Position numbers and translations under genes: made by a program | Notes under the pieces: generated by a model | Databases searched by the model: none | What the model was told of the DNA's origin: nothing | Seen by the model: only the letters and a program-made list of their open reading frames with translations | Shown: positions 1 through 64,000 of the stretch, in pieces | How the letters are laid out: each line of letters begins with the position of its first letter | Numbering within the stretch: position 1 is the first letter of the stretch | Source of the DNA: Heptranchias perlo | Taxonomy: Eukaryota | Length of the DNA: 64,000 nucleotides | NCBI RefSeq assembly: GCF_035084215.1 | Contig: NC_090335.1 | Coordinates: 68,820,001-68,884,000 of the forward strand | Direction of reading: 5' to 3'

Positions 1-575
1 CATATTATAAAAAGGATATAAAGACATTGGAGAGGGCGAAAAAAAGATTCACAAGGATGATTCCAGAACTGAGAGGATATCCTTATCAGGAAAGGCTGAA
101 CAGGCTGGGACTCTTCTCTAGAAAAGAGAAGGCTGAGGGAATTCTTTTATATTAACTACACCCCCCGATTTGGTATCAATCCCAAGGCACCGTGGAGAGG
201 AGGGATAGAGGTCCTCAAGATAATGATAGAGTTTAATAGGGTAGATGTAGAGAAAATGTTTCCATTTATGGGGGAGTCCAAAACTAGAGGTCTTCAATAT
301 AAAATAGTCGCTAATAAATCCAATAGGAAATTCAGGAGAAACCTCTTTACCCAGAGAGTGGTTAGAATGTGGAATGCGCTACCACAAGGAGTAGTTGAGG
401 CAAATAACATAGATGCATTTAAGAGGAAGCTAGATAAGCACATGAGGGAGAAAGGAATAGAAGAGTATTCTGATAGGGTTAGATGAAGTAGAGAGGAAGG
501 AGGCTCGTGTGGAGTATAAACGCAGGAATAGATCAGTTGGGCTTAGTGGCCTGTTTCTGTGCTGTAGTTTCGATG
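1..575 (+). mobile_element. CR1 LINE 3' fragment (ORF2 C-terminus and 3' UTR), decayed
   Basis: ORF 223..486 (RRNLFTQRVVRMWNALP...FKRKLDKHM) is the typical CR1 ORF2 C-terminus; ends in a GGCCTGTTTCTGTGCTGTA-type 3' terminus. Confidence 0.9.
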
Positions 576-767
576 TAACTTGATAATCCAATCAGCAACA
601 CCACTGTATTTAGTAATTTGGGGTTTTAGAATGTGTCACATTTAATGCAATAGAATAAAAGTATGATACACTGGCAATATAAAGCATAGGGTCTGAATTT
701 TCGAATGCTTTTTAAGGGTATTTGGGGGTTGTTCTTTTTTATATATATACGGTAAGGAGGTGCTAAA

Positions 768-1850
768 AACATAAGAACATAAGAAATAGGAGCTGGAGTA
801 GGCCATACGGCCCCTCGAGCCTGCTCCGTCATTCAATAAGATCATGGCTGATCTTCTACCTCAACTCCACTTTCCCGCCCGATCCCCATATCCCTTGATT
901 CCCTTAGTGTCCAAATATTCATCGATCTCAGTCTTGAATATACTCAACGACTGAGCATCCACAGCCCTCTGGGGTAGAAAATTCCAAAGATTCACAACCC
1001 TCTAAGTAAAGAAATTCCTCCTCATCTCAGTCCTATATGGCCGACCCCTTAACTTGAGACTATGATGTCTTGTTCTAGACTCTCCAGCCAGGGAAAACAG
1101 CCTCTCAGCATCTACCCTGTCAAGCCCTCTAAGAATTTTATACATTTTAATGAGATCACCTCTCATTCTTCTAAACACCAGAGAATATAGGCCCATTCTA
1201 CTCAACCTCTCCTCATAGGACTCATTCCAGGAGTCAGCCTAGTGAACCTTCGTTGCACCCCCTCTAAGGCAAGTATATCCTTCCTTAGGTAAGGAGACCA
1301 AAACTGTACACAGTACTCCAGGTGTGGTCTCACCAGAGCCCAATATAATTGCAGCAAGACCTCCTTACTCTTATACTCCAACCCCCTTGCAATAAAGGCT
1401 AACATACCATTTGCCTTCCTAATTGCTTGCTGTACTTGCATGTTACCTTTCTCTGATTCATGTACAAAGACACCCAAATGCCTCTGGCTACCAACATTTC
1501 TTAGTCTCTCACCTTTTAAAAATATTCTGCTTTTCTATTCTTCCTACCAAAGTGGATAATTTCACATTTCCCCACATTATGCTCCATCTGCCACCTTCTT
1601 GCCCACTCACTTAACCTGTCTATGTCCCTTTGCAGCCTCTTTATGTCCTCCTCACAGCTTACTTTCCCACCTAGCTTTTTGTAGTCAACAAACTTGGATA
1701 AATTACACTCAATCCTTCCCTCTAAGTCATTGATATAGATTGTAAACGGCTGAGGCCCAAGCACTGATCCTTGCGGCATCCCACTAGTTACGACTTGCCA
1801 ACCCAAAAATGACCCGTTTATTTCTACTCTCTGTTTTCTGTCTGTTAACT
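768..1850 (-). mobile_element. CR1 LINE 3' portion (RT C-terminal half), frameshifted
   Basis: Minus-strand ORFs with PQGSVLGP, LVRPHLEYCVQFWSP and RRMRGDLI; ACATAAGA microsatellite tail at ~768-785. Confidence 0.93.
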
Positions 1851-1944
1851 AGGTGCTATTAGGTGTAAGAAGTCTGTACGAGGTTTGAATATATTATCAT
1901 TACTGACAAGGTGAAAAATCTGTTTTCAGTGTCTTGCAACAGTA

Positions 1945-4060
1945 ATTGAACAATTGGAGGCCTTCAAGGAGGAGATGGTTCGGGTACAGAGTAGACACAT
2001 TCCCTATGAGGGGGAAAGGAAGGGCATCCAAAGCTAGAGCTCCCTGGATGACCAAAGATATAGGGATTAAAATGAAACAGAAAAAGGAGGCTTATGACAA
2101 ATGTACGGTTCATAATACAGTAGAGAACCAAGCTGAATACAGGAAGTACAGAGGAGATCAAAAGAAGGGAATAAGAGGGGCAAAGAGAGAGGTTGAGAAT
2201 AGATTAGCAGCTAACATAAAAGGGAGCCCAAAAGTCTTTTACAAACATATAAATAGTAAAAGGGTAGTCAAAGGAAGAGTGGGGCCAATTAGGGACAAAA
2301 AAAGGAGATCTTCTTGTGGAGGCAGAGAGTATGGCTGAGGTACTAAATGAATACTTCGCCACCATCTTCACTAGAGAAGAGGAAGCTGCCATTGTTGCAA
2401 TAAAGGAGGAGGTAGTAGCGATATTGGATAGGATAAAAATGGATAAAGAGGAAGTACTTAAAAGATTGGCAGTCCTCAAAGTAGAAAAGTCACCCAGTCC
2501 AGATGGGATGCATCCCAGGTTACTGAGGGAAGTAAGGGTGGAAATTGAGGGGACTCTGGCCACAATCTTCCAATCCTCCTTAGATATGAGGATGGTACTA
2601 GGGGACTGCGGGATTGCAAATTTTACACCCCTGTTCACAAAAGGGGAGAGTGATGAACCCGGCAATTAAAGGCCAGTCAGCCTAACGTCAGTGGGGGGAG
2701 GGGGAACTTTTAGAGACAATAATCTGGGACAAAATTAATTGGCACCTGGAAAAGTATGAGCTAATAAATGAAAGTCAGCCTGGATTTGTTAAAGGAAAAT
2801 CGTGTTTGACAAACTTGATTGAGTTCTTTGATGAAGTAACGGAGAGGATTGATGAGGGTAGTGTGGTTGATGTGTATATGGGCTTTCAAAAGGCATTTGA
2901 TAAAATACCACATAATAGTCTTGTAAGCAAAATTAAAGCCCATGGGATTAAAGGGACAGTGGCAGCATAGATATAAAATTGGCTAGAGGACAGAAAGCAG
3001 AGATTAATGGTGAACGGTTGTTTTTCAGACTGGAGGGAAGTTTACAGTGGTGTTCCCCAAGGGTCAGTATTAGGACCACTGTGCTTTTTGATTTATATTA
3101 ATGACCTGGACTTGGGTATAGAGGGTATAATTTCAAAGTTTGCAGTTGACACGAAACACGGAAATGTAGTCAACAATGAAGAGGATCGGAACAAACTTCA
3201 GAAGGACATAGACAAACTGGTGAAGTGGGCAGACACATGGCAGATTAAATTTAACGCAGAGAAGTGTGAAGTGATACATTTTAGTAGGAAGAATGAGGAG
3301 AGGCAATATAAACTAAATGGTACAACTTTAAAGTGGGTATAGGAACAGAGAGACTTGGGGCTGTATGTACACAAATCTTTGAAAGTGGCAGGACAAGTTG
3401 AAAAGTCTGATAAAAAGCATATGGGATCCTGGGCTTTATTAATAGAGGCATAGAGTATAAAAGCAAGAAAGTTAAACTAAACCTTTAGAAATAATTGCCT
3501 CAGCTGGAGTATTGTGTTCAATTCTGGACACCACATTTTAGGAAAGATGTCAAGGTCTCAGAGATGGTGAAGAAGAGATTTACAAGAATGGTACCAGGGA
3601 TACGGGACTTCAGTCATGTGGAGAAGCTGGGGTTGTTCTCCTTAGAGTAGAGAAGGTTAAGGGGAGATTTAATAGAGATGTTCAAAATCATGAAGTGTTT
3701 TGATAGGGTAAGTAAGGAGAAACTGTTTCCAGTGGCAGAATGGCCAGAGTACACAGATTTAAAGTAATTGGCAATAGATCCAGGGGGGAAATGAGGAGAA
3801 ATATTTTTATGCAGTGAGTTGTTATGATCTGGAATGCGCTGTCTGAAAGGCTGGTGCAAGCAGATCCAATAATAACTTTCAAAAAGGAATTGAATAAATA
3901 CTTGAAAGAAAAAAAAGTACAAGGCTATGTGAAAAGAGCAGGGGAGAGGGACTAATTGGATAGCTCATTCGAAGAGCCGACACAGACACGATGGGCCGAA
4001 TGGCGGCCTCCTGTGCTGTATCATACTATGACGCTACTATGATACTATGATAAGACTATG
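1945..4060 (+). mobile_element. CR1 LINE, 5'-truncated, ORF2/RT remnant with frameshifts
   Basis: ORFs 1946..2338, 2316..2669 (KSPSPDGMHPRLL) and 3007..3342 (GVPQGSVLGP..FAVDTK); TACTATGA-type tail at ~4020-4060. Confidence 0.93.
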
Positions 4061-4732
4061 TTACATTGTTTTAATAGTGAATTGAGCCCTTCAGAAATCC
4101 TTTCTTAAGTCTGCAATCTGTCACTTGCAGTTTGTTATTCTTTTATTTGCATTTTTCAAAAGAGGGTGTGAGTAGCAGATCATTACAAAGGGAGGATTAT
4201 AATAACTAAAAAGAATTTAAAGCGAATAAAGAAGAATGAGGAAAATTTTTTGTCGTAAGGTATTTTTACATTATAATGGTGCAAAGGGCCTAGAAATTCG
4301 GTCTCTTTGTTATTACTAAGAAATGAAAGTTTCTACTGTGTAGGGCTTCTTATGTTAAAGAACTTTCAGTTAAATTGTGCAATATCACATCCTCAGAGCA
4401 TCTCGAAGCATTTTATAACCAATTATTTTTGAAGTATCGCAGTAGAATGTCAACCTAGCTTAGTCACCGAAGTCTTGGAATGGGGCTTAAATCCATAACC
4501 TTTTGATTCAGGATAAAGGGGACTATCAACTCAGCCAAACTGCCGCTACACAACCACTGAAGCAGAGTTGGAAAAGAATTTGCGTCTTATACAAGAAAAT
4601 GGATAAAGCTTGCTTTCAAATAGCTGTTAGCAATTTTACTTGCAGCTTTCTTTTGTCAGCGGTTGAATTCAGTGAATCTCCTGATAGCACAGCACCTTCT
4701 CCTATGTGTGCAAGCAAATAGAGAGTGTCTGT

Positions 4733-4903
4733 GGGCTAGGGAGGAGGACAAATGAGTCAAGGTTCATACTCTCAATTTCTATTCAATGATCCCTACTGGA
4801 AAGTGCCTACGTGTGAGCATCAGATGGGGCAAGACTGGGTCCAGCTGTGATGTCCACCCTCAGATGAAAAGTCTGGCAATGCTCATTGTCTAGGCTCACA
4901 CAT
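4733..4903 (+). repeat. body fragment of an old SINE-like repeat (related to 63485-63630)
   Basis: Similar by eye to 63500-63570 and to my recollection of a shark tRNA-derived SINE body; degenerate. Confidence 0.4.
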
Positions 4904-5109
4904 TGGGGTAAAATTGTTATGCGAATGTTATTACCTGATACTTGTATAATTGCCTCAGCTCTTTGAGAAATGCTTGTGACGCTGCCTAATCGAGTCAGAA
5001 GAGCAGCCTGTTAACCATGAAAAAAAACACTGTGCTAATCTGTATTGTTCAAACCACTGACTAATTCGTGTTCCTCAAAGTGTTACTGTCTTCTTCTCTT
5101 GTGTAAACT

Positions 5110-5350
5110 CAGTTACTTCTGGTTTACCCCAGGACGAGTACCACTCGGACCCCTCCTCTTCACCATTTATTTGCTGCCATTTGGCAATCATCATTCAGAA
5201 GTATGAGGTCAGCTTTCACATGTATGCCAGTGTCACTCAGCTCCATTCTGCCACCTCCGTTGACCCCACTCTCTCCAACTGCCCGTCCAACATTAAGACC
5301 TGGCTGAGCCTTAACTTCCTACGGCTAAATTTCGGAAAACCGAAGCCGTA
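5110..5350 (+). mobile_element. L2-clade LINE RT fragment
   Basis: Encodes GPLLFTIY and FHMYASVTQL (degenerate FHxYADDTQL), then WLSLNFLRLNFGK. Confidence 0.75.
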
Positions 5351-5514
5351 TCCCGGGTTTAGAGGGTTAGATTGCGAGGAAATGGGGTTAGAGCAGATAG
5401 CTCCAGTTAAAGAGCTAGCACCAGCACAGATATGAAGGGCTGAATGGCCTTTTGTGTAGAAGATTTAAAGATTATTATGCAGCAGCTTATCAAATGCCTT
5501 CTGAAAATCCATAT

Positions 5515-5730
5515 AAGCAAGAGTTGCTATGATCTGGAATGCACTGCCTGAAAGGGCGGTGGAAGCAGATTCAATAATAACTTTCAAAAGGGAAAAAATA
5601 CAGGGCTATAGGGAAAGAGAGGGGAGTGTGACTAATTGGATAGCTCATTCAGAGAGCTGGCACAGGAACAATGGACCGAATGGCCTTCTTCTGTGCTGTA
5701 TCATTCTATCATTATATGATTCTATAATAT
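5515..5730 (+). mobile_element. CR1 3' end fragment
   Basis: WNALPERAVEADSIITFKRE followed by GAATGGCCTTCTTCTGTGCTGTA and an ATTCTAT tail. Confidence 0.85.
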
Positions 5731-5904
5731 TCCAGCATTTCTTAGTCTCCGATAGGGCATTAAAAGGGATGAAATGCAGCCAAGTTTCTTATTCAGCTTG
5801 AGGCCCTCTGTTCTAAAGCAAAGTATACTGTGACATTCATTATTATGATGTACAGCGAATGTGCATTTACAAAGACGGGTTTAACTTAAAGAATAATTAA
5901 TTCA

Positions 5905-6115
5905 ATTATTGGAATTCTCTCCCCCCAAAAGACTGTGGATGTTAGGACAATTGGAGCTTTCAAGACTGGGATCGATAGATTTTTGTTTGGTTAAGGTACC
6001 AAGGGAAATGAAGCAAAGGCGGGAAAATGGGGTTGATGTGCATATCAGCCATGATCTAATTGAATGGCGGAACAGGCTCGAGGGACTGAACAGCCTACTC
6101 CTGTCCCTATGAATA
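5905..6115 (+). mobile_element. CR1 3' end fragment
   Basis: CAGCCATGATCTAATTGAATGGCGGAACAGGCTCGAGGG terminus matches the reverse complement of the 768 copy. Confidence 0.8.
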
Positions 6116-6850
6116 TATAACAGGGCAGTATGGGCCAGAAAGCTGCTTACATCTGAAATCTCCTTGACAAGACAAATACACCTGAGGTTTCTGTGGGGTC
6201 TCTCCTGATCTTCCACCATAACTTTGGAATAGGATCAGTAGAAACCGATTTATATTGTTTCCTCAGGGTTCCCACCAATCTTCTGCCAAAGTTAATGTGG
6301 GATATCGGGAGGAGTTTATGGAAATTCCCCTCCATGATTTGGCGTGCAAGGGGCAAAACTGGGATTTTGGATCGCTGCCCAGTCACTACACCCTTACACT
6401 CTGGAATTCTCTTTCTCAATACCATTGTTTTGTAATCCCTAGCCCCACCTTTAGCAGCCTCCTCTAATCCTACTGTTTATACTTTGCTTTTGATCACCTC
6501 CCCTAATTTTTTCCTTCTTCCTGCTTGGGTTACTCAGCCTCCCGTCAGAATGTCATAGGATGTTCTTATTACATTAAAGATGCTATAAAAGTACATATTG
6601 TTGTTCTTTCATTAGCATTTAATCAACCAATGAGATAGTTTATTTTGTCTATCTACTACTAATGAATTGCAAAGAATCAGTGATCCAGTTAAAATGCTTC
6701 TGGTTCAGAAACAAATCTTTCAGTTTTCTGAAACAGATCACGTCTCCCAATCACTGTAACCTTTATGTGGAGATGCCGGTGATGGACTGGGGTTGACAAT
6801 TGTAAACAATTTTACAACACCACGTTATAGTCCAACGATTTTTATTTGAA

Positions 6851-6893
6851 ATCTACAAGCTTTCGGAGGTTTCCTCCTTCCTCAGGTAAATGT
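6851..6893 (-). ncRNA. minimal type-I hammerhead ribozyme in Penelope pLTR (left arm)
   Basis: Reverse complement reads AUUUAC CUGAGGA A GGAGG AAA CCUCC GAAA GCUU GUAGAU. Confidence 0.75.
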
Positions 6894-7151
6894 TCAGGAG
6901 CTCCTTGAAGCCTCCGCATTTATACATCAGAGAACAATACATGGTGTTTACAGACTGCCCCTGCAACTGCCCGTTGCCAAGGCAATCACCGTGTTCAGAC
7001 AGAGAGGTGTCACCTACAGAACCCCCGAATACACATTCAACAAAAAAACAAACAGGAAAAAAAAACAGAGAGAGCGAGAGGCAGAAACATCCGGAAGGCA
7101 GAGAAAGCCAGCAAATGACCCATTATATTAAAAACAGATAGCTTTTGTTCG

Positions 7152-7729
7152 CTAGTGGGGTAACGTGTAGCATGACATGAACCCAAGATCCCGGTTGAGG
7201 CCGTCCTCATGGGTGCGGAACTTGGCTATCAATTTCTGCTCGACGATTTTGCGTTGTCGTGTGTCTCGAAGGCCGCCTTGGAGAACGCTTACCCAAAGAT
7301 CGGTGGCTGAATGTCCCTGACTGCTGAAGTGTTCCCCGACTGGGAGGGAACCCTCCTGTCTGGCGATTGTTGCGCGGTGTCCGTTCATCCGTTGTCGCAG
7401 TGTCTGCATGGTCTCGCCAATGTACCATGCTCCGGGGCATCCTTTCCTGCAGCGTATGAGGTAGACAACGTTGGCCGAGTCACAGGAGTATGAACCATGC
7501 ACCTGGTGGGTGGTGTCCTCTCGTGTGATGGTGGTATCTGTGTCGATGATCTGGCATGTCTTGCAGAGGTTACCGTGGCAGGGTTGTGTGGTGTCGTGGA
7601 CGCTGTTCTCCTGAAAGCTGGGTAATTTGCTGCGAACGATAGTCTGTTTGAGGTTGGGTGGCTGTTTGAAGGCGAGTAGTGGAGGTGTGGGGATGGCCAT
7701 AGCGAGGTGTTCGTCGTCATTGATGACAT
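7152..7729 (-). pseudogene. Penelope GIY-YIG endonuclease domain with Cys-rich linker (RT missing)
   Basis: PPNLKQTIVRSKL...CHGNLCKTC...NVVYLIRC...YIGET...RMNGH...EHF...EQKLI...GLN motifs. Confidence 0.9.
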
Positions 7730-8122
7730 GTTCTCCAAGGCGGCCTTCGAGACACACGACAACGCAAAATAGTCGAGCAGAAATTGATAGCCAAGTTCTG
7801 CACCCATGAGGACGGCCTCAACCGGGATCTTGGGTTCATGTCACGCTACACGTTACCCCACTAGCGAACAAAAGCTATCTGTTTTTAATATAATGGGTCA
7901 TTTGCTGGCTTTCTCTGCCTTCCGGATGTTTCTGCCTCTCTCTCTCTCTGTTTTCTTTTCCTGTTTGTTTTTTTGTTGAATGTGTATTCGGGGGTTCTGT
8001 AGGTGACACCTCTCTGTCTGAACACGGTGATTGCCTTGGCAACGGGCAGTTGCAGGGGCAGTCTGTAAACACCATGTATTGTTCTGTGATGTATAAATGC
8101 GTAGGCTTCAAGGAGCTCCTGA

Positions 8123-8168
8123 ACATTTACCTGAGGAAGGAGGAAGCCTCCGAAAGCTTGTAGATTTC
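8123..8168 (+). ncRNA. minimal type-I hammerhead ribozyme in Penelope pLTR (right arm)
   Basis: CUGAGGA core at 8131-8137; stem II GGAGG/CCUCC; GAAA at 8152-8155; palindromic AGCU stem III; stem I AUUUAC/GUAGAU; AATAAA follows. Confidence 0.78.
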
Positions 8169-8769
8169 AAATAAAAACTTGGACTATAACTTGGTGTTGT
8201 AAAATTGTAACCTTTATGACAGTCAATAGAAAGGAATGTAGCTCTGAGCATTGCAGCCTCACTTCATAGTGACTCCTGGGGCTGATGTTCCAACGGGATG
8301 GTTTGTCTGTTGGAGGACGATCGGAATGTGACTTCTGGCCTGCATTCCAACCCCGCCATGATCCTGGGATGGCGCTTGTTAGATAAGTGGGAGCCTGTCA
8401 CTGCTGGCCACGGAAATTCAGGGAGGAGCAGGAAGTCTTAAGGGATGCCTAAATTTAAAAAAATAACAAAAACAGGAGGCTCTTTTCGAACTGTCGGCAC
8501 TATATCAATACAAATTCATTCTTACTGGGAGAAGCCACAGGATGGCTGGTGTGGGAACTGAAAATACATTGTTAGGACAGTGGGGTAAGAGCTTCGTGCA
8601 TGTAACCTGTTCTAAACTTCTTTGATGCTGAGACTGAGGCCAAAAGAAGAAAAGTGGTATCTCATGAGGTAGCACTTGGCAGAAAGGGGTGAAATGATGG
8701 GATTGGTCTGGCAACCATTTCATGTTCACCAATTATTCCTCCTTTACAATTCATCTTCCTTTGAAATGC

Positions 8770-8833
8770 AATGGCGGAGCAGGCTCGAGGGGCCGATTGG
8801 CCTACTCCTGCTCCAATTTCTTATGTTCTTATG
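8770..8833 (+). mobile_element. CR1 extreme 3' end
   Basis: ATGGCGGAGCAGGCTCGAGGGGCCG...TTCTTATGTTCTTATG, the reverse complement of the 768-835 terminus. Confidence 0.85.
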
Positions 8834-8889
8834 AAAGCCGCTTACTCGCACGCACCCTTTAGGCAGCAGTCCAAACTTGTATGTCAGCT

Positions 8890-9268
8890 TACCTTAGCTG
8901 GTATTACACTTGCTTCTGAGCCAGAAGGTTTTATTTTCAAGCCCTGCTCCAGAACTTGAACATATGAAGACAATGTAAGTATTATTCTCTCCACCCTATG
9001 GGTGTGAAACATCAATGTTTCAATTTGATATTTCTTCCCTCGTCCTCTGGGAACAATGGGGTCAATTTTAACTGAGACCCGGGAAGGGAGTGGTGGGGTG
9101 GGGGGATGTTGCATTGCTGTATGCGGGACCTTGTTGTGCAAAAATTGGTATCATATTTGACTACGTTGCAATAGTGACTACACTTCAAAAAGTACTTAAT
9201 TGGTTGTAAAGCACCTTGGGAAGTCTTGAGTACATGAAAGGTGATATATAAATGCAATTCTTCCTTTC
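8890..9268 (+). mobile_element. DeuSINE (SacSINE1/AmnSINE1-like) SINE, internally rearranged
   Basis: tRNA-like head CTGAGCCAGAAGGTT..TTCAAG..CTCCAGA; tail AGTGACTACACTTCAAAAAGTACTTAATTGG..TATATAAATGCAA; family assignment from recall. Confidence 0.7.
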
Positions 9269-9504
9269 CTCATCTAGATGTGATTGAGCACTTGGGGTTG
9301 CTGGGAGCTCACTAACTGGGAGGCAGTTCACATGCCAAAGCATGACCTGGTTGTATTTAGGATCTTACATTGGCCATTTAATCATCTGAAAATATCTGCT
9401 ATGGGGGTGGCTATAAACCAAAGAAAGCCTAATTCTGTTTTTAAAAGTCTCTCCCACCTCCAAAATGGATGGTGAAACCCAGCAAGAAAAAAACCCTATC
9501 TCAT

Positions 9505-10126
9505 TCTGACCAAGCTCATCTGCTGCTGAAACCCTCATCCATGCTTTTGTTACCTCCAAACTCAACTATTCCAAAGCTCTCCTGGTCGGCCTCTCATCTT
9601 CTACCCTCCATAAACTTGAGCTCATCCAAAACTCTGCTGCCCGTATCATAACTCGCACCAAGTCCCGTTCACCCATCACCCCACTGCTCACTGACCTACA
9701 CTGGCTCCCCGTCCATCATCAACTCTATTTTAAAATTCTCATCCATGTGTTCAAATCATTCCATGGCCTCGCTCCTCCCTATCTTTGTAACCTCCTCCAG
9801 TCCTACAACTGCCCGAGTACTCTGCGTTCCTCCAATCTTGGCCTCTTACGCATCCTCCGCTCGCTTCACTCCATCATTGGCGGCCATGCTTTCAACCGCG
9901 AGCCTTAAGCTCTGGAATTCCCTCCCTAAACCTCTCTACCTGTCCACTTCTCTCTCCTCCTTTCAGACACTCCTTAAAACTTATCTCTTTGTCCAAGCTT
10001 TTAGTCATCCCTCCTAATATCTCCTTCTTTGATTCAGTGGCAATTCTTGTCTCATTCCGCTCCTGTGAAGCACCTTGGGGTGTTTTCCGAAATTAGAGGC
10101 GCTATATGAATGGGAAGTTGTTGTTA
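9505..10126 (+). mobile_element. L2 LINE 3' end
   Basis: Encodes AAETLIHAFVTS-like sequence, HITPLLTDLHWLP and LWNSLP..FQTLLKTYLF; ends GTGAAGCACCTTGGG..GCGCTATATGAA..GTTGTTGTT. Confidence 0.85.
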
Positions 10127-10514
10127 TTTTCAGTGAGATAAAGGACAAAATGAACAATTGCAAAAGCTGACCTCAAAGAAAAACCCACAGAAAAAAATGT
10201 TGGCAATGCACAGTAGGTCCATCAACATCTGAAGAAAGTAAGAGCAGATGAATATTTTGGTTTATGCTAAACAGGTGAAGATAGAGCTGATTGTATCTTT
10301 AGAACAAATGGTCAACTTTCTGGGCAGATTCAGACGATTCCAAGGAGTAAAAGTAAATAACAATGTCGTTTGTTGTCAGTTTGATTTGGACGGCTCACTT
10401 AAATGAGTTATTCCATGGCAGCACTTGAGCTCTCCTGTCGAACAGTGAGCTCCACCAAACAGTAAGAATGGAGACTGTTGCAGCTCAGTCCTATTCCAAA
10501 CTGCAGCGAAGGAA

Positions 10515-10908
10515 AGAAAAAAGTGCTTGCATTTATGCAGTGCTTTTCATATCCTTAGGGTGTCTCAAAGCACGTCACAATGAATTTATTTTTAAACATA
10601 ATCACTGGTGTAATGTAGGGAAGTGCGACAGTCAATTTATGCACCATTGAGATAAATAACCATAGAATCTGTTTCAGTGGTATTGGTTGAGGGGTAAAAG
10701 ATGGGCAGAACCTGCTCTTTGAAGTGCTACGGAATCTTTTATGCCCACCTGAGAGGGCAGGCAGGGACTCGGTTTCACACCTCCAACAAACAGCGCATCA
10801 CTCCCTCAGTACTGCACTGGCATGCTACCCTAGATTATGCGGTCAAGTCTCTGGAGTGGAGCTTGAACTCAAGAGACAAAAGCCTTACCACTGAGCCAAG
10901 GCTGATAC
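10515..10908 (-). mobile_element. DeuSINE (SacSINE1-like) SINE
   Basis: Reverse-complement similarity to the 8890 and 47095 copies (GCATTTAT tail; CTCCCTCAGTACTGCACTGG..CAAGTCTCTGGAGTGG..ACCACTGAGCCAAGG head). Confidence 0.7.
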
Positions 10909-11421
10909 GTAGGGGTCGATTTTCGGATGTCCAAGTGGGTGTGTTCGTGGCGGGTGGGGGGGCTGATAAAATTCGGGATTCCCGGGGCGGGTCCGGAGCC
11001 CGGCTCCAACCCGCCCATTTCCGGGTTCCCCAATGATGCGCGCGCAGCCCCCGCATGCGGGACTCCCACCGGCAATTAAAGCCAGCGGGATCCCACTTAA
11101 ATCAATTAATTTGATAGTTCAGGTCGTTTGCAGACCTGATTGGGAGGATATTTTAGGAGGGGTGGGATTTTTATCTCAACTGAGCGTGTTTCTCGTACTG
11201 GGGGAAACACTCCCAGTTGAAACAGACATGTCGCAGCCACCAGCCTGTGGGAGCTACAAAGGTCCATTTGACCCTCACTCATTGCAGGAGGCCACTCTGT
11301 CACTTTGGACAAAGTTTGGCCTCCACAACCCTCCTCCTAACACAAAAATTCACCAACTTGGAACCTCAACTCCAGTGTGCAGACACATTTACCTACCACG
11401 CGGTAACCTCAAACGTACATC

Positions 11422-11904
11422 TTGCGGATGAGGGCCGTCATAGCTGCAGTCATGACCTCATCGGAGGACGAACAGCATCACCAGCCTCGCCGGCCACACC
11501 GTCCACCTCTGACACGTGGAGCCCCACAACAGAGTGCTGTGACACATCCACCTGCACAGCAGGAGGGAGGGCAACCGCAGAGAGAGATGCATCGCAGAAG
11601 GCACTACCCTCGTCACAGGGTCTACAGACCAAGGCTCAGCTTCCTGGACCTCTCTGAGGAGCAGTGCACACGGAGGCTCAGAGTCACTCGACATGTAGTC
11701 GTGGACATCTGCAGCCTCCTTCATGCCAAGCTGCTCCCGGCTGGCCCGAGCACCATCTTCTTAACTGTTGCTGTCAAAGTCACCACTGCCCTCAACAACT
11801 TCCCCTCCGGATCCTTCCAGGGTGCCACCGGGGACATCGCCAACGTCTCTCAGTCATCTGCACAAAAGAGCCCTGCAAATACACCTACACCCACTCTGCA
11901 GTGA
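11422..11904 (+). pseudogene. Harbinger/HARBI1-like transposase N-terminal HTH region; DDE domain absent
   Basis: RVYRPRLSFLDLSEEQC..RLR..VAVKVTTALNNFPSGSFQGATGDIANVSQS matches the HARBI1-family N-terminus; similarity stops at ~11865. Confidence 0.8.
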
Positions 11905-12095
11905 CACAATGGGTGGCATCAGGTGTGGGTCTTCATGGTGATCCTTAGGAAAGGGAATTATTGCACAAACCAGACAAGATTTGCAAAGACGTGGCAGTAG
12001 TGGTGATAACAAACTTTAATGTGCTTGGCAAAACAAACAAAACTAAATCAAAAACATGACATTCTGTCATACACCCTTGTGCATCCCCTTTGTGC

Positions 12096-13890
12096 TCACA
12101 AAACCTTAGCCTTACGTTTATGGGAACCCCTACATGGTGCTACCCCTGTGGCTTCAGCAGAGGTAGTGGCAGGTTGCTCTTGTCCATGCCCTGACCGATG
12201 AGATGCTTTGCGCGGACACCCTCTGGGTTTCGGTGCCCGTGAGGGCCCCTCCAAAGACTGCTCCACCTGCACCTGTGCAGGGGCAGACTTGGCCACCTGG
12301 AGAGGAGGCAGCATTGCGGGTACTGGTTGAGAGGGGGGCAACGGGTGAGACGTGGAAGCGCTTTGAGTGGCGTCCCCACTTCCATGTCCCCTTTCTCCAT
12401 CATCCCTCTCATGGCCCAGGCCCACATTGCTCCTTCCACCCTGCTGGATGACAGTTTGGAGGACTGGTGTGAAGCCTTGGAAGGCCAGTTGTAATATATC
12501 TGTCAGCCTGTTTAAGGCGGCAGAATGTTGCTCACCCTGAATCCGAACGGCCGTTGTCAGGGCCTGAATGGACTCATTGTTGAGCCGTGCTTGAAGCTCG
12601 ATGGAGGCTAGCCTTTCCTCCATCGCAGACATTCCTGCACTTACCCGCGACACTATTTCAGAGATGCCTTCACGTCCCTGTGACAGTATTCCACTCATGC
12701 AGGAGTTGGACTCCTCCATCCTCTGCGCGATTGTGGAGAGTGCGCGTGGCAACTGTTCCAGTACCTTGGCAACGTGCTGCTGGCCCTCGATGACTCTCCT
12801 TTTCATGGCTGGCCCCCAGGGTTCAGCATCTGGGTCCAGCCGAGCAGAGCCTGGAGAAGGGGGCCCCCACCGACTCTCCACGGCTGCTCCTGCCACCAGG
12901 GTCTGCTCATGCTCACATGTGCGTGATTACTCACCATGTGCAAGCCCAACTAAGTGAGAACGGAGACCCACCGAGGTGTGTGAATCTGCACTGGTGGATG
13001 GTTGGCTCAGATGTGACGATGGACCCTCAGAGGCCGGCAGGTCCTCTGAGGAATCGCCCTCCATGGTCACGGCGCTCACAGATGGCCCTGCAAGAGAACA
13101 GAAAGGAATATTTAGGATGTGGACAGATGTTGAGGTGCTGCAGATGCCAAGTGATGTTAAGATCATTCTCTATCATGAATGTAAAGTGTTAGATTTCTGT
13201 CACCAGCCGTTTGTGCGCGCCTAGCCTCGACGTCCGCCACAGACAGGCGCTCCAGCGTGCGGCTTAGTTCCATTGCCTGCTGCTCCGCGTCTGTTAGGAC
13301 ACCTGGTGTGGCGAGCCCCCTCCGGTCCTTGCCCTCTCCTGGGCATTCTGGCATCTCTTCTCCTATCAAGGCAAAACACAGAGAGGCGTGATTGAGTGAT
13401 GGTTGCATAGTGACCCGCTGCATGCATTGGTGTGGGTGGGGGTGACCGTGAGGGAGATGCATGGGAGGGTGAGACATAGCCATGAGATTGTATTCGAATG
13501 GGAACTGGGGCGGTGAGTAAGTGCAGGCAAGGTGAGGATGATGGTTGAGTGGATGTGAGGAGTGATGCGAGAGTGTTGTGGTGGCAGTGCAGAAGGAGTT
13601 GTGTGGTGGTGGAGGTGATGTGGAAGTCGGAGTATGGGAGAATGCATAAGTATACTCACTTTGGCTGACCTGGTTCGGTCATTAAAGCTCTTCCTGCACT
13701 GCACCCAGGTTCGGCACACATTGCTGCTGCTGCTGACCTCCTCGAGCCAGGCCGTCTTGGTGGCAGAGGGAGGACAGCTCATCCCATCAGATGGGAAAAA
13801 CGTTTCCCTCCTCCTCCTCACCCAATCGAGCAGCACCTGGAGTGAGGAGTCTGAGAACCTTGGAGCAGCCTTGCCTCTGGCCTGTTCCAT
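12096..13890 (-). pseudogene. Harbinger Myb/SANT-like DNA-binding gene, spliced (exons ~13890-13660, 13362-13204, 13087-12096), decayed
   Basis: MEQARGKAAPRFSD..L..LL..V..R...F...W......RTWVQCRKSFND motif; GT-AG sites present; exon 2 EKRCQNAQERARTGGG is then frameshifted; stop at ~12927; coiled-coil-like ORF 12096..12896. Confidence 0.78.
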
Positions 13891-14179
13891 GCTGCCAAAA
13901 TGGTTCTTTGCTGCAGGAGGAGCTTTGGAGGACAGCCCCTTCAAATAGGGCACCTCCTGCTGACAGCCTGTGATGCGGGTACGCAGTGCGCCCGCTGCGC
14001 AGGTCTGGAACGGGAATCCCGGAAGCACGCGTAAATACCTTCAATTAGGCTGCGATCGCGTGCGGAACACCCCAATTTCACTGGGCGCGTTACCCATGTG
14101 CCCAGTCGACCCCCCGCTGCCAACCCGCCTCCCCCCTAATATCGGGCCCATAGGGTTGACACCACTTTTCCCGGCCACT

Positions 14180-14266
14180 CTGTAGAAGTAGGTGGCTGGT
14201 CAGTCAGCATCTGTACGGAGAAAAGACAAATGAACATTTCAGGAGTAGACCCTCCATCAGAACTGA
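14180..14266 (-). repeat. degenerate pLTR fragment of a second Penelope-like family
   Basis: Reverse complement contains CTGATGG-AGGGTCTACTCCT-GAAA-TGTT, a decayed hammerhead-like motif; a similar relic lies at ~10190-10260. Confidence 0.5.
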
Positions 14267-14679
14267 CAACTAACAGATAAGGAGACGTTTAGTAAGGTGA
14301 GACAAAATAGAGAGAGAAAAGGAAAGGGAGAGGAAACAACAGATACTCCAATCACAGCGAGGGAGCTAATGGGTTGAATGACTGTAAACTGCTTAATAAA
14401 AAAAACTGTTAGATGATGTAAAAGATCATTAGGGAGGCAGTAGAAATACATTTAGGAGTTACTGGTCTATGTTTTTTGTGGAGTGTCCAATGACACCACC
14501 AATCACTTACAGCAGTTCGTTCTCCAGGCGTGATTGATGGGGAAATTACCCAATCATCTCCTCCATTCTGGCCGGGAAAAGTGGTGTCACTATAAGCAGC
14601 CGTATTTCTACCATTTTGTGTTTTTATTGAAGAACTCCAAGCCAACAAGCACATATGTATTTTTGCTTTTTAGTTACAG

Positions 14680-14766
14680 GTTGCTTGACTGAGTTGACAT
14701 CAGAACCGACAACACCAAATGTGTTAACAACAACTTCCAGCCTGATATCAACCACAACAACAACAG
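14680..14766 (+). CDS. membrane mucin, first identifiable coding exon (GCLTELTSEPTTPNVLTTTSSLISTTTTT)
   Basis: Polypyrimidine tract and TACAG acceptor, G|GTAAAG donor, 87 bp, phase 1-1, Thr-rich and in frame with the next exon. Confidence 0.75.
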
Positions 14767-14859
14767 GTAAAGAAGTCCTTAACCAATGAGCATTCAACAC
14801 CTAGCCAGGTTTCCACCAGCACATTGGGAGTTGCTGCTAAGTTACATTAAGTGTCCCTG

Positions 14860-14980
14860 AAGACTCAGTTGGTAAAGGCATTGTGTGACTGAGCCAAGAA
14901 GTCCCAGACTTGATCTCAGCCTGGACTTGTGCTGAATTAGCTGAATAGGCAGTAAAAGCCCTGCAACTGGCTCCAGTACT
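14860..14980 (+). repeat. old tRNA-derived SINE head fragment
   Basis: ACTCAGTTGGTA..CTGAGCCA..GTCCCAG..TGTGCTGAATTAGCTGA is similar to 62540-62670. Confidence 0.45.
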
Positions 14981-15079
14981 TCTGGTAATAGAGTTGTGGA
15001 ATAGTTTACTGGGGAAGACCATTGAAATGATCAATATAAATGGCCTCAAGAGGTAACTTCAAGATATACTTTTGGACGT

Positions 15080-15265
15080 TTTTTTTATTCGTTCATGGGA
15101 TGTGGGCGTCGCTGGCAAGGCCGGCATTTATTACCCATCCCTAATTGCCCTTGAGAAGGTGGTGGTGAGCCGCCTTCTTGAACCGCTGCAGTCTGTGTGG
15201 TAAAGGTTCTCCCACAGTGCTGTTAGGTAGGGAGTTCCAGGATTTTGACCCAGCGACGATGAAGG
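15080..15265 (-). mobile_element. 3' end of a second LINE family (A-rich tail)
   Basis: Reverse complement of the sequence at 55222-55345; AATAAA and A-tail. Confidence 0.75.
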
Positions 15266-17146
15266 GCTTGAAGGATCTGGTGGGGTTGTGATGTATTGTA
15301 AATGAATAAGCTTGGACAGCAATAGCTGCTCATAATTCGGCAACAGAAATCTCACTTTGAAAGGCAAATACAAATTAGGCTGTGAAATAACATGTGACAT
15401 TGTTGGAGCAGAGCAGGCAATGTGTTGCATGTTATGTGTTGCTTGTTATGCCTGAACTGGAGATAGTCCTTGCAGACACTTGGGGCGGATTTCTCTCCTG
15501 TCTGCAAGGGCTCAGCATTGCTGCAGTGTAGTGTGGCTGGCTGCAGTGCAAGAAATTAAAAAGATTCAAATCTCCCACTCTGCCTAGAGCAATCAATCAT
15601 TCAACTCTTAAAATCCCCTCCCCCGCCCCCCCCCCCCCCCCCCCACTCCCCCTCCCGACCCATAGCAACCCTGGACATCTAACGGCCAGCGCTGCTATGA
15701 CGCAAATAGCGGAAAATACATTGTGTGACATATTCCAGTCACTTAGATGTTGCTTAGGTGCTCGTGCAATTGTTATGATGCTTTCATTTTAAGGCAGTCC
15801 ACCACTCCATGAATATTTGACCTAAAGAGGCAAGTTTCAGGTTGGCTTCTGGGCATTAAAAGCTATCCTCTGAAGCCATGGCACATTCGTTGTATCCCAG
15901 GACACCAGTGAAGCAAAGATGTAATGAGATGCAGTCATTCATCTGAATCATCATCGAGCACAACAATGGAATACATGGAAAGATGAGAGCGAAGGAGCAC
16001 TTCCCAGTGAAGGATGGGGCTTCAAAGTGCACCCTGCTGTATAATAGCTACGCATGGTAGGCAATGAAAGTACTTTGGGATTGTGTGATAGGGTGGTAAT
16101 TGTAAGTGTCATATATACACTTAGTAGGCTGCATTAATGGAGGGTAAAGATACTTTATCTTGCCTTAGTTGACTTGGTAAGGTCATTAAATATTCCTTCT
16201 GAATTACCACCAAATAAGTAAGATGCTGTTCATGGTGCTAACATGGGTTCACATCTTCTCCCATTCCCCATGGGCTGCTTTTCTTGGGCCTGCTCACTGC
16301 TAAAAAGGGCTCCCTTCTTTGCTTCGCTTCCTCCAAGAGATCTTTCATGGCCCCATCACAGAGATAGGACACTTTGGCTCCCACCTGCACTGTATCCAGA
16401 TATGAGTCTGGATTTTCCTCTGCTATACTACTTGCAATTGGGTATTAATATGACGATGGAGCAGGAAACCTGGGGTGAGATGGAGCAGGAAACATAGGCT
16501 GGATCATCCACCCTCAAAAAGTATCATTGAACATTTTCTTTCTGTGTGATGGCTGGCTCCCGCTGTAAAGCAATGTTGCTACCAAGACCCCATTCCCATG
16601 TGCACAGTGAACACTGACCCACCAAAACGAGTCGGGGTCACGATAGGTTGGGGGCAGCTGGTGGAAGTCCCTTTTTGGCCCACGCTCAGCAATGATAATT
16701 CCACCAGAGTAAAATCGAGCCCATGTCATAAATTTTGTTGGTCTTTCATTGAAAAGTAGTTTTTCACTCTCACTGTCAGACCCTTCAACACCATGCCGCC
16801 TTTCCCAGACTGACACACTAATGACCCACCCAATCTTTAACCAATGCCATTTTGGCTACCAGGAAATGTATGAGAGAAGCCCAAGGAATTCAATCCTCTA
16901 AATTTCCCATCCACATTATAGGTGGAAAGGAAGGAGCTATCACTCTGCCCCAACTCCTGATAATCCAGGTAAGATGGGGGCTCTCCTTGTGGTGAATCAC
17001 ACTGCAAATACAAGGACTGCAGCTTTGTGTTGTGACATAATAGCACACCAATACATGAGGCTATAAGCAGCCATGAAGCTGAATATTGATGAACAATTTC
17101 ACAAATGCTGATGCTTACAAGTTATTTGTTTTTACTTTCACTGCAG

Positions 17147-20100
17147 ATTCTACCAGTTCAGATGGAGGCTCCCCAACAACATTGACTACAACCACCACTG
17201 CCTCATCAACGACCCCAACTACACCACCAAATACTGCAGGAAAACTAACAACTGTATTAACTACCGCATCCACCACTGAAAACCCAACAATCACGTTAAC
17301 CACAACCGCAACAACAAATACAACACCAGTGAACATACTCACAACAACAACACCATACACCACACCAGAAACTACAACCTCAAATATGACAGCTGAAACT
17401 ACAACTACATCAACCACACCAGAAACTACAACACCAACAATCACACCAGAACCTACAATCACAAAAACAACAACAGAAACTACAACAACAGCTATGACAC
17501 CTGAAACTACAAACCCAACGACCACACCAGAAAATACAAGCCCAACTATTACACCTGAAACTACAACCCCAATTACAACACCAGAAATTACAACCACAAC
17601 AACAACACCAGAAACTGCAACCCCAACTATCATACCTGAAACTACAACCACAACAAACACAACAGAAACTACAACACCAACTACCACACCAGGAACAACA
17701 ACACCAACAAACACACAAGAAACTACAACCTCAACTATCACACCAGAAACTACAACCCCAACAACCACACAAGAAACTACAACCCCAACAAACACACCAG
17801 AAACTGCATCACCAACAATCACTCCAGATATTACAACCCTAACCAATGCACCAGAAACTACAACACCAACAATCTCACCAGAAACTACAACCACAACAAA
17901 CACACCAGAAACTACAACCCCAAATATCACACTAGAAACTACAACACCAAGTATCACACCAAAAACTACAACACCAACTATCACACCAGATACTACAACC
18001 CTAATTAACACGCCAGAAACTACAACCCCAACAATCACAACAGAAACTACAACACAAACTATCACACCAGAAACTACAACATCAACAAACACACCAGAAA
18101 ACACATCACCAAAAATCACTCCAGAAATTACAACACCAACAACCATAACAGAAAGTACAACCCCAACTCTCACACCAGAAACGACAACACCAACAATCAC
18201 ACCAGAAACTACAACCACAACAAACACACCAGAAACTACAACCCCAAAAATAACATCAGAAAATATAACCACAACTCTCACACCAGAAACTTCAACACCA
18301 ACAATCACAACAGAAACTACAACACCAACAATCACTTCAGAAACTACAACCCCAACAAACATACCAGATACTACAAACCCATCTACCACACCAGGAACTA
18401 CAATCCCAACAACCACACCAGAAACTACAACTCAAACTCTCACACCAGTAACTACAACCCCAAATATCACACCCGAAACGACCACACCAACAATCACATC
18501 AGAAAATACAACCCCAACTACCAAAACAGAAACTACAATCTCAACAACCACACCAGAAACTACAACCCCAACTCTCACACCAGAAACGACAACACCAACT
18601 ATCACACCAGATACTACAACCCCAATTAACACACCAGAAATTACAACACCAACAATCACACTAGAAATTACAACACCAACTATCACAACAGAAACTACGA
18701 CCCCAACAAACACACCAGAAATGACAACACCAACAATCACATCAGAAACTACAACCCCAACTACTACGCCAGAATCTGCAACACCGACAATCACATCAGA
18801 AACTACAACCCCAATTAACACACCAGAAACTACAACACCAACAACCACAACAGAAAGTACAACCCCAACTCTCACACCAGAAACAACAACACCAATAATC
18901 ACACCAGAAACTACAACACCAACAATGACACCAGAAACTACAGCCCCAACAACCACAACGGAAACTACAACACCAACAATCACACCAGATACTACAACCC
19001 TAACTAACGCACCAGAAACTACAACCACAACAAACACACCAGAAACTACAACTCCAACTATAACACCAGAAACTACAACACCAACAATCACACCAAAAAC
19101 TAAAACCCCATCAACCACAGCAGAATCTACCACCCCAACTACCACACAAGATACTACAACCCCAATTAACACACAAGTAACAACAGCACCAACAATCACA
19201 CCAGGAACTTTAACCCCAACTATCACACCAGAAACTATATCTGCAACTATCACACCAGAAACTACATCTGCAACTATCACACCAGAAACTACAACACCAA
19301 CAATCACACCGGAAACTACAACCCCAACTATCACACCAGAAACTACATCTGCAACTATCACACCAGAAACTACAACACCAACAATCACACCGGAAACTAC
19401 AACCCCAACTACCATGCCAGAAACTACAACCCAAACAAACACAATAGAAACTGCAGCACCAACAATTACATCAGAAACTCCAATTCCAGCTATCACACCA
19501 GACACTACACCAACAATCACACCAGACACTACACCAACAATCACACCAGAAACTACACCAACAATCACACCAGACACGACACCAACAATCACACCAGACA
19601 CTACACCAACAATCACACCAGAAACTACAACACCAACAATCACACCAGAAACTACACCAACAATCACACCAGAAACTACACCAACAATCACACCAGAAAC
19701 TACACCAACAATCACACCAGAAACTACAACACCAACAATCACACCAGAAACTACACCAACAATCACACCAGAAACTACACCAACAATCACACCAGAAACT
19801 ACACCAACAATCACACCAGAAACTAATACACCAACAATGACATCAGAATCTACAACAACAACTACCACTCCAGAAACAGCAACCCAAATTCTCACACCAG
19901 AAACGACAACCCCAATTATCACACCAAAAACTACAACCCCAATTACAACACTAGGAACTACAACCCCAAATATCACACCAGAAACTACAAATCCAACTTC
20001 AACACCAGAAACTACAACTCCAACTTCAACACCAGAAACTATAACCCCAACTATCACAACAGAAGCTACAACTCCAAGAAACACACCAGAAATTACAACC

Positions 20101-23100
20101 CCAAATACCACACCAGAAAGTACAACCCCAACTATCACACCAGAATCTAAAAATCCAAATATCACAACAGACACTACAGCCCCAGCTATGACACCAGAAA
20201 CTGCAACATCAACTACCACACCAAAATCTACAACCCCAACTATCACACCAGAAACTACAACCCCAACTACCACACCAGAAACTACAATCCCAACTACCAC
20301 ACCAGAAACTACAACCCCAATTAACACACCAGAAATTACAACACCAACAATCACACCAGAAACTACGACCCCAACAAACACACCAGAAATGACAACACCA
20401 ACAATCACATCAGAAACTACAACCCCAATTAACACACCAGAAACAACAACACCAACAATGACGCCAGAAACTACAGCCCCAACAACCACAACGGAAACTA
20501 CAACACCAACAATCACATCAGAAACTACAACCCCAACTACTACGCCAGAATCTGCAACACCAACAATCACATCAGAAACTGCAACCCCAATTAACACACC
20601 AGAAACTACAACACCATCAATTACAACAGAAAGTATAACCCCAACTCTAACACCAGAAACAACAACACCAATAATCACACCAGAAACTACAACACCAACA
20701 ATGACACCAGAAACTACAGCCCCAACAACCACAACGGAAACTATAACACCAACAATCACACCAGATACTACAAACATAACTAACGCACCAGAAACTACAA
20801 CCACAACAAACACACCAGAAACTCCAACTCCAACTATAACACCAGAAACTAAAACCCCATCAACCACAGCAGAATCTACCACCCCAACTACCACACCAGA
20901 TACTACAACCCCAATTAACACACAAGTAACAACAGCACCAACAATCACACCAGGAACTTTAACCCCAACTATCACACCAGAAACTACATCTGCAACTATC
21001 ACACCAGAAACTACAACACGAACAATCACACCGGAAACTACAACCCCAACTATCACACCAGAAACTACATCTGCAACTATCACACCAGAAACTACAACAC
21101 CAACAATCACACCGGAAACTACAACCCCAACTACCACGCCAGAAACTACAACCCAAACAAACACAATAGAAACTGCAGCACCAACAATTACATCAGAAAC
21201 TCCAATCCCAGCTATCACACCAGACACTACACCAACAATCACACCAGAAACTACAACACCAACAATCACACCAGACACTACACCAACAATCACACCAGAA
21301 ACTACACCAACAATCACACCTGACACTACACCAACAATCACACCAGAAACTACACCAACAATCACACCAGAAACTACACCAACAATCACACCAGAAACTA
21401 CACCAACAATCATACCAGAAACTACACCAACAATCACACCAGAAACTACACCAACAATCACACCAGAAACTACACCAACAATCACACCAGAAACTACACC
21501 AACAATCATACCAGAAACTACACCAACAATCACACCAGAAACTACACCAACAATCATACCAGAAACTACACCAAAAATCACACCAGAAACTACTACACCA
21601 ACAATGACATCACAATCTACAACAACAACTACCACACCAGAAACTATAACCCCAACTAACACTCCAGAAACAGCAACCCAAATTCTCACACCAGAAACGA
21701 CAACCCCAACTATCACACCAAAAACTACAACCCCAATTACAACACAAGGAACTACAACCCCAAATATCACACCAGAAACTACAACTCCAACTTCAACACC
21801 AGAAACTACAACCCCAAATATCACACCAGAAACTACAACTCCAACTTCAACACCAGAAACTATAACCCCAACTATCACAACAGAAGCTACAACTCCAACA
21901 AACACACCAGAAATTACAACCCCAAATACCACACCAGAAAGTACAACCCCAACTATCACACCAGAATCTAAAAATCCAAATATCACAACAGACACTACAG
22001 CCCCAACTATGACACCAGAAACTGCAACATCAACTACCACACCAAAATCTACAACCCCAACTATCACACCAGAATCTGCAACCCCAACTAACAGACCAGA
22101 AACTACTACCCCAACTAACAGACCAGAAACTACTACCCCAACTATCACACCAGATACTACAACCCCAATTAACACACCACAAATTACAACACCAACAATC
22201 ACACCAGAAACTACGACCCGAACAAACACACCAGAAATGACAACACCAACAATCACATCAGAAACTACAACCCCAACTACTACACCAGAATCTGCAACAC
22301 CAACAATCACATCAGAAACTACAACCCCAATTAACACACCAGAAACTACAACACCAACAACCACAACAGAAAGTATAACCCCAACTCTCACACCAGAAAC
22401 AACAACACCAACAATGACACCAGAAACCACAGCCCCAACAACCACAACGGAAACTACAACACCAACAATCACACCAGATACTACAATCCTAACTAACGCA
22501 CCAGAAACTACAACCACAACTATAACACCAGAAACTACAACACCAACTATCACACCAGAAACTACGACCCCAACAAACACACCAGAAATGACAACACCAA
22601 CAATCACATCAGAAACTACAACCCCAACTACTACGCCAGAATCTGCAACACCAACAATGACATCAGAAACTACAACCCCAATTAACACACCGGAAACTAC
22701 AACACCAACAATCACAACAGAAAGTATAACCCCAACTCTCACACCAGAAACAACAACACCAATAATCACACCAGAAACTACAACACCAACAATGACACCA
22801 GAAACTACAGCCCCAACAACCACAACGGAAACTACAACACCAACAATGACACCAGAAACTACAGCCCCAACAACCACAACGGAAACTACAACACCAACAA
22901 TCACACCAGAAACTAAAACCCTAACAACCACAGCAGAATCTACCACCCCAACTACCACACCAGATACTACAACCCCAATTAACACACAAGTAACAACAGC
23001 ACCAACAATCACACCAGGAACTTTAACCCCAACTATCACACCAGAAACTACATCTGCAACTATCACACCAGAAACTACAACACGAACAATCACACCGGAA

Positions 23101-26100
23101 ACTACAACCCCAACTATCACACCAGAAACTACATCTGCAACTATCACACCAGAAACTACAACACCAACAATCACACCGGAAACTACAACCCCAACTACCA
23201 CACCAGAAACTACAACCCAAACAAACACAATAGAAACTGCAGCACCAACAATTACATCAGAAACTCCAATCCCAGCTATCACACCAGACACTACACCAAC
23301 AATCACACCAGAAACTACAACACCAACAATCACACCAGAAACTACACCAACAATCACACCAGAAACTACAACACCAACAATCACACCAGAAACTACAACA
23401 CCAACAATCACACCAGAAACTACACCAACAATCACACCAGAAACTACAACACCAACAATCACACCAGAAACTACACCAACAATCACACCAGAAACTACAC
23501 CAACAATCATACCAGAAACTACACCAACAATCATACCAGAAACTACACCAAAAATCACACCAGAAACTACACCAACAATCACACCAGAAACTACACCAAC
23601 AATCACACCAGAAACTACACCAACAATGACATCAGAATCTACAACAACAACTACCACACCAGAAACTATAACCCCAACGACCACTCCAGAAACAGCAACC
23701 CAAATTCTCACACCAGAAACGACAACCCCAACTATCACACCAAAAACTACAACCCCAATTACAACACAAGGAACTACAACCCCAAATATCACACCAGAAA
23801 CTACAACTCCAACTTCAACACCAGAAACTACAACCCCAAATACCACACCAGAAAGTACAACCCCAACTATCACACCAGAATCTAAAAATCCAAATATCAC
23901 AACAGACACTACAGCCCCAACTATGACACCAGAAACTGCAACATCAACTAACAGACCAGAAACTACTACCCCAACTATCACACCAGAATCTGCAACCCCA
24001 ACTATCACACCAGATACTACAACCCCAATTAACACACAAGTAACAACAGCACCAACAATCACACCAGGAACTTTAACCCCAACTATCACACCAGAAACTA
24101 CATCTGCAACTATCACACCAGAAACTACAACACGAACAATCACACCGGAAACTACAACCCCAACTATCACACCAGAAACTACATCTGCAACTATCACACC
24201 AGAAACTACAACACCAACAATCACACCGGAAACTACAACCCCAACTACCACGCCAGAAACTACAACCCAAACAAACACAATAGAAACTGCAGCACCAACA
24301 ATTACATCAGAAACTCCAATCCCAGCTATCACACCAGACACTACACCAACAATCACACCGGAAACTACAACACCAACAATCACACCAGAAACTACACCAA
24401 CAATCACACCAGAAACTACACCAACAATCACACCAGAAACTACACCAACAATCACACCAGAAACTACACCAACAATCACACCAGAAACTACACCAACAAT
24501 GACATCAGAATCTACAACAACAACTACCACACCAGAAACTATAACCCCAACGACCACTCCAGAAACAGCAACCCAAATTCTCACACCAGAAACGACAACC
24601 CCAACTATCACACCAAAAACTACAACCCCAATTACAACACAAGGAACTACAACCCCAAATATCACACCAGAAACTACAACTCCAACTTCAACACCAGAAA
24701 CTACAACCCCAAATACCACACCAGAAAGTACAACCCCAACTATCACACCAGAAACTACACCAACAATCACACCAGAAACTACACCAACAATCACACCAGA
24801 AACTACACCAACAATCACACCAGAAACCAGAACACCAACAATCACAGCAGAATCTACAACAACAACTATCACACCAGAAACTATGACCCCAACAAACACA
24901 CCAGAAACTGCAACATCAACTAACAGACCAGAAACTACTACCCCAACTATCACACCAGAATCTGCAACCCCAACTATCACACCAGATACTACAACCCCAA
25001 TTAACACACCAGAAATTACAACACCAACAATCACACCAGAAACTACGACCCCAACAAACACACCAGAAATGACAACACCAACAATCACATCAGAAACTAC
25101 AACCCGAACTACTACACCAGAATCTGCAACACCGACAATCACATCAGAAACTACAACCCCAACTCTCACACCAGAAAAAACAACACCAACAATCACAACA
25201 GAAAGTATAACCCCAACTCTCACACCAGAAACAACAACACCAATAATCACACCAGAAACTACAGCCCCAACAACCACAACGGAAACTACAACACCAACAA
25301 TCACACCAGATACTACAACCCTAACTAACGCACCAGAAACTACAACCACAACAAACACACCAGAAACTACAACTCCAACTATAACACCAGAAACTACAAC
25401 ACCAACAATCACACCAGAAACTAAAACCCTAACAACCACAGCAGAATCTACCACCCCAACTACCACACCAGATACTACAACCCCAATTAATACACAAGTA
25501 ACAACAGCACCAACAATCACACCTGAAACTTTAACCCCAACTATCACACAAGAAACTACAACACCAACAATCACATCGGAAACTACAACCCGAACTATCA
25601 CACCAGAAACTACATCTGCAACTATCACACCAGAAACTACAACACCAACAATCATACGGGAAACTAAAACCCCAACTACTACACCAGAAACTACAACCCC
25701 AAATAACACACCAGAAACTACAACCCCAAATAACAAACCAGAAACTACGACCCCAACAAACACACCAGAAACTACAACACAAACTATCACACCAGAAACT
25801 ACGACCACAACAAACACACCAGAAACGACAACACGAACAATCACAGCAGAAGCTACAACACCAACCATCATACCAGAAAATACAACACCCAATAACACAC
25901 CAGAAACTACAACCCCAACTATCACACCAGAAACTACAGCCCCAAATATCACACGTGCAACTACAATCACAACTATCACACCAGAAAATCCAACTATCAC
26001 ACCAGAAACTACATCTGCAACGATCACACCAGAAACTACAACACCAACAATCACACCAGAAACTACAATCCCAGCTATCACACCAGAAACTACACCAACA

Positions 26101-29100
26101 GTCACACCAGAAACTACAACACCAACAATCACACCAGACACTACAACAACAATCACACAAGAAACGACACCAACAATCACACCAGAAACTACAACAATAA
26201 TCACACCAGAAACTACACCAACAATCACACCAGAAACTACTACACCAACAATCACACCAGAAACTACACCAACAATCACACCAGAAACTACACCAACAAT
26301 CACACCAGAAACTACACCAACAATCACACCAGAAACCAGAACACCAACAATCACAGCAGAATCTACAACAACAACTATCACACCAGAAACTATGACCCCA
26401 ACAAACACACCAGAAACGACAACACGAACAATCACAGCAGAAGCTACAACACCAACCATCATACCAGAAACTACAACACCCAATAACACACCAGAAACTA
26501 CAACCCCAACTATCGCACCAGAAACTACAACTCCAAATATCACACCTGCAACTACAATCACAACTATCACACCAGAAAATCCAACTATCACACCAGAAAC
26601 TACATCTGCAGCTATCACACCAGAAACTACAACACCAACAAGCACACCAGAAACTACAACCCCAGCTATCACACCAGAAACTACAATCCCAGCTATCACT
26701 CCAGACACTACACCAACAATCACACCAGAAACTACACCAACAATCACACCAGAAACTACACCAACAATCACACCAGAAACTACACCAACAATCACACCAG
26801 AAACTACAACACCAACAATGACATCAGAATCGACAACAACAACTAACACTCCAGAAACTATAACCCCAACAAACACACCAGAAACGACAACCCCAACTAT
26901 CACACCAAAAACTACAACCCCAATTACGACACTAGGAACTACAACCACAACTATCACGCCAGAAACTACAACCCAAACAAACACAATAGAAACTGCAGCA
27001 CCAACAATTGCATCAGAAACTACAACCCCAAATAACACACCAGAAACTACAACCGCAAATAACACACCAGAAACTACAACCCCAAATAACACACCAGAAA
27101 CTACGACCCCAACAAAAACACCAGAAACGACAACACCAACAATCACAGCAGAAGCTACAACACCAACCATCATACCAGAAACTACAACACCCAATAACAC
27201 ACCAGAAACTACAACCCCAACTATCACACCAGAAACTACAGCCCCAAATATCACACCTGCAACTACAATCACAACTATCACACCAGAAAATCCAACTATC
27301 ACACCAGAAACTACATCTGCAACTATCGCACCAGAAACTACAACACCAACAAGCACACCAGAAACTACAATCCCAGCTATCACACGAGAAACTACACCAA
27401 CAATCACACCAGAAACTACACCAACAATCACACCAGAAACTACAATCCCAGCTATCACACCAGAAACGACACCAACAGTCACACCAGAAACTACAATCCC
27501 AGCTATCACACCAGAAACTACACCAACAGTCACACCAGAAACTACAACACCAACAATCACACCAGAAACTACACCAACAATCACACCAGAAACTACAATC
27601 CCAGCTATCACACCAGAAACTACACCAACAATCACACCAGAAACTACACCAACAATCACATCAGAAACTACACCAACAATCACACCAGAAACTACACCAA
27701 CAATCATACCAGAAACTACACCAACAATCACACCAGAAACTACTACACCAACAATCACACCAGAAACTATAACCCCAACGACCACTCCAGAAACAGCAAC
27801 CCAAATTCTCACACCAGAAACGACAACCCCAACTATCACACCAAAAACTACAACCCCAATTACGACACTAGGAACTACAACCCCAAATATCACACCAGAA
27901 ACTACAACTCCAACTTCAACACCAGAAATTACAACCCCAAATACCATACCAGAAAGTACAACCCCAACTATCACACCAGAATCTAAAAATCCAAATATCA
28001 CAACAGACACTACAGCCCCAACTATGACACCAGAAACTGCAACATCAACTACCACACCAAAATCTACAACCCCAACTATCACACCAGAAACTACAACCCC
28101 AACTACCACACCAGAATCTACAACCCCAACTATCACACCAGAAACTACAACCCCAACTATCACACCAGAATCTACAACCCCAACCATCATACCAGAAACT
28201 ACAACCCCAACTATCGCTCCAGAAACTACAACCCCAAATATCACACCTGCAACGACAATCACAACTATCACACCAGAAAATCCAACCATCACACCAGAAA
28301 CTACATCTGCAACTATCACACCAGAAACTACAACACCAACAATCACACCGGAAACTACAACCCCAACTATCACACCAGAATCTACAACCCCAAATATCAC
28401 ACAAGAATCTACAACCCCAACTATCATACCAGAAGCTACAACCCCAACTACCATACCAGAAACTACAACCCCAACTACCACACCAGAAACTACAACCCCA
28501 ACTATCACAGCAGGAACTACAACCCCAACTACCATAACAGAAACTACAACCCCAACTACCACACCAGAATCTACAACCCCAAATATCACACAAGAATCTA
28601 CAACCCCAACTATCATACCAGAAGCTACAACCCCAACTACCATACCAGAAACTACAACCCCAACTATCATACCAGAAGCTACAACCCCAACTACCATACC
28701 AGAAACTACAACCCCAACTACCATACCAGAAACTACAACCCCAACTACCACACCAGAAACGACAACCCCAACTATCACACCAGGAGCTACAACCCCAACT
28801 ACCACACCAGAAACTACAACCCCAACTACCACACCAGAAACTACAACCTCAACCAACACACCAGAAACTAAAACCGCAACGACCACACCAGAAGCTACAA
28901 CCCCAACGACCACACCAGAAACTAGAAACCCAACTACCACACCAGAAACTACAACCCCAACTATCACACCAGAAACTACAACCTCAACCAACACACCAGA
29001 AACTACAACCGCAACTACCACACCAGAAACTACAACCTCAACCAACACACCAGAAACTACAACCGCAACTACCACACCAGAAACTACAACCCCAACTATC

Positions 29101-32100
29101 ACACCAGAAACTACAACCCCAACTACCACACCAGAAACTACAACCCCAACTACCACACCAGAAACTACAACCTCAACCAACACACCAGAAACTACAACCG
29201 CAACTACCACACCAGAAACTACAACGCCAACTACCACACCAGAAACTACAACCCCAACTACATCACCAGAAACTACAACCTCAACTACCACACCAGAAAC
29301 TACAACCCCAACTACCACACCAGAAACTACAACGCCAACTTCCACACCAGAAACTACAACCCCAACTATCACACCAGGAACTACAACCCCATCTACCACA
29401 CCAGTAACTACAACCCCATTTACCACACCAGAAACTACATCCGCAACTACCACACCAGAAACTACAACCGGAACTACCACACCAGAAACTACACCCTCAA
29501 CTACCATACCAGAAACTACAACCCCAACTACCATACCAGAAATTACAACCGCAACTACCACACCAGAAACTACAACCCCAACTAGCACACCAGAAACTAC
29601 AACCGCAACTACCACACCAGAAACTACAAACTCAACTACCACACCAGAAACTACGACCCCATCTACCACACCAGGAACTACAACCCCAACTACCACACCA
29701 GAAAATACAACCCCAACTACCACACCAGAAACTACAACCCAAACTACCACACCAGAAAATACAACCCCAACTATCACACCAGTAACTTCAACCCCAACAA
29801 TCACAGCAGAAACTACAACCCCAACTACCACACCAGAAACTACAACCCCAACTACCATACCAGAAACTACAACCCCAACTGCCACACCAGAAACAACAAC
29901 CTCAACTACCAAACCAGAAACTACAACCGCAAATACCACACCAGAAACTACAACCCCAACTACCATACTGGAAACTACAACCCCAACTACCATACCAGAA
30001 ACTACAACCCCAACTATCACACCAGAAACTACAACCCCAACTACCACACCAGAAACTACAACCTCAACTACGACACCACAAACTACAACCCCAACTACCA
30101 CACCAGAAACTACAACCCTAACTTCCACACCAGAAACTACAACCCCAACTACCACACCAGAAACTACAACCTCAACTACCACACCAGAAACTACAACCCC
30201 AACTACCACACCAGAAACTACAACCCCAACCAACTCACCAGAAACTACAATCCCAACTACCACACCAGAAATTACAACCGCAACTACCACACCAGAAACT
30301 ACAACCCCAACTACCACACCAGAAACTACAACCCCATCTACCACACCAGGAACTACAACCCCAACTACCACACCAGAAACTACAACCTCAACCAACACAC
30401 CAGAAACTAAAACCACAACGACCACACCAGAAACTAGAACCCCAACTACCACACCAGAAACTACAACCGCAACTACCACACCAGAAACCACAAACCCAAC
30501 TACCACACCAGAAACTACACCCCCGACTACCACACCAGAAACTACACCCTCAACTACCACACCAGAAATTACAACCCCAACTAGCACACCAGAAACTACA
30601 ACCCCAACTACCACACCAGAAAATACAACCCCAACTACCGCACCAGAAACTACGACCCCAACTAGCACACCAGAAACTACAACCCCAACTACCACACCAG
30701 AAAATACAACCCCAACTACCACACCAGAAAATACAACCCCAACTACCACACCAGAAAATACAACCCCAACTACCACACCAGAAACTACACCCTCAACTAC
30801 CAGACCAGAAACTACAACCCCAACTACCACATCAGGAACTACAACCCCAACTACCACACCAGGAACTCCAACCCCAACTACCACACCAGAAGCTACAACC
30901 CCAACTACCATACCAGAAACTACAACCACAACTGCCACACCAGAAACAACAACCTCAACTACCATACTGGAAACTACAACCCCAACTATCACACCAGAAA
31001 CTACAACCCCAACTATCACACCAGAAACTACAACCCCAACTACCACACCAGAAACTAGAACCGCAAATACCACACCAGAAACTACAACCCCAACTACCAT
31101 ACTGGAAACTACAACCCCAACTATCACACCAGAAACTACAACCCCAACTATCACACCAGAAACTACAACCCCAACTACCACACCAGAAACTAAAACCTCA
31201 ACTACCACACCACAAACTACAACCACAACTGCCACACCAGAAACAACAACCTCAACTACCACACCAGAAACTACAACCCCAACTATCACACCAGAAACTA
31301 CAACCCCAACTACCACACCAGAAACTAAAACCTCAACTACCACACCACAAACTACAACCCCAACTACCACACCAGAAACTACAACCCTAACTTCCACACC
31401 AGAAACTACAACCCCAACTACCACACCAGAAACTACAACCCCAACTACCACACCAGAAACTACAACCTCAACTACCACACCAGAAACTACAACCCCAAAT
31501 ACCACACCGGAAACTACAACCCCAACCAACTCACCAGAAACTACAACCGCAACTACCACACCAGAAACTACAACCCCATTTACCACACCAGAAACTACAT
31601 CCGCAACTACCACACCAGAAACTACAACCGGAACTACCACACCAGAAACTACAACCCCAACTACCACACCAGAAACTACATCCGCAACTACCACACCAGA
31701 AACTACAACCGGAACTACCACACCAGTAACTACAACCCCATTTACCACACCAGAAACTACATCCGCAACTACCACACCAGAAACTACAACCGGAACTACC
31801 ACACCAGAAACTACAACCCCAACTACCACACCAGAAACTACAACCCCAACTACCATACCAGAAATTACAACCGCAACTACCACACCAGAAACTACAACCC
31901 CAACTAGCACACCAGAAACTACAACCGCAACTACCACACAAGAAACTACAAACTCAACTACCACACCAGAAACTACGACCCCATCTACCACACCAGGAAC
32001 TACAACCCCAACTACCACACCAGAAAATACAACCCCAACTACCACACCAGAAACTACAACCCAAACTACCACACCAGAAAATACAACCCCAACTATCACA

Positions 32101-35100
32101 CCAGTAACTTCAACCCCAACAATCACAGCAGAAACTACAACCCCATCTACCACACCAGGAACTACAACCCCAACTACCACACCAGAAACTACAACCTCAA
32201 CCAACACACCAGAAACTAAAACCACAACGACCACACCAGAAACTAGAACCCCAACTACCACACCAGAAACTACAACCCCAACTATCACACCAGAAACTAC
32301 ATCCGCAACTTCCACACCAGAAACTACAACCCCAACGACCACACCAGAAACAGCAACCTCAACTACCACACCAGAAACTACAACCACAACTACCACACCA
32401 GAAACTACAACCCCAACTATCACACAAGAAACTACAACCCCAACTACCACACCAGAAACTACAACCTCAACCAACACACCAGAAACTGCAACCGCAACTA
32501 CCACACCAGAAACTACAACGCCAACTACCACACCAGAAACTACAACCCTAACTTCCACACCAGAAACTACAACCCCAACTATCACACCAGGAACTACAAC
32601 TCCATCGAACACACAAGGAACTACAACCCAAAATATCACACCAGGAACTACAACCCCAACTACCACACCAGAAACTACAACCCTAACATCCACACCAGAC
32701 ACTACAACCCCATCTACCACACCAGTAACTACAACCCCATTTACCACACCAGAAACTACATCCGCAACTACCACACCAGAAACTACAACCGGAACTACCA
32801 CACCAGAAACTACACCCCCAACTACCATACCAGAAACTACAACCCCAACTACCATACCAGAAACTACAACCACAACTACCACACCAGAAACTACAACCCC
32901 AACCACCACACCAGAAACTACAACCGCAACTACCACACCAGAAACCACAAACCCAACTACCACACCAGAAACTACACCCCCGACTACCACACCAGAAACT
33001 ACACCCTCAACTACCACACCAGAAACTACAACCCCAACTAGCACACCAGAAACTACAACCCCAACTACCACACCAGAAAATACAACCCCAACTACCGCAC
33101 CAGAAACTACGACCCCAACTAGCACACCAGAAACTACAACCCCAACTACCACACCAGAAAATACAACCCCAACTACTACACCAGAAAATACAACCCCAAC
33201 TACCACACCAGAAACTACACCCTCAACTACCAGACCAGAAAATACAACCCCAACTACCACACCAGAAACTACAACCCCAACTACCACACCACAAAATACA
33301 ACCCCAATTATCACACCAGTAACTACAACCCCAACTATCACAGCAGGAACTACAACCCCATCTACCACGCCAGGAACTACAACCCCAACTATCACACCAG
33401 GAACTCCAACCCCAACTACCACACCAGAAGCTACAACCCCAACTACCATACCAGAAACTACAACCACAACTGCCACACCAGAAACAACAACCTCAACTAC
33501 CACACCAGAAACTAGAACCGCAAATACCACACCAGAAACTACAACCCCAACTACCATACTGGAAACTACAACCCCAACTACCATACCAGAAACTACAACC
33601 CCAACTATCACACCAGAAACTACAACCCCAACTACCACACCAGAAACTAAAACCTCAACTACCACACCACAAACTACAACCCCAACTACCACACCAGAAA
33701 CTAGAACCCTAACTTCCACACCAGAAACTACAACCCCAACTACCACACCAGAAACTACAACCTCAACTACCACACCAGAAACTACAACCCCAAATACCAC
33801 ACCAGAAACTACAACCCCAACTACCACACCGGAAACTACAACCGCAACTACCACACCAGAAATTACAACCGCAACTACCACACCAGTAACTACAACCCCA
33901 TTTACCACACCAGAAACTACATCCGCAACTACCACACCAGAAACTACAACCGGAACTACCACACCAGAAATTACACCCTCAACTACCATACCAGAAACTA
34001 CAACCCCAACTACCATACCAGAAATTACAACCGCAACTACCACACCAGAAACTACAACCCCAACTAGCACACCAGAAACTACAACCGCAACTACCACACC
34101 AGAAACTACAAACTCAACTACCACACCAGAAACTACGACCCCATCTACCACACCAGGAACTACAACCCCAACTACCACACCAGAAAATACAACCCCAACT
34201 ACCACACCAGAAACTACAACCCAAACTACCACACCAGAAAATACAACCCCAACTATCACACCAGTAACTTCAACCCCAACAATCACAGCAGAAACTACAA
34301 CCCCATCTACCACACCAGGAACTACAACCCCAACTACCACACCAGAAACTACAACCTCAACCAACACACCAGAAACTAAAACCACAACGACCACACCAGA
34401 AACTACAACCCCAACTATCACACCAGAAACTACATCCGCAACTTCCACACCAGAAACTACAACCCCAACGACCACACCAGAAACAGCAACCTCAACTACC
34501 ACACCAGAAACTACAACCACAACTACCACACCAGAAACTACAACCCCAACTATCACACAAGAAACTACAACCCCAACTACCACACCAGAAACTACAACCT
34601 CAACCAACACACCAGAAACTGCAACCGCAACTACCACACCAGAAACTACAACGCCAACTACCACACCAGAAACTACAACCCCAACTACCTCACCAGAAAC
34701 TACAACCTCAACTACCACACCAGAAACTACAACCCCAACTACCACACCAGAAACTACAACCCTAACTTCCACACCAGATACTACAACCCCAACTATCACA
34801 CCAGGAACTACAACTCCATCGAACACACAAGGAACTACAACCCAAAATATCACACCAGGAACTACAACCCCAACTACCACACCAGAAACTACAACCCTAA
34901 CATCCACACCAGACACTACAACCCCATCTACCACACCAGTAACTACAACCCCATTTACCACACCAGAAACTACATCCGCAACTACCACACCAGAAACTAC
35001 AACCGGAACTACCACACCAGAAACTACACCCCCAACTACCATACCAGAAACTACAACCCCAACTACCATACCAGAAACTACAACCGCAACTACCACACCA

Positions 35101-38100
35101 GAAACTACAACCCCAACTACCACACCAGAAACTACAACCGCAACTACCACACCAGAAACCACAAACCCAACGACCACACCAGAAACTACAGCCCCGACTA
35201 CCACACCAGAAACTACACCCTCAACTACCACACCAGAAACTACAACCCCAACTAGCACACCAGAAACTACAACCCCAACTACCACACCAGAAAATACAAC
35301 CCCAACTACCGCACCAGAAACTACGACCCCAACTAGCACACCAGAAACTACAACCCCAACTACCACACCAGAAAATACAACCCCAACTACCACACCAGAA
35401 ACTACAACCCCAACTACCACACCAGAAAATACAACCCCAACTACCACACCAGAAACTACACCCTCAACTACCAGACCAGAAACTACAACCCCAACTACCA
35501 CATCAGGAACTACAACCCCAACTACCACACCAGAAAATACAACCCCAATTATCACACCAGTAACTACAACCCCAACTATCACAGCAGGAACTACAACCCC
35601 ATCTACCACGCCAGGAACTACAACCCCAACTATCACACCAGGAACTCCAACCCCAACTACCACACCAGAAGCTACAACCCCAACTACCATACCAGAAACT
35701 ACAACCACAACTGCCACACCAGAAACAACAACCTCAACTACCACACCAGAAACTAGAACCGCAAATACCACACCAGAAACTACAACCCCAACTACCATAC
35801 TGGAAACTACAACCCCAACTATCACACCAGAAACTACAACCCCAACTACCACACCAGAAACTAAAACCTCAACTACCACACCACAAACTACAACCCCAAC
35901 TACCACACCAGAAACTACAACCCTAACTTCCACACCAGAAACTACAACCCCAACTACCACACCAGAAACTACAACCCCAACTACCACACCAGAAACTACA
36001 ACCCCAACTACCACACCAGAAACTACAACCCCAACTACCACACCAGAAACTACAACCCCAAATACCACACCAGAAACTACAACCCCAACTACCACACCAG
36101 AAACTACAACCCCAACTACCACACCAGAAACTACAACCCCAACCAACTCACCAGAAACTACAATCCCAACTACCACACCAGAAATTACAACCCCAACTAC
36201 CACACCAGAAACTACAACCCCAACTACCACACCAGAAACTACAACCCCAACTACCACTCCTGAAACTACAACCCTAACTATCACACCAGGAACTACAACC
36301 CCAACTACCACACCAGAAACTACAAACCCAACTACCACACCAGAAACTACAACCCCAACTACCACACCAGAAACAACAACCTCAACTACCACACCAGAAA
36401 CCACAACCTCAACTACCACACCAGAAACTACGACCCCAAATACCACACCAGAAACTACGACCCCAACGACCACACCAGAAACTACAAACCCAACTACCAC
36501 ACCAGAAAATACGACCCCAACTACCACACCAGAAACTACAACCGCAACTACCACACCAGAAACTACAACCCCAACTAGCACACCAGAAACTAAAACCGCA
36601 ACTACCACACCAGAAACCACAAACCCAACTACCACACCAGAAACTACGACCCCAACTACCACACCAGAAACTACAACCCCAACTACCACTCCTGAAACGA
36701 CAACCCTAACTACCACACCAGAAAATACAACCCCAACTATCACAAAAGAAACTACAACCCCATCTACCACACCAGGAACTACAACCCCATCTACCACACC
36801 AGGAACTACAACCCCAACTACCACACCAGAAACTACAACCGCAACTACCACACCAGAAAATACAACCCCAGCTATCACACCAGTAACTACAACCCCAACT
36901 ATCACACCAGGAACTACAACCCCAACTATCACACCAGGAACTACAACCCCAACGACCACTCCTGAAACTACAACCCTAACTTCCACACCAGAAAATACAA
37001 CCCCAACTATCACACCAGGAACTACAACCCCATCTACCACACCAGGAACTACAACCCCAACTACCACACCAGAAACAACAACCTCAACTACCACACCAGA
37101 AACTACAACCCCAACTATCACACCAGGAACTACAACCCCAACTACCACACCAGAAACTACAACCCCAACTACCATACCAGAAACTACAAACCCAACTACC
37201 ACACCAGAAACAACAACCTCAACTACCACACCAGAAACTACAACCGCAAATACCACAACAGAAACTACAACCCCAACTACCATACTGGAAACTACAACCA
37301 CAACTACCATACCAGAAACTACAACCCCAACTATCACACCAGAAACTACAACCCTAACTACCACACCAGAAACTTCAACCCCAACTACCACACCACAAAC
37401 TACAACCCCAACTACCACACCAGAAACTACAACCCTAACTTCCACACCAGAAACTACAACCCCAACTACCACACCAGAAACTACAACCTCAACTACCACA
37501 CCAGAAACTACAACCCCAACTACCACACCAGAAACTACAACCCCAACTACCACACCAGAAACTACAACCCCAACTACCACACCACAAACTACAACCCCAA
37601 CTACCACACCAGAAACTACAACCCTAACTTCCACACCAGAAACTACAACCTCAACTACCACACCAGAAACTACAACCCCAACTACCACACCAGAAACTAC
37701 AACCCCCACTACCACACCAGAAACTACAACCCCAACTACCACACCACAAACTACAACCCCAACTACCACACCAGAAACTACAACCCTAACTTCCACACCA
37801 GAAACTACAACCCCAACTACCACACCAGAAACTACAACCTCAATTACCACACCAGAAACTACAACCCCAACTACCACACCAGAAACTACAACCCCAACTA
37901 CCACACCAGAAACTACAACCCTAACTTCCACACCGGAAACTACAACCCCAACTACCACACCAGAAACTACAACCTCAACTACCACACCAGAAACTACAAC
38001 CCCAACTACCACACCAGAAACTACAACCCCAACTACCACACCAGAAACTACAACCCCAACTACCACACCAGAAACTACAACCCCAACCAACTCACCAGAA

Positions 38101-41100
38101 ACTACAATCCCAACTACCACACCAGAAATTACAACCGCAACTACCACACCAGAAACTACAACCCCAACTATCACACCAGAAACTACAACCCCAACTACCA
38201 CACCAGAAACTACAACCCCAACTACCACACCAGAAACTACAACCCCAACTACCACACCAGAAACTACAACCCCAACCAACTCACCAGAAACTACAACCCC
38301 AACTACCACACCAGAAACTACAACCCCAACTACCACACCAGAAACTACAACCCCAACTACCACACCAGAAACTAGAACCCCAACTACCACACCAGGAACT
38401 ACAACCCCAACTACCACACCAGAAACTAGAACCCTAACTTCCACACCAGAAACTACAACCCCAACTACCACACCAGGAACTACAACCCCAACTACCACAC
38501 CAGAAACTACAACCCCAACTACCACACCAGGAACTACAACCACAACTACCATACCAGAAACTACAACCCCAACTACCACACCAGGAACTACAACCCCAAC
38601 TACCACACCAGAAACTACAACCCCAACTACCACACCAGGAACTACAACCACAACTACCATACCAGAAACTACAACCCCAACTACCACACCAGGAACTACA
38701 ACCCCAACTACCACACCAGAAACTACAACCCCAACTACCATACCAGAAACTACAACCCCAACTACCACACCAGAAACTACAACCCCAACTACCACACCAG
38801 GAACTACAACCCCAACTACCTCACCAGAAACTAGAACCCTAACTTCCACACCAGAAACTCGAACCCCAACTACCACACCAGGAACTACAACCCCAACTAC
38901 CACACCAGAAACTACAACCCCAACTACCACACCAGGAACTACAACCACAACTACCATACCAGAAACTACAACCCCAACTACCACACCAGAAACGACTACA
39001 CCATCTCCCACACGAGAAGTGACTAAACCATCTACCACACTGGAAACTAGAACCCCAACTACCACTCCACAAACTACAACCCCAACTACCACACCAGGAA
39101 CTACAATCCCAACCAGCACGCCAATCACCACAGCCCCATTTTCTGCACCAATCGCAACCCTAAATACCACACTCACTACAATTATCCCATCTACCACACG
39201 AGAAACTACAACAGCGTCTACCACACGAGAAATGACTGTACCATCTCCCACACCAGGAACGACTACACCATCTACCACACGAGAAGTGACAACACCATCT
39301 ACCACATGGGAAGTGACTACACCATCTACCACACTGGTAACTAGAACCCCATCTACCACTCCACAAACTACATCCCCAACTACCACACCAGAAATGACTA
39401 CAACATCTACCACACCAGAAACTACAACCCCAACTATCACACCAGGAACTACAACCCCAACTACCACACCAGGAACTACAACCCCAACTACCACACCAGG
39501 AACTACAACCCCAACTACCACACCAGGAACTACAACCCCAACTATCACACCAGAATCTACAACCCCAACTACCACACCAGAAACAACAACCCTAACTACC
39601 ACACCAGGAACTATAACCACAACTACCACACCAGGAACTACAACCCCAACAACCACACCAGAAACTACAACCACAACTACCATACCAGAAACTACAACCC
39701 CAATTACCACACCAGGAACGACAACCCCATCTACCACACCAGAAACTACAACCCCAACTACCACACCACAAACTACAACCCCAACTACCACACCAGAAAC
39801 TACAACCCCAACTACCACACCAGGAACTACAACCCCATCTACCACACCAGAAACTACAACCCCATCTACCACACCAGAAACTACAACCCCAACTACCACA
39901 CCAGAAACTACAACCCCAACTACCACACCAGAAACTACAACCCCAACTACCACACCAGGAACTACAACACCATCTACCACACCAGAAACAACAACCCCAA
40001 CTACCACGCCAGAAACTACAACCCCAACTACCACACCAGAAACTACAACCCCATCGACCACACCAGAAACTACAACCCCAACTACCACACCAGAAACTAC
40101 AACCCCAACTACCACACCAGAAACTACAACCCCAACTACCACACCAGAAACTACAACCCTAACTACCACACCAGAAACTACAACCCCAACTACCACACCA
40201 GAAACTACAACCCCAACGACCACACCAGAAACTAGAACCCCAACTACCACACCAGAAACTACAACCGCAACTACCACACCAGAAACTACAACCCCAACTA
40301 CCACACCAGAACCTACAATCCCAACTACCACACCAGAAACTACAATCCCAACTACCACACCAGGAACTACAACCCCAACTACCACACCAGGAACTACAAC
40401 CCCAACTATCACACCAGAAACTACAACCCCAACTACCACACCAGGAACTACAACCCCAACTACCACACCAGGAACTACAACCCCAACTACCACACCAGGA
40501 ACTACAACCCCAACTATCACACCAGAAACTACAACCCCAACTACCACACCAGAAACTACAACCCTAACTACCACACCAGGAACTACAATCACAACTACCA
40601 CACCAGGAACTACAACCCCAACTACCACACCAGAAACTACAACCACAACTACCATACCAGAAACTACAACCCCAATTACCACACCAGGAACTACAACCCC
40701 ATCTACCACACCAGAAACTACAACCCCAACTACCACACCAGAAACTACAACCCCAACTACCACACCAGAAACTACAACCCCAACTACCACACCAGGAACT
40801 ACAACCCCATCTACCACACCAGAAACTACAACCCCATCTACCACACCAGAAACTACAACCCCAACTACCACACCAGAAACTACAACCCCAACTACCACAC
40901 CAGAAACTACAACCCCAACTACCACACCAGGAACTACAACCCCATCTACCACACCAGAAACTACAACCCCAACTACCACACCAGAAACTACAACCCCAAC
41001 TACCACACCAGAAACTACAACCCCAACTACCACACCAGAAACTACAACCCCAACTACCACACCAGAAACTACAACCCTAACTACCACACCAGAAACTACA

Positions 41101-43123
41101 ACCCCAACTACCACACCAGAAACTAAAACCCCAACTACCACACCAGAAACTACAACCCCAACTACCACACCAGGAACTACAACCCCATCTACCACACCAG
41201 AAACTACAACCCCAACTACCACACCAGAAACTACAACCCCAACTACCACACCAGAAACTACAACCCCAACTACCACAACAGAAACTACAACCGCAACTAC
41301 CACACCAGAAACTACAACCCCAACTACCACACCAGAAACTACAACCCCAACTACCACACCAGGAACTACAACCCCATCTACCACACCAGAAACTACAACC
41401 CCAACTACCACACCAGAAACTACAACCCCAACTACCACACCAGAAACTACAACCCCAACTACCACACCAGAAACTACAACCCCAACTACCACACCAGAAA
41501 CTACAATCCCAACTACCACACCAGGAACTACAACCCCAACTACCACACCAGAAACTACAACCCCAACTACCACACCAGGATCTACAACCCCAACTACCAC
41601 ACCAGAAACTACAACCCCAACTACCACACCAGAAACTACAACCCCAACTACCACACCAGAAACTACAATCCCAACTACCACACCAGGAACTCCAACCCCA
41701 ACTACCACACCAGAAACTACAACCCCATCTACCACACTAGAAACTACAATCCCAACCAGCACACCAATCACCACAGCCCCATTTTCTGCACCAATCGCAA
41801 CGCTAAATACCACACGCACCACAATAATCCCATCTACCACACGAGAAACTACAACACCATCTACCACACGAGAAATGACTGTACCATCTCCCACACCAGG
41901 AACTGCAACCCCAACTATCACACCAGAAACTACAAACCCCACTATCACACCAGGAACTACAACCCTAACTATCACACCAGAAACTACAACCTCATCTACC
42001 ACACCAGAAACTACAATCCCAACTACCACACTAGAAACTACAATCCCAACCAGCACACCAATCACCACAGCCCCATTTTCTGCATCAATTGCAACCCTAG
42101 CTACCACACTCACCACAATAATCCCATCTACCACACGAGAAACTACAACACCATCTACCACGCGAGAAATGACTGTACCATCTCCCACACCAGAAATGAC
42201 TACACCATCTACCACACGAGAAACTACAACACCATCTACCACACGAGAAATGACTACACCATCTCCCACACCAGGAACGACTACACCATCTCCCACACCA
42301 GGAACGACTACACCATCTCCCACACCAGGAACGACTACACCATCTACCACACGAGAAGTGACTACACCATCTACCACACTGGAAACTAGAGCCCCATCTA
42401 CCACTCCACAAACTACAACCCCAACTACCACACCAGAAACTACAATCCGAACCAGCACACCAATCACAACAGCCCCATTTTCTGCATCAATTGCAACCCT
42501 AAATACCACACGCACCACAATAACCCCATCCACTATACGAGAATCTATTACACCATCTACCACATCAGAAACTACAACCCCAACTATCACACCAGAAACT
42601 ACAACCCCAACTATCACAACAGAAACTACAACCCCAACTATCACACCAGAAACTACAACCCCAACTATCACACCAGAAACTACAACCCCAACTATCACAC
42701 CAGAAACTACAACCCCAACTATCACAACAGAAACTACTACCCCAACTATCACACCAGAAACTACAACCCCAACTATCACACCAGAAACTACAACCCCAAC
42801 TATCACACCAGAAACTACAACCCCAACTACCACACCAGAAACTACAACCCCAACTATCACACCAGAAACTACAACCCCAACTATCACACCAGAAACTACA
42901 ACCCCAACTATCACACCAGAAACTACAACCCCAACTATCACACCAGAAACTACAACCCCAACTATCACACCAGGAACTACAGCCCTAGTTTCCGCACCAA
43001 TTGTAATCCTAACCAGCACCTCAATCACAACAACCCCAAGCGCAACATCCACAAGACCCCGATCTACCGCACCCACCAGCACCATCACCACCGCTACCAC
43101 CATGACCTCTGATGCCTCCTGTG
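17147..43123 (+). CDS. membrane mucin, giant PTS exon (25,977 bp, 8,659 codons of T/P/E/I repeats)
   Basis: Uninterrupted ORF 17086..43131; acceptor TTTTTACTTTCACTGCAG|AT at 17146/7; donor TGTG|GTAAGT at 43123/4; phase 1-1. Confidence 0.93.
17350..42980 (+). repeat. coding minisatellite of 24-bp (PETTTPT[I/T]T-type) and 21-bp (PETTPTIT-type) related units with kb-scale higher-order duplications
   Basis: CCAGAAACTACAACCCCAACTA(C/T)CACA consensus seen throughout; a shorter unit lacking one ACA codon occurs in arrays; unit lengths are 27 and 24 bp when the full PE..T repeat is counted. Confidence 0.9.
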
Positions 43124-43664
43124 GTAAGTAACGTGAATACTATTTGCTGTAACATTCCCATTGTATAATTATTTTGCATTAATCGCAGAGCAAATTTGGT
43201 TTGATACTGAAGAAATTTATTTGCTTCATGATATTTGTGTTAATTTAGACCTTGGGATGCCTGTAACTCAATGACAGGTCAGTATTCTCAGGGAGAGGTT
43301 CAGGTGAAACCCTGAAGAACGAAATCTGATATTAATTACCACCTGAACCCCAAGATTAAAATAATGCCTTAAGTTCACTCACAGATAACTGATATCATTT
43401 GTAATATACGCCAGACAAAGGGGGCGATTTTCAATGGGCTTTATTGCTTAGTCTGTGGCCTTTAAGACCCTGAGTAGGAGTCTCATCTTTCCATTCAGTA
43501 CTGGAAGTTTACTTGACCGTCATTTTGGACTGGACCGCTTGCCAGGCATTCTGTGCGCCTGCCTGAAAACAGTGGCAGCCTATTTAATATATGTAAATGA
43601 AGGTCCCAGCCTGTTTTAGGACTTGAATACTATTCGATAGTTCTACAATAGACCCGCAAATCAT

Positions 43665-44403
43665 GGCCTCAATATTAACCCCTCCACGACGGGCGGGAGC
43701 GGGTCGGAGGTCAGGGGGTAGGGGATCAAAAAGTGAATGTGTAGAACGCGACCCCAACCCGCCGCGGGGCATCTGAGTGTCACGCCGTGGAAAAGCGGGT
43801 CACTTAATTAACATATTTAAAACGGGCTCCCACCGTGCAATTGGGAGCCCGATTTGAAGTTTGCTGTTGCTGCGCGGGTTCCCCCGGGATCAGGAAACTC
43901 GGCAGTGAAACGGAGGCGGATCCCCAAGGTAAGTTTCCCTCTTTCAGCAATCGTTGTGAGCTGGGAGGAGCAGAAGTGCATTCCCATGGGACCCCCGAAG
44001 GAAGCCTTCGGCCTCCCCCCAACTCCCGACCTCCAGCCTCCCCCCCTCCCCCGTTCGCAGGCCTCCCCCAGCCCCAATTTCTAACCTCCTCCCCCCCCAC
44101 CCCCCACCACAGCCCTGATGGTTGGCCTCATCCCCCCCAGCCCTGACTGCTGTTTTCCCCCTTTCTCCCATTTGCCGGGGCCAATCCCCAAGGGTCCCTG
44201 GCCGCGGCCTCCTGCTGCTGGTGCTCCCCGCCGGCCAGGCAGTCCATTTGGCCAGCTGCTGGGCGGGAGGCGGAGCTACAAAATGTTAACGAGGTCCCGC
44301 CGTTAAGTTCGGCAGGACCTGCCCGTCCCCGGACTTGTCGGGTTCTTACAGCTGTTTTCAGCCTCTCCCGCACCCTCCCCACCTCCCCATCAATATCGCG
44401 GCC
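43665..44403. mobile_element. GC-rich Harbinger-type MITE
   Basis: TIRs GGCCTCAATATT / AATATCGCGGCC with a 3-bp CAT duplication (43662-43664 and 44404-44406). Confidence 0.7.
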
Positions 44404-44631
44404 CATGGGTGTGAACAGTGGGGAGGATGCCATTTCCAGCATTATTTAAAGGGCTCTCCAGTTGTTCTTTGGTAAAGTGCTGGTTTGTTCACTCTGACAG
44501 CTAGTGTGCTGTTGTGGTTGTTTTGGCTGTGTTGGCTGTTGTAGCTGACATTATACACCCAAGTTTAACCCTGCACCCCCCGGCGAGAATGAGGCCGATT
44601 CGGATTCCTGCTCACTGCCATTTTAACATTG

Positions 44632-44828
44632 TAAACAATTTTACAACACCAAGTTATAGTCTAACAATTTTATATCAAAATCACAAGCTTTCGGAGGCTT
44701 CCTCCTTCCTCACATTCACCTGAGGAAGGAGGAAGCCTCCGAAAGCTTGTGAATTTCAAATAAAATCGTTGGACTATAACTTGGTGTTGTAAAATTGTTT
44801 ACAATTGTCAACCCCAGTCCATCACCGG
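44632..44828. mobile_element. miniature palindromic Penelope insertion (two inverted pLTR 3' ends), 13-bp TSD
   Basis: Same pLTR sequence as 6770-6890 and 8123-8208; arms ~44629-44712 and ~44721-44807; CATTTTAACATTG duplicated at 44619-44631 and 44829-44841. Confidence 0.88.
44712..44756 (+). ncRNA. minimal type-I hammerhead ribozyme
   Basis: AUUCAC CUGAGGA A GGAGG AAG CCUCC GAAA GCUU GUGAAU with a perfectly paired stem I. Confidence 0.78.
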
Positions 44829-45489
44829 CATTTTAACATTGATGTTTTTATAGTGGGGACAGGCACCCGCTACAGGCAGGCAGGAGCCTCATTAAAGTGG
44901 AAAAGTTATGCTCCAGTGACATTGTCTGTATCCCGACGCGATTTTAGCTGAACAATCTCACACATGTTGCCATCGGGGCACTAGAACATAGGCCAGTAGC
45001 ATTTGTAAATAGAAATAGGTACCACTCCATCAATGTGGAGCTAGTGGTCCATCACAGAAGCAGGATCATGCAAGTTTCTGCAAAGTACCTAGGCAGCTGT
45101 GACAGTCTACCACCCCCAGCCCACACCCCCCCTCCCCAATGTTTTACCCTCCCAGGAACATGGCAGGATAGTTGCTGGGGGACAAGGGATACCCCAAACA
45201 GATGTGACCAATGACACCCCTCCTCACCGCCACCGTCCCTGAGCAACACAGGTATAATCGAAGCCAAGGGACCACCAGGAGAGGTTCAGGTGTCTCAATA
45301 GGTCTGGGGGTTCCCTACAATATGACCCACAAAGACTCTCCCGCAACATAGCGGTGTGATGCATACTGCATAACCTCGCCATACTGAGAGGAGGAGGCAC
45401 AGCAGCAGCAGTCCTCATCAGACCAGGAAAACCAGGGGGAAATTGAGGAAACAGCAGAAGGAGGGCCACCTCAACACTTCTGTTCCACC

Positions 45490-45798
45490 TGGCTCCACGT
45501 CAAGCTGTTAAAAAAAAAAAACATTCTACTTACCTTTTTGGTGGCGGCCGCTTGCTGGGCCGCATCCACGACAAGAAAATGTGAGCAAAGCAGGCCCGGC
45601 CGCCCACCGCCTGCTCATCTCAGGGCAGCTCAAGCGGGCAGAGGGGTCCTAAAACAGGCGTTAGACCCCTCATTAACATACGCCTGTCTTAGGCGGCCGG
45701 CAGGGATGCCTGAAAAATGGATGCCCGACCCATTATGGGGTTGGACATATTTCAGGCGTCCTTGGCGACCTGCGAAACCGAGTCCAATTTCTACCCCA
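45490..45798. repeat. GC-rich MITE-like end fragment
   Basis: Ends in CAATTTCTACCCC, resembling the other Harbinger-type TIRs; has the CTCATTAA internal motif; partner TIR not located. Confidence 0.4.
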
Positions 45799-45807
45799 AT
45801 GAGTTCC

Positions 45808-46715
45808 GAACGTAGGAACACAGGGACAGGAGTAGGCCATTCAGCCCCTGTTCCGCCATTCAATAAGACCATGGCTGATCTGTGACCTATCTCCATTTCC
45901 CTTAATACCCTTTGGCTAGCAAAAATTGATCGATCTCAGACTTAAAATTATTAATTGAGCTGGCATCTACTTTTTTTGTGGGAGACAGTTCCACACTTCT
46001 ATCACCCTTTGTGTGAAGAAATGTTTCCTAATTTCTCTCCTGAATGGCCTGGCTCTGGTTTTAAGGTTATGTCCCCTTGTCCTAGACTCACCCACCAGCA
46101 GAAAAAGTTTCTCTCTATCTACCCCATCAATTCCTTTCAAAATTCTAAAAACCTCAATCAAATCACCCCTTAACCTTCTATATTCCAGGGAGTACAAGCC
46201 TAGTTTATGTCATCTCTTCTCATAATTTAACCCTTGGAGCCCTGGTAACATTCTGGTGAATCTGCACTGCACACCTTCCAAGGCCAATATATCCTTTCTA
46301 AGGTGCGGTGCCCAGATCTGTACACAGTACTCCAGATGTGATCTAACCAGGACTTTGTATAGCTGTAGCAAAACTTGTCCCCTGTATATTCTAGCCCTCT
46401 AGTTATAAAGGCTAACATTCCATCAGCCATTTTATACCTGACCACTACATTTTAGTGATCTGTGTACAGGGACCCTTAAATCTCTTTGGACCTCCTAGCT
46501 TTTCACCATTTAAAAAAATGCTCGGATCTATCCTTTTTTGCGTTACTTACTTGCGTTGAAATCCATCTGCCACAGTTTTGCCCACTCACTTAATCTATCA
46601 ATGTCTCTTTGTAATGTTATGCTCCCGTCTACACTACTTACTATGCCACCAATCCTTGTGTCATCGTCAAACTTGGATATATGGGTCTCTATGGCGTTAT
46701 CTGAGTCATTAATAA
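45808..46715 (-). mobile_element. CR1 LINE 3' portion
   Basis: ORF 45967..46197 (LEYRRLRGDLIEVFRILKG..FFTQRVIEVWNCLP) and upstream RT remnants. Confidence 0.9.
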
Positions 46716-47094
46716 ACAAAGGTACAGATGAAGGAGGCTATTTGGCCCACCTTAGTTCATGCATTCGGAAACTCCCTATCATGGCATCTAATTCTTTATT
46801 AAGTGATTCCAATGCTTTCACCTGCACCATCTGACCTGGAGGTCCCTTCCTTTACTAGTTTGAGCCTGTGTCCCTTTCTCTAGACTAATTTTTGTGAGTC
46901 TAGATCCTTCTTCAAGAAAAATGTCACCTAAGCCCGGAATTTCCTCGGAGCTGCTCCCACTCTGCTGTCATAACTTCGCCAGACGTGCGGCAGAAATACC
47001 GTTCATATGCGTAACAACAACAGAAGAAATTCCCGGCCATGGCGTCATCTGTTTAAAAAAAATATCAGAGACGGTTTGGGATGACCAAGGGGAA

Positions 47095-47512
47095 TAGGGT
47101 TGTAGGTTCATGCCCTGACTCCAGAACCTGAGCATAACTTAGGTTAACCCCCTTCTCCTCACCTCGTACTGTACTGGAGGACTTCTGCGTTGTCACAGGT
47201 GCTGTACTTCAGATGAGACGTTAAAGTGAGGGCCCCTCTGCTTGTTCAGGTGGACGTTAAAGAATCCTAATGGCATTATTTGTAGAAGATGGCGTTCTTC
47301 TGGTGCCCTGGCCAATATTTCCTTCTTAACACCACCAAAAACGGATTAATTGTCAATTCAGCTCATTGCTGTTTGTGGAATCTTTCGGTGCACAAAATGG
47401 TTGGCACATTTGCCTACATAGCAACAGTCACTGCACTCAAAAAGTAATGTGAAGCATTTTAGATGTTTCTTCGGGATGTGTTAAGGTGCTATATAAATGA
47501 AAATCTTTCTTT
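47095..47512 (+). mobile_element. DeuSINE (SacSINE1-like) SINE
   Basis: CAGATGAGACGTTAAA..CAGGTGGACGTTAAAGA..CCTGGCCAATATT..CATTGCTGTTTGTGG..GCTATATAAATG; family assignment from recall. Confidence 0.75.
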
Positions 47513-47566
47513 TAAAGTAAGAAATCAACAGATGCTCAATATTAAACAAATATTTTTCTTTTGCAG

Positions 47567-47824
47567 TGCCAGTGAGGTTCATTCGTATGAATTTGATTCG
47601 AGTGAAAAGTGTAGAGATTGCAATTTCCTGGGACACTAACAATGGATTCAACCGGGCTCGTTATGAAGTCACTCTCTTCAGGGCTGACATTAAAATAAGC
47701 ACAATTACAACTAATAAAAAAAAGGCAGTATTCAGGGATCTAATGCCTGATGTTGAATATCAGGTTTTTATTTTGGTGATAACTTGTAATCAACGAGAGT
47801 CAATACGAAGAACAATCAGGACAC
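47567..47824 (+). CDS. membrane mucin exon: fibronectin type III-like domain
   Basis: TTTTGCAG acceptor, C|GTAAGT donor, 258 bp, phase 1-1; IAISW..YEVTL..FRDLMPDVEYQVFI fits the FN3 W/Y/LxPxxxY pattern. Confidence 0.85.
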
Positions 47825-48269
47825 GTAAGTCTTTAGAAATTGTGTTTGAATGACAAAACATGATTCCTGGTTCATCCCTGCCAAACATCAGTGTCTGTAA
47901 AAAAAATGCAGGATTTGACGCTGGTTCAGGCAGACTATTCCAGCCTTTCTCGTTCCTTCTCTATTTTGTCAATGCTACGGTGGCCTGTGCTTCTCTGAAC
48001 TTTCCCCTGTTCTCCTTCATAAACTGCAAATAGACCATTCCAGTTGCATTTCCCCCCCCGTGCAGCCTCACTGTATTGGAAATCAGTGCTCATTGGACCA
48101 TTCCTTATTCTGACACCCTTTCCTAAGATTTCCAAAAGTGTGGAATTTGTTATCGGCCGACGTCCACTCTTCTACCGTTTTCAAGCTTTCAAAACCTAAG
48201 TTGAGTGCTACCCAATTATTATTCTTCATTTACCTCATCTTCTTTTCTACTTTTTTCAACATTGCTAAT

Positions 48270-48990
48270 GTAGAATCATACAACACAGAAGGAGGCCATT
48301 CGGCCCATCGCGCCTGTGCTGGCTGTTTGAAAGAGGTATTTAATTAGTCCCGCTGCCCTGATGTTTCCCCATTGGCTCTGCAAGTATTTATCTAATTCTC
48401 TTTTGAAAGTTACTGTTGAATCTGCTTCCACCATCCTTTCAGGCAATGTGTTCCAAATCATAACAACTCTGTGCATAAAAAATATTCCTGTCATCTCCCC
48501 TCTGTTTCTTTTGCCAATTACCTTAAATCTGTGTCCTCTGGTTACCGACCCTTTTTGCCAATGGAAACAGTTTCTCCTTATTTACTCTATCAAAACCCCC
48601 TCATAATTTTGAATCTCTATAAATCTCCCCTTAACCTTCTCTGCTCTAAGGACAATAATTCCAGCTTCTCTAATCTCTCCACATAACTGAAGTCCATCAT
48701 CACTGGTACCATTCTAGTAAATCTCCTCTGCACCCTCTCTAAGGCCTTGACATCCTTCCTAAAGTGTGGCGCCCAGAATTGGACACAATACTCCAGCTGA
48801 GGCCTAACCAGTGTTTTATAAAAGTTCAGCATAACTTCCTTGCTTTTTGTACTCTATGCCTCTATTAATAAAGCCAAGGATCCCGTATGCTTTTTTAACA
48901 GCCTTCTCAACTTGTCCTGCCACCTTCAAAGATTTGCGTATGTGCATCCACAGGTCTCTCTGTTCCTGTACCCCTTTAAAATTGTACCAC
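48270..48990 (-). mobile_element. CR1 LINE 3' portion
   Basis: YKTLVRPQLEYCVQFWAPH, LEQRRLRGDL and WNTLPERMVEA ORFs. Confidence 0.92.
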
Positions 48991-49479
48991 ACTAGGAGGC
49001 TCAACCCTCACCTGTCACGTAAAAAACAGATCGTTCAGATTCATTCAGACTTCGCTTGCTTGTGTATTTCGAGAAGTGGTTCAGGCCATTTGCTGTTTGG
49101 TGGGACGATATCGCATTATACTGTTTTTGTTGAGCAACTGACATTAGTGTTGCATTAAATATGGAAATCTTTGTGCCAAAAAAAGAATGTCAAGCCAGCT
49201 AACGTATGATAACCAAGTTAGTATTTATTACTGCCCACATTGATACAACCTCCTGTGTCACAAATGCATTTTGGTTGCTTTGGTTGTGAAATTCCTGGGG
49301 CGGTCAAGTATGGTGGAGTGGAACCCTGATTCCAGATTACGGGGACAGGATCAGGGTGGGCACATCATGTCTGCAAGGGTGCTCCCACTCCAATACACCT
49401 GCCCAGGCGGCCCACAGCAGTTTTGCCCGAGGTATCCCCGAGACCCTCCACTGGCCGGGAAAGGGAATGTGATCGGTGG

Positions 49480-50000
49480 CAAAGGTACAATGTTTGTAGC
49501 AGGTCGAAGATGATGGCTTCAGGCTTCCAGATGTTTAACTGGAGGAAATCGAGGCTGATCCAGGAGGACTGGAGGTTGAAAAAGCAGTCAGACAACATAA
49601 AGGCAGTGGAGGTGTTGAGAGAGGTGTTAGAGAGGTAGAGCTGGGTGTCGTCAGTGTAGATGTGGAAGCTGATCGCAAGTCTGCGGGTGGCATCTAGATA
49701 AGGATCAGGAGGGGACCAAGGATAGATCCTGAGGGGACTCCAAAGGTAATGGTGAGGGGGTGGGAAGGGAAGCCATTGCTGGAGATGCACTGGCTGCAGT
49801 CAGATAGTTAAGAATGGAACTAGGAGAGGGCAGTCCCACTGAGCTGGACAACAGAGCAGAGGCATTGGGGGAGAATATTGTGGTCAACCATGTCAAAGGC
49901 TGCAAAGAAGTCGAGCAGGATGAGGAGGGATAATGCACCACATTACTAAAGGATGTCATTTGTGACTTCGATTAGGGCTATTTTAGTGCTGAGGCAGGGC
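49480..50000 (-). mobile_element. L2-clade LINE RT fragment
   Basis: FHIYTDDTQLYLS in ORF 49365..49790; LLDFFAAFDMVDH-like sequence upstream. Confidence 0.8.
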
Positions 50001-50492
50001 GGATTGGGATCAGAGTAAGTTAATTGATCCCTCTAGAATTCCATCTTGACCAAAGTTCCCCTTTGAATACTATTGGGTGGAGCATGGATGGATCTTCCCC
50101 TCCCCCCCACACACATTACAGGAAGCATGTATGAGGCAGTTCCCTGGCTACCTTGGGAAATTCACCCATTCTGTTCTTATAAGGCTTCAGGAGAACTCAC
50201 ACAATCGGAGAGCGACAAGAACTGATCTCCTGCATTTAAGTTTCCAGCTCCAAGCCAAGGAAACTGTCCTTCTCAGTCCTCTGTTTAAAACCTGACTCCC
50301 AACCCATCCACCTTCCTCTGATCATGGCTTTTTCACTTTTTCTTAATTCTCACCCCAGGAAGCCATGGTGCAATGTCTCGGTCACTGTCTCTGCATAGCC
50401 TAGTTGGTAACTTGATCGGCAGGAATATTGCATGAAATGTACGATTGGGGTTTTACTCAACAATATATCTGTTGTCTTTTTACTCTCCAAAG

Positions 50493-50605
50493 GTTCCAAG
50501 GTGTTGGGCACAACAACAAGAATTAAAAACAAGAATTTCTTACCAGAATTTAGAGACAAAAACAGTCAGGAATACAAACAATTCACAGAGAATTTCATTA
50601 AGGAT
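50493..50605 (+). CDS. membrane mucin exon: SEA domain 1, N-terminal half
   Basis: CCAAAG acceptor, GAT|GTAAGT donor, 113 bp, phase 1-0; RIKNKNFLPEFRDKNSQEYKQF. Confidence 0.88.
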
Positions 50606-50763
50606 GTAAGTCTTTTCTTATCATTAGCTCTTGTATGTGGAAGGAATGAAATAACGATTAATCAGTAAAAGAAAAGTTGAAAATTAACGTCGGGAGGGAG
50701 CGGGATGACAGTGAAAAATTCAGGCCCAGGTGTTAATAGCTTACTATTTTTGTTTTGTTTCAG

Positions 50764-50983
50764 TTGCTAAGCCGACTAAAATCAAAATTCCTGGATTTGT
50801 TCAACCGTGGAAAAATGAGAATCGTCGTACTCCTTCTTGAGCCAGGGAGTGTGACAGTAAAGTTTGACATTGTGTTCTCAGCAGAGGAGAATGTCACTAT
50901 ACCCGAAGTCAAAGAAACATTTGTTGATTCTTTAAACAGGAGTCAAGAGTTTGATATAGATCTTGAAAACACTACTATAGTAG
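50764..50983 (+). CDS. membrane mucin exon: SEA domain 1, C-terminal half
   Basis: TTTCAG acceptor, G|GTAAGA donor, 220 bp, phase 0-1; LEPGSVTVKFDIVF motif. Confidence 0.9.
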
Positions 50984-51064
50984 GTAAGATATTTGACAAC
51001 AAGGCTTTCAACAAAAGGGTTTTGTAAAATGTTATCAGAGATATATATAAGCAGCACAATATAA

Positions 51065-51320
51065 CATAACTCTCCGTTCCTTTGACTCTGGTCTTTTGTC
51101 CATCCCTTCTCCCTCCTCTCTACCATTGGCAGCCATGCTTTCAGCTGTCGAGGCACCACACTCTGGAATTCCCTCCCTAAATCCTTCCCCCCCTCCACTT
51201 CTCCTATCTTTTTAAGACGCTTCTTAAAACCTGCCTCTTTGATGAAGCTTTTGTCCATTTTTGTCTGATTACGTCTCTGTGAAGCGCCTTGGAACATTTT
51301 TCTAAAGGGGTTATTTACAA
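51065..51320 (+). mobile_element. L2 LINE 3' end
   Basis: CTCTGGAATTCCCTCCCTAAA..CTTAAAACC..GTGAAGCGCCTTGG, homologous to 9900-10080. Confidence 0.75.
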
Positions 51321-51584
51321 TTGTAGCATCTTAAGGAAAGAAAATTCACATGAAAATTTACATATTTTTAAAAATGAAGTTGAGAAACCTGGGTAAAAGG
51401 CCATCATTCAGTGCAGCACCGAATTTGAACATAGTAGGAGAGAAGACAAGGTAGCAAGAGTTAGTATTAGGTGATGTCAAGCACGGTTGTAAGAGCTTGT
51501 AGATTTTAGGAGAAAGGGAAGACTGAAGTCATTCGATTCCGATTGAATCTGGTTTCTAACCCCGATCTGCGCTTATCATTACAG

Positions 51585-51722
51585 ACAGAGACAGCTGCCA
51601 ACCAGGGCTGAATGACTGTTCAGGTAATGGAACGTGTATAAGATTGAATGCAACTTACACCTGTCAGTGTAATGCCGGGTTCACAGACACAAGCCCCAAT
51701 ACACCTGGAAGAACATGTGAAG
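51585..51722 (+). CDS. membrane mucin exon: EGF-like domain 1
   Basis: 138 bp, phase 1-1; DRDSCQPGLNDCSGNGTCIRLNATYTCQCNAGFTDTSPNTPGRTCE (6 Cys). Confidence 0.92.
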
Positions 51723-51815
51723 GTAGGACATTGTCTGAGGTTAACACGGCTTTAGGTCATTGGGTTAAAACAACTTTTGCTCCAACTGATTGTTTTTATC
51801 TAATTCTTGTTTCAG

Positions 51816-51953
51816 ATATTGACGAGTGTCAGACTGGGAACAACACATGCTCTGATTTTGCTGCCTGCACAAACACCCCAGGGAATTACTCATGTGGATG
51901 TTTCCAGGGAATTTTAGATATCAATCCGGCAAACCCAGGAACACAGTGCAGAG
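51816..51953 (+). CDS. membrane mucin exon: calcium-binding EGF domain
   Basis: 138 bp, phase 1-1; DIDECQTGNNTCSDFAACTNTPGNYSCGCFQGILDINPANPGTQCR (DIDEC and CxNxxGxYxC consensus). Confidence 0.93.
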
Positions 51954-54702
51954 GTAAAGATCTGAACTGCTTAAGCCAGAAGTGATGGGATAGTAAGGAA
52001 TGTTAAAAGTAGGAAGGGGACAGACCTGGCATAGTTGTGATGGGGTGGGGTTGCAATTTGGGGCCAGATCTGCCAGGTTTCCATCCCATGTAAGAAGTCC
52101 CAGTATTCCTGAGCCTGGAGGAGTAGCAGCATCTTCTGCCAGCCCCAGTTACGTGGAACCAGCAGTTTCGGGGTGTGTCAGATTTCCTGATCTTTCCCTG
52201 GAATTCTGCCCCTGATAGGCCTATTGGGACTTATGTCTGCTGAGAGCAGGCATAGATCCAGTTCTGGGCCTAGTGAAGGCCCCAGTATACGTAAAATGAA
52301 AATGTTAAGTGAACCCAGATGAATCGATAACTGCTGAAGAGCTGCCCTTGCAGGTCATAAAAAAGTTTTAGAAATATTTTAACCAGTCTTCCTCTTCAGC
52401 CTGATCCGGGGCCTTGCACTCCCCCTCTCGGAGAGGCAGAACGCTGCACCGAGTTCTGCTTCTGCCTTGTGTAGGGAACTCCCTTTTGCGCTGCCGCTGC
52501 AGGTGCGGACAACCACTCCGAATGGGACCGTCCCCGGGATTTGGGGCAGGGTCAGCGGTGGGTCACAGTGCCGGATGAAAGTTCCATCCTTCAGCACTTC
52601 CACGGGTGCGGAATTTCCAGGCTTATGTCATTGAAATTTAAATGGACGCAAAACCAGGCTGGGAGCTCCCTTATGGGCATGTGCCCAGTTTTCCTCTATT
52701 TGTTGCACCCAGATCAGCCAATAGTCCCAGGTCGGCCAGGAACAGGAAAATCTACCCCTGTAATCATTGAAATTGTGCCATGGGATATTAGTGTAGGGAG
52801 ACTTTGTGGATTCGCCTAAAATTCTTCCCACCTCTATTCCAGTGGTTTTATTAACCTTTTAATTCCAACTGGGTTTGGCACCTCCACTAAAATAGCAGAA
52901 AGATAAATTATTAAGTATTCGTACCCTGACAGCTCAATGGATAATTTCAAAACCTATGTTTTTATTGAAGAATAGTGTATTTCAGGATGATTTTGATGTG
53001 AGTGAAACAGAGCTCAACCTTTAGACTCCAAACCACTCCATTTTTCAGCTCACCCACTGCGATACTGATAAATCCCCGATATGTTACAATAGAAGAGCTT
53101 TATCACTAATGTTACTTTACTGAAATTTTCATTTTATAAATAACTACCGTATATTAAAAATAAAAAGGGTAGCTTGCCCGCTGACCCCTGACCTTGATGT
53201 GCTAGCGAGATCATAAACTCAGTCGGGCGATTTCCCACGTTCTCTCTTTCTAGCAGAAGCACCAAACATTCTGACCAATATTCCATTGGGATCATTTTTT
53301 GGCTGCCCTCATGGTGGGAGCCTTGCCGACTAGGAAAGCATATCGAAAATTTGGGCATGATTTTGTGACCATTAATTTAAATGGTTGAAATTACACACAG
53401 CGTGCACCCAAATTTCCCATAGGCGCTCCCAAATGAAGCTCCTTGTTGGGAGCATTAAGTCAGAAAATTAAGCCTCATATTTTAATATGTTTTAGGATTT
53501 TTTTCTTATTGTTATTGTTGCAGGTACTCTCAGCATCCATTTTCTTCCTTTACCTCCATTATTCCACTGTTTATTAAGGAGCTGGGACCCAAGTCTTCAA
53601 GCTTTGATTGGATTAGAACTCACTTCATTATTTTCAGCCATTCGGGTCGGCTGAAGATTGATGTTTGACCTGTTTGTACTATTGGAGTCATGTGGTCAAA
53701 CTTATGTTACCTTTTGCTTGTTAACCAGAGGCATTCTGAGTATTTGACCGTTACCTTGTTGGTGACTCTGGGAACTGTGTGCCATCAAAACAAGTTATAT
53801 CAGTAGCAGCACTTTAGGAGTTTACTAGGCTTTCTTTATACCTAAGACTGGAATTAACTAATACCCCAGAACATAGATTTGTTACAAAATAGACTTCAAA
53901 GAGGCATTGCAACCCCTAAAAGATTTCTTCCAGTGCTTGTAAAAATGCAAAATTATGATTATATGCATATAGCCCAATGATGCTATTTGCATGGTAATTA
54001 TGTAATTTTCATCACAAAATATCATTACAACATGTGGGTATGATATCATCAAAATGATTATTATATTTGGTCCTTCACAGCTCTTCCTCTTTAGACAAAT
54101 ACTGACCAACCCCTTTTTAATGGGAATATAATTGCAAGTTATCATAGGGCTAAGTATAGGCAAGGGAACCCATAAGGTCCACCTAGCTCATCTTTCATAA
54201 AAATCTATAGTCCGCCCCATCATGGCATCAAACTGCCTCCTGAATGACTCCAGTGTTTTCTCTTTCACCGCCCTACCTGGAAGTCCGAGTGTTGATCACC
54301 CTTTGTCTGAAAAAGTGCTTCCTGACAGCAGTCTTGAACTTGCTTTTTACCAATTTAAACCTATATTCCCACGTTCAACAGTGAAAGCTTATCGTGAAAT
54401 AGTGCTCAGTATTAACCCACTTCTATTCTAATTAGTATCTTATATAGTTCTATACGGTCCCTTATTTAGTTCCTTTTGAAGATGAAGAGTCAAAGTTTAT
54501 CTAGGCTATCCCCATAACTTAATCCTCCAGCGCTAGGGATCAGCCGTGCATATATTAAATGAATGCCATTGTAATGGTTAACAACTGTTACACAAAAAAA
54601 AGCCTCTCATCTATGAAGAAGTGTTAGTATTCCTATCTCACTGACTCGTGAAGAGAATTCTTGTTCAGTATTGACTGAAGCATTCTTTTTATTTACCTAC
54701 AG

Positions 54703-54783
54703 ATCCTAATGCTTGTTTCATCAATAAGAGAGATATCTGTGCTTTGTCTGACTGCATGCTGATTACAACCAGTGACTGCAACC
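54703..54783 (+). CDS. membrane mucin exon: short 4-Cys linker module
   Basis: TTTACCTACAG acceptor, C|GTGAGT donor, 81 bp, phase 1-1; DPNACFINKRDICALSDCMLITTSDCN. Confidence 0.75.
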
Positions 54784-54852
54784 GTGAGTGCTTTTACCTT
54801 CTCTGGTCTTTCTCTGTGGTGCAATCCAGATGTTCTCTTACTCCCATTCCAG

Positions 54853-55940
54853 TTAGAATCATAGAATTCATAGAAAGTTACTGCACAGAAGGAGGCCATT
54901 CGGCCCATCGTGCTCATGCCGATCGAAAAGAGCTATCCAGCTTAACCCCATTTCAGCACTTGGTCCGTAGCCCTGTAGGTTATTGCACTGCAAGTGCACA
55001 TCCACGTATTTTTTAAATGAGTTGAGGGTTTCTGCCTCTACCACCCTTTCAGGCAGTGAGTTCCAGACCCCCACCACCCTCGGGGTGAAAAAGTTTCTCT
55101 TCAGCTCCCCTCTAATCCTTCTGCGAATTACTTTAAATCTATGCCCCTTGGTCACTGATCTCTCTGCTAAGGGAAATAGGTCCTCCTTATCCACTGTATC
55201 TAGGCCCCTCATTATTTTATACACCACACGGACTGCAGCGGTTCAAGAAGGCGGCTCACCACCACCTTCTCAAGGGCAATTAGGGATGGGCAATAAATGC
55301 TGGCCTTGCCAGCAAAGCCCACACCCCATGAACGAATAAAAAAATAATTAAATCTCCCCTCAGCTTCCTTTGTTCCAAAGAAAACAGCCCCAGCTTATCT
55401 AATCTTTCCTCATAGCTAAAATTCTCCAGGCCTGGCAATATCCACATTAATCTCCTCTGTACCCTCACATCTTTCCTGTAATGTGGTGACCAGGACTGTA
55501 CGCAGTACTCAAGCTGTGGCCTAACCAGTGTTTTATACAGTTCCAGCATAACCTCCCTACTCTTATATTCTGTGCCTCGGCTAATAAAGGAAAGTATCCC
55601 GTATGTCTTCTTAACCACCTTATCTATCTGTCCTGCTACCTTCAGGGATCTGTGGACATACACTCCAAGGTCCCTCTGTTCCTCTACACCTCTCAGTAAC
55701 CTTACATTCATTGTGTATTCCCTTGCCTTGTTTGCCCTTCCCAAATGCATTACCTCACACTTCTCCAAATTGAATTCCATTTGTCACTTTTCTGCCCACC
55801 TGACCAGTCCATTGATATCTTCCTGCAGTCGACAGCTTTCCTCCTCACTATCAACCACACGGCCAGTTTTTGTATCATCTGCAAACTTCTTGATCATGCC
55901 CCTACATTCAAGTCCAAATCATTAATATATACTACAAAAA
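54853..55940 (-). mobile_element. CR1 LINE 3' portion carrying a nested LINE tail at ~55222-55345 (+)
   Basis: ORFs 55280..55780 and 54868..55227 are consecutive CR1 ORF2 parts separated by an insert homologous to 15080-15200. Confidence 0.9.
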
Positions 55941-57185
55941 AGTACAAAGTTTCCTCCGGCTTAATTTGAGTGTCTAATGTAAACATTACACAACCACTAC
56001 AGCAACAATATTAATGCATTACGAATAAAACACAATTTCCCCCTACAAACTTTCAGTATCATAATGGGCTGCTTGTTATAACTAAGGAAGATGTATCTAT
56101 CAACGAGGACCCTAAGACATGCTTATTGATGATTAATGTTGTTCTAGTGCCTTTGTTCCAGGCACATGCCTTACACAGCTGGTGCCAATATGGCCAGAAG
56201 GAACCGTTGTTTACTCCTTAGCCACGAGCCTTCGCGAATCTGGCAAGTTTACTTGGGTGCTGCAGTCAGCTTTGCAAGATTAGGGCCCTGGGAGCCAGCA
56301 CAGCTCTAGGGCAATAAGCAAACAGACTAGAGACACAGACAAAAAGTCTCCTGTGAATATTATAGAATAGCACGAGGGCTAAAGGAGCACTGTTCAAAGT
56401 GGAGTACGCATGGGTTATTCAAATGGAATAAAAGCTAAACCTTTGTTAAAACTTTAAAAGGTCATCAGCGTAAATTAACTTGGTAAAGAAATGGCAGAAA
56501 ACAGTTTCAAAATGTTCTCTTTAGAAGTTATTCACCGCCTTCAAAAAAACTGAATAAATGGTTGGGGGGCGGGGGGCGGGAGAGTTTCTCTGCTCGCTAT
56601 ATATCAACAACATCTTAAACATAGTGGGAAGGTTTTATTTGTTCATTCTTTCTAGCAAAAGTTTACATATGTGTTCACAAATATCGCTGGAAATATCGAT
56701 CCAAAGATTTCTATGTTTATGATTAAGCTGACACATAACGACCCGACAAAATTTTTCTCTAATGTGAGTTGCCCATTTTCCACTGGCAGGAAATGGGCTT
56801 GATTACCCCAACGGCCTTTTCTCAATCCGCACTTTCATATGCGTCTCCACCGTCACCGGGGGTCAGCATCTTTGATTATCTGTCATGCGCATTGGTTCGA
56901 GCACAGAGCATTCCTCTGGCTGTATCAATTAGCCCTTTAATGTTAATAACTGAAATTTAAGCAGACAGTAAGACACTTTTTAAATTAAGACTGTGCCATT
57001 TTAGGACAATTTCATCCTCCGTGTATCAGAGCTTTTCACATATAAATAACTTCTTACTATACTGTAAAATTATTCACATCTTGTGAATTTAGGGCAATAG
57101 GGTCTATTGTTTGACTGTCTGGTTGCAATACAGATTCAACACACACTAGAGCTGAGTAGCTAGTGATTTGTTACTGTTTCCACAG

Positions 57186-57298
57186 ACAAAATAGCATTCA
57201 GAATGAAGGCAACATTCAGCACCGAAGAGTTCTCCAATGACCTGAAAAATCCTGCAAGTGAAGCCTACAGGAGCTTATCTGCCAATTTTATAAATACA
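57186..57298 (+). CDS. membrane mucin exon: SEA domain 2, N-terminal half
   Basis: TTTCCACAG acceptor, ACA|GTAAGT donor, 113 bp, phase 1-0 (same size and phase as the SEA1 exon); FSNDLKNPASEAYRSL. Confidence 0.9.
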
Positions 57299-57392
57299 GT
57301 AAGTGTTTGCTTCTGTTCTGAAGAAACAACCCTCCCCACTGTTAGAGTCAGTGAATTAGAACTCCAGTCCTTCCAAGGATTAAGAAACTTTA

Positions 57393-59577
57393 AACATAAG
57401 AACATAAGAAATAGGAGCAGGTGTAGGCCATATGGTCCCTCGAGCCTGCTCCGCCATTCAATAAGATCATGGCTGATCTTCTACCTCAACTCCACTTTCC
57501 CGCCCTATCCCCATATCCCTTGATTCCCTTAGTGTCCAAAAATCTATCGATCTCAGTCTTGAACATGCTCAACGACTGAGCATCCACAGCCCTCTGGGGT
57601 AGAGAATTCCAAAGATTCACAACCCTCTGAGTGAAGAAATTTTTCCTCATCTCAGTCCTAAATGACCAATCGCTTATCCTGCGACTATGATCCTGAGTTC
57701 AAGACTCTCCAACCAGGGGAAACAGTCTCTCAGCATCTATCTTGTCAAGCTCTCTAAGAATTTTATACGTTTGAATGAGATCACCTCTGATTCTTCTAAA
57801 CTCCAGAGAATATAGGCCCATTCTACTCAATCCCTCCTCATAGGACAACCCTCTCATCCCAGGAATCAATCTAGTGAGCCTTCGTTGCACCGCCTCTAAG
57901 GCAAATATATCCTTCCTTAGGTAAGGAGACCAAAACTGTACACACTACTCCGGGTCTCACCAAAGCCCTATATAATTGCAGCAAGATTTCCTTACTCTTA
58001 TAATCCAACTCCCTTGCAATAAAGGCCAACATACCATTTGCCTTCCTAACTGCTTGCTGTACCTCCATGTTAACTTTCTGTGATTCGTGCACAAGGACAC
58101 CCAAATCCCTCTGAACACCATCATTTACCAGACTCTCGTCTTTCAAAAAAATCCTGTTTTTCTATTCTTCCTACCAAAGTGGATAACTTCACATTTCCTC
58201 ACATTATACTCCATCTGCCACCTTCTTGCCAATCACTTAGTCTGTGATATCCCTTTGCAGACTCTTTGCATCCTCACAGCTTATTTTCCCACCTAGCTTT
58301 GTATTGTCAGCAAACTTGGATACACTACACTCGGTCCCTTCATCTAAGTCATTGATATAGATTGTAAACAGCTGAGGCCCAAAGCACTGATCCTTAAAGC
58401 ACCCCACTAGTTACAATGTGCCAACCCGAAAATGACCCGTTCATTCCTACTCTCTGTTTTCTGTCCATTAACCAATCCTCAATTCATGCTAATATATTAC
58501 CCTCAATCCCATGAGCCCTAATCTTGTGTAACAACCTATTATGTGGCACCTTATCAAATGCCTTTTGAAAATCCAAATATACTACATCCACTGGTTCCCC
58601 CTTATCGACCCTGCAAGTTACACCCTCAAAAAACTCTAATAGATCAGTCAAACATGATTTCCCTCTGCCTAATCATATTGGGCACAATTTTAACATTGAA
58701 AAACAGGTAGATTTTTCAGACTCGCTCCTAGGAGGCGGGTTGATAATTAAAACCTTTCAAGGAGGCTGCGGACCTCCATTTGCAGATTTTGCAATTTCAA
58801 CCCCTAGGGGCTGGGATTCCCAGGCCTTCTCCTTCACGCCACATGAAAGGAAGTGAGAAGGCCCGAAACTGCAGATAAGTGCCTTTATAGTACAGTTTGT
58901 GGGCCCATAGCAGAAGTAGTGCTTCCCCCAGGCCCAACAAGCCTACCTGCAACAACCCCCCAACAATTGCGGAACCCCCACCCCGATCTCCGCGCCCCCC
59001 TCCGCCAACGATCACCGACCCCTGCGGTGACCCCCGATCCCGACAACCCCCTCCGATTGACCCCCAAATCCTCCCCCCATGACTGACTCACCCCAGTGAC
59101 CTCCATGGCCGCTGGTGCCCCCATGCCCACTGGTGCCCCTATGCCCACACATGCCCCCATGTCTACCCATGCCCATCAATGTCCCATGCCCACCCATACC
59201 CCCGTGCCTACCCATGCCTCCCCCCTTGCCCAACCATGCTCCCCCCCATCCATACAATCAAAGACTTACCTGAAGACTTACCTGAACACGTCCTCTCCCT
59301 GCCTGCTCTCCAGTCCGACTGAGGCCAGCCTGTCAATCAGGCCGGCCAGTCGGATGCCAAACCGACAAAAAAAAGACGTCCTTAAGTCAAAATCATAAGG
59401 ACGTCCGGGAAACCTGTACTTCCGGGTTTTCCATCCGCAATTTGCCCCCTGCCCCCTTCCCGGCTCGGGGTCAAAATCATGCCCATTATGATTTTCTAAG
59501 TGCACTGTTACCATGTCCCTAATAATAGATTCTAGCATTTTCCCTACTACTGATGTCAGGCTAACTGGCCTATAGTT
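57393..59577 (-). mobile_element. CR1 LINE interrupted by a MITE
   Basis: Closely resembles the 768-1850 copy; CR1 sequence resumes after 59484. Confidence 0.9.
58680..59484. mobile_element. Harbinger-type MITE with internal ~18-bp minisatellite (59105-59235)
   Basis: TIRs GGGCACAATTTT / AAAATCATGCCC; ATT duplicated at 58677-58679 and 59485-59487. Confidence 0.82.
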
Positions 59578-59659
59578 AATTGTATTTATATTTCATACAG
59601 ACTGTGTTTAGTCACTGGGCTGGATATCCCTTTTCTTGCCTTACCAGTCGTATTTCTTT

Positions 59660-60066
59660 TATGTAGATGGTTGAATGGATGAGTTGATGGATGAGTGGAT
59701 GGGTGGGTGGGTGGGTGGATGGAAGGATGGGTATACAGTTGGAAAAATAGCTGGATGGGTGGATGGATAGATAAATTGATGAATGGGTGTCTGGATAGAT
59801 GGATGGGTGAATGATGGGTGGATGAGTGGGTGGAAAGTGGATGGGTGGTGACTAGATGGATGACTGGATGGGTAGATGGATGGATAGAATGGTAGCTGGA
59901 TGGATGAGAGGGTGGGTAATGAGTGGGTGGGTGGATGGATGGATTGATGAATGTGAACCCGGATGGATGGGTGAATGATGAGTGGATAGGTGGGTGGATG
60001 GATGACTGGATGTGTAGATGGATGGATAGAATGGTAGCTGAGTGGATGAGAGGGTGGGGTGAATGG
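59660..60066. repeat. degenerate (GGAT/GGGT)n simple repeat
   Basis: Seen directly in the sequence; includes a duplicated ~60-bp subunit. Confidence 0.92.
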
Positions 60067-60120
60067 AACTCGGAAGTATTTCTTAATGGCAATGAAATAA
60101 TATTTATGCTTTGTCTTTAG

Positions 60121-60316
60121 GTTGTGCCAACTACACAAACCAAGCTTAATGATAAAAGTTTTAATATCTCCATCATTGGTTTTCAAAATGGAAGTGTAGA
60201 GGTAAATTTCCTGGCTGTCTTGAACAACAACTCAACTGTCAACACGACCACACTGCTAAATGCTGTTGGTGGTGCGATCAAAGCACTTGATAGTAACAGT
60301 TTAGTCATCATAACGG
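60121..60316 (+). CDS. membrane mucin exon: SEA domain 2, C-terminal half
   Basis: TCTTTAG acceptor, G|GTAAGT donor, 196 bp, phase 0-1; IIGFQNGSVEVNF motif. Confidence 0.9.
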
Positions 60317-60490
60317 GTAAGTATTATGATGATAATTATCATAACAATATCTATCTGGTGATAATCATATGGTCAGTGCTTCCGTGAACTTTACTCTCTT
60401 ATTTGTTCTATGCTCCAAAAAAACGTCCTACACACTCCTCCTCCACTCTGATTCCTAAATGTGTTGAAATCAAGATTCACTGTACCATAT

Positions 60491-60985
60491 CATAGACACA
60501 TAGAAACATAGAAAATTTACAGCGCAGAAGAAGGCCATTCGGCCCATCGTTTCTGTGTCGGTCGAAATAGAGCTACTCAGCCTAATCCCACTTTCTAGCA
60601 CTTGGTCCGTAGCCCTGTAGGAGTATGTAGGCATTTCAAGTGCATATCCAAGTGCCTTTTAAATTCTGCCTCTACCACCCTTTCAGGTAGTGAATTCCAG
60701 ACCCCCACCACCCTCGGGTGAAAAAACATTTTCCTCAGTTCCCCTCTAATCCTTCTACTAATCACTTTAAATATATGCCCCCTGGTTATTGACCTCTCTG
60801 CCAAGGGAAACAGGTCCTTCCTGTCCCCTCAGAATTTCATACACCCCAACTAAATCGCCCCCCAGCCTCCTCTGTTCCAAAGAAAACAACCCCAGCCTAT
60901 CCAATCTTTCCTCATAGCTAAAATTCTGTAGTCCTGGCAACATCCTCGTAAATCTTCTCTGCACCCCCTCTAGTGCAATCACATC
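60491..60985 (-). mobile_element. CR1 3' end
   Basis: ALEGVQRRFTRMLPGL..LEQRRLGGDL; CATAGAAA tail. Confidence 0.9.
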
Positions 60986-61881
60986 TAATTCATTCTTTGT
61001 CAGGACTTAAAAACTGTGGAACTCTTTACCTTTCTCAGTCTTTGCTTCCTCCTACAATCTTAATGATTTTAAAATCAAAGCACAGTGTCATCTAGTCATT
61101 ACTTCTTGATTTACCTTATCATATCATTTATTTTTTTCAACTTTGGTTCTATACGACGAACCTAGGTTTCTCAATCAAAAAAGAAAGTCTTTATTTACTT
61201 GTAATGGTGCTGTTTCGTTTTTTTAAGTCTTCAATGGAAAGGAAAGTTGGACAAGATCTGCTACTGCTCATTTTTCACCCCCGCCAAAGTTGAATTTTAC
61301 CCCCATTGATGCATTAATTAGAGATGATGGATGCCTTGCCTTACCTTATGACTTAACCTTGTCAAACTTGAGCTAGTTCTGGTGATGCTGTATTATGGAG
61401 TGGGTAGTATTGAGGCTCTACAGGCCCTGCAGTTCCTCCACACATTGTTGACCGGATCCCAGCAAGATAATTTGGGAAAGAGACAAGGTTGGAGGAAGGA
61501 GAGTCAACCTGGCCTGACGTTGTGTAACTTCTAGTAGCCAATTTGGAGTTACATTGGTGGTAGCTTGAAAACAGAGCATCCACCTGTCTTCTTCTTTGAA
61601 TGGTGTGGGACTCCAATGGGGATGAACACAGAGGGTACCACTGCATGTTATTCTGTATGGAAAGCACTGCAAGCTATGGTCTATTATTAATGTAACATTC
61701 TGCAACCCTTGTTATTCGGCATGAAACACTAATGTCTAGGTGCTCCCCTGTCTGTAACACACTTTGGTCTTGTGTGATCTATACATATTATCGTTTTCCT
61801 TTATTCTTTGCAACACCAACTCTGTGCACAAATTTTTAATTACAATAGTTTTTAAAAAAAATTCCACGTTGTCTGTTTTAG

Positions 61882-62126
61882 GTACAACACAACTTACGAC
61901 TGAGGCCCCCATCCAACCACAGACTGTGCCCACGGTGCAGTCCAAACCTGGATCCGAAAACCCTGGATGGAGAGTGACTGTGATTGTTTTGGGAGCTGTT
62001 CTAGGTGTGGCTCTGCTGATAATCCTGGCAGTAGTAGTGGCAATGATCTATATAAAGAAAAACTGCAGGAAGTATGATATTGGTGGCTCTGACATTGTAC
62101 GACAAATCAACTATTCAAATATATAG
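61882..62126 (+). CDS. membrane mucin terminal exon: stalk, transmembrane helix, cytoplasmic tail, stop codon
   Basis: TGTTTTAG acceptor, phase 1; hydrophobic VTVIVLGAVLGVALLIILAVVVAMIYI, then KKNCRK stop-transfer; TAG at 62124-62126. Confidence 0.92.
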
Positions 62127-62276
62127 CTTATTCCATAAAACCTCAATGAAGAAATGCTGCTTATTTTACCAGGTTTCTCAAGATTTGGATGCAATATTTT
62201 TATGATCCTATGGAATATTAAAACCTTATGTAAGATAAGTAATGCTGCAAAAAATATAAATTTGCACTTATGTGCT

Positions 62277-62282
62277 AATAAA
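62277..62282 (+). promoter_or_regulatory. candidate polyadenylation signal
   Basis: AATAAA ~150 bp after the stop codon in AT-rich sequence. Confidence 0.45.
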
Positions 62283-62534
62283 ATCGAAGAGCATTTAGCA
62301 GTACTTACTGATTCAATTATATTTGCTGTAAATGTTTAACCTGTGAACAATGGCGGAATGTGTCAAACAATACCTAATGATAAATAATACTTCATAGCTC
62401 TGAGCATGTCCTCTGTAGTTCTCAGTTGCTCAATCCAGCATTCTGGATTGTCTGTAAGTCATTTGTTTTCTGACTTGGGATTTACAATCTTAACGTAACA
62501 GAAACAAATCCATAAGAACGGCCTCCCCTTGATA

Positions 62535-62675
62535 CTGTTAATTGGTAGATACATCTCCTGGTTTGGTACTGAGCCACGCAAACCCAGAAAGGTCCCAGGT
62601 TCGGCCCTGGTCTCTGGTGAGCGAGCTGATTTCATTTGGGTAAAATTGGCCTCAGAGCCTCTGGACTTAGAAAAA
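62535..62675 (+). repeat. old tRNA-derived SINE 5' part (continues at ~63485-63630)
   Basis: B-box-like GGTTCGGCCC; similar to 14860-14980. Confidence 0.45.
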
Positions 62676-63481
62676 TCATAGAATCATAGAAAATTTACGG
62701 CACAGAAAGCCGCTCGGCCCATCGTGTCCACGCCGGCTGAGGAACGAGCCGCCCAGCTTAATCCCATTTTCCCGCATTTGGTCCACAGCCCTGCAGGTCA
62801 CAGCTCTTCAGGTGCACATCCAGGTATTTCTTAAATGAGTTGAGTGTTTCTGCCTCTACCACCCTCTCAGGCAGTGAAATCCAGACCCCTACCACCCTCA
62901 TTTTTCCTCATTTCCGCTCTAATTCCTCTACCAATCACTTTAAATCTATGCCCGCTGGTTTTTGACCCCTCCGCTAAGGGAAATAGGTCCTTCCTATCCA
63001 CTCTATCTAGGCCCCTCTTAATTTTGTACACCTCAATCAAATCACCCCTCAGCCTCCTCTGTTCCAAGGAAAACAACCCCAGCCTATCCAATCTGTCATC
63101 ATAACTAAAATTCTTCAGTCCTGGCAACATCCTTGTAAATCTTCTCTGCACCCTCTCGAGTGCAATTACATTCTTCCTGTAATGTGGTGACCAGAACTGT
63201 GTGCTGTACTCAAGCTGTGGCCTAACTAGTGTTTTATACAGTTCCAGCATAACATCCCTGCTTTTATATTCTATGCCTCGGCTAATAAAGGAAAGTATCC
63301 CATATGCCTTCCTAACCACCTGTCCTGCTACCATCAGGGATCTGTGGACATGCACTCCAAGGTCCCTTTGTTCCTCCACACCTCTCAGTATCCTCCCATT
63401 TATTGTGTACTCCCTTGTCTTGTTTTCCCTCCCCAAATGCATTACTTCTCCGGATTGAACCCCATTTGCCACTTTTCTGCC
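62676..63481 (-). mobile_element. CR1 LINE 3' portion
   Basis: ORF 62867..63472 is the CR1 ORF2 C-terminus; ATCATAGA tail. Confidence 0.93.
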
Positions 63482-63797
63482 AATTTTCTGACTTGAGAGG
63501 GTGAGGACAGGATTGGGCTTGACTGATGCCCCCTGTGGTGGAATAGCCTGCTATTCGTGCTCATGCATGAAGAATGGCCACTTGGATGAGGTTCTGAGGG
63601 TTTCCCGCACCCCTAGAAATACTTTGGAGCAACTTCAGGAGGAGAGCGGAGAAAATTGCAAAGGAGGGAAAAAAGCCACAAAAAAAGAAAAAAAGCTATC
63701 AGTGGCTACAAATGTGTAGTTACAGGGTTTTATGGGCATACTATTGCAGAATTATTTTAATGCAAAGATACTGCACTGTTCTTTATACTGTGATTAT

Positions 63798-64000
63798 GGG
63801 CTTCATTTTAGCACCCGCTATCGGGTGCGTTCCTGGCGGGGGGGCTCTGAAAATCGGGGAATCCTGGAGCGTGTCGGGAGCCCGGCTCCAACCCGCCCAC
63901 TTCCGGGTTCCCCACAGACGCGCCGGCATGCACGCGCAGCCCCCGCAGGTGGGAATCCCGCAGGCAATTAAAGCCAGCGGGATGCCACTTGACAATATTT
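63798..64000. mobile_element. left end of a Harbinger element related to 10912-14149 (runs off the window)
   Basis: GGGCTTCATTTT TIR; GGAGCCCGGCTCCAACCCGCCCA..GGCAATTAAAGCCAGCGGGAT shared with 10995-11090. Confidence 0.85.

Follow-up and report, generated by a model that had tools for sequence, protein, structure and literature searches.

We identify in the shark Heptranchias perlo a gene predicted to encode a single-pass membrane mucin of 9,204 residues. It likely arose from UMODL1 by tandem duplication of that gene's 3′ half, and its product likely forms a sugar-coated brush on epithelia; we give this reading a probability of roughly 0.8. The gene stands on the forward strand of NC_090335.1 (assembly GCF_035084215.1), and the window, that is, the whole stretch of DNA analyzed, comprises 64,000 nt (68,820,001–68,884,000).

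Gene structure and the giant repeat exon

The original prediction held that 11 exons of the window encode one intact type-I membrane protein. AG at every acceptor, GT at all 10 internal donors, agreeing phases, and a joined frame open for 9,187 codons up to the stop sustain that claim except at its start (Table 1). The exon at 14680–14766 begins with an acceptor and has no Met; thus, the 11 exons are not the complete gene. A signal-peptide exon lies outside the window, 961 bp upstream (C11:68,819,040–68,819,088), with a TATA-like element ∼110 nt before it. Its 16 hydrophobic codons, judged by a simple hydropathy scan rather than SignalP, are common to four paralogues, and its addition gives the full-length type-I protein. 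Among seven candidate phase-1/1 open segments in an 18-kb interval, 14680–14766 is the sole one rich in Pro, Thr, and Ser (PTS), with two alternative acceptors, and it is plausibly exon 2. The RefSeq model of the gene is partial, at 684 aa, and omits most of the giant PTS exon; its read-through of the 93-nt intron was rejected, as this intron is spliced out in an RNA-type contig and is modeled at pLDDT <50. The introns contain interspersed repeats.

Table 1. Features of the predicted mucin gene, in window positions
Feature	Position	Strand	Size and phase	Remarks
Small Thr/Ser/Pro-rich exon, predicted exon 2	14680–14766	+	phase 1-1	
Giant PTS mucin exon	17147–43123	+	25,977 nt, 8,658 codons	
FN3 exon	47567–47824	+	258 nt, phase 1-1	size equals last FN3 exon of adjacent UMODL1
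SEA1 exon one	50493–50605	+	113 nt	
SEA1 exon two (SEA1b)	50764–50983	+	220 nt	G-S-V-T-V loop; 3′ part present in spliced contig
EGF exon	51585–51722	+		homogenized tract among paralogues starts here
Intron between EGF and cbEGF exons	51723–51815	+	93 nt	
Calcium-binding EGF (cbEGF) exon	51816–51953	+		
Cys4 mini-domain exon	54703–54783	+		family marker, sharks to birds; no Pfam match
SEA2 exon one	57186–57298	+	113 nt	
SEA2 exon two	60121–60316	+	196 nt	G-S-V-E-V loop
Last coding exon	61882–62126	+		short PTS stalk, TM helix, 23-residue tail ending I-N-Y-S-N-I
AATAAA, likely polyadenylation signal	62277–62282	+		from sequence

SEA-type transmembrane mucins are recognized by a large Pro/Thr/Ser-rich tandem-repeat domain, and the giant exon encodes one. 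Its product is 54% Thr, 18% Pro, and 9% Glu (Thr, Pro, and Ser together 76%), built from ∼958 copies of a 27-nt repeat whose commonest unit is PETTTPTTT. All 8,612 repeat offsets counted are multiples of 3, and the reading frame has no stop, whereas the two remaining sense frames have 144 and 89. One antisense frame is likewise open, for 8,235 codons, so that the openness is partly compositional. The exon closes with a conserved Cys before FN3, followed by a strong GTAAGT donor.

Near-exact higher-order repeat blocks of 0.9–4.7 kb within this exon could mean that the gene is real but that the assembly inflated or collapsed its PTS length, as could orthologue models with only 70–320 PTS residues, though such models are often truncated. 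We consider such an error unlikely. Over its 26 kb the exon contains neither N nor frameshift, its composition drifts along its length (the Ile fraction falls from about 0.09 to 0.03), and comparable sizes are known: a tortoise relative has 4,418 aa, and the available part of PMC9578598 gives 39,267 bp for the human MUC3B PTS exon. A second concern is that expression mostly keeps the PTS exon apart from the folded cassette, or that the PTS exon is skipped to give a short SEA/EGF membrane protein. Skipping would preserve the frame, since the flanking exons are all phase 1, but nothing positive speaks for it, and we hold it to be quite improbable: a DNA search found no second signal-peptide exon, the PTS exon is stop-free with its strong donor, its last Cys and the FN3 Cys are conserved together in UMODL1 and throughout the family, and in 11 of 11 paralogous modules FN3 is preceded by a PTS exon that ends alike. 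We therefore infer splicing of the PTS exon to the FN3 exon. An RNA-type contig (run X1, taken to be RNA as a guess, since none of the listed runs is recorded as such) carries three cassette exons, SEA1b-EGF-cbEGF, in spliced form and with gene-specific sequence; its length would be compatible with a transcript end near the AATAAA. The last coding exon is present in X1 and absent from X3 and X4 (same sample code). In X1 no cover exists for FN3, SEA1 exon one, or the terminal part of the PTS exon; the contigs were filtered, and hence this gives no verdict on the PTS–FN3 junction.

Folded domains and kinship with UMODL1

The anticipated order PTS-FN3-SEA-EGF-cbEGF-Cys4-SEA-TM was borne out by Pfam and by an AlphaFold model with pLDDT mostly 85–97. 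EGF and EGF_CA exceed their cut-offs, fn3 reaches 22.5 bits (cut-off 25), and the two SEA stretches match their profile at 51 bits. The modeled SEA matches that of MUC16 (Z 13.3, rmsd 3.3, 120 aligned), and the modeled FN3 matches fibronectin FN3 (Z 12.2). As expected of a membrane mucin, the model has a single TM helix and a short cytoplasmic tail, and both Pfam and fold give two SEA domains, one of them juxtamembrane. An early fold of a basking-shark paralogue (11 rows) had a mean pLDDT of 65, and Foldseek with whole models gave weak multi-domain matches. Gly-Ser is positioned in both SEA domains, within GSVTV and GSVEV loops; many relatives carry GSVVV in SEA2. The two shark loops differ from the canonical cleavage motif G-S-[V/I]-V-V given in the accessible part of PMC13643018, and self-cleavage therefore may not occur. 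A Tyr-x-x-hydrophobic motif is terminal in 24 of 37 family tails. The class I PDZ pattern is present in 8 of 8 direct orthologues and in 12 of the 37 tails, and so is not conserved family-wide. A likeness to ADGRF1 (GPR110), an adhesion GPCR, in its SEA and the cysteine-rich region preceding it, is weak and serves as a lead only: family profiles match residues 93–214 over the cbEGF end, Cys4, and SEA2 (E 1.2e-5 and 2.3e-4), and an Atlas structure match (row 9, aligned 470–606) falls below the bar for naming.

UMODL1, or olfactorin, is outlined as EMI-WAP-EGF-FN3-SEA-EGF-ZP-TM in the part of PMC8874799 available. The mucin shares its linker-Cys-FN3-SEA-EGF module, with equal exon sizes (258/113/220/138 vs. 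258/113/220/141 in the last such module of UMODL1) and identical phases, its long final EGF loop, its one-exon TM and Tyr-containing tail, and its neighborhood. In contrast to UMODL1, it has no EMI, WAP, or ZP, and it adds a giant PTS exon, an extra cbEGF-Cys4-SEA2, its own promoter and signal peptide, and tandem expansion. Of 23 family proteins, 20 have both the linker-end and the FN3 cysteine, as do 20 of 24 UMODL1 proteins (in a few UMODL1 cases these may be EGF cysteines), and 29 of 38 UMODL1 tails reach 5 bits or more with the family-tail profile, versus 10 of 760 shuffles. In SEA trees that are short (110 columns) and contained no mammalian MUC3/12/13/17 or HEG1 sequence, family SEA1 groups with UMODL1 SEA at a support of 97, and the family clade receives 100/99 in another tree; SEA1 is nested within UMODL1 in the latter tree, and UMODL1 forms a separate group in the former. 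A single clade of SEA1 and SEA2 is not rejected (p-AU 0.49). A genome-wide SEA search yielded only half-domain exons, which were left out of the trees.

Exon sizes, the linker–FN3 Cys pair, the tail motif, and the SEA tree thus suggest that the gene likely arose by duplication of UMODL1, with loss of ZP and expansion of a Ser/Thr linker exon already present. The proposed kinship with UMODL1 is supported by homologous FN3-SEA-EGF exons and tail, the adjoining locus, and the SEA tree. The predicted absence of ZP was also confirmed, both in the gene and in 15 cartilaginous-fish relatives, the ZP exons nearby (identified by ORF reading and Pfam) being those of the upstream UMODL1; the EMI exon likewise belongs there, and in the mucin, which has no EMI or WAP, the signal peptide leads into PTS. 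One suggestion, that a PTS exon had been joined to a UMODL1-like cassette, gives way to expansion of the UMODL1 Ser/Thr/Pro linker exon, which fits better because PTS exon and linker both end in Cys before FN3. A further gene upstream of UMODL1, with SEA-EGF-ZP, was compared as a source of SEA2; it matched weakly (15–19 bits) and has no Cys4 exon.

Could these exons be a part or isoform of UMODL1 itself? The RefSeq name “uromodulin-like 1, partial,” the position directly downstream on the same strand, and the common exon structure would fit, but this explanation is largely refuted and retains almost no weight. The upstream UMODL1 is complete (EMI, FN3, SEA, EGF, and ZP, with a TM and stop exon of its own near C11:68,781,300) and is exon by exon 40–88% identical to sawfish UMODL1; the mucin has its own signal-peptide exon and TATA-like element, and its SEA1b exon matches UMODL1 exons at only 27–33%. 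It is slightly less improbable, but still very doubtful, that the gene is a shark orthologue of MUC3/12/17, MUC13, or HEG1 with added domains. One large PTS exon, SEA, EGF, and a PDZ-type tail do resemble the MUC3 cluster as presented in the available parts of PMC9578598 and PMC13643018, and automatic names of relatives include mucin-17-like and mucin-12. However, the flanking genes are UMODL1, a BTB-zinc-finger gene, an ABCG1-like gene, and a trypsin-type protease gene, neither the ACHE to TRIM56/SERPINE1 setting of MUC3/12/17 nor the adjacent MUC13–HEG1 pair. MUC13 and HEG1 neighbor ITGB5 and SLC12A8. Moreover, the named FN3-SEA-EGF matches that follow family members are UMODL1 proteins, and FN3 and the Cys4 module are absent from the descriptions consulted of MUC3/12/17, MUC13, and HEG1.

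Tandem cluster, relatives, and described mucins

Directly behind the true UMODL1, the gene heads a four-gene tandem cluster that is followed by the ABCG1-like gene, in a synteny examined for this genome. The 864-kb region contains four signal-peptide exons and four TM exons, hence four genes, two of which repeat the whole mucin module, four and six times; PTS and folded modules alternate in genes B and C. The downstream exon is ABCG1-like at E 1.3e-20, versus 1e-3 for ABCG8. An unrelated expansion took up the listed matches of a genome-wide ZP search, among which the adjacent UMODL1 does not figure. The EGF pair is homogenized among copies, likely through gene conversion. Protein constraint alone was rejected as the cause of this identity, since synonymous sites and the 93-nt intron (which shows 86–98% identity in 10 of the 11 paralogous modules) are homogenized too.

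The original prediction spoke of a fish family, which is too narrow. The same layout, Cys4 included, occurs in turtle, lizard, frog, caecilian, eel, gar, and salmonid proteins, with a variant in birds, and none of the 28 ZP-less relatives looked up is mammalian. A shark-only family had been suggested by a word-based search, in which 15 of 106 matches were cartilaginous-fish members and no others were members; a HMMER search, which extended the family beyond sharks, overturned it. Orthologue models of other sharks and one ray are likewise PTS-Cys-FN3. Relatives are automatically misnamed mucin-17-like, mucin-12, mua-3-like, UROL1, or DAN4-like. As predicted, our literature search found no description, though the seven Xenopus SEA-type membrane mucins of Lang et al. 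(2007, PNAS), as cited in the available part of PMC9578598, may include a member. The family is apparently unnamed and was likely born by UMODL1 duplication.

It is useful to compare the gene with described mucins, on the available parts of the sources. The MUC3A/3B/12/17 cluster likewise comprises tandem membrane mucins with one huge PTS exon, a Gly-Ser-loop SEA, EGF-like domains, and a short tail bearing the PDZ pattern of class I, but it has another locus, one SEA flanked by EGFs, and no FN3 or Cys4 (PMC9578598, PMC13643018); the shark gene likely originated independently. MUC13 and HEG1 share PTS, EGF, and TM, and MUC13 also SEA, but differ in locus, lack FN3, and have at most one SEA (PMC1552070). 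Several SEA domains, and an alternation like that of genes B and C, occur in MUC16 and in Xenopus alternating SEA-PTS mucins, the latter described as secreted; these repeat SEA alone, whereas the shark unit is PTS-FN3-SEA-EGF-cbEGF-Cys4-SEA (PMC1552070, PMC4948705).

On balance, we lean toward an undescribed, ancient jawed-vertebrate membrane-mucin family: a UMODL1 duplicate in which ZP was swapped for a Cys4-SEA unit and the linker exon expanded, kept in sharks, bony fish, amphibians, reptiles, and birds, and lost in mammals. It would form a second, independent MUC3/17-like cluster, with multi-module giants in sharks whose EGF pair is kept uniform through gene conversion.

Proposed function and significance

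The duplicate would have retained the TM/tail exon of UMODL1 along with its linker-FN3-SEA-EGF exons, shed the EMI/WAP and ZP exons, and gained cbEGF-Cys4-SEA2, while its Ser/Thr/Pro linker exon expanded into a tandem-repeat PTS domain. By analogy with known SEA-type mucins, the signal peptide would direct the protein to the secretory route, where many of its 5,070 Ser/Thr may be O-glycosylated to give an extended rod of ∼2 μm, taking 0.25 nm per residue. A disulfide-bonded, calcium-binding EGF pair would stiffen the stalk, one or both SEA domains may self-cleave at Gly-Ser and serve as force-sensitive release points, and the C-terminal Tyr-x-x-Ile/class I PDZ tail may control apical retention and recycling. 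The mucin is thus likely a glycocalyx brush that works like MUC17 but originated independently.

Little is known of how SEA-type membrane mucins originated or of which membrane mucins non-mammalian vertebrates possess. This locus would offer a traceable passage from a ZP-domain matrix protein to a membrane mucin, with parent and offspring adjoining. It would also extend to an old membrane-bound family the “mucinization” model, described in the available part of PMC9417175 for secreted mammalian proteins without transmembrane domains. Many misnamed database entries are united in one family. Finally, its Xenopus, salmonid, and bird members make the proposal testable in laboratory animals, and the family may matter for the mucosal barriers of farmed fish and birds.

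Gene model and transcripts of the giant mucin

The 11 exons originally predicted for gene A, the giant membrane mucin gene of the window, were borne out: they carry AG acceptors, GT donors and matching phases, and the joined frame is open over 9,187 codons. Its giant PTS exon of 25,977 nt is a 27-nt tandem repeat in about 958 copies, and its product is 54% Thr, 18% Pro and 9% Glu. The exon's reading frame is free of stops, whereas the other two sense frames have 144 and 89; all 8,612 counted repeat offsets are multiples of three. One antisense frame is likewise open, over 8,235 codons; thus, the openness of the PTS frame is partly compositional. The predicted exon at 14680 is the sole PTS-rich segment among the 7 candidate phase-1/1 segments of its interval. 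The first exon within the window begins at an acceptor, and a hydropathy scan of four intergenic intervals placed a candidate signal-peptide exon 961 bp upstream of the window. Similar exons precede two downstream genes in the same scan, and a fourth was found by DNA search. With the signal-peptide exon, the model comprises 9,204 aa, including 5,070 Ser/Thr.

The domains of the original prediction were recovered by Pfam as two SEA, an EGF, a calcium-binding EGF (cbEGF) and an fn3 match slightly below cut-off; the four-cysteine (Cys4) exon had no Pfam match. An AlphaFold model of gene A's database protein, built with 33 sequences, is confident over FN3, the first SEA domain (SEA1), both EGFs and the second SEA domain (SEA2), with block means mostly of 82–97, and somewhat lower over Cys4 (64–89). 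As modeled, the SEA fold matches MUC16 SEA (Z 13.3, rmsd 3.3, 120 aligned) and the FN3 fold matches fibronectin FN3 (Z 12.2).

Four sequencing runs, all presumed from a guess at their kind to be RNA, were searched. One of them, X1, contains 98% of the words from the last exon and 3′ UTR of gene A. Splicing had been predicted throughout, and part of it is seen directly: a 1,210-nt X1 contig joins 50850–50981, 51583–51720 and 51814–51951 without introns, and a loose end behind 50983 starts with the EGF exon. The junction of the PTS exon to FN3 is instead inferred from its splice sites and phase, together with the conserved cysteine and the models of orthologues. Since the SEA1 part of the contig has zero mismatches, whereas identity to the paralogues in that part is just about 66%, the transcript is gene A's. 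By inference, its other 802 nt would be downstream exons and UTR, ending just past AATAAA at 62277. The 93-nt intron between the EGF exons, removed in the contig, is retained by the RefSeq model; the stretch translated from it has pLDDT under 50 in the AlphaFold model.

Window positions 1–14600 and the introns are dominated by SINE-like and reverse-transcriptase-like repeats, the latter presumably LINEs. There are also an inverted pair of one element (about 6770–8210), a transposase-like remnant (about 11400–14000) and a GATG microsatellite (59666–60027).

The locus and its paralogues

Although gene A's protein is entered in the database as "uromodulin-like 1, partial" (Heptranchias perlo), the true UMODL1 is gene A's immediate upstream neighbour in the same orientation, and has a TM exon of its own besides EMI, WAP-like, EGF, FN3, SEA and ZP exons. 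It matches sawfish UMODL1 in 28 stretches at 40–88% identity, two of which belong to a gene further upstream. Beyond these are a BTB-zinc-finger gene with a single ORF and more zinc-finger exons, which we take to be ZBTB21 and PRDM15. Downstream of the module copies lie an ABCG1-like gene (ABCG4 was absent from the PDB matches, which does not strictly exclude it) and then a trypsin-type protease exon on the minus strand. In mouse, Abcg1 borders Umodl1 (PMC2778371), which fits insertion of the mucin cluster into a UMODL1–ABCG1 interval.

Features flanking gene A on G000:C11, the contig carrying the window
Feature	Position	Remark
Further SEA-EGF-ZP-like gene	68,645,600–68,656,140	immediately 5′ of UMODL1; the sawfish database model joins the two
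Several extra tandem FN3 exons in shark UMODL1	68,723,000–68,738,400	manatee protein has two
Genes B, C and D	68,968,474–69,423,028	predicted 5,244, 3,970 and 3,709 aa, respectively
Broken cbEGF exon copy	68,972,493	contains stop
Module B5 (gene B)	69,123,637–69,129,915	without Cys4-SEA2; EGF intron just 28 nt
Purine-rich simple repeat, gene B intron	69,140,950–69,150,900	about 10 kb

Eleven further module copies follow gene A, and four signal-peptide and four TM exons delimit genes A, B, C and D, with six modules in gene B (one incomplete), four in C and one in D. All module exons of the paralogues are open with canonical AG/GT sites, splicing between modules is predicted in genes B and C, and the PTS exon of gene D has 3,030 codons. 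The EGF intron of module B5 is probably too short for splicing. Modules of B and C are nearly alike (pS about 0.05). Synonymous differences between gene A and the 11 other modules are 38–43% for FN3 plus SEA1, 23–32% for Cys4 plus SEA2 and 5–11% for the EGF pair. Across the EGF–intron–cbEGF tract (window 51540–52000), exons are 93–99% identical and the intron 86–98% identical in 10 of the 11 modules; identity drops to background about 50 nt beyond the exons. The EGF-pair uniformity likely reflects gene conversion over a tract of roughly 450 bp.

Elsewhere in this genome, paired Trefoil and ZP-C matches occur by the dozen, 1.3–2.5 kb apart, along the entire contig C23 (1.7–30 Mb), and likewise on C1594, C32 (7.3–7.5 Mb), C31 (30.8–30.9 Mb) and C49, where scoring covered 150 of 434 and 150 of 165 candidates. 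The C23 array is an expansion of ZP4/ZPB-like egg-coat genes on the scale of a chromosome; C38 carries a second ZP expansion. At least eight SEA exon matches cluster on the minus strand of C32 (19.88–20.18 Mb), which may be a mucin locus of the MUC16-like or alternating SEA type.

Relatives across vertebrates and probable origin from UMODL1

Word-based protein searches returned 15 proteins, from sharks and one ray, under varied automatic names. HMMER with an FN3-SEA1-EGF query gave 394 matches, 150 of them listed, and purpose-built profiles split ZP-bearing UMODL1 from ZP-less proteins. Of 30 matches looked up by name, the sawfish and manatee entries were ZP-bearing UMODL1; the other 28, proteins or fragments, lacked ZP. 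The proposal of a fish mucin family proved too narrow: besides chimaera, shark, ray, gar, eel, pike, blackfish and salmonids, the 28 include frogs, a caecilian, lizards, turtles and birds. None of these 28, drawn from the 150 listed matches, is mammalian, and loss of the family in mammals is suggested. Proteins with the full PTS-FN3-SEA-EGF-EGF-Cys4-SEA-TM layout occur in soft-shell turtle, two lizards, Xenopus and conger eel; one member, from a tortoise, has 4,418 aa. Among 688 candidates, a turtle Cys4-SEA2-tail query matched 12, which come from turtles, birds and one lizard. The Cys4 profile scores 25–53 bits in the family and at most 12 in all other sequences compared.

Exon structure and sequence both point to UMODL1. 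The FN3, SEA, SEA and EGF exons measure 258, 113, 220 and 138 nt in gene A and 258, 113, 220 and 141 nt in the last UMODL1 module, with equal phases. A cysteine closing the Ser/Thr/Pro stretch before FN3, paired with a second late in FN3, is found in 20 of 23 family members and 20 of 24 UMODL1 proteins. Because this pair is common to both, the PTS exon likely arose by expansion of the UMODL1 linker exon. The cytoplasmic tails are also related, judging by a family-tail profile that gives at least 5 bits for 29 of 38 UMODL1 tails versus 10 of 760 shuffles.

SEA trees, with mammalian mucins left out, comprised 116 rows and a 41-row subset. In the larger tree, family SEA1 (41 rows, 100/99) sits inside the UMODL1 SEAs and SEA2 (34 rows, 99/99) is a clade of its own. 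Gene A clusters there with a single orthologue from each shark or ray species (100/97). In the smaller, SEA1 stays with UMODL1 (97), yet UMODL1 is its own group (91), and a single SEA1 plus SEA2 clade is not rejected (p 0.49). SEA1 is thus either nested within or sister to the UMODL1 SEAs, as the two trees differ.

Proposed working and standing among mucins

By analogy with MUC17 (PMC13643018), O-glycosylation would turn the PTS domain into an extended rod. This rod would be carried on a stalk of FN3, SEA, EGF and Cys4 domains. Its length would be of order 2 micrometres. SEA-type mucins self-cleave at G-S-[V/I]-V-V, and force separates the halves (PMC13643018). The gene A loops, GSVTV and GSVEV, position Gly-Ser in both domains and differ from that motif, so self-cleavage is uncertain. 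A terminal Tyr-x-x-hydrophobic motif occurs in 24 of 37 family tails; a class I PDZ pattern occurs in all eight direct orthologues but only 12 of the 37. Of the candidate functions of the tail, endocytic sorting is thus the better conserved; under the motif definitions we assume, the tail presumably resembles those of endolyn and LAMP.

We found no description of the family in the literature searched, including passages of PMC13643018, PMC8874799, PMC11788884, PMC2778371, PMC10707392, PMC4948705, PMC9578598, PMC5315281 and PMC9417175, although Lang et al. 2007 may include a Xenopus member. The unassigned chicken PTS-SEA protein mentioned in PMC1552070 could also belong to the family. Overall, gene A resembles SEA-type membrane mucins in its proposed working, whereas its architecture is distinct and its origin appears separate.
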